A stretch of 64,000 bases of DNA from Lingula anatina (lineage: Eukaryota > Animalia > Brachiopoda): NCBI GenBank assembly GCA_051362555.1, contig CM120646.1:19468001-19532000 (forward strand), in the 5' to 3' direction. The first letter of the stretch is position 1, and the number at the start of each line of letters is the position of its first letter. The translations under genes were made by a program, and so were the position numbers. Below the pieces are notes generated by a model. The model was not told the DNA's origin. It did no database searches and saw nothing but the letters and a program-made list of their open reading frames with translations. This document shows positions 1-64,000 of the stretch, one piece after another.

Positions 1-1764
1 CTTTTTTAATCTAATTGTTTAAATTGTGTAAATTTAATTTTTTTAATCATTAAAATGTCTAAGATATGTATATACGTAGCCTATATTTAGCTACCCAGGA
101 CTCACTATGGAACAGCGATATTTATATATACTGCAGCAAACCATACATGGCACTTTGTTAGTGTTATAGTAACATCAAATGTCTGAGAAAAAAACCTTCT
201 AGGATACGGCCCAACTCCGAGCTTCACTTTCGATGAGTGCCAGACTTTTCGTTTTCAAACTCTACTCTCCACGCGTGCTCGTTATAAAAATGGTAGTCCT
301 TAGTCCAGCGCTCCATACGATTAGTTGTGTTAAGGGTTTGTCGAAAATATTGGGGTCAGTACATGGGGCGAATGGCACCTATTATATGCAGAGCGATGGG
401 ACATGGACTACGGTTCTTAAACGTACTGCATGCACCATCCTGTCACACGGTCTAATGTGTAAAAATTGGGAGATGGTAACGGCAGGTGCTTATTGATGGT
501 AGAGAAGTGAGTTTCCAGGCACCTCTGTAACACGGTGCATATCTTCACAGAAGCTGTTTAATTATTTTTTTATCCATGTTCAAACTTTGGAGATTCTATG
601 CTTTCTCTACGAGCGCTCCAGATGCCCAGATGCGTGCCTTGCTCCTTTTTTCATTCTTCTCAGTGAATCCAATTAGATAAAGTCTATCTGTCAAAAAGAT
701 AATTATTGGGTGGAAAATAGGCGCAATGGAGTAATAGTTTTGTTCCTAGAGCAAGCATCAATACAAGGTAATTGTGTTTGATAAAAATCGTATTAATCCC
801 CTCCACCTCCCTTTTAAGTCTATTAATCTTTGCCAATTGGGAGCTGGGCTCACCATTAAGACCAACAATGACACACAATTTATGGCTTTAATGAAAAATG
901 AGTATATTATCATTCACGAGAGACGAGGGTGTAATATTATCTAATGCGTTTTCTTTGGACTAACAGCGTTAAATAGAGTCGCTCTATTAAAAAGACATTA
1001 AGGGGAAACGGTCGTAGAAAGAAATAGTCCGGTGGAACGGCAGGTTTGAAATGGGAAGGGGGCGTAGTGGGGGGGGGGGTGTAGAAAGGCTTCACGGACA
1101 AAACTTGGGTCTAACATCCAGTTCTGATCTGATTTCCTAGCTCTAATGGTTTGGATGATGGATATGGCTTTAACTTACGATATTCTGCGAATTGGCTTCG
1201 ATCCGTTCACCATTAAGGTTTTATTTGTTTAATTCTCAGTGGGAAATGGTAATGGTTAGGAAATGGCATGTGGATTATTTTTGATACGTTTTTCGATTTT
1301 CTTTTTTTTTTTTAGGTTCTCGTTGGTCCCAATAATATTCCTCGCCTTTTTACAAAAGTTTGATTCATATTTTATACCATTATACTTTTTTCAATATTTT
1401 AGATTTAATTTCAATTTCAAATGAGATGTTTACCTTACGTCATCTTTGTCGAAATAAATTGCTAAAATACAATAATTTTAAAAGGAAACAAGATTTTTTT
1501 TAAATGGAAAGCAAATTGATTAATGATTAATTTTCAAATACACTATTTAAGTAAGTTGGACCAAAATCAGTTGACCTCGATATTGTCTGCTCTGCAATAT
1601 AGACCACATAGTTGTATTAATGTAGAAAATACGACTCTTTTAGCAATGCCTACAATTTGAATCTGCATTATAAATCGGAAATTGTTAATTCTTTCGAATA
1701 GACGCTAACAGTGTATTAAAACGGCAATTTAGGTGAAAGCATACAAAAAACACTGATATATTAA

Positions 1765-2101
1765 AGGGATAATAACTCTTCGTTTCGGCCAAAAAATGAA
1801 TTTTCCTGGAGTAAACAACAATTTTCCCATACTTACCAATGGTTAATGAATCCATTTTTACATTCAAAGTTAGTCCCTGGTTTTTTTCTAAAAAGTTTGG
1901 TTTTTTGTTAAAATCACTTAAGAGATTTTAACAGAGTATAGCCATCAATGGAGGTCACGTGGTCTAAAGACAAGCTCAGATATCAGAATAATAGCTATAA
2001 TTGCCATTTTTGTGGTAAAACAGAATATATTATATTTCTATGAGTTATTCACAATGTTTTTATTGTGAAATAAAGATCTCATACAAAGAGTTATTATCCC
2101 T
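1765..2101. mobile_element. Non-autonomous DNA transposon (MITE), TTAA target-site duplication, Kolobok/T2-like ends; copy 1
   Basis: TIR AGGGATAATAACTCTT at 1765 with its reverse complement ending at 2101; TTAA at 1761-1764 and 2102-2105; near-identical inverted copy at 9887..10222. Confidence 0.85.
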
Positions 2102-4589
2102 TTAAATGTGCTGATTGTTCGATGGACCAGTAGATATAAAAGACGAAGAATGAATTCCTTAACAAATTTTATACAAATAAAATGCCAACCTGTTTGAAAA
2201 TGCCAGATAAAATTGTAATTTCAGTTAGATAATTCACCTTTCGTGTCTATAAAAAAATTAATATGAAGTGTTACCTACAGCTAAATGATAGAAAGACCCC
2301 TTTGTTACCTTCGGTCTTCAGCCCTCCGTAATTAGATTGGAATTACGTCGTGGTTATTTGAGTTACGATCAAATCCAAGCGTGGTGATTCTATTAATTAA
2401 CTTATCACTGTTTACACTGGCCTCATAAAATGTCTGTGAGATTGCATTGTTCCGGTGAATCATTGACTCGTGAGAAGGCTTCGCCATTACGGAAAACTAC
2501 ATTCAAAACGTCGGTTTTGCTTCTCGTAATAAAAATACTATCTCCCAAAATTGGTGGAAACTCTCTTTGAAGAAAATCAAACAAAAAGTCACAACATAAA
2601 GATATGTGTTACGATAAATAAGACATACGATGTAATGTGAAAAATAAAGTAAAGTGTAAGGATAAAATGGATAGCAGATTGCTGATGGACCCAAAATGTG
2701 AGCGTTATTTCTTAGTAGCAGCCGTATAAAATACTGGCCATCTGTTATTTGCGTTTGTTGAGGATTATAATTAAGATCTTTACAGGAGGACAGACAGAAA
2801 TTGCGAATTTATTGTAAATTCATTTCTAAGAATTAAGATCTATTTGGCCATCAGCTGTTGTGTGATAAGTATAGATCACGCCGTAGTGAGAAATGAATTA
2901 TTTTTATTTTTCTTCTGTCGTTAAGAAAATTAAAATAACTGGAAACAGATAAAACTATGTCGAGCTATCTTCAAATAATTTAAAGGGATTGGCAATCAAA
3001 ATAGAACACATTTTCCAAATTTTTTGAAAATCTAAAGCAATTTTTTTTAAGTGAGTAATGAAATATGAAGAGAATAAATAGAAGTAATTTACTGGCCTTT
3101 GTCTAATATTGAAAATGCACTTTACATCGCTTTATGGAATAACTAGACCGCTCTAAAACCAGCTAACATTTTTAAACAAATCATTTATGAGATAAAATGA
3201 TGACAGAAAAAGATGTCCGTGTGCATATTGAGTTAATCCAGATAATAATGGTCATGCCGAAGCATAGATACTAAACTGGATTGAAAAATATTTTACCGCG
3301 TCGCGATACTCCCATGACATACAGTGTTATTCTACATGTACTTGTAGGCCTATTTCCTGTTCGAAATAACTCATCATTTGTATGATATCTTTTATTTTTA
3401 CAGATATTGCCCTTGCTGTTCAGGAACTATTTTTTTAGATAACCCCTTCTTGTAAAGAGAAAGACATTGTACAGGAAAATGAATTTTCAAAAAAGATATA
3501 TTTCTATCACAGAAGTATAAATTATCTCTGTGATTCCTCAGGTACACACATTTAGGAAACAACTGAGGCAGAAAAAAATACATAAAGATGACAGGATTTT
3601 CTCCAAATGGCAAAGGATCTAAAACTTTGTTACTGAAAAACAATAGATATTAGTAAGTGTCAATCGCTCCAAAATTTTCACATTTAAGGATTTAACAAGA
3701 CATGAGTTTGTTTTCCTTGAGACAAGAGAGCAACAAATTCAGTCAAAACCAAATAGAATTTTTAAACTTCCAGTTTAGCATTGAGTTCTATCTCCTGGCA
3801 ACTCTTTTTTAGTATCAAATTGCAATTTACCATATTTCCCAATGAGTGATTGATAGAGTGACTGGGAGTATTTTTTTTTTTTTTTTATAAACTTGCCCTT
3901 ACCCACGGCAAACGTCTTTTCCGCTCATTTTAGCACGTGTGAAGTTTTTATTGGGTGTAGAAAGTGTCTACATAATAAAATCCAACCCAATCATCGGATG
4001 TCTTTTTGGGCGTTAAAGCGACATAAATATTTTACATCTGCGTGGTGTATTAACACACACACTGCTCGTAAAAAACGCACCCGGGGATTGATGTCAGACT
4101 CAACCTTACCCCAAAAAATCAAGAATACTAAAAGATCAGAATACTTAAAGGAAACATAAGTACTATATAAATTCCGCACCTACTTACACCCCTAAAAAAC
4201 AGAGGGTATCTAATTTTTTTTTAATTAAAGGTAATTTTACAAATAAGCTCTTATGTAAAAGGTACTAATTCGCGCTCAGGCCTGAAAATGTTTTGTTTTT
4301 TTTTTTCAAAAGAACTCCATTAAAAAATTATTACACTGTAAAACTGCGCTTCCACAATTAACTGCCATTATTCAATAAAAATCATAATAGAAAATTTTAA
4401 TAGTACTCACGGGGAAATGTTTACTGTGTATTAGTTCACCTTTTTTACTGTCTTCAGAAAAAAACTTTTGACGAGTGCTCAAAGGAATTATTTTACTACA
4501 GGAGGACCGCCATGGACGTCATCTGTAGAAGGGCGATAAATAACTTTAATATCACTCCAGACCGGGTGTAAAATAGGACCTAATAATGA

Positions 4590-5015
4590 AAATCAAAGGA
4601 ATATCAAAGGGAACGGAAAGGGCTAATAAAGCCCCAAAATCCTCGCGGTCAGAAACGTTATATGTATATGGCAGCGGCGCCTAGGTAATGGGCTTCACCA
4701 TTTCGTCTCCCAACTGGTACTTAATTTTTATATGTCGTAATTATGTGATCAAAGACAGTGGACGTGGGGCTGTGGCATAATAGTTATGTCGGCGTTCGAG
4801 GGAACAGGAGGGACTATCGCCAGGCTGGCTGGGCATGCGAGGATGGCCATTGTTTCCCGTCACCCTCGCCAGTCTTCACCTGCTAATACGCGGTGTTTTC
4901 CCCCGAGGCACATTGGTTCCTTCTTCCCCGTGAAAGACGCTTATCAACTCTTTAGTGTGAAATCTGCCGTAGTGCTGTTTTCAGAAGTCTTGTACATAGC
5001 GCCTTGTGATCAAAG
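4590..5015. promoter_or_regulatory. Candidate Evx upstream enhancer: cluster of TCF/LEF sites
   Basis: ATCAAAG at 4592, 4603, 4748 and 5009 in a locally GC-richer non-coding island about 4 kb upstream of the Evx ATG; motif-only evidence. Confidence 0.4.
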
Positions 5016-8000
5016 GCACCGACGCTCATCATGTTTGTGTTTAAGGGTTTTATTGAAAGAGCAGCGTTGGTTATCATGGGTTTTATCGCCCCGTGGTTTA
5101 CGCTGATGACTAAACCGGTAAAGCACCGGGAACACGGTCGCCCTACCTTTTCTCAACTACAAACGGGGCCTTTTTAATTATCGCAGAGATTTACATGTTC
5201 ACTGTTTCTAACCATATATCCCAAGGCATAAGATCAATTTGAAGTTCCCAATACGTTGGCCATGAGCATGGCTTTGCTATCAGAACTATGTATCAAGAAT
5301 CTTTTGACTGATTGATACACAAAAACTTCCCCAAATCGACGAAATCATTAATTTCATGTTCAGTGCCAAGCAATTTGTCGGACTGCGCTCGAATCGTGAT
5401 CTTTTCTGACGATAAGTATTCCTCTTAGCTTAGGAGACGAGGAACGATTGCGATCGCTATGCATATTACTTACACACTTGCAATAAAACTTTAATTTTCT
5501 TTCTAAATTCTTTATAAATATGATTTTCCATGGTAGTACATGGAGCATGGCAATGACAGATGAAGTTCAACAGCTTCAAATGTATCTTTTGATCTCTTAA
5601 AACACGCCACAACACGTATAAATTTTTTCTTTCAATTTAAAAAAGAAATTTGTAAGCAACATTTACAAATTTACGAACAGTTCTTATTTTGAATTTGTCT
5701 CGAAATAAAAAAAATTAATCAATTAGCACTAATAATGAAATATGTTGATTTTTAACATTTATATTAATTTACATTTCTTATAATTTTTGAAAATATTAGA
5801 CTTCGTGTAGTTCCCTCGAAAGCAACAAAAAATTAAGCAGGATGCAGAAAGCTAGGCTCGATATGAAATGATGAATTGATATATTATCAAAAAGCGTTCT
5901 AATGAAGTTAGCTAAAAAACTGGCCTATTTATCTTTTTTTTCCTGAATAGTTTTAAACCATAATAGTATTCGTCTTTTCTTTATCAAAATAGCCATTTAG
6001 GTTAAATCATTTTAATTGAATTGCACTTAACTTGCTGGTTTTAAATTGATTAATCATTTGCTTCCTTAAAATCTCCTTATAAGTCCCCTTTGATAATTAC
6101 ACGTTTAACGTCAAACGGCGCTTTGTTTCACTCCATTAATTAAGAACGTTAATACGCAGAATTAATCCGATTGTTCGGATTAATTTAAAAGCGGATTTAC
6201 ACAACAAACTTGTCATTATCATGTGCTTCGTGAAACCATATTTTTGCAAATTTATCATCTCAAAATAATTATACACAATTATTTGTATTGTTCAAACGTT
6301 TCCATTTTGTTATAGATCTTTGTAGCATTGCGACAGGCAATCATTTTATGCAGCCTTTTAACTTGAATCGGATTGTTTTGTCACCTATTGTTTGGTGGAC
6401 TCGTAATCAAATATATGTATAATTCCGTTTGCTTTATTTAATGGAAAAGCAAAACTCAGACTCCAAGCAAGCTTTTGTGTTTGATTTAAAATTCATGTTT
6501 ATGACATTATTCTTAAAACTGATAAAATAATCAATAATGTGAGTTGTGGGCAGATATCCCTGATAGATAATAATATTGTGAAAATGTAGATGTTAGAAAC
6601 TGCGTGCTACATTCATAAACCATTTGTTATATACATGGTAGCTGAATTAATTTAAATTTACGAACAAAAAAAGAGCAACCAAGTAGGAACGGAAAAGAAG
6701 AAAATCAAAAATATGAAGAACGGAGAGAAATAAAGAATTAAACGCCAAAAAGAATTTCCACTCTTTCTTATGATTTGGGTGATTAAATTGTGTCAACCTC
6801 CATAGATGCGGGGTCTCAGTCTTCAGTTACTCCAGGCATCAGGTCAACATTCCACCAGTTGTCGCCTTACGTCACGGGCACGAGTAATGATTACGTCACT
6901 AATTAAGCGTCCATGATGGCGGAAGCCGCACCGTCAGTCGCCATCTGTTAATTCCAATAAATCTCAAGACCCGTCTCCATACTTCACAATTTCCCTGTCC
7001 TTCTGTCCCCATGCCGGCTATGTGGGTTGTATACGATCTGTTCTTGGTTTTTGTGTTTGAAATTTACAATCTGCCTTTGCTTTGTAATGATACGGCTGAG
7101 GGAATGCCCTTGCGCCGGTTGCTCGCGTATTTAGGGGAGGAAAAATTATGTGGGGATTGCTCTTAGCAATTAATTTTGTTTATTATTCATAATTTTTTTA
7201 GACTTTATCTTTTTGTTGTTGATATGAACAAAATTAAAAACGAGCAAATTATGAAAAACATGATTAAAAATGTGGTATGCTATAAGTTTTCATTCATTTT
7301 TAGAATTTTACTTTAATTTCATTTATATACCTTAATACATTATTTATGTATTATTTATTTATTTATTGCATCCAACAAATATATTTCAGCAAAATGAGGA
7401 CGGCGAGAGTTAGGATAATACGATCGTGACAGTATGAAAATGATATACACTTGAATGATTTGATTCTTTTCTTTCTGTCTAACTAGAAATGTCGAACTTT
7501 TAGCGTTGGGGAGCTTCCCGACTCTCTCCCCTTTATGTATCTGGGTCCCTGGTTGGTCAATGTAGTGTGACGTCCATTGCTTCTTCCACTTTGATCTCGC
7601 CGCTCTCGTAATCGAGATGGGGACATTAAGTGATGGACACTATAATACTTGGGGAGAGGCTGTCGGAAATTATTTGACTGCTAATAAAGAAAATAGAAAC
7701 ACAAAAAGAAATATTTTTTTGTCCCCGAATGAGTTAGGTTTATTGTGTAACTGGCCAATCTGACATATGTGTTATGTTTTTAGTCGTTCGAAAAACTTGT
7801 TTTATTTCAAGGTATTTTATAATGCTCAATCATTGTAATTTTGAACACTGCATTTTATATACTGCATTTGAAGTATCTTAGCAAAATTATATGTTTTCGA
7901 CGGAGTTATTAACCGAAAATCATTACTTTTGAACTCATCTCTTCAACTTCACTCTAAATAATGCTTCAAAATTTAATTAATCGTGCATTCGATTTTAATC

Positions 8001-8751
8001 AAGTTAATCAAATCCCTATCGCTTCATCCTCCGCGCCATCCCCCCAAGACTAAATCCGTCCCTTTCCAAGTAGTAAAATAAGGATCATTAACTTTCGTAT
8101 TGTGTCATTTTTACACATTTGTTGACTGCAATCAGACACTGAGGAGTCGTTGTATGGGACATTATAAGGACATTAAGCCCCTACAAAGGCATAGAGGCCT
8201 GTTAAAAGTCCGAGGAAGTCGAGGAGAGCGGACAGTCGAGTTGAGATCGAACAAGAGACAGTGCGCGTCCGATTATTTCAAGGACTTAAGTAGAAGACAG
8301 CTAACTATTTGTGGAGCGGAAGATTGCTCTCTCTGAACATTGTTGTTGCATGGCTGTCTAGTTGTTTTGGCAGATCATCAGCAGCGGAATTCCGATTCAA
8401 CCAAGGCAGAGTTTGTAAGCGGCGAGAGAGAGAGAGTGATCGGGTGAGTCAGGCATTCATTTACCAAGGAGTCACGCTCTCAAATCCAGCAACTGGCACG
8501 TTGGAAATCTCTCCCTACAATCTGAATCTATTTCACAGTGTGTTTCTACCCACTTGAGTCTCAGACAACCAAGAGATCTAGACTTTAAAAAAAAAAGAAG
8601 AGAAACGTTTTTCACTTAAAGTGAGCCGAGTTAAGTTGCGGTTCCGGCCCTCAGAAATTACACAGTTGGAGTCTTAACGGGGAAAACTCTGAAAGCATTC
8701 GAGGGAGCAGGGAAAAGGTCGTCTTTATTTAAAAAGAAGAAACTGTCGAGT

Positions 8752-8959
8752 ATGGTTGATAGCATGATGGTCACTGCAGAAAGCGGTCACGAACTGGACA
8801 TGGGTCACCACTACCACCACCACCACCATCACCAGAAGCATGGTGGAGACTCGGACACTGAGAATAATATCACGATATGCCATGACGACAGCGACAGCCT
8901 GAGCGGCCGCCGTGACGATGATGGTCTATCCAAAGAAAATATGTCATCACCAAGAAAAG
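8752..8959 (+). CDS. Evx: Evx coding exon 1 (His-rich N-terminus)
   Basis: ATG at 8752, [29 protein letters not shown]...SSPRK; donor G|GTACGT at 8960, phase 1 matching exon 2. Confidence 0.8.
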
Positions 8960-11900
8960 GTACGTGTTTATTTAGAAATTTCAAAAATAATCATAAAACC
9001 ACGTTTTGTACGAGTTGTGACCCTATATCTAAACCCTTTGTGATTTCTCCCACTCGCTTCTGTAGTAAATATTTGACTCTCTTTCAGCATCTGTCATCTG
9101 TTTTCCTAATTATTTATTTATGTATCTGTTCTCTCCCAATCCGTGTTCTTATGGAATGTACCAGTGATCCAAAATACTAGACACCTGAGCGTGATTACAA
9201 TTATTATGAATTAACTGGTCAAAAAAGATCCGAGGTCGGGTCCTGAACAGTGGGGACAAATCTTAATGAAAATGTTAGGAGTTTTGATACCAATTAGTTC
9301 ATAAATAAATATGTTACAACTTTGACAAATGCACATCTTTGTGTCCTGTTTATAACTCGAAAGTCGCATGTTCAGATATAAAAATACTCTTGACTATAGA
9401 GTATTTAGAATGACGAATAACGTCCTAAATTCTTCCCCACTTCACAAGCAGACCGTGTCGCGTGGAAGTTCTGCAAGTTAACAGGGTCGGTGCGTCTCAT
9501 TGCCCGAGTAGATTTCATAATTAAAAGCCAAAGTTAATTCCATTATGTGGCCCTGAGATAAACCAGAAGAGGACGCGAGGAGAGCGAAACCTCTCTGCTT
9601 GGTATAAACAGTTTGTCTTAAGTAGAACTATAAATTTCTATTCATGCCGAATACAATTAGGTCCATATAATGTTTCCCTGGCTTCTCCCACCCCGTAAGT
9701 TAATGTTGTTAGACAAATTTCGCATTATTCGAATTTCTACGAAATGTAAATAAACAGTTGGAGTTGTATGAACGTGAAAGTTTGTTAGCGTGTAAAAGGC
9801 ATGGTGAAGTAGCGTCCGTTTTAAACAGAGATGTTTATATTAAAAAGATAAAGGAACGAGGGAGAATTTGTGAAGTGTTTCATTAAAGGGATAATAACTC
9901 TTCGTATGAGATCTATATTTCACAATAAAAACCTTGTGAATAACTCGTAGAAATATAATATATTCTGTTTTACCACAAAAACAGTAGTTATAGCTATTAT
10001 TCTGATATCTGAGCTTGTCTTTAGACCACGTGACCTCCATTGATGGCTATACTCTGTTAAAATCTCTTAAGAGATTTTAACAAAAAAACAAACTTTTTAG
10101 AAAAAAACCAGGGGCCAACTTTGAATGTAAAAATGGATTCATTAACCATTGTAAGTATGGAAAAATTGTTGTTTACTCCAGGAAAATTCATTTTTTGGCC
10201 GAAACGAAGAGTTATTATTGCTTTAATGACTTTCATTATGACTCACATTAATTTAAAATGATATCTTTTATTAGAGCAAGAGGTGTATATTTTCAAAATT
10301 AGAAAACTAATTAATTAATATTTTATCAATATCTATCATTCTTGCTATTATTCCAAGAATATGGCAAGAGAAATAACTAACTTGTTTTACTAATTTTATA
10401 GTAAAATAGTGATGGATAAATTGGTAAAATTTATCCGAAACGACGATACTAAATATGTCATAAGATTTTCATGTATCCGAAATTTTATGTGAAGAATTTT
10501 AATATTGTTATCAAATTTCATTTGTTTTACAACTTGTTTCCTTTGCTTAACATATATTTGTGATTTCTTTTACGGTGAAAAAAAGGAAAGAATTAGATAC
10601 AAGCAGTCAGCATTTAATTCGTCGTGTAAAAGACCTGAAATTTAAAAAATGCGATATTCCGTGTTCAGACGTCAACTTTGGTTCCTGTTCAAACCCCTCT
10701 AAATTTTTGCCACATTTCTTCAATGGGAAAATGCAGGTGTCTTTGAATAAGAAGCAGGCCGCGTGCTGTGATACGGAGAAAATTGCCCACTCTGTATAAA
10801 AAGACCATTTTCTTTCCGTGGCACAGTTTCAAGTGGTCCCAAATTGATTGCATTCATGTACCCTTTGATTGCAATCAGGTCAAGCCAACTGAGAACAATC
10901 ACATCGGCCCGACGTGTTGATTACTAGCGGTCAAGTGGTCAGTTACTGTTGGCCGCAATCAGAGGATGTCCGAGCTATTTACAAACAAAGAAGGCAATTT
11001 GTTGCTATTGTTTACCGTAGACCCGGTGTCTGCTGCTTAGCTTAGAACTCTCACCTTGAGAGAACAATCTGATTGATCGCTCTCTCTTTGTTGAAATGCT
11101 GAATATAATGATAAGTGTTTTGACCTTATTTCTCACGGCACATGAATAAGTTCGATTGTTGGATACCTGTGACAAAAGGCGTACAAAAGCCCTATTATCA
11201 TTAGAGAAGAGGGGTAAAGAAATGCCGATGAACAAATAACAGACATCCTTTTCTGAGGATATCAAATGAAATTGAGATAGTCATCGAAATTAACGCGCGT
11301 AAACATGTTGTCAAGTTTTATTAAGTTTTTTAAGGGAAATGGGAGCAACATTGAGAGACCAATGGAAGTCTGTTGGTTTTAACTTGCGATTTAAAAAGTC
11401 AATCCATGGTTACCGACTCCTTCTTGAATATATTTTTAGTTTTAACAAAACAGTTTATTTCATAAAAGACTATTTCGTTAACAGAATTGTTGATGCTATA
11501 ATACATGTAATGTTGAGTCGAAAAGGGGAGAATAATTTGTGTTTATTATTACTTTCATCGCCCAAGATGCTTGGTCTCGTTTTGGTAAAATAAAAGGAAA
11601 ATACTTTCAACAATCGGGCTTTACATCAGCAATGAGAACAACTAATGATAATTTATGTGTTACGCCCAATTTATCATATCTCAATTCATATTATATATAC
11701 CATAGACAGGGGCTGCTTTTGATGAAAACAATTAAGCATCTTTAAGCAAATGAATATGGCGAAACTAAGTTGTTGTGGGGTTAATCTTCTTGTTAAAAGA
11801 CGACCAAACAGACGCTATCAATTGATTAAAATGAAGATGAGCAATTCCGGGAGGTTAACACAGGTGAACAGGCGGTTGATTACAATCGGGTCGCTCCAGA

Positions 11901-14900
11901 CAAATTACCTGTAACAACTGGAGAATCATTATAATATGTTGCGGCATCTTCAAAGGGTTTTCTTCAGACTAAGCGTCTCCGTGGGTTGGAGTGACCTTCG
12001 AGGGAGGAAGGTGGGGGTAAGGGCAACCCTTAGGGAAGTGGGGAGTAGAGGGGGATAAACGATGTCTTTGCGAGTCATCCTAAATGTGTTATTTCTTTTT
12101 CTTTGCTTGAAATAAGTTTCTTGAAGAAAACATGGAAGCAGGCCTGTAAGAAACTCTCCCCAAGTATTTTTTCCATGAAAAGATAATCAGCTGGAAAAGC
12201 TTTTTTATTTTATTTTATTTTATTTTATTTTATGTTGTGGTATATATCGGCAAAATTCTATTGAAATTTAATCCATTTTGATTGCCATATGACTGCTAAC
12301 CTGTATACATCAGAAGACATCTCGTATGTATATCTTGTCGATGCCATTTTCATCAAATAAACTTACGAGACTTTTAAGTTTTTGTCATTTTAGTGATGGG
12401 AATTATTTAACAGTTTTCCTCGTGAATTTTCTGTAATGAAAAGTTAACTGCGGAGGTGGTAAATGACCATTAACTGGTGGACAAAAGCTGATATATTTGA
12501 GAAAGAAAGGATTGTGCAATGCTAAACCGCTTCAGGATGGAGGGTGTTTCGCAGGTGGGCGTCCGTGCCTTTATAAAGTGCTAAACGATGTTTGTTACAA
12601 AGGTGATTTCTCGGCCGTTTATGGACAATATATCTGACCTTTTATTGTGGTCGAGTGGTTGGTCATCACAGTTATAGCAGGGACCGTCTGTCCAGCTATA
12701 GTGATGTCCTGATCATTTTTATTGGGACAAATCCATCAGAATAAACCAAACTCGTATCCATAACTAATATCAGTTTAAATTATTGGTTTGTGGGCTCTTA
12801 ATTTTTATGCAGCCTAGTAACGATGGCAAATGAGATTGGTATCTCAGTGATAATTTGTTGGATTTATTTTCTTCATTTTGTCCCAAATTTCATCCATGTG
12901 ACAAAGACAAGTTCCAAGTTTTCCTAAAGCAGGCTTTAGCGATGTTTTCACTTTTCAAAGGGATAATGTCACAGCGATATTCGCATTGTTGATTTTAAAA
13001 TGATAAAACTTTAAGGTTAAAAAAACTTAAAATTCATAACCAGGACTCTCAAATAGTACTCTCTTTGTTATACGGGCAAGGCCGATGGTTCTGTGTCTAA
13101 AATACAACTCGGATAAATGACAACGAGAGTGGGAATCGAATGAAATAAATATATAAACAAAGACACTGTCATGCGGCATATTAAGTCCACTTGGTTTCGC
13201 CTCATCACGATGATGATGATGGCGCTTCTCATGCCCCAGCAGCATTCCTTTGAAGTGTTATCTCTTCATTATCGTGTGTGCTCGTCACATTAAGACCTCT
13301 AATCAACGACTTTTCCCTTCTCTTATCCCTCCCCGTCATTTGGCCCTTTACCCACATCCCTTCTTACACACCATCCCCCTTGAAGATGCAGCGCATCGTC
13401 CTTTCATTAATTTATAATATGATCGCTATCATAACTGCCGCAATCATCATTATCATCATCGTTATTACTCTTTCATGAAGGCAAGACCACTATAATGCTT
13501 TACTCTAGTCATCAACGACACCCTGTACGGTAGAAATGGCGATTAATCCTTTGATACAGCGCTTCAAACTCGCGTGTGGAGTCGGGTCAAAATATCCAAA
13601 GGCGTCGCCTGCGAAGACGGTCTACGATCGCCCTTGATATGGTGATCGTTGGTGAGGATAATTTCCAAGTTTGCGTGAGGCGACGGTGGTTTTATTATAA
13701 GGGGAGGGATGATGACGAGCACGATGTGGTTTGTATGAGACTTTAGGGTTTATTAATGTCGATTATGATGCCTCACGACAGCTATCCTCTATCCAGGTAT
13801 TAAGGCAAATGTATGTTGATGTAATGGAATTGAGAGGTATTTGTACGGTGGCTATCTGTGGGAGAGGTTTCAGGTAGATTGTTTGTGGGGTGACACGCCA
13901 TAGGAAAGGAACGCTTTGACAATGCTCCTGACTGAAAGCTTACAATGTCGTAAGTTGATTTTATCTGTTGTAAAACGTTCTTTGTGCTTTTCTAGCCCAA
14001 CTAAATTCTTGTTACGAAAGTAGATCATCGAAGCGAATAGATCAAAGTTGTTTTTTTCTACTCACACGTCATATAAAATTGTTTGAAATTTACTATCATC
14101 AGATTAAGGACTTCGTTTTATCGTAGTAAAGATTTACATTGGTTTTGAATCTAAGATAGAAATTTAAAATATCTTTATTGCTGTTTATAGAGAATGGAGA
14201 AAGGCGATGTATAAAAGACTTAGGAGAGAACGTACAGGTTTTTAGTGTTTTTTCAAATTGAATGGAAGCAAGGCAACAGCTTACACGGAATAAAATATTC
14301 AGAATGTGAAGCAGAAGTAGCAGGGAACATATATAATTAGTATTTTATGACACTTGAAGATAACCCCAAAGACCCTCCAATCAACGTTACATTTGCCGCG
14401 CATACGAACACAAGAAGAAAACAAATAAAGTTCAAAGCATGCGCGTTTACTGCAGTGCGGTCGATTACGTCAGCACATACTTGAGCGTGCACCGCGTGTT
14501 CTGTCAAATTACCAACCAGCAAATATAATAAATTTTCGATTAATCGACCTACAATTAATTGGTCTTTTATTGGCCTGATTCATAGCTTAACAATGATGTT
14601 AATAATTTTCTAACTCGAAGTGGCATAGAAAATGGGGATTTACGGATTTACAATTAGGAGATATGGGGATTATGAACGTTTCCTTGTACAGTATTATCGG
14701 GATAACGACGGAAAAAAAGAAATGGCTATTAATTTGATATTGATTACGAGGCCGAGGCTTAAGATTTAAACGTTAAAAAAGTCTGAGAATAAGTTACTTT
14801 CGTTTTTCTCACAATTTTTCGGTGCTTTTTTCTCTTTTAATTACTTATTCAAAATGCGATCTACTTATTACTGAATACACAGTATCGAAGATAACAACAG

Positions 14901-16466
14901 ATACAGAATTTATTATCATAACAGGAACATTGAAAATAATGGAATCAGTACTGCAATATTTGTCAAGCATCTTATCCTTGCAACGATTTGTGTAACTATT
15001 CACGTGATTGTTTATTTATTTTTTTATTTTATTTCAATTTTTATTACTTTTTTTACATACCATGGACAATATTATATATAAATATTATAAATAAATATTC
15101 TTTTTTTTTTGTCAAGATGTCTATAAATCAAAATACTTAAGTATACACGTTTACTTTATTCAATATATTTTTGATATTACAGACGGTTCCCCAGATGATG
15201 GCGGCGTACGAAGGTACCGCACAGCGTTTACGCGAGAGCAAATAGGCCGCCTGGAGAAGGAATTCTACAAGGAGAACTATGTCTCCCGACCCCGGCGCTG
15301 TGAGCTGGCTGCGGCATTGAACCTCCCAGAGAGCACGATCAAGGTGAGGTCCAGAAACCTATATTATACACTGGCGGCTTCACAATCTTTCGGGAGGGGG
15401 GGGGGGGAAGTCGGGACAATTTTATTATTTTATTGTATATTTATGGGCATAGAGATAGAAAATTATGTGGTTGACTCGCCACTGGACGAAATGATATTTT
15501 GTCAAAAACAAGAAGACGATAAAATTACGTCTACCGCTGTACCTATAATACTGGCCTCTAGATATTTGTATTATACACTTTGTACAAGAATCACAAATGT
15601 TTAAATGGTGAAATTAAGGAGTAAAGTTGAAATAAATTCGATGTAGAAAAGATTTTTTGAAATGGTCGGAAAAGGTTTTTTCATCCATTATTATGACAAA
15701 AGTCGATATATATTATTAAAAACTTTATGTAAATTGCCCTTTGCAAAAAACGCTTATATTCATTTTACTGTCTTTTTTTTTTTTATCTCAGGTGTGGTTT
15801 CAGAATCGTCGTATGAAGGACAAGCGTCAAAGAATGGCCCTTGCTTGGCCCTACGGACTTGCTGCCGACCCTAATATTTACGCCTATCTGGTTAACGCCG
15901 CTGCCAACATAGGGTACCACTACGGCCTCCCGCCAACCACGGGAGGGGCACCTTTGGGGTACTATGCCGCCGCAGGCCTGGGACTTCAGAGACCAGGGGC
16001 TCCATATCCTACTTTACCACTCACCACGACTCCGCTGAGACCGAGGCCAGATATCCTTCAAGCTGTCCCCGCCGGTGCTCACTTGGTTCACCCTACTCCC
16101 CTGTCGGTCCCCTCGACGTCAGCAAACGCCACGTGCTCGCTCCACGTCGCACGCGATTCTTTACCTCACCACGGCCTCCCAGCGGCCCCCCTCCCTGCAC
16201 AGGGGTCCCCACCAACACATTGTACTGCCAGCCCAGGAGAACCGTGTAACTGTCACCTGTTTTACCACGGAGGGATCACGACTGTCTCCCCGCCGACGGT
16301 GTCACTGGCGTCGGCGCCTGTTCCCCTCGCGTCTGCCGCGTCCTTGTCACCGTTATCTACGTCACTGACGGCGTCACGTAATCTTTCCCCCTCCGTCAGC
16401 GTACCGACAGCGATCAGACCTGTCCCGACACAGCCTACGCTATTCCAGCCGTACAAAACGGATTAA
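8752..16466 (+). CDS. Evx: Even-skipped homeobox protein (Evx), 3 exons: join(8752..8959,15183..15343,15792..16466), 347 aa
   Basis: Spliced homeodomain [46 protein letters not shown]|[14 protein letters not shown] followed by MALAWPY is diagnostic of Eve/Evx; Pro/Ala-rich region; C-terminal LFQPYK matches the Eve LFKPY Groucho-binding motif; GT-AG junctions are phase-consistent (1, 0). Confidence 0.96.
9887..10222. mobile_element. MITE, TTAA TSD; copy 2, in Evx intron 1, inverted relative to copy 1
   Basis: AGGGATAATAACTCTT at 9887; TTAA at 9883-9886 and 10223-10226; interior is the reverse complement of 1765..2101 with few differences. Confidence 0.85.
15183..15343 (+). CDS. Evx: Evx exon 2 (homeodomain helices 1-2 and start of helix 3)
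   Basis: Acceptor TTACAG at 15182 (in-frame alternative CCCCAG at 15194); [20 protein letters not shown]...ESTIK; donor AAG|GTGAGG. Mostly missed by the ORF track. Confidence 0.95.
15792..16466 (+). CDS. Evx: Evx exon 3 (VWFQNRR to stop)
   Basis: Poly-T tract and CTCAG acceptor at 15791; [21 protein letters not shown]...LFQPYKTD*. Confidence 0.95.
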   Translation: MWFQNRRMKDKRQRMALAWPYGLAADPNIYAYLVNAAANIGYHYGLPPTTGGAPLGYYAAAGLGLQRPGAPYPTLPLTTTPLRPRPDILQAVPAGAHLVHPTPLSVPSTSANATCSLHVARDSLPHHGLPAAPLPAQGSPPTHCTASPGEPCNCHLFYHGGITTVSPPTVSLASAPVPLASAASLSPLSTSLTASRNLSPSVSVPTAIRPVPTQPTLFQPYKTD

Positions 16467-19400
16467 GGACACTTCCTCTGTATTAGATTTTTTACAATTC
16501 AGCTATATCTTGATGTGCAATTTTGTAAATATTTTTCTCCCGAGTCCAAACATGAAGCCTTCTTTCATGTCTTATGACAGCATATTACACATTAGGTGAT
16601 AAAAAATATTTAAAGTTTCTGGATAGAGAGGTGACAGTTAATTTAAACTGTGAAAAAAAAAATTCGACTTGAAACCAAAACGGTTATAAATTACACGTGA
16701 GCGTGCCAGTACAAATGATGTAGTCTGGGAAGTCTTCGTGAATTATGCCATATTTACCTCGTAAGCAATGTCATATTTTCCACTAAGTGTCCACAGAACT
16801 TCACAAGTCAACATATTACGTGACCTACAATGATAATTGTTTGAAAACAGAAGGTGCCCTTAGTATTTTTTAGTTAGTGAGCAACTCACTGTGTGATCTT
16901 GCTCCTATTTTGACAATACCTTTCTGTAAAGTCTTACTATCGATTTGTGATTGTTGTATGTTTATAAAAATAGCGATCAAACGATCTGTGCTACAATGAA
17001 GAGAAGTATTTGCGTTATGTCCACGTTTTTCTTTTACCTCTAAGCGATTGCTAGTAGATCAAATACAAAAACTGTTAAATAGGTAAGAAAATAGTTGGAA
17101 TGGTGTTTGAAGGACGTTAGGAAATGGCTTTTGACAGAGTCGTTGCAACTTTCGAAAGGATATTGGTAAAACCTTACCAAAACGACCCTATCCCAAAAGA
17201 CACTGTGATCAATCATACGAATTACAATTTGATTTAGAATCATCGATGCTATCTTGGTCATTTTACGCCGAGATCTGTGACTGGGCTATTTAAAAACGAT
17301 CGGGATTATCTATAATAGGGATCAGAATAGTATTCCTCCCCAGTGAATCCCAAAGCTCTGATAGAGCGGTAATTTCGCGTTGATGAATTGTGATCGTTTC
17401 CCTGTATGTTTATTTCTGTGTAATTTATCAAGCAAATTGCTAGAATTGAGACTCGTGATTAATTGTTCTCAGAGGAACAACTTGAGTGATAGCTTATAAT
17501 TAAGGCTTCCTAGGATTAAGCAGTGCAACATAGATATCTGTTAATACACTGTTTAAGTATGACGCTGCAGAGGTTGTCGTAAGGACACAAGCGGCGTTGT
17601 AATCCGAACTAGAGGCGAATTACTTCTACATCACAGTTAACGGATACTTTCATTTATTGTTGGACTCACAACGCCAATTGAAAGATTTTTATGTTGTCTA
17701 ACCGCCATCAGCATTTTTCAATCAGTTTAAAAACAAAATTATTTATTAACTATCATGATCAATATGTATATATGTAAATTAAATGTATAGACCTATAAAG
17801 AAGCATGGCATTCGTAATGATAATTATTATAATATTGTAAAAATGTCCAGATGCGTATACAATAAATATAATTATAAATAGCGTAACGCTTTTCATATCG
17901 TCTTAGTATCTATTTTTCAGTTACAGTTTCGATCGGGTGAAATTAAAATGCGGACAAATTTTTTAAAGCTTAACTCGGAGAAACCTTTCTCTCAAGCAAA
18001 AAAAGAAAAGTAATACAATTCTTCTACCGAACAATTCTTCGTCGATCGAAAAGACGGTCATTTAATAAATCCACACAAGCGCTGTGTTCGAAACACATTT
18101 TTTAAGTCCGTTGGCGGATTTCCGTTTGTTGATGTCAATGTTCGTGGAATATTTGTTTGTTGGTTACATCCGTAGTTTAAAAGAAGTAAAGTATTTACCG
18201 TAAAACCGTAAAACATCAAAAGTATACTTCTACAAGGTGCTAGTCAGCAGAAGTGATTCTCTCGTTTACATTGTACCCGTTGATATTGATGTAATAAAAA
18301 CAGTAACATTTTAATATGAAATACGCTTAAATTTAAAGATATTAAATCAATGTTGATATATCGTAATGCAGTTCAAAGGAATGCAGAGTGTGGTCAATAA
18401 TGTGTTTTTTTAAAGACTCCAGAACAACCAAGATAGTGAAAAATATGCTTAATATATATTTAACAAAAAGCTTGCAACGCCAAGGTAGATGCTGTAAAGC
18501 TCTCTATATCAACAGGTCTAAATAACTTTTAGATCATATGTTTTAACAATGACCAAAAAAAAAAAAAAAACTTGGACACTTAAAGGCAGTGAATTAAAAG
18601 AACTTGCCTAAACTATAATAACTCCTTACTATAATAACTGAAACTTTGTCTTAATTGTTTACCTCCACTGAAATATACATTAACTTACTGTGAATTATTC
18701 TGCTCAATAATAAACAAAAATGAAACCCAAGGCAAGAGAGGGCATTACGATGAAACCGTTTTGTCAAAAATAAAACAAGAAAAGATCGAACCGGAGACCC
18801 CACAAAGCGCTACACCAGAGCCTAAGTTATTACAATGATGTGCTTTAGAACAAGTGATAAAACAACTTCAAAAATAATAATGGCCCAACAACCAAAGGAT
18901 ATGCCTGTGAAACGCCGCGTCGGTCCCTTTGATCTTGCACTATCCTCCTCACCAAAACGGCATGATAATGATCTAGCGACGATGAGGCGCGTGTGCCGTC
19001 TAACTAGCCCCCTCTACTTCGCATAATTAATGTCATTATTTCAATGTGGTACGTCACCTGAAAGGCGTTTTTATTGCCGCGGAGCAAAGCGGTATTATCG
19101 TGAGAGTCAGTCGGTGGGGCCCAAACAAGTTCGGATTTTACGACGAAATAAAAGCGAGACGTTTTTTTTCTTGCTTTGAAGGAGCGTAATACCATACCCA
19201 CTGCTGGTGGGGAACAGGCATGTACCGACTTTTTATCGACGTGATATCTTATGTTGAGAATTCCGTCAATGAAGAATGACAGTAACAGGGTAAAAATGCG
19301 AAGTCACTAGAATTTTCATCTACCGATCAATGTGGACTACACGCAGACGAGAGACACTATTGGAAGAGAATACTTGGTTAGAGCCAGGTTTTGAGCTATA

Positions 19401-20094
19401 AACCTTTATATGCAATGTTTTTTTTTCTTGGAAATTTCAACACTAATCCCTTAATCACCAAGATTTTCCAAATCCAAATACATTCAAAATTTACCTTCTT
19501 TTGACTCGAGCTATAGATAGTTCTAACATTCAAAATTTTCAGCCACTCTCAAGATGGAGATGGAAGCTGGTTAATTTGCACTCGTGGGGGTAAAAAAGGG
19601 CAAATATTCTTACTACAGAGAGGAGTTATTGAGTTGTCTTAGACTAAAACTACCTATTTGTATACGTTACTGACTTCATAACAAATGCACCCGCAATTTC
19701 TCCCCGATTTCTAATAATGGCAATTTAAATCGTTTATGATAAACTTGATTTTGGAGAGATATTTCTTTAGATAAGATGTAGACTGGCATGTAGCCAAATA
19801 ATTTTTATTGTATATATTATTTTCCATGTTTGAATGTACAGTGAGGTTTTTTCTTCGGAAATATGCAACTCAACATCAAGAAAAAATGTTAAATGCCATT
19901 GTTTATTTGTACACTCTGGGAATATATGACATTGTGAAAATTAACGTAACGCTGTCAACCAGAATACATAAAAAATGTTCAAATGTGAAATCCATGTATG
20001 ATCATGCTTCTTCTCACAGAAAGATTTTCAGTGGAAAAAAAATGAAATGTAACTGTTAATAACAAATATATATACACATATTTATATATATATT

Positions 20095-20350
20095 ATATAG
20101 CCTCCTTGCGGATTTGTCGATTTCTTTTTTTTATTTTATCTTCTATAGAGAAAGTATTTTTCAAATACGTAACAAAAACAACCTGGTATAATAAAATGCC
20201 AGTAAAAAACAACTGAGATGCAATTCTTAACAACAAATATATGCCTCCTTGCGGATTTGTCGATTTCTTTTTTTTTAAAGACTTATCTTTTATAGAGAAA
20301 GTATTTTTTAAATGCACCACAAAAAAAGCATAACTTTGTGCTAACAAAAT
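20095..20350. repeat. Diverged two-copy tandem duplication (~144-bp period) just downstream of the stop of the minus-strand gene
   Basis: GCCTCCTTGCGGATTTGTCGATTTCTTTTTTTT...TATAGAGAAAGTATTTTT occurs near 20100 and again near 20243. Confidence 0.75.
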
Positions 20351-20493
20351 GCCAAGTAGTGTTTTCTTTAACTTTTTTTCTTTAATTATCAAAATTATCA
20401 CACTTTCCAAAAGTGATGCAATTATTTTATTTCACACCCCTACCAAATAACTCTGCAATCTTGTACATATTCTTTTCTTTCTTTCTAGAGAAT

Positions 20494-21415
20494 TTATGCA
20501 GATTTGTTAAAAATCTGTTCATCTTCATCAAAAGTGTCATCCTCCATGTTAAGAGAATGGTAAAGTCGGTCTCTTTCATTATTATTGGCATTTTTATTCC
20601 AAGGCAAGTGGTCTCGCCATGAAGGGCTGACTGACGGAAGATTTTCTACGTCTTCCTAAAAGAGAAAACAATAAATTTAGCGTCACAAAATATATCGTTC
20701 TTTAACCACAACTGGACAAAAGTCTAAATAATCTCAAATGCAATGCTTTGATAAAAACTTGAATCCATTCTGGGTCCAAGATAAAAGTAATTTTTTTTCT
20801 TTTAATCTACTTTATTATGTTCATATACTATTGTTCATATAATAACAAGTTTGTTATACTACAATTGTGCAGAACAAAACCATGCAGATTTCATAATGAA
20901 TTGTACTAACTTCTTTCTTCTTTAATTCTGTGTCAATGTCCTCCATTAGGGCATCTTCTGCTGTTTTCTGAAACAAGTATGTTATCATTTCAAAATATAT
21001 TACAGACAGACAATGTGCATTAGACCTTAAAATATAGAATTTATTTTTTTGAAATTAAAACAATTCTTCCTTATCTCCAAGGTATACCCCATCCAAAACT
21101 GCTGGGAAAATCACAATCTAGTAACCCATTCTTAAGTTCTTAATTTATATTTTTAACATGAGAGTGACATTAAGAAGTTCCTATATCCATTATGAGATGG
21201 TTTCAATGACTAGAAACTCACAATTTGGTTCTTTATAAAAGTCGGCACTAGATCTTAACTCTGCAACTGTATAACATCTACAAAACTACTTAATTTCTAC
21301 AAAACTCACCTCCACTTCTGAATCGCTTTCATCATCACCATTCCATTTGATTCTTTTGTAAGTGGGCTCCTCTTCACTAAAGGTGTGTCCGCTGATGGGT
21401 TTTTTGTCTTCATTT
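20494..21415 (-). CDS. Cytoplasmic tail exons (21310..21415, 20911..20967, 20494..20655)
   Basis: RNEDKKPISGHTFSEEEPTYKRIKWNGDDESDSEVE|KTAEDALMEDIDTELKKKE|EDVENLPSVSPSWRDHLPWNKNANNNERDRLYHSLNMEDDTFDEDEQIFNKSA*; donors GTGAGT and GTTAGT. Confidence 0.75.
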
Positions 21416-24400
21416 CTGTTGGACAGACAAAACACAAATATAAAGAGTAGGCAATATATATCAGATGAAGTTACAGAAATAGTGTTGATCAAATTTTGTA
21501 CGAGCTTGTCTAACATTTTTATGTTATGTTTCAATGTAGACACTGACAGTAGAGTTATTCTTTAAAATAAATAAATAAATAAATAAATAACTCATATTTA
21601 AATTGACAAGATGCAAAATTTTCTTCATAAAGAACAGTTCATTTTCACATTTTGAAAATCTAAGCTTGTCTCAAAAACAGATGGATTTGTACCTTTTGTA
21701 ACAGTACATCATTAGCAACACTCCGCATAAAATGATGAACAGAGAGACGGCACCAGCAATGCCGATTATGAAGGTTTTGCTAATCTTCTTTTCTACATGC
21801 TTCTTTGTGGGAGTCATTTTAGTTGGCACAGGTGTAGCTGAATTTTAAAAGGTGAAACAAATTTGTTTCAGCAGCTTACAGGTATTAATGGTGTTCAGTT
21901 TAAAAAAACAACTTACTCTCAAAATTTTCTCATAACTGTTATTTTAATAGTTTTTTAAATAAAATTGTTTACTTTTCTGAATGCTGTGGGCAATTCATTG
22001 AAAAATAAAATTGTCCACCATGCATTTCAACACATGAGCTTTATGCAATTGTATCCATCTGAAAATTTGAATAATCCTTTTCTTTTAAATGAAAAATAGC
22101 TTGTTGTGTAGACCTTATATATCAGATAACATCTGAGCTGCACTAATGCTAGTTCCTTTGGATTTGTATTACTATAAAAATGAATTGTGGTCAAAAATTA
22201 CACTTACCATCTGGAATTTTTGCTTTCACATTTTCAACTTTAACTATCTTCGGCTTAATTTCTGAGAAGCAAAATTTAAAAAAAAATAGTGAATAAAAAT
22301 AATAAAATAACTAAAACAATTCACAATCTTCTACCTGCTATAGTTATTTGTTTATATTAAAGGACCGATTTACGAACTTTGTGTTGAAAAATATCAAATA
22401 ATTAGCAGAAATTTAGCTGTTCAATTGTTTCTATCTGGAAACTAAGGCATGCTCAATAATCAAATTTCTCAAAATGCTGTATTGGGGAAGGTCTAAGTGT
22501 GCTGTGTCATAAAAATCTCCACCCCCCCCTCACCCCCATTCTGCCTATACAGCATCTGCTGGTGCACATCTCATACACTTAACACAGAAAAAAATATACT
22601 CACTTTCACACTTGTGTGTCTTTCTTCTTCCAACCCTGACCTCCCTGCATATGTCTCCTTTCTTGCATGGGTTGCGAGCACAAGGATGTCTGACAGTCTG
22701 ACAGCGTGCCCCCACCACGCCAGGAGGGCAGCGACAACTTAATCCAGTCTTTGTGTTCTAAAAAGAGGTGAAAGATAAACAGCTTAAGATTTCATGTAAA
22801 ATTATCATTGTGGCAACTTAGTTTAAAAAAAAAAGGCCTGTGATCATGTGATTGATAATATTTTATACTCACTTTCCACATCTCACACACACACACACAC
22901 ACTGTCACCAGAAAGAATAGAAAGAAAAAAAAACAACAATAACTCCAAGCAATTACATTTGAAATACATCAACAATAAGTTTTTAAAAAATTAAAAAAGT
23001 GAATCCACACCTGACAGACCCCTCTGTTCCTGCAAGGATGTTGAGCTCTGCTACAGTAATCCACAGTTTCACAGTTCAGTCCTGAAGTAAACCTGGGACA
23101 CTGGCACTTGTAACCTTCTGATAAACTTTCGCACCTACAATAAAAAATGCAGCAAACTGTATCTAAGTAAATGGTGGTAATGAGGAGGAGGGGGGAGGGG
23201 TTAGGGGGGTTGCCTTATTTATCATGTTGGGTGTACTCATAGGGTAAAAAGGTTCACTTTTGCAGAAAAAGACCCCCTACCCTTTAAAGATGCCAGTCAC
23301 AGATCTATTTGAAGAAACGAAATTAATACCATAACATCTGAAACAAACAGTATAAATATACATTTTTAACATTTTAATGACAATGCAAATCAAATTAAAA
23401 CTTTTAAAAAATCTCAGAGCAACTTGTAACCTTTTAGTTACACTGACATTAAGTGACCTTCATATAATCCAGTGATTTTACCTTCCATTATTCTTGCATG
23501 GTCTTGAGACACAAAAGTTGACTTGCTTTTCACAGAGTGTCCCAGTAAATCCGTCACGGCATACACAGGCATACCCAGGGCCTCCTTTCTTTGCCAAAAC
23601 CTCAAGATCTGATGGTACACAGTCTGCACTGTTCTTGCAAGGGTTGCTCTTGCAAGGATTCAAGTCAAACTTTTCACACCGTTGGCCAGTGAAACCTTTT
23701 GGGCAGTCACAGACAAAGGCCAATGCCCCTTCTGAAGCAGGAGATGCCGGGATACTGCATTTTCCACCATTTTTACATGGCTGGGTGGCACACACACCTA
23801 TTCTTCTTTCACAGTTTCTTCCAGCAAACCCTTTTGGACAGAGACACATGTATATTCCATACCTATCATCTTTTGATTTTAAGCACCTCCCTCCATTTTG
23901 GCAAGGTTTCCCATTGCATGGGTGTGTTGGGTTTGATTGTGTGGGTTTACTTTCGGTTGGGTTATATTCTGGAGGTGCAACTTCCACAGGAGCAGCTGTG
24001 ACAAGGACACTTTTCATGATCTCGCAGAATTTCCCTGTAAACCCTGCTTTACACTGACAGTGGAAGGTGGATGAGACTTGACTGGTACTGTTCAGATGCG
24101 TGACACACTTGGCATTGTTCTTGCAAGGGTGACTGACACATGGGCTGGACCTGGCATCCTGGTCACACAGGTTGCCATAGAAACCAGGAGGGCATTTGCA
24201 CACAAAACCATTCCGCCTGTCTTCACAGATTGCATTCCCTTTGCAAGGCCGGCTGAAACACTCATTGATCTCAAATTCACACACTTTTCCTGTCAGACCT
24301 TTCGGGCAGACACAACGGAAATCACCAGCGGAATTGACACAAGTGCCACCCATTTTACAAGGATGGCTACTGCACCTAATAAAATAATAATAATTTACTC

Positions 24401-27400
24401 AGCTGGCTTCTGATAACTGATTTCTGTCGCAAGCTGTTAAAATGAATACATGTTAGCTAAGAGCATACTGAAAAATAAATACAGTAATCTATTAGGTAAG
24501 AATGAGTGAGAATCAAAACTTGGAACCACCATGAGGCCAACACTCCTTAAAAATTGAATACATTTAAAGATTAACATTCTCCTGTTGCTAGATTAATTTA
24601 ATTATAAAATGCTAACCTGTGCAGGTTTATCCCACAGAAGCGCCCAGTCCATCCTTTCTGGCACTGACACCGGATCATCTTCCCACTTTGATCCTCTTTG
24701 CAAGAGCCGCCATTTTTGCAAGTGTCACTGCGGCAAGTGTGAATGGAGACCTCACATCTTTCTCCCATGAATTTGGGAGGGCACTTACAGACAAAGTCAT
24801 TGAGGCCGTTCACACAGGTGGCTGCATTGTGACAAGGAGAGGATGCACAGTGGTCAGCAGTGGATTCACAGTGTTTCCCGTGGAAGCCGTCTCTACACCT
24901 GCACCTAAACCCATTGATGCGGTCTATACATTGGCCACTATTCATACAAGGGGAGCTCTGGCATTCATCGATGTTCATTTGGCAAAGGTGGCCAGAGAAG
25001 CCAGGTCGACAATGGCACTTGAATTTGTTTGTACGGTCCAAGCAGGTGGCTCCATTCACACAAGGTCTACTCAGGCACTCATTGATGTTAACCTCACAGT
25101 TGCTCCCTCTATATCCGGGTCTACAGTGACATCTGTATCCATTGACCAAGTCCCGACATGCAGCTCCATGTCTACATGGACTGCTTTCACACTCGTTGAT
25201 GTTAATCTGACAGAGGTGACCCCTATAGCCCTGTTTACACTTGCAACTAAAACCATCCACTTGGTCCACACATGAAGCACCATTTCTACATGGTCTGCTC
25301 AGACATTCGTTGATGTTCTTTTCACAGTGCACTCCAGAAAATCCCTTAGGGCAGACACAATTGTAGCCATTGATCCCGTCTTTGCATCTGCCATTGTTTT
25401 GGCATGGAGAGCTGTAGCATTCATTTATGTCAAAACTACAGATGGCACCAGTATAACCTGGCTTACACAGACAAGAGAAGCCATTTAGTCTATCCAGGCA
25501 ACGTCCACCATTGCGGCAGGGGTTACTTGCACATTCATTAATGTTTGTCCCACAATTGCGCCCTGTATATCCAGGTGTGCAAGAACACTTGTAGTCTCCT
25601 ACTAGATCAATGCAGGTCCCATGTTTACAGGGTGAATTCTTGCAATCATCAATATTATCTTCACAGTGGGAGCCAGTGTAACCCTTCTGGCAATGGCAAG
25701 TATAACCATTAGGCTTGTTGACACACTTTCCACCATGCAGACAAGGTTGGCTACTGCATTCGTTGGTATTAATCTCACATGTTTTCCCTGTGTAACCAGT
25801 TGTACACTCACACTTGAACCCATTGACCATGTCCTTACATCTGCCAGCGTTCTTGCATGGTTTGCTTAGGCATTCATCCATCTCCAGCTCACACAGCTTC
25901 CCCGTGTACCCAGGAGGACAAAGGCATTTTATGCCCTCAACTAAGTTCACACAGGTACCTCCCTGTCTGCAGGGATTGAGGTTGCAACTGTTTAGAACAA
26001 CCTCACAATTTTTCCCAAAGAATCCAACAGGGCAGATACATGTGTAGTTACTTTTTCCAGTGGAGTGACAAATTCCACTGTTCTGACAGGGTTTCTTGGC
26101 ACATACCCCTTTTGTAATCGCCTCATGGACAGAAGTCTGACAGTACTGACCAGCAAAACCAAGGGGACATTGGCAAGCATATCCTTTAGATGTCCTGTAG
26201 CATTTTCCGCCATTTTTGCATGGTCTTTGACGGCAGCCCTGTACACCTAGAGATGGCAATAACCGATGTTGGCAATTTTTGCCATGATAACCAAGCTGAC
26301 ACTTGCACCAATATCCCGATTTTGACCCATAACACTGTCCATGGTTACCACATGGGGAGCTCTGGCATGCATTCTCAGGGTGCTGAACCCGGCTGCGACA
26401 GTTGGGACCACCGAATCCTGGTTGACATATGCAGCGGTAATGAAAACGCCTATTGACACATTTACCTTTATTCAAGCAAGGTGAGCTGGAACACTTGTGG
26501 TTTTTGGTCATGGTTTCACAATACTTCCCTGTGTAGCCATAGCGACACATACAGATATGGTTTGATCCTCCGGAGACACAAGTACCTCCATGTTGGCATG
26601 GGTGGCTAGAACACACATCTACAGGGAGCACTAAATAGATAACAAAAGACTTATTTGAGGACTGCATGTTGTAGAAAAGAACATTTTGACAACAAATCAT
26701 TTCAGTACAGCAGACCTAACAATATTCATGTTCTTGGATAATGAAAAAGAGAGAACCAGGGAAAATATTGCCTATCACTTTTGATAATGTATGCTAAAAT
26801 GTTTATCAGCTGCTTGACCTTTCAAACTCCAATTTTAAATCTATCGGACAACAATTCTAATAATAAAATATGTTATGAAGTCTCAAAGACTACAAAAATC
26901 AAAATACTTTCAACTATGACCCTTACTAGGATGCTTTCAGTGTTTAGAAAAAGTTGCAGTAACACTTGCCAAATAAAGAGAGAGCAGATATATGTGACTA
27001 CAAAATGATGGATGCATAAATTCCACAGATTTCACAGGAACATACAGAAATGACATTTTCAATGTTTGCCTGACTGAAGTGATTTTAAAAGATGTAAGAC
27101 ATGAATGCTGTCATATGTTACAAATATTGAAAGTTTACCTGCAATGTGGCTGGCTTTAACCTTAAGATCTTTGGCCTTCTTCTGCAGTTGTTTCACTTTT
27201 TTCAACAATGCTGGTCTTTGTACTGCTTTCACTTTCATTTTCAGAGCCTGGGCCTTAAGATACCGAGACCAAAACTTGAGCCACTTCTTCAGTATTACTT
27301 TTTTAAGGAATGGCTTGGCGACTGTTAGTTTTCCAGCCTTCTGTTTGTAATTCTTGACTCTTCTCTGGATGGTTACAACTTTTGATTTCAACATGGGCTT

Positions 27401-30400
27401 TTTAGGTAATTTCCTTTTCAGATTGGCAAGCCTTTTAAGCAGAACCCTGTACCTTTTAAGCCACCTCCTTCTTTCAGTGTTAAGTTTGTGCTTTAGCTGC
27501 CTTGCATGACCCTTCATCCATTTTAACTTAAAGGACTTTAAACGTAACAATTTAGCCATCTGGGCAAGCTTATTAGACTTTGCCTTAAGTTTTGGATTCC
27601 TTGCACTGATGTGTTTTAATACCCTTGAATCCCACTGTAATTTCCTTGCCTTAAATTTCAACCAAAATGCTTTGCTTATTTTTTTGCTCAGCAATTCTGC
27701 CTTTTTGCTCAAGGATATCCATTTGCTGCCTTCTTGAATAAGTTTCTTAGCATGGTTTCTCAATTCTGTGACTCTTGCTTGCAAGATACTGGAAATATTC
27801 TTTTGCCCTTTAACTTGGCCAAGTTTTGCCTCTAATTTTCTAGCAAGGTTCAGAAGATAAGTGCCTTTTATAACCTTCTGTCTCAAATTTTCTACTCTAG
27901 TAGTCCACTGTAGTACTTTTTGAACTGACCTCTTTTTCCATAGGAAATGCTTGCGTTTGGCCTTTGACATGCTTACCAAAGCCTTTGCCTTCACAGATTT
28001 AGCCTGCAGAACTTTCATCTTCTTTACTAAAGCATTAAATCTTCTTTCAAGGGCCTGTATCTGTCTGGTTCGTTTTTTCGTCTCCTTTTTCTTGATGATG
28101 TGTGACAACTTCCTCTGAATCTTCATTAATGTTTTGTTATTAAGAAGATTGTTTCTGGATATTCTATGGTATTCCTTTGTTCTTCTAGTAATTTCCACAT
28201 TGAAAAGGGACTTCTCAACTTTAAAGATATTTCTCTGCAATTTTTTGGCAGTTTTTGACAAGTGGTTTGACTTTCTAAGAAGTTGTCTGCATCGTGTGTC
28301 CTTTTTCATCATTCTTCTTATTTTTCCCTTGACCTTTCTCAATTTGGGTTTCAAGGCTGGTCTACTTATGGCTTTCTTTCTTAACACCTTTAAGCGTCTG
28401 CGTAGCTTCTTCAATTTCTTTTTATTTACTTTACTTTTCCTTGCTTTCCTTCGAAGAAGTTTAGCTCTCCTAAACAAACTATGTGATTTTTTCTGTAGAA
28501 GCTTTATTGTCACCATCTTAGGACGCTTGGATATTTTCTTTCTGCTTAATTTTATTTTCCTAATTTGGAGTATCCTAGCTTTTCTGGACAAGAGCCTCGA
28601 TTTTCTCATGAGTATTCTGCCTCGTTGGATCTTTTTCTTCATTATTTTCACTTTTCTCTTGACCTTTCTCAATTTGGGTTTCAAGGCTGGTCTACTTATG
28701 GATTTCTTTCTTAACACCTTTAAGCGTCTGCTAAGTCTCTTCAGTTTCTTTTTATTTACTATAATTTTCTTTGCTTTCCTTTGAAGAAGTTTAGCTTTCC
28801 TGGACAAACTATTTGATTTTTTCTGAAATAGCTTTCTTGTCAAGATCTTTGAATGCTTGGATATTTTCTTAGCTTTTCTGGACAAGCGCATAGATTTTCT
28901 AAGTAGTAATCTGCTTAGTCTGATCTTTTTCTTCATCATCTTCACCTTTTTCTGGACCTTTCTCAATTTGGGTTTTAAGGCTGGTCTTCTTCTGGATTTC
29001 TTTCTTAACACCTTTAAGCGTCTGCTTAGTTTCTTCAATTTCTTTTTATTGACTTTACTTTTCCTTGCTTTCCTTTGAAGAAGTTTAGCTTTCCTGGACA
29101 AACTATGTGATTTTGTCTGTAGAAGCTTTATTGTGTGCACCTTTGAACGCTTGGATATTTTCTTCCTGCTTATTCTTCTTTTTCTAATTTGCAGCATCTT
29201 AGCTTTTCTGGACAAGCGACTTGATTTCCTAAGGAGTAGTTTGCCTCTTCTAATCTTTTTCTTCATTATTTTCACTTTTCTCTGGACCTTTCTCAATTTG
29301 GGTTTCAAGGCTGGCCTTCTTCTGGATTTCTTTCTTAACACCTTTAAGTGTCTGCTTAGCTTCTTCAGTTTCTTTTTATTTACTATAATTTTCTTTGCTT
29401 TCCTTCGAAGAAGTTTAGCTTTCCTGGACAAACTACGTGATTTTTTCTGTAATAGCTTTCTTGTCAGCATCTTTGAATGCTTGGATATTTTTTTAGCTTT
29501 TCTGGACAAGAGCCTTGATTTTCGAAGAAGTATTCTGACGCGTCTGATCTTTTTCTTCATAATTTTCACTTTTTTCTGGACCTTTCTCAATTTGGGTTTT
29601 AAGGCTGGCCTTCTTCTGGATTTCTTTCTTAACACCTTTAAGCGTCTGCTTAGTTTCTTCAGTTTCTTTTTATTGACTTTACTCTTCCTTGCTTTCCTTT
29701 GAAGAAGTTTAGCTTTCCTGGACAAACTATGTGATTTTTTCTGTAGAAGCTTTATCGTGTGCATCTTTGAACGCTTGGATATTTTCTTCCTGCTTATTCT
29801 TCTTTTCCTAATTTGCAGCATTTTAGCTTTTCTGGACAAGCGACTTGATTTTTTAAGGAGTAGTTTCCCTCGTCTGATCTTTTTCTTCATTATTTTCATT
29901 TTTCTCTGGACCTTTCTCAATTTGGGTTTCAAGGCTGGTCTACTTATGGATTTCTTTCTTAACACCTTTAAGCGTCTGCTTAGCTTCTTCAGTTTCTTTT
30001 TACTTACTATAATTTTCTTTGCTTTCTTTCGAAGAAGTTTAGCTTTCCTGGACAAACTCCGTGATTTTTTCTGTAATAGCCTTCTTGTCAAGATCTTTGA
30101 ACGCTTAGATATTTTCTTAGCTTTTCTGGACAAATGCCTAGATTTTCTAAGAAGTAGTTTACTTTGTCTGATCTTTTTCTTCATAATTTTCACTTTTTTC
30201 TGGACCTTCCTCAATTTGGGTTTCAAGGCTGGTCTTCTTATGGATTTCTTTCTTAACACCTTTAAGCGTCTGCTTAGTTTCTTCAGTTTCTTTTTATTGA
30301 CTTTACTCTTCCTTGCTTTCCTTTGAAGAAGTTTAGCTTTCCTGGACAAACTATGTGATTTTTTCTGTAGAAGCTTTATCGTGTGCATCTTTGAACGCTT

Positions 30401-33400
30401 GGATATTTTCTTCCTGCTTATTCTTCTTTTTCTAATTTGCGGCATCTTAGCTTTTCTGGACAAGCGCCTTGATTTTCTTAGGAGTAGTTTCCCTTGTCTC
30501 ATCTTTTTCTTCATTATTTTCACTTTTCTCTGGATCTTTTTCAATTTGGGTTTCAAGGCTGGCCTTCTTCTGGATTTCTTTCTTAACACCTTTAAGCGTC
30601 TGCTTAGCTTCTTCAGTTTCATTTTATTTACTATACTTTTCATTGCTTTCTTTCGAAGAAGTTTAGCTTTCCTAGATAAACTGCGTGATTTTTTCTGTAA
30701 AAGCTTTCTCGTCAAGATCTTTGACTGCTTGGATATTTTCTTTGCTTTTCTGGACAAGTGCCTTGATTTTCTAAGAAGTATTCTGATGCGTCTGATCCTT
30801 TTCTTCATTATTTTCACTTTTTTCTGGACCTTTCTCAATTTGGGTTTTAAGGCTGGTTTTCTTATGGATTTCTTTCTTAACACCTTTAAGTGTCTGCTTA
30901 GCTTCTTCAATTTCTTTTCATTTACTTTACTTTTCCTTGCTTTCCTTCGAAGAAGTTTAGCTTTCCTGGACAAACTACGTGATTTCTTCTGTAGAAGCTT
31001 AATTGTCAGCATCTTTGGACGCTTGGAAATTTTCTTTCTGCTTATTCTTCTTTTCCTAATTTGCAGCATCTTAGCTTTTGCGGACAAGCGCCTTGATTTT
31101 CTCATGAGTATTCTGCCTCGTTTGATCTTTTTCTTCATCATTTTCACTTTTCTCTGGACCCTTCTCAATTTGGGTTTCAAGGCTGGTCTTCTTCTGGATT
31201 TCTTTCTTAACACCTTTAAGCGTCTGCTTAGCTTCTTCAGTTTCTTTTTATTTACTATAATTTTCTTTGCTTTCCTTCGAAGAAGTTTAGCTTTCCTGGA
31301 TAAACTATTTGATTTTTTCTGTAAAAGCTTTCTTGTCAGCATCTTTGAACGCTTGGATATTTTCTTAGCTTTTCTAGACAAGCGCCTAGATTTTCTAAGA
31401 AGTAGTTTGCTTTGTCTGATCTTTTTCTTCATATTTTTCACTTTTCTCTGGACCTTTCTCAATTTGGGTTTTAAGGCTGGTCTGCTTATGGATTTCTTTC
31501 TTAACACCTTTAAGCGTCTGCTTAGCTTCTTCAATTTCTTTTTATTTACTTTACTTTTTCTTGCTTTCTTTCGAAGAAGTTTAGCTTTCCTGGACAAACT
31601 ATGTGATTTTTTCTGTAGAAGCTTTCTTGTCAGCATCTTTCGCAGATTGGATATTTTCTTTCTGCTTATTCTTCTTTTTCTAATTTGCAGCCTCCTAGCT
31701 TTTCGGGACAAGCGCCTTGATTTTCTCATGAGTATTCTGCCTCGTTTAATCTTTTTCTTCATTTTTTTCACTTTTCTCTGGACCTTTCTCAATTTGGGTT
31801 TCAAGGCTGGTCTTCTAATGGATTTCTTTCTTAACACCTTTAAGCGTCTGCTTAGTTTCTTCAGTTTCTTTTTATTTACCTTAATTTTCTTTGCTTTCTT
31901 TTGAAGAAGTTTAGCTTTCCTGGACAAACTACTTGATTTTTTCTGTAAAAGCTTTCTTGTCAGCATCTTTGAACGCTTGGATATTTTCTTAGCTTTTCTC
32001 GACAAGCGCCTAGATTTTCTAAGTAGTAGTTTGCTTTGTCTGATCTTTTTCTTCATAATTTTCATTTTTTTCTGGACCTTTCTCAATTTGGGTTTTAAGG
32101 CTGGTCTTCTTATGGCTTTCTTTCTTAACACCTTTAAGCGTTTGCTTAGCTTCTTCAGTTTCTTTTTATTTACTTTACTTTTCCTTGCCTTCCTTCGAAG
32201 AAGTTTAGCTTTCCTGGACAAACTACGCGATTTTTTCTGTAAAAGTTTTCTTGTCAGCATCTTTGGACGCTTGGATATTTTCTTTCTGCTTATTCTTCTT
32301 TTCCTTATTTGTAGCATCCTAGCTTTTCTGGACAAGCGCCTTGATTTTCTCATGAGTATTCTGCCTCGTTTGATCTTTTTCTTCATTATTTTCACTTTTC
32401 TCTGGACCTTTCTCAATTTGGGTTGCAAAGCTGGTCTTCTTCTGGATTTCTTTCTTAACACCTTTAAGCGTCTGCTTAGTTTCTTCAGTTTCTTTTTATT
32501 TACCTTAATTTTCTTGGCCTTCCTTAGAAGAAGTTTAGCTTTCCTGGACAAACTACTTGATTTTTTCTGTAAAAGCTTTCTTGTCAGCATCTTTGAACGC
32601 TTGGATATTTTCTTAGCTTTTCTGGACAAGCGCCTAGATTTTCTAAGTAGTAGTTTGCTTTGTCTGATCTTTTTCTTCATAATTTTCATTTTTTTCTGGA
32701 CCTTTCTTAATTTGGGTTTTAAGGCTGGTCTTCTTATCGCTTTCTTTCTTAACACCTTTAAGCGTTTGCTTAGCTTCTTCAGTTTCTTTTTATTTACTTT
32801 ACTTTTCCTTGCCTTTCTTCGAAGAAGTTTAGCTTTCCTGGACAAACTACGCGATTTTTTCTGTAAAAGTTTTCTTGTCAGCATCTTTGGACGCTTGGAT
32901 ATTTTCTTTCTGCTTATTCTTCTTTTCCTTATTTGTAGCATCCTAGCTTTTCTGGACAAGCGCCTTGATTTTCTCATGAGTATTCTGCCTCGTTTGATCT
33001 TTTTCTTCATTATTTTCACTTTTCTCTGGACCTTTCTCAATTTGGGTTGCAAAGCTGGTCTTCTTCTGGATTTCTTTCTTAACACCTTTAAGCGTCTGCT
33101 TAGTTTCTTCAGTTTCTTTTTATTTACCTTAATTTTCTTGGCTTTCCTTAGAAGAAGTTTAGCTTTCCTGGACAAACTACTTGATTTTTTCTGTAAAAGC
33201 TTTCTTGTCAGCATCTTTGAATGCTTGGATATTTTCTTAGCTTTTCTGGACAAGCGCCTAGATTTTCTAAGTAGTAGTTTGCTTTGTCTGATCTTTTTCT
33301 TCATAATTTTCATTTTTTTCTGGACCTTTCTTAATTTGGGTTTTAAGGCTGGTTTTCTTATAGCTTTCTTTCTTAACACCTTTAAGCGTTTGCTTAGCTT

Positions 33401-36400
33401 CTTCAGTTTCTTTTTATTTACTTTACTTTTCCTTGCTTTCCTTTGAAGAAGTTTAGCTTTCCTGGACAAACTACGCGATTTTTTCTGTAAAAGTTTTCTT
33501 GTCAGCATCTTTGGACGCTTGAATATTTTCTTTCTGCTTATTCTTCTTTTCCTTATTTGTAGCATCCTAGCTTTTCGGGACAAGCGCCTTGATTTTCTCA
33601 TGAGTATTCTGCCTCGTTTGATCTTTTTCTTCATTATTTTCACTTTTCTCTGGACCTTTCTCAATTTGGGTTTCAAGGCTGGTCTTCTTCTGGATTTCTT
33701 TCTTAACACCTTTAAGCGTCTGCTTAGTTTCTTCAGTTTCTTTTTATTTACCTTAATTTTCTTTGCTTTCTTTTGAAGAAGTTTAGCTTTCCTGGACAAA
33801 CTACTTGATTTTTTCTGTAAAAGCTTTCTTGTCAGCATCTTTGAACGCTTGGATATTTTCTTTGCTTTTCTGGACAAGCGCCTAGATTTTCTAAGTAGTA
33901 GTTTCCTTTGTCTGATCTTTTTCTTCATAATTTTCATTTTTTTCTGGACCTTTCTCAATTTGGGTTTTAAGGCTGGTCTTCTTATGGCTTTCTTTCTAAG
34001 CACCTTTAAGCGTTTGCTTAGCTTCTTCAGTTTCTTTTTATTTACTTTACTTTTCCTTGCTTTCCTTCGAAGAAGTTTAGCTTTCCTGGACAAACTACGC
34101 AATTTTTTCTGTAAAAGTTTTCTTGTCAGCATCTTTGGACGCTCGGATATTTTCTTTCTGCTTATTCTTCTTTTCCTTATTTGTAGCATCCTAGCTTTTC
34201 GGGACAAGCGCCTTGATTTTCTCATGAGTATTCTGCCTCGTTTGATCTTTTTCTTCATTATTTTCACTTTTCTCTGGACCTTTCTCAATTTGGGTTTCAA
34301 GGCTGGTCTTCTTCTGGATTTCTTTCTTAACACCTTTAAGCGTCTGCTTAGTTTCTTTAGTTTCTTTTTATTTACCTTAATTTTCTTTGCTTTCTTTTGA
34401 AGAAGTTTAGCTTTCCTGGACAAACTACTTGATTTTTTCTGTAAAAGCTTTCTTGTCAGCATCTTTGAACGCTTGGATATTTTCTTTGCTTTTCTGGACA
34501 AGCGCCTAGATTTTCTAAGTAGTAGTTTCCTTTGTCTGATCTTTTTCTTCATAATTTTCATTTTTTTCTGGACCTTTCTCAATTTGGGTTTTAAGGCTGG
34601 TCTTCTTATGGCTTTCTTTCTAAGCACCTTTAAGCGTTTGCTTAGCTTCTTCAGTTTCTTTTTATTTACTTTACTTTTCCTTGCTTTCCTTCGAAGAAGT
34701 TTAGCTTTCCTGGACAAACTACGCAATTTTTTCTGTAAAAGTTTTCTTGTCAGCATCTTTGGACGCTTGGATATTTTCTTTCTGCTTATTCTTCTTTTCC
34801 TTATTTGTAGCATCCTAGCTTTTCGGGACAAGCGCCTTGATTTTCTCATGAGTATTCTGCCTCGTTTGATCTTTTTCTTCATTATTTTCACTTTTCTCTG
34901 GACCTTTCTCAATTTGGGTTTCAAGGCTGGTCTTCTTCTGGATTTCTTTCTTAACACCTTTAAGCGTCTGCTTAGCTTCTTCAGTTTCTTTTTATTTACC
35001 TTAATTTTCTTTGCTTTCCTTTGAAGAAGTTTAGCTTTCCTGGACAAACTACGCAATTTTTTCTGTAAAAGTTTTCTTGTCAGCATCTTTGGCCGCTTGG
35101 ATATTTTCTTTCTGCTTATTCTTCTTTTCCTTATTTGTAGCATCCTAGCTTTTCGGGACAAGCGCCTTGATTTTCTCATGAGTATTCTGCCTCGTTTGAT
35201 CTTTTTCTTCATTATTTTCACTTTTCTCTGGATCTTTCTCAATTTGGGTTTCAAGGCTGGTCTTCTTCTGGATTTCTTTCTTAACACCTTTAAGCGTCTG
35301 CTTAGCTTCTTCAGTTTCTTTTTATTTACCTTAATTTTCTTTGCTTTCCTTTGAAGAAGTTTAGCTTTCCTGGCCAAACTACTTGATTTTTTCTGTAAAA
35401 GCTTTCTTGTCAGCATCTTTGAACGCTTGGATATTTTCTTAGCTTTTCTGGACAAGAGCCTAGATTTTCTAAGTAGTAGTTTGCTTTGTCTGATCTTTTT
35501 CTTCATAATTTTCACTTTTCTCTGGACCTTTCTCAATTTGGGTTTTAAGGCTGGTCTTCTTATGGCTTTCTTTCTTAACACCTTTAAGCGTTTGCTTAGC
35601 TTCTTCAGTTTCTTTTTATTTACTTTACTTTTCCTTGCTTTCCTTCGAAGAAGTTTAGCTTTCCTGGACAAACTACGAGATTTTTTCTGTAAAAGTTTTC
35701 TTGTCAGCTTCTTTGGACGCTTGGATATTTTCTTTCTGCTTATTCTTCTTTTCCTTATTTGTAGCATCCTAGCTTTTCTGGACAAGCGCCTTGATTTTCT
35801 CATGAGTATTCTGCCTCGTTTGATCTTTTTCTTCATTATTTTCACTTTTCTCTGGACCTTTCTCAATTTGGGTTTCAAGGCTGGTCTTCTTCTGGATTTC
35901 TTTCTTAACACCTTTAAGCGTCTGCTTAGCTTCTTCAGTTTCTTTTTATTTACCTTAATTTTCTTTGCTTTCCTTTGAAGAAGTTTAGCTTTCCTGGACA
36001 AACTACTTGATTTTTTCTGTAAAAGCTTTCTTGTCAGCATCTTTGAACGCTTGGATATTTTCTTAGCTCTTCTGGACAAGCGCCTAGATTTTCTAAGTAG
36101 TAGTTTGCTTTGTCTGATCTTTTTCTTCATAATTTTCATTTTTTTCTGGACCTTTCTCAATTTGGGTTTTAAGGCTGGTCTTCTTATGGCTTTCTTTCTT
36201 AACACCTTTAAGCGTTTGCTTAGCTTCTTCAGTTTCTTTTTATTTACTTTACTTTTCCTTGCTTTCCTTCGAAGAAGTTTAGCTTTCCTGGACAAACTAC
36301 GCCATTTTTTCTGTAAAAGTTTTCTTGTCAGCTTCTTTGGATGCTTGGATATTTTCTTTTTGCTTATTCTTCTTTTCCTTATTTGTAGCATCCTAGCTTT

Positions 36401-39400
36401 TCGGGACAAGCGCCTTGATTTTCTCATGAGTATTCTGCCTCGTTTGATCTTTTTCTTCATTATTTTCACTTTTCTCTGGACCTTTCTCAATTTGGGTTTC
36501 AAGGCTGGTCTTCTTCTGGATTTCTTTCTTAACACCTTTAAGCGTCTGCTAAGCTTCTTCAGTTTCTTTTTATTTACCTTAATTTTCTTTGCTTTCCTTA
36601 GAAGAAGTTTAGCTTTCCTGGACAAACTACTTGATTTTTTCCTTAAAAGCTTTCTTGGCAGCATCTTTGAACGCTTGGATATTTTCTTAGCTTTTCTTGA
36701 CAAGCGCCTAGATTTTCTAAGTAGTAGTTTGCTTTGTCTGATCTTTTTCTTCATAATTTTTATTTTTTTCTGGACCTTTCTCAATTTGGGTTTTAAGGCT
36801 GGTCTTCTTATGGCTTTCTTTCTTAACACCTTTAAGCGTTTGCTTAGCTTCTTCAGTTTCTTTTTATTTACTTTACTTTTCCTTGCTTTCCTTCGAAGAA
36901 GTTTAGCTTTCCTGGACAAACTACGAGATTTTTTCTGTAAAAGTTTTCTTGTCAGCATCTTTGGACGCTTGGATATTTTCTTTCTGCTTATTCTTCTTTT
37001 CCTTATTTGTAGCATCCTAGCTTTTCGGGACAAGCGCCTTGATTTTCTCATGAGTATTCTGCCTCGTTTGATCTTTTTCTTCATTATTTTCACTTTTCTC
37101 TGGACCTTTCTCAATTTGGGTTTCAAGGCTGGTCTTCTTCTGGATTTCTTTCTTAACACCTTTAAGCGTCTGCTTAGCTTCTTCAGTTTCTTTTTATTTA
37201 CCTTAATTTTCTTTGCTTTCCTTAGAAGAAGTTTAGCTTTCCTGGACAAACTACTTGATTTTTTCTGTAAAAGCTTTCTTGGCAGCATCTTTGAACGCTT
37301 GGATATTTTTTTAGCTTTTCTTGACAAGCGCCTAGATTTTCTAAGTAGTAGTTTGCTTTGTCTGATCTTTTTCTTCATAATTTTCACTTTTCTCTGGACC
37401 TTTCTCAATTTGGGTTTCAAGGCTGGTCTTCTTATGGCTATCTTTCTTAACACCTTTAAGCGTTTGCTTAGCTTCTTCAGTTTCTTTTTATTTACCTTAA
37501 TTTTCTTTGCTTTCCTTTGAAGAAGTTTAGCTTTCCTGGACAAACTACTTGATTTTTTCTGTAAAAGCTTTTTTGGCAGCATCTTTGAACGCTTGGATAT
37601 TTTCTTAGCTTTTCTTGACAAGCGCCTAGATTTTCTAAGTAGTAGTTTGCTTTGTCTGATCTTTTTCTTCATAATTTTCACTTTTCTCTGGACCTTTCTC
37701 AATTTGGGTTTCAAGGCTGGTCTTCTTATGGATTTCTTTCTTAACACCTTTAAGCGTCTGCTTAGCTTCTTCAGTTTCTTTTTATTTACCTTAATTTTCT
37801 TTGCTTTTCTTCGAAGAAGTTTAGCTTTCCTGGACAAACTACTTGATTTTTTCTGTAAAAGCTTTCTTGTCAGCATCTTTGAACGCTTGGATATTTTCTT
37901 TGCTTTTCTGGATAAGCGCCTAGATTTTCTAAGTAGTAGTTTGCTTTGTCTGTTCTTTTTCTTCATACTTATTATTTTTTTCTGGACCTTTCTCACTTTG
38001 GGTTTCAAGGCTGGTCTTCTAATGGATTTCTTTCTTAACACCTTTAAGTGTCTGCTTAGTTTCTTCAGTTTCTTTTTATTTACCTTAATTTTCTTTGCTT
38101 TCCTTTGAAGAAGTTTAGCTTTCCTGGACAAACTACTTGATTTTTTCTGTAAAAGCTTTCTTGTCAGCATTTTTGAACGCTTGGATATTTTCTTTGCTTT
38201 TCTGGACAAGCGCCTAGATTTTCTAAGTAGTAGTTTGCTTTGTCTGTTCTTTTTCTTCATACTTAATACTTTTTTCTGGACCTTTCTCACTTTGGGTTTC
38301 AAGGCTGGTCTTCTAATGGATTTCTTTCTTAACACCTTTAAGCGTCTGCTTAGCTTCTTCAGTTTCTTCTCATTTACCTTAATTTTCTTTGCTTTCCTTC
38401 GAAGAAGTTTAGCTTTCCTGGACAAACTACTTGATTTTTTCTGTAAAAGCTTTCTTGTCAGCATCTTTGAACGCTTGGATATTTTCTTTGCTTTTCTGGA
38501 CAAGCGCCTAGATTTTTTAAGAAGTAGTCTGCTTTGTCTGTTCTTTTTCTTAATAATTTTCACTTTTCTCTGGACCTTTCTCACTTTGGGTTTCAAGGCG
38601 GGTCTTCTTCTGGATTTCTTTCTTAACACCTTTAAGCGTCTGCTTAGCTTCTTCAGTATCTTTTTATTAACCTTAATTTTCTTTGCTTTCCTTTGAAGAA
38701 GTTTAGCTTTCCTGGACAAACTACTTGATTTTTTCTGTAAAAGCTTTCTTGTCAGCATCTTTGAACGCTTGGATATTTTCTTTGCTTTTCTGGACAAGCG
38801 CCTAGATTTTTTAAGAAGTAGTCTGCTTTGTCTGTTCTTTTTCTTCATAATTTTCACTTTTCTCTGCACCTTTCTCACTTTGGGTTTCAAGGCTGGTCTT
38901 CTTCTGGATTTCTTTCTTAACACCTTTAAGCGTCTGCTTAGTTTCTTCAGTTTCTTTTTATTTACCTTAATTTTCTTGGCTTTCCTTAGAAGAAGTTTAG
39001 CTTTCCTGGACAAACTACTTGATTTTTTCTGTAAAAGCTTTCTTGTCAGCATCTTTGAACGCTCGGATATTTTCTTTGCTTTTCTGGACAAGCGCCTGGA
39101 TTTTCTAAGTAGTAGTTTGCTTTGTCTAATCTTTTTCTTCATTATTTTCACTTTTTTCTGGACCTTTCTCACTTTGGGTTTTAAGGCTGGTCTTCTAATG
39201 GATTTCTTTCTTAACACCTTTAAGCGTCTGCTTAGCTTCTTCAGTTTCTTTTTATTTACCTTAATTTTCTTTGCTTTCCTTTGAAGAAGTTTAGCTTTCC
39301 TGGACAAACTACTTGATTTTTTCTGTAAAAGCTTTCTTGTCAGCATCTTTGAACGCTTGGATATTTTCTTTGCTTTTCGGGCCAAGAGCCTTGATTTTCT

Positions 39401-42400
39401 CATGAGTATTCTGCCTCGTTTGACCTTTTTCTTCATTATATTCACTTTTCTCTGGACCTTTCTCAATTTAGGTTTCAAGGCTGGTCTTTTTCTGGATTTC
39501 TTTTTTAATACCTTTAATCGCCTACTCAGCTTTCTCAATTTTTTGTCATTTACTTTAATTTTCCTTGCTTTCCAGTGAAGATGTCCAGCTCTCATAGACA
39601 AACGATGTAGTCTCCTTTGCAGAAGTCTTCTTTTCATTATCTTTGAAGGCCTGGATATCTCCTTTTTTCTATATCTTCTCTTCTTTATCTGCAGCAACTT
39701 AGCTCTGCTGAAAAAGCGTCGGAATTTTCTACGAAGGAGTCTGCCTCGTCTGATCCTTTTCTTCATTCTTCTCACTTTTCTCTGAACCTTTCTCAATTGA
39801 GGTTTTAAGGCTGGTCTTCTCATAGATTTCTTTCTCAGCGTCTTTAAATGTCTGTTAAGCTTCTTAAATTTCTTCTTAATTAGTTTATTTTTACTTGCTT
39901 TCATTCGAAGATGTCTTGCTCTCTTGGACAAATGACGCAATGTTTTCTGTAGATGCCTTCTTTTCAATATCTTTGAACGCCTGGATATCCTCTTTCTTCT
40001 ATATTTTCTCTCCCTCATTTGCAGTATTCTTGCTCTTCTGGACAAGCGCCTAGCTTTTCTACGAATACGTCTACCTTGTCTGATTGTTTTCTTTATTCTT
40101 CTCACTTTTCTCTTGACTTTTCTTAATTTGGGTTTCAAGGCTGGTCTATGTCTAGATTTCCTTCTTAACACCTTTAAAAGCTTTCTGAGCCTTCTCAATT
40201 TCTCTTTATTTTTCCTTGCATTACTTTGAAGACGTCCAACTATTCTGGACAAACGGTGTATTTTTCTAAGTAACTGTCTTCTCCTCAATATGTTTGAAAG
40301 CCTGGATAGCCTCTTTCTTCTGTATCTTATCCTCTTCATTTGCAGCATTCTAGCTCTCCTGGACAACTGCCTAGATTTTTTACGAATAAGTCTACCTCGT
40401 CTGATTCTTTGCCTCATTCTTCTCACTTTTCTCTGGGCTTTTCTTAATTTGGGTTTCAAGACTGGTCTTCTTATGGACTTCCTTCTTAATGCTTTTAAGA
40501 GTCTGCTTAGTCTTTTCAATTTCATCTTATCAGCTTTGGTTTTCCTTGCTTTTCTGCGAAGATGTTGAATTCTCCTGGACAAAAGACGCGATTTTCTCCA
40601 CAGATGCCATCTCTTCAATGTTTCTGAATGCCTGGATAGCCTTTTTCTTCTGTATCTTATCCTCTTCATTTGCAGCATTCTAGCTCTTCTGGACAACTGC
40701 CTAGATTTTTTACGAATAAGTCTACCTCGTCTGATTCTTTGCCTCATTCTTCTCACTTCTCTCTGGGCTTTTCTTAATTTGGGTTTCAAGACTGGTCTTC
40801 TTATGGACTTCCTTCTTAATGCTTTTAAGAGTCTGCTTAGTCTTTTCAATTTCATCTTATCAGCTTTGGTTTTCCTTGCTTTTCTGCGAAGATGTTGAAT
40901 TCTCCTGGACAAAAGACGCGATTTTCTCCACAGATGCCATCTCTTCAATGTTTCTGAACGCCTGGATAGCCTTTTTCTTCTGTATCTTATCCTCTTCATT
41001 TGCAGCATTCTAGCTCTTCTGGACAACTGCCTAGATTTTTTACGAATAAGTCTACCTCGTCTGATTCTTTGCCTCATTCTTCTCACTTTTCTCTGGGCTT
41101 TTCTAAATTTGGGTTTCAAGACTGGTCTTCTTATGGACTTCCTTCTTAATACTTTTAAGAGTCTGCTTAGTCTTTTCAATTTCATCTTATCAGCTTTGGT
41201 TTTCCTTGCTTTTCTGCGAAGATGTTGAATTCTCCTGGACAAAAGACGCGATTTTCTCCACAGATGCCATCTCTTTAATATCTTTGAACGGCTGGATACC
41301 CTCTTTCTCCTATATCTTCTCTTCCGCATTTGCAGCACTCTAGCTCTTCTGGATAACCGCCTAAATTTTCTATGAATTAGACTGCCTCGTTTGATTTTTT
41401 GCCTCATTCTTCTCATTTTTCTCTTCATTTTTCGTAATTTGGGTCTCAAGGCTGGCCTTCTTCTAGATTTCCTGCTTAACACCTTTATTCGTCTGCTAAG
41501 GTTTCTCAATTTTTCCTTATTTACTTTAATTTTCCTTGCTTTCCTGCGAAGATGTTGAACTCTCCTGGACAAACGGCGTGATTTTCTCCACAGGTGTCTT
41601 CTTTTCAACATCTTTGAACGCCTGGATACCCTCTTCCTCCTATATATTCTCTTCCTCATTTGCAGCATTCTAGCTCTTCTGGACAAGCGCCTAGATTTTC
41701 TAAGAATAAGTCTGCCTCGTCTGATTCTTTGCCTCGTTCTTCTCACTTTTCTCTGGGCCTTTCTTAATTTGGGTTTCAAGGCTGGTCTTCTTCTGGACTT
41801 CCTTCTTAACACCTTTAAGTGTCTGCTCAGTCTCTTCAGTTTCTTCTTATCAACTTTGATTTTCCTTGCTTTCCTGCGAAGATGTTGAACTCTCCTGGAC
41901 AAACGGCGTGACTTTCTCCACAGATGCCTTCTTTTCAACATCTTTGAACGCCTGGAAACCCTCTTCATTCTATATCTTCTCTTCCTCATTTGCAGTATTC
42001 TAGCTCTTTTGGACAAGCGCCTAGATTTTCTACGAAGACGTCTGCCTCGTCTGATGCTCTGCTTCATTTTTCTAACTTTTCTCTTCATTTTTCTTAATTT
42101 GGGTCTCAAGGCTGGTCTTCTTCTGGATTTCCTGCTTAACACCTTTATTCGTCTGCTTAGCTTTCTCAATTTTTCTTTATTTACTTTAATTTTCCTTGCT
42201 TTCCATCTCAGATTTCCAGCTCTCCTGGACAATTGCCGTGATTTTCTCCGTAGATGCTTTCTTTTCAGTATCTTTGAACGCCTAGATACCCTCTTCATTC
42301 TATATCTTCTCTTTCGCATTTGCAGTATTCTAGCTCTTCTGGACAAGCGCCTAGATTTTCTAAGAATAAGTCTGCCTCGTCTGATTCTTTGCCTAGTTCT

Positions 42401-45400
42401 TCTCACTTTTCTAAGGACTTTTCTTAATTTGGGTTTCAAGGCTGGTCTTCGTCTGGATTTCTTTCTTAACACCTTTAAGCGTCTGCTTAACTTTCTCAAT
42501 TTTTTCTTATTCACTCTAATTTTCCTTGCTTTCCTGTGAAGATATCTAGCTCTCCTGGACAAACGGTGTCTTCTCTTTCTTAGATGCCTTCTCAATATCT
42601 TTGAACGCCTGGATATCCTCTTTCTTCTATATCTTCTCTTCCTCTTTTGCAGCATTCTAGCTCTTCTGGACAACTGCCTAGATTTTCTACGAATAATTCT
42701 GCCTCGTTTGATTCTTTGCCTCATTCTTCTCACTTTTCTCTGGGCTTTTCTTAATTTGGGTTTCAAGGATGGTCTTCGTCTGGATTTCTTTCTTAACACC
42801 TTTAAGTGTCTGCTTAGCTTTCTCAATTTTTTCTTATTTACTTTAATTTTCCTTGCTTTCCTGTGAAGATTTCTAGCTCTCCTGGACAAACGGCGTCTTC
42901 TCTTTCTTAGATGCCTTCTCAATATCTTTGAACGCCTGGATATCCTCTTTCTTCTATATCTTCTCTTCCTCTTTTGCAGCATTCTAGCTCTTCTGGACAA
43001 CTGCCTAGATTTTCTATGAATAATTCTGCCTCGTTTGATTCTTTGCCTCATTCTTCTCACTTTTCTCTGGGCTTTTCTTAATTTGGGTTTCAAGGATGGT
43101 CTTCGTCTGGATTTCTTTCTTAACACCTTTAAGTGTCTGCTTAGCTTTCTCAATTTTTTCTTATTTACTTTAATTTTCCTTGCTTTCCTGTGAAGATTTC
43201 TAGCTCTCCTGGACAAACGACGTCTTCTCTTTCTTAGATGCCTTCTCAATATCTTTGAACGTCGGGATATCCTCTTTCTTCTGTATCTTCTCTTCCTCTT
43301 TTGCAGCATTTTACCTCTTCTGGACAACCGCCTATATTTTTTACGGATAATTTTGCCTCGTCTGATTCTTTGCCTCATTCTTCTCAATTTTCTCTTGACT
43401 TTTCTTAATTTCGGTTTCAAGGCTGGTCTTCTTCTGGACTTCCTTCTTAACACCTTTAAATGTCTGGTTAGCTTCCTGAATTTTTTCTTGTTCACTTTAA
43501 TTTTCCTTGCTTTCTTTCGAAGACGTCTAGCTCTTCTTCTCAAATAGCGTGACCTTCTTCGTAGACTCTTTCTTTTTAATATCTTTGAACGTTTGGATAC
43601 CCTCTTTCTTCTATATCGTCTTTTTCTCAATTGCAGCATCCTAGCCCTTCTAGACAAGCGCTTAGATTTTCTACGAAGTTGTCTGCCTCGTATGATCTTT
43701 TTCTTCATTCTTTTCACTATTTTCTTGACCTTTTTCACTTTGGGTTTCAAGGCAGGCCTTCTTCTGGATTTCCTTTTTAACACCTTTAAACGTCTGGTCA
43801 GCTTCCTGAATTTTTTCTTGTTCACTTTAATTTTCCTTGCTTTCTTTTGAAGACGTCTAGCTCTTCTTCTCAAACGGCGCGATCTTCTTCGTAGACTCTT
43901 TCTTTTTAATATCTTTGAACGTTTGGATACCCTCTTTCTTCTATATCGTCTTTTTCTCAATTGCAGCATCCTAGCCCTTCTAGACAAGCGCTTAGATTTT
44001 CTACGAAGTCGTCTGCCTCGTATGATCTTTTTCTTCATTCTTTTCACTATTTTCTTCACCTTTCTCACTTTGGGTTTCAAGGCTGGTCTTCTTCTGGATT
44101 TCCTTCTTAACACCTTTAAACGTCTGGTCAGCTTCCTGAATTTTTTCTTGTTTACTTTAATTTTCCTTGCTTTCTTTCGAAGACGTCTAGCTCTTCTTCT
44201 CAAACGGCGCGATCTTCTTCGTAGACTCTTTCTTTTTAATATCTTTGAACGTTTGGATACCCTCTTTCTTCTATATCGTCTTTTTCTCAATTGCAGCATC
44301 CTAGCCCTTCTAGACAAGCGCTTAGATTTTCTACGAAGTCGTCTGCCTCGTATGATCTTTTTCTTCATTCTTTTCACTATTTTCTTCACCTTTCTCACTT
44401 TGGGTTTCAAGGAAGGACTTCTTTTGGATTTCATTTTTAACACCTTTAAACGTCTGTTCAGCTTCCTGAATTTTTTGTTTACTTTAATTTTCATTGCTTT
44501 CTTACGAAGACGTCTAGCTCTTCTTCTCAAATGGCGCGATCTTCTTCGTAGACTCTTTCTTTTTAATATCTTTGAACGTTTGGATACCCTCTTTCTTCTA
44601 TATCGTCTTTTTCTCAATTGCAGCATCCTAGCCCTTCTAGACAAGCGTTTAGATTTTCTACGAAGTCTTCTGCCTCGTATGATCTTTTTCTTTATTCTTT
44701 TCACTATTTTCTTCACCCTTCTCACTTTGGGTTTCAAGGCAGGTCTTCTTCTGGATTTCCTTTTTAACACCTTTAAACGTCTGGTCAGCTTCCTGAATTT
44801 TTTCTTGTTTACTTTAATTTTCCTTGCTTTCTTTCGAAGACGTCTAGCTCTTCTTCTCAAACGGCGAGACCTTCTTCGTAGACTCTTTCTTTTTAATATC
44901 TTTGAACGTTTGGATACCCTCTTTCTTCTATATCGTCTTTTTCTCAATTGCAGCATCCTAGCCCTTCTAGACAAGCGCTTAGATTTTCTACGAAGTCGTC
45001 TGCCTCGTATGATCTTTTTCTTCATTCTTTTCACTATTTTCTTGACCTTTCTCACTTTGGGTTTCAAGGCAGGTCTTCTTTTGGATTTCCTTCTTAACAC
45101 CTTTAAACGTCTGTTCAGCTTCCTGAATTTTTTCTTGTTTACTTTAATTTTCATTGCTTTCTTACGAAGACGTCTAGCTCTTCTTCTCAAACGGTGCGAC
45201 CTTCTTCGTAGACTCTTTCTTTTTAATATCTTTGAACGTTTGGATACCCTCTTTCTTCTATATCGTCTTTTTCTCAATTGCAGCATCCTAGCCCTTCTAG
45301 ACAAGCGCTTAGATTTTCTACGAAGTTGTCTGCCTCGTATGATCTTTTTCTTCATTCTTTTCACTATTTTTTTCACCTTTCTCACTTTGGGTTTCAAGGC

Positions 45401-48400
45401 AGGTCTTCTTCTGGATTTCCTTCTTAACACCTTTAAACGTTTGGCTAGTTTCCTGAATTTTTTCTTGTTTACTTTAATTTTCCTTGCTTTCTTTCGAAGA
45501 CGTCTAGCTCTTCTTCTCAAACGGCGCGACTTTCTTCGTAGACTCTTTCTTTTTAATATCTTTGAACGCTTGGATACCCTCTTTCTTCTAAATCGTCTTT
45601 TTCTCCATTGCAGCATCCTAGCCCTTCTAGACAAGCGCTTAGATTTTCTACGAAGTCGTCTGCCTCGTATGATCTTTTTCTTCATTCTTTTCACTATTTT
45701 CTTGACCTTTCTCACTTTGGGTTTCAAGGCAGGTCTTCTTCTGGATTTTCTTTTTAACACCTTTAATCGTTTGGCTAGCTTCCTGAATTTTTTCTTATTT
45801 ACTTTAATTTTCCTTGCTTTCTTTCGAAGACGTCTAGCTCTTCTTCTCAAACGGCGCGACCTTCTTCGTAGACTCTTTCTTTTTAATATCTTTGAACGCT
45901 TGGATACCCTCTTTCTTCTGTATCTTCTTTTTCTCAATTGCAGCATCCTAGCCCTTCTAGACAAGCGCTTAGATTTTCTACGAAGTCGTCTGCCTCGTAT
46001 GATCTTTTTCTTCATTCTTTTCACTATTTTTTTCACCTTTCTCACTTTGGGTTTCAAGGCAGGTCTTCTTCTGGATTTCCTTCTTAACACCTTTAAACGT
46101 TTGGCTAGTTTCCTGAATTTTTTCTTGTTTACTTTAATTTTCCTTGCTTTCTTTCGAAGACGTCTAGCTCTTCTTCTCAAACGGCGCGACTTTCTTTGTA
46201 GACTCTTTCTTTTTAATATCTTTGAACGCTTGGATACCCTCTTTCTTCTGTATCCTCTTTTTCTTAATTGCAACATCCTAGCCCTTCTAGACAAGCGCTT
46301 AGATTTTCTACGAAGTCGTCTGCCTCGTATGATCTTTTTCTTCATTCTTTTCACTATTTTCTTGACCTTTTTCACTTTGGGCTTCAAGGCAGGTCTTCTT
46401 CTAGATTTTCCTTTTAACACCTTTAAACGTTTGGCTAGCTTCCTGAACTTTTTCCTATTTACTTTAATTTTCCTTGCTTTCTTTCGAAGACGTCTAGCTC
46501 TCTTTTTCAAACGGCGCGACTTTCTTTGTAGACTCTTTCTGTTTAATATCTTTGAACGCTTGAATACCCTCTTTCTTCTGTATCCTCTTTTTCTCAATTG
46601 CAGCATCCTAGCCCTTCTAGACAAGCGCTTAGATTTTCTACGAAGTCGTCTGCCTCGTATGATCTTTTTCTTCATTCTTTTCACTATTTTCTTGACCTTT
46701 TTCACTTTGGGTTTCAAGGTAGGTCTTCTTCTGGATTTTCTTTTTAACACCTTTAATCGTTTGGCTAGTTTCCTGAATTTTTTCTTATTTACTTTAATTT
46801 TCCTTGCTTTTTTTCGAAGACGTCTAGCTCTCCTTTTCAAACGGTGCCACCTTCTGCGTAGACTCTTTCTTTTTAATATCTTTGAACGCTTGGATACCAT
46901 CTTTCTTCTGTATCCTCTTTTTCTCATTTGCAGCTTCCTAGCCCTTCTAGACAAGCGTTTGGCTAGCTTCCTGAATTTTTTCTTATTTACTTTAATTTTC
47001 CTTGCTTTCTTTCGAAGACGTCTAGCTCTCTTTTTCAAACGGCGCGACTTTCTTCGTAGACTCTTTCTTTTTAATATCTTTAAACGCCTGGATACCCTCT
47101 TTCTTCTGTATCCTTTTTTTCTCAATTGCAGCATCCTAGCCCTTCTAGACAAGCGCTTAGATTTTCTACGAAGTCGTCTGCCTCGTATGATCTTTTTCTT
47201 CATTCTTTTCACTATTTTCTTGACCTTTCTCACTTTGGGTTTCAAGGCAGGCCTTCTTCTGGATTTTCTTTTTAACACCTTTAATCGTTTGGCTAGCTTC
47301 CTGAATTTTTTCTTGTTCACTTTAATTTTCCTTGCTTTCTTTCGAAGACGTCTAGCTCTTCTTCTCAAACGGCGCGATCTTCTTCGTAGACTCTTTCTTT
47401 TTAATATCTTTGAACGCTTGGATACCCTCTTTCTTCTGTATCGTCTTTTTCTCAATTGCAGCATCCTAGCCCTTCTAGACAAGCGCTTAGATTTTCTACG
47501 AAGTCGTCTGCCTCGTATGATCTTTTTCTTCATTCTTTTCACTATTTTCTTGACCTTTCTCACTTTGGGTTTCAAGGCAGGCCTTCTTCTGGATTTTCTT
47601 TTTAACACCTTTAATCGTTTGGCTAGCTTCCTGAATTTTTTCTTGTTCACTTTAATTTTCCTTGCTTTCTTTCGAAGACGTCTAGCTCTTCTTCTCAAAC
47701 GGCGCGATCTTCTTCGTAGACTCTTTTTTTTTAATATCTTTGAACGCTTGGATACCCTCTTTCTTCTGTATCGTCTTTTTCTCAATTGCAGCATCCTAGC
47801 CCTTCTAGACAAGCGCTTAGATTTTCTACGAAGTCGTCTGCCTCGTATGATCTTTTTCTTCATTCTTTTCACTATTTTCTTGACCTTTCTCACTTTGGGT
47901 TTCAAGGCAGGCCTTCTTCTGGATTTTCTTTTTAACACCTTTAATCGTTTGGCTAGCTTCCTGAATTTTTTCTTATTTACTTTAATTTTCCTTGCTTTCT
48001 TTCGAAGACGTCTAGCTCTTTTTTTCAAACGGCGCGACTTTCTTCGTAGACTCTTTCTTTTTAATATCTTTGAATGCTTGGATACCCTCTTTCTTCTGTT
48101 TCCTCTTTTTCTCAATTGCAGCATCCTAGCCCTTCTAGACAAGCGCTTAGATTTTCTACGAAGTCGTCTGCCTCGTATGATCTTTTTCTTCATTCTTTTC
48201 ACTATTTTCTTGACCTTTCTCACTTTGGGTTTCAAGTTAGGTCTTTTTTTGGATTTTCTTTTTAACACCTTTAAACGTCTGGTCAGCTTCTTGAATTTTT
48301 TCTTGTTTACTTTAATTTTCATTGCTTTCTTTCGAAGACGTCTAGCTCTCTTTTTCAAACGGCGCGACCTTCTTCGTAGACTCTTTCTTTTTAATATCTT

Positions 48401-50482
48401 TGAACGCTTGGATACCCTCTTTCTTCTGTTTCCTCTTTTTCTCAATTGCAGCATCCTAGCCCTTCTAGACAAGCGCTTAGATTTTCTACGAAGTCGTCTG
48501 CCTCGTATGATCTTTTTCTTCATTCTTTTCACTATTTTCTTGACCTTTTTCACTTTGGGTTTCAAGGCAGGCCTTCTTCTGGATTTCCTTTTTAACACCT
48601 TTAAACGTCTGGTCAGCTTCCTGAATTTTTTCTTGTTTACTTTAATTTTCTTTGCTTTTTTTCGAAGACGTCTAGCTCTTCTTCTCAAACGGCGCGACTT
48701 TCTTTGTAGTCTCTTTCTTTTTAATATCTTTGAACGCTTGGATACCCTCTTTCTTCTGTATCCTCTTTTTCTCAATTGCAGCATCCTAGCCCTTCTAGAC
48801 AAGCGCTTAGATTTTCTACGAAGTCGTCTGCCTCGAATGATCTTTTTCTTCATTCTTTTAACTATTTTCTTGACCTTTCTCACTTTGGGTTTCAAGGTAG
48901 GTCTTCTTCTTGATTTTCTTTTTAACACCTTTAAACGTCTGGTCAGCTTCCTGAATTTTTTCTTATTTACTTTAATTTTCTTTGCTTTCTTTTGAAGACG
49001 TCTAGCTCTCTTTTTCAAACGGCGCGACCTTCTTCGTAGACTCTTTCTTTTTAATATCTTTGAACGCTTGGATACCGTCTTTCTTCTGTATCCTCTTTTT
49101 CTCAAGTGCAGCTTCCTAGCCCTTCTAGACAAGCGTTTGGCTAGCTTCCTAAATTTTTTCTTATTTACTTTTATTTTCCTTGCTTTTTTTCGAAGACGTC
49201 TAGCTCTTTTTCTCAAACGGCGCGACTTTCTTCGTAGACTCTTTCTTTTTAATATCTTTGAATGCTTGGATACCCTCTTTCTTCTGTATCCTCTTTTTCT
49301 CAATTGCAGCATCCTAGCCCTTCTAGACAATTTTCTACGAAGTCGTCTTCTTGATTTTCTACTTATAATTCTTTTCCTTGTAGCTACCTTTGTCCTTGAA
49401 CGCCTTGACTTTTGCTTTGCAATTCTTCGTCTTGCTCCAACTGACTTTTTCTTTGAGCTTCTTACAGACTTGTTTCTAGCAATTTTAACTCTCTTAGCAG
49501 CAGTTTTTGGTCTTTTACGTCTTCTAGATTTTCTCTTTAGAAGTCCTCTTTTTCTTGTAGCAGTCTTAGCTCTGGACTTTCTGCGTTTTCTCCTACTTCT
49601 GTTGTTGACGATTTGTGATGTTTTTACCTAAATGTAGTAAAGATTTTATTAACCTAATTTCCTGAACCAAATACAGTTTTGATCTTGTGAAATGTTTACA
49701 TGTTCAGAGGACTCTGGCTGTGTTGCACAAAAACAACACTGCAGGCCTTCTTTAAGTCTAATTGCAGTACGAAATATGTTCATATTAGGGTTTTATTATT
49801 TTTATTAGGAAATATTGAAAGCTTTGTAGGCAATAAATGTGACCATGGAAGATTTTTTTAAATGGGTGGAGAGAACCTTTAAACTATCTATTTAAGAAGG
49901 CTCTCTGATATATATAAACATGTGCACAGATTTCAAGCAACAGTAATTTTTTTATAATAACAGCTAAGAATTAGAAATTGTAACAACATAAGTCACATAA
50001 ATGTGAACACTTTTACACTCCTATTTTAAGCTTTAAAAAGCTTTGTTGATATTATGCTCAAAGCACAATATAGATATCAACTGCATGTTGCACTTTGCAA
50101 AGAATTAACACTGACTTTTACCACAGAAGTATACCACCAGCAATTTGTTTACAAATGCAGAAATGGGGGATGAACTCGTGGAGTGGTATGAAAAAGGATG
50201 ATGCTATGTTTACAAAACCTACATAATCAGATTCAGAATATTCATCAAGACTTGTAATATAACTAAAAGGTTCCACATGATGATTTTTAATGTATACCAC
50301 CAGCAATTTGTTTACAAATACAGAAATGGGGGATGAACACGTGGAGTGATATGAAAAAGGATGATGCTATGTTTACAAAACCTACGTAATCAGATTCAGA
50401 ATACATCAAGACTTGTAATATAACTAAAAGGTTCCACATGATTTTTAATTGACAGCAGCAGTCACATGACTAGGCTGCAACA

Positions 50483-50520
<38 letters not shown>

Positions 50521-53500
50521 AAAAGAAAAAAATAACAACATCTATTTTGCCCTGGCCGGTTTCATTGCATCTTCGCGGCATTTGCAATGGCTGACGTGAA
50601 AAACCACACCTTGCAAATAAAGCTCTATTAAAATCAAACAAAGTCACACTGCGCAGTCATTTATTATAGACATGCAGATACCATTTAAGAACTTTGGAAA
50701 AAAATGAAGCAAAAATTGTATCTCATAGGGGGTGGGACTATAGTGCAAGAAAAAAGTTGCTAGCCTGAATTGTTTCTCACATTTTTAGATATAAGTTACA
50801 ATATTATCTTAGGTTAAAAATTTCAAAGTTTCAAGAATGTACTATCTCTATAGTATAGTCACACTGCTCTCGGATTCAACATTCAAATAAAAAAATCTGA
50901 AAAAATGACATTTCTCGATACCTCTGTCAAAGAGTAAAATTTCTCGACCTTCATAGCATTGACAGTTGGGATTTTTATTCAAATGCAATGAAAACTAACC
51001 TGAGAACAATGTTGAGATGAACGCAACACATTTAAACTGGTTCCAGGAGGATTTTTCTTAACAACCTTTGCCTCTCCTTGATGCGTGGCATGCGAAAGGC
51101 AACCCAGTACTTTGTAGGTGCACTTTGAAAATTGCTCCCCTTCTGTTTAGATTTTATCAATGGGATTTTATCGTTTATACAAAAAAATGATCCAAAGAAA
51201 GGGACCGGTGTTTATGTATTCTGATATCATTTATGCAGGAGATTATATGTTGACCTATTTATAAAATTTTTCATAAACAAATTTGACAAGTGGAAAGGAA
51301 ACACGTGGAATGAAGTTGGGCAGGCGGACAAATAAAATGTGGGTCTCTGGTGAATGTAGCCAAACTTAAGAACAGAGAAATATTTCAGACATTTAGCAAA
51401 GGTATTTATGTTATTTTCACTTTCTGATTCTAATGTTTAATATGCTATGGTCAGTATGTTCAGTTCAACTATCACGTACTTGTTATTAGCACTGACAATT
51501 TTTTTCGTATTTTTCTTGACACTACAAATTCTATTCATACATGTTTTGAATACAGGCAAGATGTACATGTACATGCATGGCATATATTCCTTGGTATAGA
51601 ACTTGTATATTTTGAGGTAAAACCACTACCAAATATGACGATCTGTTTAGTCAGGAAGGGGAGGTGAGGTGGCAGAGTCCTTATATTACAACCTAGAATA
51701 CACTTTTTGTTTAGCACATGACACTGCAGTATAGCTTTTATGAATTTCATGTACTAGATTTTTTTTTACAATATTAGGTTAAAGAAAAGGAAATATTTCT
51801 ATCTTGGCTGTATTATTGTGTGATCGTTTCCTCAGTTATTATTTTTTATTTATTATGCAGAGCAACTGTCAGTATCTATTGTTGTTGTTGCAGCTATAGC
51901 TTCATATGCAAGTGTCATTCTTTTTTTAATGATTTCATAATTAACATATGATCAAAGTGCTTTGCTATATGTTCATGGACTGTTACTGCCAGTACTGGCA
52001 TATACTTAACCTGACCACAGAAATTTAGATAAGACATTTAGATAACACTTTTTAAGTTTTCATGTGTTATCTGAACTGCCAGCTTCTCAACAAGGAGTCA
52101 AGTGCTAGTTGTTTTTGTTGCCAGAAGTTACTCAGATGCAATTATACATGTCTTAGATCGCATTCACAACGAGTTGAGCCAGGCTTTTCAAATCCTGGGG
52201 ACTAAATATGGCGGACGTACATGAAAGAAAAAACGCCTAATCTTTTAATAGTCTCTCCGCCTCTCACATGCCTCCCCATGTGTCGTCCCAATGGAGCCGA
52301 AATTTAATGACTGCACCCCCGCAGGGACGACGCATGGAGTGGCGTGTGAGAGGCGGAGAGACTATTAAAAGATTAGGCGGTTTTTCTTTCATGTACGTCT
52401 GCCATATTTAGTCCCAAGGATTTGTAAAGCCTGGCTCAACTCGTTGTGAATGCGGTCTTAGGATTTATGAAAGCTGGAACTAAAGACATAATGAGAAAAA
52501 AGACTTCTTGAGATTTATGACTTTTTTTGTGTTTTGTTTGAAAACTAAGTTTAAATCATGAGTAGCTTAACTCTGATGCAGAGCCTGAAATAGACACCAC
52601 TTCCTTCTCTGACAAAGTCGAATGTTAAAACAACATAATTTGCCCGCTGGGTATTACCTTGATTTCTTGATAATACCAATCCTTAGAAATAAAACTTTGG
52701 TGTTACATTTTTTAGTGAATGCATGCATGGTTATTTATTATCTAGAAAATGGAATTTAAAAAATTGAAACTACCGGAGAAGGTCAAAAGTGTTTTTTCTT
52801 TTCGCTGTCACTAGTGTTGGGCAGACAGCATATAACCATTGCATAGTACTTTGGTATAATCCCCCCTACCCCATTCAATCATAGCTGAGCTTTATTTTTA
52901 ACTATATGTATAGGTTTTACATAATGCCGTTATACTTTTTCCTTCACAAATGAGGTTCGATGTCATTATTTTTTTTTTTGTATGCAATGTTACCTTCTGA
53001 GCTTTGGCCCATACATTTAGATTGTTTAAAGTGTATGAATACTTTTCTTTTTATTTTCCTTTTAGACTGCCTAAGTTTACACTAAAAAGCATAAATAATT
53101 GTTCAAATATCAGGTACGTGTGGTTCTTTTATCATGACACACATGATCACACTTCTTGAAAATGAAACTTTTAAAAACTAGATCAGAGAGGCTATACTGA
53201 CACCGGGTATTGTACCACCAGCTGAAGTAAGTGCATGCATATGGAAAAGCAAAAGAAGGGACACCACCCTCAGTGTTATGCTTGACAAGCTCTACAAAAT
53301 ACCCAGGCAAGGTTTCGACTTTCATTATGAAGACTCACTTCATTGCCTTAGGTGTAATTTGTTATCAGTTATGGTGCTTTTTGGATTTTATCTGCTGTCA
53401 TCTACCTCTTTAATACCTGTTAGCATTATTGTCAATTACACCCTATTTCCAAAGATTAGATCGACCTACTTTAGATCGACCTAACTCCCTGGGGGTTCAA

Positions 53501-53765
53501 GCTAAATAGCTGTCAGCCGGGCGGACACGAAAGTTAATTACCTCCTTACAGCTTGTAGTAGGCGGGACGGACATTTAAGTCGGATTATCTGAAAGTAATC
53601 TAGTGAGACTCCCCGCGGGGATAGATCGATCTAAAACCTATGGGAATAGAGCCTTAGTGTCAAGGCTACAGTACAATGTACATTTGCAGGGTTCTCCCCA
53701 GGATTTGAAAATAGCCCTTTTTTTTTTTACGCGAGAGTACCGAAGCTCGCGAAGCGAGGCACAAA

Positions 53766-53800
<35 letters not shown>

Positions 53801-56800
53801 GGGGGGGGGGGGGGAGTCCAGGGATGTGCCCTCCGGAGGAAAAACTTTCATTATTTCATGCAAAAAGGGTGCAATCCCATGCAATCTGAAGCTGTCATTA
53901 AATCGTTACGACATAGCCCACTTGCAGGACCAAATTTTGCGGGAAAATCAGGGCTAGACACTAACTTTTATGAGTACCTGTCCGAATTTCAATCCAACCT
54001 GTCCAACAAAACTAATATTTTTTCTATTCATACCATTGAACTTTGTAAATAAATATGTGTAGTCATACATTTAATGCAATTATTGCCAAGACATTAAATT
54101 AAATGAGCCGGAAAATGCACCTTAAAGTGGATTTATTTTCAGATAAAAAGTTGTTTTTTCATACTTGTGAACTCCTGAAGATTTAATCTTGCATATAAGT
54201 CTGATTTAACATTATAAAGTTTCAATCAGGGCTTCTCCTAGGATTTTGGGTACAGGGTCTGCTAATTGTAAATCTGCAATTTGATAACAAATTCACATGA
54301 AGTTTAACCAAAGCAAAATATAAATACCCTGAGTGGCAGGTGGGGAGGGGGTACTGTTAGATTAATTTTATTAAAATATTCAAAAGTTCAATGAAAAATT
54401 AAAGAATATTCATCTTATAATACTTTACTTATATTTATGTTAACAATTTAACTTTTTAGGGGTTATCTTGTGTTTGATTTTCTTAAATATATGAGTTAAA
54501 TAAAATCAGTTTTAAAAAGTTCCCCTTTTTATTTAAATTCTCATATTTGTTATTACTAATGTCTTCCTTACATCAATACCACACTGGTATATGACAGCAA
54601 TGTTAATTTATCATATTCCAGCACTAAATTTTTAACTGTAAATAATATAGGTTATGATAAAGTCATTAAAGAAAACATCATACAAAATTTCAGGTTATAT
54701 TTTGGCAAATAAACAATATTTCAACAAGATCTTCAGTCCCAAAGATTTCACGTTCTGTAGTGAGTAGATAGCATACAACGTATTTGATTGACAGGCAGTA
54801 TGTTGCCTGGACAACGAACTAGATATAGCCAGTTCATCTAGTTCAATCTGGCTTTGTAACCAGCATAGTACTTGTGTTGTTTCTGTAACGGTCTTTCTCT
54901 CTAGAGCACGTAGATTTTAAACCAAATAAATATTCAGTAGTGAGCCTGTTATGTGAATAAATTTTGTCTGATGAAGTTCTGGAGGGTGTTCACTTTCATA
55001 ACTTGGCGGTAAGTTTGCTCAGACTTCGTTTTGTGACTGCATGTGTTTTGTGCCAAAAGTAGGTCATTCTTTTCAGTACCGTGTAGGAAGAGACAAAAAG
55101 ACGTTAGTATGCATTAAAAATGATTTTTAAAAGATTTTTGCTCCAAATTTCTCATAAACCATGACCTGTCTGTCGGACAGCCAACCCTGCAACTTCACAT
55201 GTCCGAGCTGAATTTTTACCTGTCCCGGACAGGCGCTAATCAAGAAGTTATAACTTCTTGCGCTAATGTATTAAATAGTGTTGCATCTTTTCTGACATTT
55301 TCTCTTGCCGCATGGATACATTTATTTATAAATGATCACGACTGCTACTATTCTTCAGTCAAAATAACATGAAGGATTGACTATTTATTATATTTCTCCA
55401 AAAATATAGATAAAGCAAACAAATCTCACAGAATTACATTGATGACGAAACTAATAAGCGGATGTTGATATTCGAAACTTGTCAGTACGCAGGTCCCGCG
55501 CCCTCAACATAAGATGTTATATTTGTATTACTGCGCCAGGCAGAACTAGAGGATCAGAGAGGCGATACCGCCTCCAAATATTGTACCACCAGCTGGAGCA
55601 AGCGCATTCGTATAGACCCCCACATACACAAAATAAGGGACACAGCCACCAGTTTTGTGCTTGACAAGCTGTAAAAATGCAATCAACAAGAATTTTTAAA
55701 CTATTGCAAAAAATATATATGGTACAATCAAATTTAAGTTCTTCGTAAGGTAGGTCAAGGGTCAATTTCAAGGTCACAGTAAATTGCCAGTATATGACTT
55801 CCTATTCAAGTTCAAGAGTAACTATGGACCTATCTCTGTCAAGTTTGAAGTTAAAAGAGAAAGAAATTAGCAGAGTTCAGTTCATGATAATAAGTAGGTC
55901 AAAGGTCATTTTCAAGGTCACACTTAGATTGCCAGTATAGGACTTCCTATTCAACTTCAATAGTAACTGTGGACCTATCTCAGCCAGTTTTGGAGATAAA
56001 AGGGAAGCAAAATTTGCAAAATTCAGTTCATGGTGAAAAGTCGGTCAAAGGTCAATTTTAAGGTCACATTTAGATTGCCAGTATATGACTTTCTATTCAA
56101 GTTCAATAGTAACTATGGACCTATCTCTGCCAGTTTTGGAGATAAAAGGGAAGCAAATTTTGCAAAGTTCAGTTTATGGTGAAAAGTAGGTCAAAGGTCA
56201 ATTTTAAGGTCACATTCAGATTGCCAGTATATGACTTCCTATTCAACTTCAATAGTAACTATGGACCTATCTCATCCAGTTTTGGAGATAAAAGGGAAGC
56301 AAAATTTGCAAAATTCAGTTCATGGTGTAAAGTAGGTCAAAGGTCAATTTTAAGGTCACATTTAGATTGCCAGTATATGACTTCCTATTCAAGTTCAATA
56401 GTAACTACGGACCTATCTCAGCCAGTTTTGGAGATAAAAGGAAAGCAAAATTCAGTTCATGGTGTAAAGTAGGTCAAAGGTCAATTTTAAGGTCACATTT
56501 GGCTTGCCAGTATATGACTTCCTATTCAACTTCAATAGTAACTATGGACCTATCTCTGCCAGTTTTGGAGATAAAAGGGAAGAAAAATTTGCAAAGTTCA
56601 GTTCATGGTGAAAAGTAGGTCAAAGGTCAATTTTAAGGTCACATTTAGATTGCCAGTATATGACTTCCTATTCAACTTCAATAGTAACTATGGACCTATC
56701 TCTGCCAGTTTTGGAGATAAAAGGGAAGCAAATTTTGCAAAGTTCAGTTTATGGTGTTAAGTAGGTCAAAGGTCAATTTTAAGGTCACATTTAGATTGCC

Positions 56801-59800
56801 AGTATATGACTTCCTATTCAAGTTCAATAGTAACTACGGACCTATCTCTGCCAGTTTTGGAGATAAAAGGAAAGCAAAATTTGCAAAATTCAGTTCATGG
56901 TGAAAAGTAGGTCAAAGGTCAATTTTAATGTCACATATAGATTGCCAGTATATGACTTCCTATTCAAGTTCAATAGTAACTACGGACCTATCTCTGCCAG
57001 TTTTGGAGATAAAAGGAAAGCAAAATTTGCAAAATTCAGTTCATGGTGTAAAGTAGGTCAAAGGTCAATTTTAAGGTCACATTTAGATTACCAGTATATG
57101 ACTTCCTTTTCAAGTTCAATAGTAACTATGGACCTATCTCTGCCAGTTTTGGAGATAAAAGGGAAGAAAAATTTGCAAAGTTCAGTTCATGGTGAAAAGT
57201 AGGTCAAAGGTCAATTTCAAGGTCATAGTAAGATTGCCAGTATATGACTTCCTATTCAACTTCAATAGTAACTATGGACCTATCTCTGCCAGTTTTGGAG
57301 ATATAAGGGACTAGATGTTATAATTTTGGAATTACCATAATGTGCCTTAAATTTCGTACAGAAAAAAATTAATTAAAATAAAGAAAATGTCATTTTGGTC
57401 AAAATTCTTGAAATAGGAGGTGCTCTGAAGTTTCAGAAGTTCAAATTTGATGAAAAAATGTCATTTTTGAACACAAGTTGTCTGCTTTGCCAAGCCTTAT
57501 GTTTTATTTTTCCAGAGTTCAAAATTTATTATCCATTACCGTACTGCACATTTTGCTTTTACCACCAATATGTACTTTTTGATAGAGCGTAACTCGAAAA
57601 CCGTATGGAATACAAAAAAACCGAGACCACCTCCCGTGTTGGGCTTTACATGCTCTACAAAATGCAAAAAAGAATGGGTCTCTAGCATTAACGGTTCCCG
57701 AATTAGAAACAGTTTTAAGTTTCGGTATCTTATGGCCGCTACTCCCGTGAAAATGCACCGATTGACCCCAAATTCATGGAGATGAAAGATGACCTGAAGG
57801 GTAACACTTTCCAATAATATTATTGGTTAAGTCTGTGTGGTGTCTGAATAACAGGGCAAAAAAATTTTTTTTCGTAAAAAATTTCATTTTTTTGAAAATT
57901 TTGGCCCATTTGACCTTGAATTAGAGGTCAAAGGTCAAATCCAAGGGTATATTTGAAATCTACACATATGACTTTTGGAAAGCCGTCTATAGAAATTTTT
58001 CCCATAACTCCTTCCGTAGGGTAGATAATTAGCATTTAATTTTGCCATTTTTAGACAAGGGTGCATTGCAATGAGTGCCACACCCAGACCCCAATACCGA
58101 CAAAGCCCAAATTTTACGTGGAACGAGTTGAGATTATAGGTGACCTAAATCCATGAGATGGGTACGGGGGCCCTTACCGTCTAGGAGGAGAAGCGGTAAC
58201 GGTAGCCGTCCGGCGGAGCCGGCGGAGCCGGCGGAACGATCCGGACGGGACCGAAACCATGTGTACCGCCAGCGCTAACGCTAACGCTAACGCTGGTGGT
58301 ACAATAAAAATAAACAACTTAACGCGCACACAAGAGATCCAAGTACGTACACAGTCGTTTTTATTTTACGTCGCGACTGTCAGGAATAAAGGCATTAAAG
58401 ACAGTCTCAGCGCGTTAAACCCTTAAAATAGCACGAAATTGAATTTTCCTGGAAAACTCACCAATTTCCCCATAATGACCAAGGTATATCCTATCCAAAA
58501 CCGTTCAGAAAATGAAGCTACCTAATACCGTTTTTAAGTTCCATTAAATAATAAAAGACGACTCGTCTTAAATACTCAGCTACCACCTCACAGTACGGCT
58601 TCAGAACGCGCAATTTCTCGCTAAGTCTCGTGGTTTACTATGAATGAAGTACTACGGCTGAGACCCGGATGTTACTATTTGGCGCCAAAACAGCAAACAT
58701 GGCTCAGACGCGCGTCAAGTCTGAACAGGAGAGCGACAAAAGGGGGCGAAAGAAAATAGCCACTCCAGTTCGAAAGACACGAAAGAAAATTAGAGACAGA
58801 CGAAGAAGCACTCAGACTGTGTATGTTGGGAGGGAGGTGGGGCGGTGGAGGACACTTAAAGCTGAGTTAGGACTCACATACGAGGCAATGGCGAAACTAC
58901 TCCTCGACACGTGAGTATGCGCTTCACACGTCTCAAGTGTGTCTGATTATCATATTATCCTGTTCACAATAAATGACAATACTTGTGCTCATACAAAGTT
59001 GGTTACGTGTATAAGAGCGTTTTGGGCTTACGTTTTCTGTTTTTGATCGGTACATGTACCGAAAAGATGGACAGGCGGCACTTATATGTCTGACAAGTTT
59101 CGCTGTGTAGTCGTGACGTCTATCTCATGCTGACTGAATCCTGCTGTGATTGGTCGTAAGCGTGGGAAAATCGAGGTCGTGACCTTGAGCCGGAAGTACT
59201 TCTGGCTGTGCTCCGAAATCATGATAAATAGTTTTCGTTTTCTAATTCTTTATTCTAGTTGTCTTAACAGGACTTTTGTGACCCAGACTTATTCATATAA
59301 TAATAAACAATCTCCCAAAACACAAATCTGAGCAAAGTTTTACATAGAACCTGCTTCTATACATTAATCTAACCCACTGAGTTGTCCTTTAAAGGCATTG
59401 GTCACACACACACTCTTAAAGGGGCTCTTTCCGATATGAGGGAAAATAAAACATATCCCAAACTTTTTCTTATATATGAAGGTCACGATCTAAACCAAAA
59501 TTCGCCTTTGAGGTAGACGGCAATCAAAATAATTAATTATTTCACATTCGAGTCTGTATTGGAGAACGTCCTCTCCCCAAAAAAGAGAAGACGACTACCG
59601 CAAGGTTTTAGCCAATCAGAGTGCGTTGCCTAAAATAGCACTCGTACACTAGGAGAAACAAATATGGCGCGGTGGAGTTCGAAGTAAGTCGTTTACAGAT
59701 GCACGTTAGTTAAAACTCTCTCCCTTCATTGTTCGTGAACAGGTTTGTGCACTTAAACATTTAAAGAATTCATTTAACTTCTCGTCGGTTAAAATAGTCC

Positions 59801-62800
59801 AAAAATCAACGAATGACTTGGAAATATTTACGACGGAGTGTAGCCTATTATGTCAACAGTGCTTGATGCCGTAATTCTCAATGCCGATTCACCGAATGAG
59901 TAACTTGTACCAGGAAATATACCGGTGACATGATTAGAGACAGTGATATTTTTCGGGTCAACTGAACCAGCCCTTTTCGGTTGGATATTTATTAACGACT
60001 GTTACTTTTTTTGTTGTTTGCTATGCTTTCTGAGCCGCAATTTTGACATCGCGATTTGCACGCACAGCGTAGCACGGACTACAAATGCGTTCCAGACGAT
60101 TTTGATACTTACTGGCAGTAGTGGTGAGCATCGTGCAGATGTCAAAATCGTCAATAGAAGTGCCTGAATTTTGTGCTACGCACACACGTATCTTATCTTG
60201 CTTTTCTAGTCGATCTGTTTTTATACTTTTCAGATCGAGAGTAGGCCCAAGTTTTTCGGGTCAACTGAACCAGCCCTTTTCGGTTGGATATTTATTAACG
60301 ACTGTTACTTTTTTTGTTGTTTGCTATGCTTTCTGAGCCGCAATTTTGACATCGCGATTTGCACGCACAGCGTAGCACGGACTACAAATGCGTTCCAGAC
60401 GATTTTGATACTTACTGGCAGTAGTGGTGAGCATCGTGCAGATGTCAAAATCGTCAATAGAAGTGCCTGAATTTTGTGCTACGCACACACGTATCTTATC
60501 TTGCTTTTCTAGTCGATCTGTTTTTATACTTTTCAGATCGAGAGTAGGCCTATTGTTGATGAGGCAAGCAGTCAGAGCAGTCCAGAACTAGAGGGTAAAG
60601 AGCTCCCTGAGGTAAAGAGTTTTCTGTTATTTTTAAATAATACAGGCCTTTTAGTTAATCTGGCATATTCCTTAGTTTTGATAGTAATGTGTAGGACCCA
60701 CCTTACCCTCACCTATATTCACATGTAATAATCCACACATACAAAAAACTTATAGTTTAGGGATAACAATTGATACGCTTGAGTGCAGATTAATGATTAA
60801 TTGAAGTGAAACCCATTTTGAACAGTTCACAACATTATTACTAGCATGCAATTAAATCAGTGCCAATTATTATTATTATTAGTTTTATTATTATTTTACA
60901 GCATACTATCTTGTGATGTCAGCCTCATTAGAAAAAAAGCCCTGTATAAAGGTTTAGTAGAGTTGGCAGTGATACATAGCACTTCTAGGTCCAGTAGTGC
61001 AAGGCTTGGAAGAGGTGTGAGATCAGGAGGATTGACTCAAGAACATGAAAGGAGAATTCAGTAACTCACAGAAGAGGTATAAAACTCATTAAATCTTTAT
61101 TGAAAAGATAAATTCTAAGTTTCTTACAATACACAAACACCATTCATATTCCTTCTTATTTTCAAAGTAAATTTATTCGATAAAATTTGGTGGTGTGAAA
61201 TCCAGTCCTTATGGTTGTTTTAGTGTTCATACATTTTCAAATATTTTATTTTTGAAGTAAGCTATTGTACATATCAAAACAGAAATGACAGATATAAAAG
61301 TGAATATATTTTTTTCATTATCAGAGCATACATGATGGTGTTGCCAAGAAAATGACGGTGTTGCCAAGGAAAGTGCTGAATACATTGTGACAAGTGTGAT
61401 GGAAATCCTGGCCTTGCACTGGATATAAAGATGCTTTTGCTAGAGAATTTACCAAGCAATGACTCAGCATCAGTGGAGATGGGACTGGCCCATCTCCCAC
61501 TCACTGTAATGTCCCCTACTTTTTGACTGCCGTTGAATTTTCTGGATTACTTCACTTTGAAGAAAATCACAGAATAACTATTACCACGAGTATCAGTTTA
61601 CTGACCAAACATTCATAAGACCTGTAATATGCAAGTCACTGAGTAGAAGGATTCTTTTCATTCTACTGTAATTTGTGCAACCATTCAGTGAACATAAAAA
61701 ATAAAGGCATAGAAAAACAAGGTGCTTTCATTTATCCCTTTCTCATATCAAAAGTAAAATGCAACTCTGTACACAATCTGTTCATAAAATCAATCATTTT
61801 AAAAGTTAATGTCATACAAGGAAATAATGTATGTCTGGATGGATTTATAAAAGAAAAGTTTATGTGAGGTAATCATCATTTTGATAAAAAAATTCTTATA
61901 TATATAAGGACCACGGTGCCTCGAGTCTCTTGGTTCCATCTGCAGCATGGCTGCTTAGAAATGTGTACTTGTAATTCCCATGTCAAATTCCTGGTTTGTA
62001 AGACTGGAATGTACCTTTATTTGTGCTAATTGTTTATGTAACAGCTTGAGGTCTTACTGTCATCCATGATTTTGAGTGCTTGCTTTGCTGCTTAGTATAC
62101 CTAAAAACAAAACATTGACTATTGGAAAGACTTCAATGCATTTTTTTGTGAAATTAATAGCACCCACTATCTGTAATGTCTACGCCAGACATAAGAGCAC
62201 TGAATAGAGCATGGTTATCAAAATTAATTGTTTCAAAATCCAATTTATTATATAATGTTCCCCACAATAAGTACTGATATCCTGTGCTTGTCACAATTCT
62301 AGGACTAGCTGCCATGGCAGTGTTAAACTTTATAATAAAATGGCATTGTTCCAAGTACTAACATGCATTAGATTGATATTGATGGCAAGGTGTACTGAAC
62401 ATGGTAAAATAAACAGCTATTGTGTGTTTGGATTCTGGGTGTCAGGTACTTACTTTGGCTCTGGCTCTATGTTGGCCTTGAACCTGATGTAGGGGTAGAT
62501 GTTACCACATGAATATTACCTGGATAAAAAAATATATACCAGTGTATTATCCTCATTCTCCAGAGAATCCCCATGAAGTCAACTTTAAAAACGTAAACAG
62601 AGAATAAACATTTACTACCATCAGATGCTGCAATTAATGTGCTCGCTTTAAATCTTTTAATTTAAATTAAATTCGAATAAGGTAAATAGTGAAAGGTTGT
62701 TTTTTCTTTTTTTTTTTTTTTTTGGACTTGAGGATATAACGACGTTAAGTAAGCCGACAAAAACCAGTCTTTAATAGAAGACTATTTAGCTTGTTTGTAC

Positions 62801-63975
62801 TGACTGCTCTAAAGAATAATAAACTTTTCTGCGTACAGCAGGGATAACAGGGGCGGATCCAGAGATATTTAATATTTTCTGACAGTCTTCCCAGTAATGT
62901 TGATCCATCCTCCATTTTTGACCGCCTTTCAACAGAAATATTACATATACCCGCCAATGAAAACTTGAAAATCTAACCGTCTTCCGGAAGAACCAGAAGA
63001 TGCCCTAAATCCGCCTCCTGAATATGTTCTCAATGAAAGAGTCGGACGTGATAAGAGATCGAAATAACCTACCCGTATCCGGCAGAATTTTGTCAGTTTC
63101 TCGCTTGTCAGTTTTATTTCCTACTTCTGCTTTGTCTACCTCACCGGCCTGCCAATGAAAATAACATCCTCTGCTTCTGCATTTCCCGTTTTATTTCCTT
63201 TTTCATTGTCCCGTAGAGTTTTTCTTCTCTCTTTCAACTCACGTGTACTCGGACTACCCTCCATCTTGGTTTGCAGTGACATCCGGGTCTTCTCCAGAGC
63301 GTAGTAAACAGTAGTATTCAGTCATATGCAAATTGAGGCAAGTCCCAGAATTCCATGCATAGGGGAGTAATGGCGAGAAGTTTAGACGAAAAAAAAATGC
63401 TGCGCTTTTTTTTCTTTAAGTGATCTTAAAAACCTATACCTCGACCTTTATTTTCTCAATGGTTTTGTGTGAGACATGCTTTGGGGTTCAGGATCAAATA
63501 GGCAAAGTTTCAGAGAAAGGCCTATTTAAGCGTCTACAGCGGAAAGACATCCTTTAAAGGGTATCGGAGTTCAAAGAAGCGTATCGGCAAAAAAAGTAGC
63601 GTATCGGCAAAAAAAAATAGCGTATCGGGGCCGATACGCTATAAAGGCCTGGGGAGAACCCTGATTTGTATACACAGCTCAGCTGGGCCAATTAAATCAA
63701 TTACCTGTGTCATGTGTATTTGGAAGTTAGTGGCTTGATTTTAGATTTGGTGTAGTGTTAATGTTTTGTAAGTATATATTCTAGCTCAGGTATCATTTAA
63801 TTGACATATAACTTAATGAAATTAATTTGAAAAATGTTAAATTCTGTGTTTTCCTACTGTATTTCACGTTACAATATGAATAAAAATAAATATTGTTACC
63901 TTTTTTTTGTTAATTTACATTTAGGATCTGGCATTTTCCCACCAAGCCACACTGAATGATTGGGTGCAAGTAAAT
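20494..63975 (-). CDS. Giant type-I membrane protein, 5'-incomplete: Cys-containing N-terminal part + ~7,500 aa K/R-rich repeat region + 25 EGF repeats + TM + acidic tail. Model: complement(join(20494..20655,20911..20967,21310..21415,21693..21837,22208..22261,22604..22757,23011..23134,23482..24375,24617..26630,27139..49627,51000..51142,52994..53070,63900..63975)), about 8,830 aa visible
   Basis: 13 exons with GT-AG sites, phase-matched at all 12 junctions and without internal stops; EGF modules are rejoined correctly across introns. The three 5'-most exons are less certain; no start codon or signal peptide seen in the window. Confidence 0.8.
21693..21837 (-). CDS. Transmembrane exon
   Basis: ATPVPTKMTPTKKHVEKKISKT-FIIGIAGAVSLFIILCGVLLMMYCY-KR: hydrophobic stretch followed by basic stop-transfer residues; phases 1 and 2 match neighbours. 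Confidence 0.85.
22208..24375 (-). CDS. EGF repeats 18-25, a truncated 4-Cys EGF and juxtamembrane stalk (exons 23482..24375, 23011..23134, 22604..22757, 22208..22261)
   Basis: Six-Cys EGF spacing; CVSRPCKNNG(R)|CESLSEGYKCQC and CRNRGVCQ|NTKTGLSCRC are completed only by the predicted splices. Confidence 0.9.
24617..26630 (-). CDS. Single exon encoding 17 tandem EGF-like repeats, nine with calcium-binding-type N-terminal consensus (NINEC, NIDDC, EMDEC etc.)
   Basis: ORF 24598..26700; acceptor TATTTAG|TG before 26630 (phase 1; in-frame alternative at 26618); donor CAG|GTTAGC after 24617. Confidence 0.93.
27139..49627 (-). CDS. 22,489-nt exon encoding ~7,500 aa Lys/Arg-rich tandem-repeat region
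   Basis: Uninterrupted frame from acceptor ACATTTAG|GTA (49627, phase 0) to donor GCAG|GTAAAC (27139, phase 1, matching the EGF exon); includes track ORF 27059..49330. Confidence 0.85.
28330..49330 (-). repeat. Coding tandem array of roughly 65-70 units of 330 bp (110 aa) and 294 bp (98 aa), including a 624-bp higher-order repeat
   Basis: Recurring RP(A/S/T/V)LKPK and KIKVNKKK motifs; periods read from homologous positions: 43593/43923 (330), 37520/38108/38696/39284 (588 = 2x294), 33776/34400/35024 and 29078/29702/30326 (624). Confidence 0.95.
50129..50449. repeat. Two-copy tandem duplication, ~163-bp period, intronic
   Basis: GTATACCACCAGCAATTTGTTTACAAAT at 50129 and 50292 with near-identical continuation. 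Confidence 0.9.
50484..50517. repeat. (TA)n microsatellite
   Basis: About 17 TA units. Confidence 0.95.
51000..51142 (-). CDS. Exon upstream of the giant exon
   Basis: Acceptor CTAAACAG, donor CAG|GTTAGT; open frame EGEQFSKCTYKVLGCLSHATHQGEAKVVKKNPPGTSLNVLRSSQHCSQ; phase 0 end matches the giant exon. Confidence 0.7.
52156..52457. mobile_element. Fold-back MITE, PIF/Harbinger (Tourist)-like, TTA TSD
   Basis: Arms of ~130 bp are near-perfect reverse complements (GATCGCATTCACAACGAGTTGAGCCAGGC... / ...GCCTGGCTCAACTCGTTGTGAATGCGGTC); TTA at 52153-52155 and 52458-52460. Confidence 0.85.
52994..53070 (-). CDS. Putative upstream exon
   Basis: (R)QSKRKIKRKVFIHFKQSKCMGQSSE; donor GAAG|GTAACA phase 1 matches exon 51000..51142; alternative acceptor at 53081. 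Confidence 0.55.
53176..53300 (+). mobile_element. Diverged left-end fragment of the same HINE-like family as 55544..58308
   Basis: AACTAGA..TCAGAGAGGC.ATAC...TATTGTACCACCAGCTG...GCTTGACAAGCT shared with 55544..55680. Confidence 0.6.
53439..53653. mobile_element. Degenerate Harbinger-like MITE
   Basis: Imperfect TIRs CCCTATTTCCA / TGGGAATAGAGCC with subterminal TAGATCGA motifs; TTA on both flanks. Confidence 0.45.
53766..53815 (+). repeat. Poly-G tract (~50 nt, one interruption)
   Basis: Seen directly; length may be a sequencing artefact. Confidence 0.85.
55544..58308 (+). mobile_element. Non-autonomous Helentron-associated (HINE/DINE-1/pearl-like) element with internal satellite array
   Basis: Left end AACTAGA, small hairpin GAGGCG-ATAC-CGCCTC, sub-TIR TATTGTACCACCAGC (55579-55593); right end has CCGGCGGAG mini-repeats and a hairpin TGTACCGCCAGCG...CGCTGGTGGTACA whose arm is the matching sub-TIR (58292-58306); internal tandem array. 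Confidence 0.7.
55750..57309. repeat. Tandem array of a 146-bp unit, ~10.7 copies
   Basis: Unit starts (GTAGGTCAAAGGTCA) at 55750, 55894, 56040, 56186, 56332, 56469, 56615, 56761, 56907, 57053, 57199. Confidence 0.95.
58399..59388 (+). mobile_element. ~1-kb TTAA-flanked element (Kolobok-like) carrying a first coding exon
   Basis: Imperfect TIRs ttaaAGACAGTCTCAGCGCGTTA versus reverse-complement ttaaAGGACAACTCAGTGGGTTA; internal ATG 58699 reading MAQTRVK...TVYVGREVGRWRTLKAELGLTYEAMAKLLLD ending at a GTGAGT donor. Confidence 0.5.
59420..63553. mobile_element. ~4.1-kb decayed Kolobok-like DNA transposon
   Basis: TIRs AGGGGCTCTTTCCG / CGGAAAGACATCCT (11 of 14 match); TTAA at 59416-59419 and 63554-63557; possible degenerate THAP-like fragments on + near 60080-60190 and a disrupted minus-strand frame starting near 63264. 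Confidence 0.55.
59949..60550. repeat. Apparently perfect two-copy tandem duplication, 303-bp period
   Basis: 59949..60247 is repeated at 60252..60550 with a 4-nt CAAG spacer. Confidence 0.95.
63900..63975 (-). CDS. Putative 5'-most visible exon of the giant gene
   Basis: T-rich tract and AAG acceptor; LLAPNHSVWLGGKMPDPKCKLTKK(R); donor AG|GTAACA phase 2 matches the acceptor at 53070. Confidence 0.5.
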
Positions 63976-64000
63976 CTTGATTATAAAAAAAAAACAAAAA

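Follow-up and report, generated by a model that had tools for sequence, protein, structure and literature searches.

Very long proteins dominated by lysine and arginine have been described among flatworm adhesives. Flatworm ap1 is produced by the cells of the adhesive gland and required for attachment. Mlig-ap1 of Macrostomum lignano combines more than 3,600 residues of K/R regions with 17 EGF modules on one chain, is secreted, is required for adhesion and is blocked by heparin (PMC6410801), and Mlig-ap1 and ap3 (Minona, Theama) contain thousands of K/R-rich repetitive residues, encoded in very long exons that defeat short-read assembly (PMC6410801, PMC9229212, PMC8621496). Mussel foot protein 2 is named in the same account (PMC6410801). 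Here, we describe a locus in the window, a 64,000-nucleotide stretch of Lingula anatina DNA, whose gene model places a K/R domain of 7,496 residues first, then 25 EGF modules, then a single hydrophobic helix, and an acidic tail of 109 residues last.

Like flatworm ap1, the Lingula protein has long K/R-rich repeats (51% K+R over 7,496 residues), and as in Mlig-ap1 these would be joined, through a predicted phase-compatible splice, to an EGF array; the Lingula K/R domain has twice the length of that in Mlig-ap1. However, flatworm ap1 has a C-type lectin and a vWD-C8-TIL core, neither of which was found in seven pieces of the model or in 76 minus-strand upstream frames. The basic regions of flatworm ap1 are Gly-rich GRK/GRKHS repeats, whereas the Lingula domain is poor in Gly (0.4–1.8%) and has a quarter of its residues as large hydrophobics in a helical period, and Tmed-ap1 and ap3 have a signal peptide and no membrane helix, in contrast to the hydrophobic helix (residues 8599–8621) and sorting tail of the Lingula model. 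Judged by its predicted domains, with no lectin/vWD core found and a membrane helix present, the Lingula protein is not an ap1 member, and the likeness to flatworm adhesives is likely convergent, no sequence homology having been seen. A preliminary description of this DNA did not recognise the architecture and called its composition typical of nuclear proteins; it missed the precedent of Mlig-ap1, and its view of the novelty was overstated given the secreted K/R giants with EGF modules known from flatworms (PMC6410801).

The best matches of the exon at 24375-23482 are Notch, Crumbs, Delta/Jagged, SNED1 and fibropellin-type proteins (28–37% identity). These proteins and the Lingula model both place Notch-type EGF modules N-terminal to one membrane helix, but the Lingula tail is unrelated, and its EGF modules are basic rather than acidic. 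The LNR/NOD region and intracellular ankyrin repeats of Notch were not found in the pieces of the Lingula model scanned, nor was the laminin-G that lies between the EGF modules of Crumbs, whose C-terminal ERLI differs from the Lingula end; MNNL and DSL, which precede the EGF modules in Delta/Serrate/Jagged, were absent from the model and the upstream frames scanned. Sperm nuclear basic proteins share with the basic exon about 50% K+R, a richness in serine and a near lack of acidic residues, but the Lingula domain is two orders of magnitude longer, shows hydrophobic periodicity and few long basic runs, and its exon is probably spliced to those for the EGF modules and the membrane helix. Protamine-like sperm proteins are nuclear, are expressed in testis and have clustered basic runs and few hydrophobics, against 25–28% hydrophobics in Lingula. 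Mussel foot protein 2 has basic EGF modules and a cohesive role in the plaque; it is small and secreted, and by description is set apart from the Lingula protein in having neither a giant basic domain nor a membrane helix. In membrane mucins, as in the Lingula model, a single exon encodes a giant repeat ectodomain that is set on EGF modules followed by a membrane helix; mucin repeats are S/T/P-rich and polyanionic through glycosylation, and the Lingula protein would be their charge-reversed counterpart.

Gene model

The locus adjoins Evx, and the neighbour's product is 100% identical to Lingula anatina Evx. The model comprises ten minus-strand exons between 49627 and 20494. Each of the nine introns is GT-AG, and, as first proposed, the phases chain into a single frame (8,732 aa, 1.06 MDa) whose sole stop is the terminal one. 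An AATAAA lies at 20431, beyond the last coding exon. Exact look-up of six single-exon frames of the gene in a protein collection matched none (0/6). The features are, all on the minus strand:

27139..49627: giant exon with a basic N-terminal piece, about 64 repeat units and a unique linker; 22,489 nt, 7,496 codons (ORF, splice model, TRF)
28343..48901: repeat zone (unit alignment)
27139..28330: unique basic linker, 397 aa (composition, homology searches)
26631..27138: putative key intron, 508 nt, phase 1, GT-AG (sequence-based splice model)
24617..26630: EGF exon, modules 1–17 (Pfam, splice model)
23482..24375: EGF exon, modules 18–23, a short S/T/P-rich spacer and the start of module 24 (Pfam, splice model)
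23011..23134: exon with the end of EGF 24 and the start of EGF 25 (splice model)
22604..22757: exon with the end of EGF 25 and a truncated 26th module of 4 Cys (splice model)
22208..22261: exon for a basic juxtamembrane stalk (splice model)
21693..21837: exon with the predicted transmembrane helix, 21772-21704, residues 8599–8621 (hydropathy, splice model)
21310..21415: tail exon with the YxxΦ motif YKRI (21360-21349), then a serine-bearing acidic cluster (21336-21310) (splice model)
20911..20967: acidic tail exon (splice model)
20494..20655: last coding exon with the YxxΦ motif YHSL (20562-20551), an acidic end and the stop (splice model)

The 25 EGF repeats, membrane helix and acidic tail of the preliminary description were recovered. 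The array holds 25 six-cysteine modules besides the truncated one; exon 26630-24617 has 17 stretches that match Pfam PF00008, and exon 24375-23482 has 6. Across seven pieces of the model, Pfam returned no C-type lectin, vWD-C8-TIL, LNR, ankyrin, laminin-G, MNNL or DSL, and the EGF exons matched EGF families only. Mean net charge per EGF module is +2.0, exceeding that of all 120 EGF proteins compared (median −2.3, highest +0.9). Hydropathy in a 19-residue window has a single peak (2.8, at residue 8600), with no value above 0.75 before residue 7500. The 109-residue tail contains 31 D/E against 16 K/R and two YxxΦ motifs, the combination with an acidic cluster being that of furin-type tails; it had no Pfam match in the pieces scanned and a best local match of E 0.17 among 120 proteins.

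The giant basic exon

The minus-strand frame is open from 49627 to 27062, 7,522 codons stop to stop; the other two frames of that strand contain 833 and 483 stops. With 2,050 K, 1,799 R, 8 D and 23 E, the net charge is +3,818, within the +3,500 to +4,000 first estimated, and early 110-aa units are 55–60% K+R and 98-aa units 45–51%, in line with hand counts of 60% and 49%. In the repeat zone, 65 anchors delimit units of 110 (37), 98 (21), 109 (4), 107 (1) and 176 (1) residues, differing by whole codons in every case; TRF finds arrays of period 330 and 294. An R-rich half comes first and is followed by a K-rich half in which 98- and 110-residue units alternate. Comparison of the 37 units of 110 aa with one another gives a dN/dS of 0.395, and that of the 21 units of 98 aa one of 0.366; none of the 165 substitutions private to a unit creates a stop, against about 11 expected. 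By these ratios, stop-free substitutions and whole-codon length changes, the exon is under coding constraint, and it is almost certainly translated into protein.

The hydrophobic period in the repeat zone is 100–110 degrees, with hydropathy power 1.3–1.6 times that of one shuffle, and large hydrophobics make up 25–33% of residues. Runs of at least four K/R number 59 and 14 against 322 and 223 in shuffles, that is, they are 5–16 times rarer. The basic domain is predicted to form amphipathic helices, with a periodicity unlike that of protamines. AlphaFold2, run on a single sequence of 587 residues of linker and repeat, gave a weak prediction of long helices (pLDDT 76, pTM 0.28). Fully helical, the domain would measure about 1.1 µm (0.15 nm per residue).

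The linker is 32% K+R, Trp-bearing and predicted helical. No homolog was found among 7,989 candidates of 696–2000 aa, a range beyond which a long RefSeq model is possible, among 1.84 billion representatives or in the PDB, and the Atlas gave no usable match. Homology searches found no orthologs that could test conservation of the fusion.

The junction between the basic and EGF exons

The donor at 27139 scores 8.2, and both sides of 27139/26630 are in phase 1. The acceptors at 26630 (1.6) and 49627 (−0.7) are weak on a simple matrix, on which another internal acceptor of the gene scores −0.5. Beyond the donor the frame stays open for 26 codons to a stop at 27059; these read-through codons are 12% K+R, where the sequence leading up to the donor is 33%. 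A scan of the 508-nt intron for AATAAA, ATTAAA and TATA found no match. CpG observed/expected is 0.17 in the linker, 0.08 in the key intron (one CpG) and 0.29 in the EGF region, against 1.0 in positions 1-19400; because this depletion runs unbroken from linker through intron to EGF region, the EGF exon has no promoter-like island in front of it. An ATG at 26700, inside the intron, opens the EGF frame with no clear signal peptide after it. The basic exon is not simply skippable, since it is entered in phase 0 and left in phase 1.

Eight of nine RNA runs bearing the species label were mapped over 6–30% of each run against positions up to 28550. Depth at 27139/26630 is zero in all eight, the bins at 26409-27742 being empty, with single read pairs elsewhere. 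Among the joints listed, which a high-copy repeat at 9883-10226 dominates, none belongs to this gene, and no joint can be 27139/26630, because those bins are without depth. The matching phases, the fall in K+R past the donor, the lack of a poly(A) signal or CpG island in the intron, the unbroken CpG depletion and the unusually basic EGF array support the fusion indirectly, and the basic exon is probably spliced to the EGF–membrane exons in the main transcript.

The 5′ end

Two upstream features were considered:

51000..51141, minus strand: candidate upstream exon with a strong phase-0 donor at 51000, a poor acceptor, no signal peptide and no Pfam family (splice scoring, Pfam)
58313..60550, unstranded: CpG-rich stretch, o/e 1.16, candidate divergent promoter (CpG count)

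A gene reaching 63975, as first described, is unsupported; the gene may start near 58.5 kb, from the CpG-rich stretch, where an ATG on the minus strand (58473) and a phase-0 donor (58462) could mark out the first coding exon. Spliced directly to 49627, that exon would yield no signal peptide, and no convincing candidate signal peptide was found within 49628-64000. The junction 51000/49627 proposed earlier has a donor of 10.4 and a fitting phase, but a score of −6.8 for the closest acceptor in frame. A Pfam scan of upstream frames, 76 on the minus strand and 74 on the plus strand, gave nothing above cut-off, a scan that misses exons shorter than 38 codons or outside the window. Two similar 120-nt blocks, 53181-53298 and 55552-55677, were ruled out as exons because a frameshift separates them and both bear an inverted end motif and a terminal hairpin that belong to an element at 55545-58312; Rfam gave no match at gathering score.

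Discussion

The locus may encode a single type I membrane protein with its amphipathic K/R domain of about 7,500 residues, luminal or extracellular, atop a stalk of 25 EGF modules, where it would condense polyanions and so form a cohesive glue that stays attached to the secreting cell; this is the most likely of the readings, and we give it somewhat less than an even chance. Given the fusion, the polycation would very probably be luminal, in the secretory pathway or outside the cell, which needs a signal-peptide exon upstream; the extracellular placement of the preliminary description thus stands as the best reading with indirect support, but no such peptide was found in 49628-64000. The YxxΦ motifs and the acidic cluster, which resemble those of the furin tail, might steer the protein via the trans-Golgi to secretory vesicles. 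The K/R domain would there condense sulfated glycans or other polyanions, and, if helical, could span from the microvillar surface to a secreted gel. About half of the remaining probability would go to a secreted polyanion of a somatic gland as ligand, for instance in mucus of the pedicle or mantle, or a glycosaminoglycan of the shell. Lingula shells contain glycosaminoglycans (PMC9057340) and EGF domain shuffling is abundant in Lingula (PMC4595640). A 2026 shell-proteome supplement lists no accession adjacent to that of Evx, a comparison that assumes adjacent numbering and in which K/R regions escape trypsin proteomics. Literature searches found no paper with this architecture and nothing relevant on Lingula pedicle mucus, sperm or larval adhesive.

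What else could such a gene encode? A role in gametes is the main rival to the glue reading: the same fused, polyanion-binding molecule might sit on the sperm acrosomal membrane and bind a sulfated egg coat, or condense the content of egg cortical granules. Abalone lysin and sp18 and sea-urchin bindin are cationic and amphipathic, and C. elegans SPE-9 is a single-pass sperm protein with EGF repeats. Near-silence in all eight RNA runs alongside gene-body CpG depletion would fit, as CpG depletion implies germline methylation and suits a gamete gene at least equally, and empty ortholog searches are what fast-evolving reproductive proteins would give. However, the tissues of the runs are unlabelled, hence silence is no pointer to the gonad, long genes are often methylated regardless of tissue, and a literature search on brachiopod sperm basic proteins returned none on such a protein; we consider this role unlikely. 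Rather improbable is a pair of products, a giant nuclear protamine-like protein made by read-through to 27059 and a separate EGF–membrane protein. The open read-through frame, the protamine-like look of the first 100 residues, the missing signal peptide and junction reads and the intronic ATG speak for it. Against it stand an intron with no poly(A) signal or promoter mark, the ATG with no clear signal peptide after it, the phases that make skipping not simple, charges spaced by hydrophobics rather than clustered, and EGF modules that are themselves unusually basic; Pfam also found no linker-histone winged-helix core in the three pieces scanned (the first 542 aa, 330 aa of repeat and the linker), the remainder being copies of the same units.

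Antimicrobial polyprotein precursors have units delimited by convertase sites and acidic spacers. Cleavage of the ectodomain into many cationic amphipathic antimicrobial or membrane-active peptides would draw on the amphipathic helices, the 164 R-x-K/R-R sites of the basic exon and tail motifs suggestive of trans-Golgi passage. These sites, however, fall below shuffle level (149 in the R-rich half, where shuffles have 194, and 15 in the K-rich half, where they have 60, with none in the linker, the units not being independent), acidic spacer peptides are absent from an exon with 31 acidic residues, expression is low in all eight runs and a stalk of 25 EGF modules would be superfluous, which makes such a precursor quite improbable. 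Of the roles first suggested, the polyanion-condensing adhesive and the gamete coat are still candidates; the shortage of convertase sites relative to shuffles makes a cationic defence precursor a weaker one. A satellite, dead gene or assembly artefact, to which trace-level expression and the absence of exact single-exon products from the protein collection would point, is already largely refuted and extremely unlikely: the units are stop-free and diverged, with dN/dS below 0.4 and higher-order structure, and run X1 contains reads that fit internal units with 1 difference in 106. Repeat copy number may nonetheless differ between alleles or be mis-assembled.

In conclusion, the chances are about even that the Lingula protein represents an undescribed class, a charge-reversed membrane mucin in which a micrometre-scale amphipathic polycation (about +3,800), anchored in the membrane, coacervates with sulfated glycans or phosphate-rich polyanions, as a burrow or settlement glue, a gamete-coat receptor or a phosphate-handling scaffold. 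It would be independent of flatworm ap1, and would have escaped annotation because neither short reads nor trypsin can cope with a 22-kb exon. Should the splice prove real, the protein would be an exceptionally large polycation outside the cell and the only membrane-anchored case among the published ones found, raising the question of how a chain of +3,800 is translocated and passes the Golgi. It would also mean that a brachiopod has converged on the flatworm-glue design of K/R repeats plus an EGF array, and would offer a first candidate molecule for adhesion or for gamete binding in lingulids, none having been found in the literature searched.

Results

The giant gene is real, intact and under selection. 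Its stop-to-stop frame 49627-27062 on the minus strand comprises 7,522 codons, and joining ten exons across nine GT-AG introns gives 8,732 residues (1.064 MDa) with a sole, terminal stop, 63 bases beyond which lies AATAAA. The gene is arranged tail to tail with the homeobox gene Evx.

Coding exons of the giant gene model (numbered from the basic exon, joined across nine GT-AG introns) and its neighbor
49627-27139, minus, exon 1, basic exon
26630-24617, minus, exon 2
24375-23482, minus, exon 3
23134-23011, minus, exon 4
22757-22604, minus, exon 5
22261-22208, minus, exon 6
21837-21693, minus, exon 7
21415-21310, minus, exon 8
20967-20911, minus, exon 9
20655-20494, minus, exon 10
8752-16466, plus, Evx homeobox gene, three coding exons

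The basic exon, with K/R repeats and a unique linker (27139-28330), contains 2050 K, 1799 R, 8 D and 23 E. C-terminal to it comes the EGF array, in which 25 modules have six cysteines each and a 26th is truncated, followed by a single hydrophobic helix spanning residues 8599-8621. The tail, 109 residues long, has 31 acidic vs 16 basic residues and carries YKRI, YHSL and an acidic cluster bearing serine. The preliminary description had proposed a K/R frame of ~7,500 residues with 25 EGF repeats, a membrane helix and an acidic tail, and our sequence model agrees, in one open frame.

Judged by its substitution and frame patterns, the basic exon is coding. Its 65 anchors delimit 64 repeat units; the commonest length is 110 aa (37 units), followed by 98 (21) and 109 (four), with single units of 107 and 176. 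All length differences are whole codons, and the remaining two same-strand frames hold 833 and 483 stops. The dN/dS values among equal-length units, 0.395 and 0.366, are, like the substitution figures, descriptive, because pairs of units are not independent. Substitutions private to one unit (n=165) include 68 silent changes and no stops, against ~11 expected; with 6 new acidic residues against ~8 expected, a deficit of these is not evident. The units are diverged and ordered in blocks, 98 and 110 aa units alternating in the K-rich half, which argues against an assembly loop (copy number as assembled).

What joins the basic exon to the EGF exons? A fusion from donor 27139 to acceptor 26630 had been proposed, and its phases match: the phase-1 donor scores 8.2 (good), the phase-1 acceptor 1.6, and K+R falls from 33% to 12% beyond the donor. 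Neither AATAAA, ATTAAA nor TATA was matched in the 508-nt intron between them. The EGF modules have a mean net charge of +2.0, above all 120 of the 120 EGF proteins fetched (median -2.3). In invertebrates, depleted CpG is expected for a methylated gene body, and the profile is as expected of a single such body, favoring one transcript from ~58.5 kb.

CpG observed/expected ratios
1-19400: 1.0
EGF and tail exons: 0.29
508-nt intron: 0.08
Linker: 0.17
K-rich half: 0.50
R-rich half, arginine codons: 0.87
Upstream: 0.52
58313-60550: 1.16

Together, the phases, the K+R drop, the signal-free intron, the CpG profile and the basic EGF modules favor a single transcript, and on these indirect signs the basic exon is likely spliced to the EGF exons. 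Eight of nine candidate RNA-seq runs were mapped, in two batches of four. In the first batch, the runs yielded 8, 0, 17 and 0 reads, the majority on a short intronic repeat (23246-23277), with one read pair within the linker; three X1 reads align to K-rich internal units, differing at 1 position in 106 bases. In the second, X2 and X3 had reads over the Evx exons, their first mates lying on the minus strand; this shows both which organism the reads come from and how they are stranded. Giant-gene exon bins held single pairs only (X2 at two places, sense; X8 at one; X9 at three), which may reflect trace transcription or stray DNA. In the runs mapped, with trace coverage across the giant gene, read depth was zero at 27139/26630. 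That two separate products are made rather than one fused protein is unlikely.

At the 5' end, a junction 51000/49627 had been suggested; its donor outscores the others in the vicinity and has a fitting phase, but the acceptor is poor. A minus-strand ATG (58473) with a phase-0 donor (58462) lies inside a CpG-rich stretch and has no signal peptide by itself, nor did the sequence upstream of the basic exon within the window yield a convincing candidate. Pfam gave nothing above cut-off on 76 minus and 74 plus upstream frames. The previously proposed extent to 63975 is without support and would span the promoter-like CpG-rich stretch and transposon relics. The interval 58313-62600 includes this CpG-rich stretch, which may be a divergent promoter; on the plus strand, an ATG exon (~59663-59683) and exon-like pieces (60537-60611, 60902-61014, 61946-61993) in a CpG-depleted stretch suggest a further plus-strand gene. 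A 303-base exact tandem duplication at 59949-60550 (100% identical) is very recent or an assembly artefact.

Several putative mobile elements were also observed. A minus-strand, non-autonomous element at 55545-58312, presumably Helentron-type, combines an inverted end motif of 15 bases with a microsatellite, a tandem array (eleven units of 146 bases) and a hairpin at its terminus; a second 3' end lies at 53181-53298. The MITE-like inverted repeat at 52152-52461 has 138-base arms, 93% complementary, with Rfam matches below gathering score. Over 224 aa, the last exon of Evx matches the even-skipped protein of Lingula anatina (XP_013401617/XP_013401616) at 100% identity, with Novocrania as runner-up (55%); the window thus comes from the brachiopod L. 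anatina or a form very near to it. Evx is weakly expressed in X2 and X3. A small X2 read pile past its stop, on the same strand (17460-17706, plus), is possibly a long 3' UTR or a separate transcript. Intron 1 of Evx carries an interspersed repeat of 344 bases (9883-10226), on which divergent RNA reads pile up by the thousand in all four second-batch runs; it represents a high-copy SINE- or MITE-like family.

Large hydrophobics make up a quarter to a third of the basic domain. Hydropathy power peaks at 100-110 degrees (1.3-1.6x one shuffle), and runs of at least four K/R are rarer than in 200 shuffles (59 vs 322; 14 vs 223). AlphaFold2, run on 587 residues (final units and linker, without alignment), returned long helices with short coil breaks (mean pLDDT 76, pTM 0.28), weakly suggesting that the domain may be an extended helical chain, for which it gives no fold. 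A domain with these features is unlike protamines.

Searches of named proteins (696-2000 aa), of sequence representatives and of the PDB found no linker homologs. For the EGF exon 24375-23482, the 120 of 306 matches listed (proteins of 521-2000 aa) were all generic EGF proteins at 28-37% identity; in none of them did K+R exceed 23% in any 100-residue window, and none had a tail like this one. An identical Lingula protein did not appear in that length range, in a collection that holds Lingula RefSeq, which points to a gene without annotation, with a fragmentary one, or with one of >2,000 aa. No published description of a K/R giant with EGF modules and a membrane helix was found in the literature searched, which excluded most subscription journals, and the available text and supplement terms of two Lingula shell-proteome studies yielded no mention of a basic giant protein. 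The predicted architecture is novel.

Discussion

Our best reading, a tentative one, is that the giant protein would be a membrane-tethered, polyanion-condensing cohesive protein. The tip of the Lingula pedicle is anchored by mucus, for which the literature searched yielded no source. A role at the gamete surface is a less probable alternative. That the protein is a peptide precursor is unlikely; furin-type sites are rarer than in shuffles (149 vs 194 in the R-rich half, 15 vs 60 in the K-rich half). For the cohesive reading, polyanions are at hand, the Lingula shell being described as holding glycosaminoglycans and apatite (PMC9057340). EGF shuffling is described as frequent in Lingula (PMC4595640).

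Flatworm glue proteins offer a comparison. In Macrostomum lignano, the secreted protein Mlig-ap1 (5,407 aa) carries K/R regions of >3,600 residues around a lectin, vWD-C8-TIL and an array of 17 EGF modules; adhesion requires it, and attachment is blocked by heparin (PMC6410801). Such basic regions were missed in short-read assemblies (PMC8621496). The Lingula protein does not belong with ap1, because no lectin/vWD core was found, Gly is scarce and a membrane helix is predicted; the flatworm basic repeats are Gly-rich, whereas the Lingula domain differs in shape and composition. Theama secretes the basic part as a protein of its own, 3,700 aa long, which an anchor-cell membrane protein is proposed to hold (PMC9229212). 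The Lingula protein would unite the polycation and the membrane tether in one chain.
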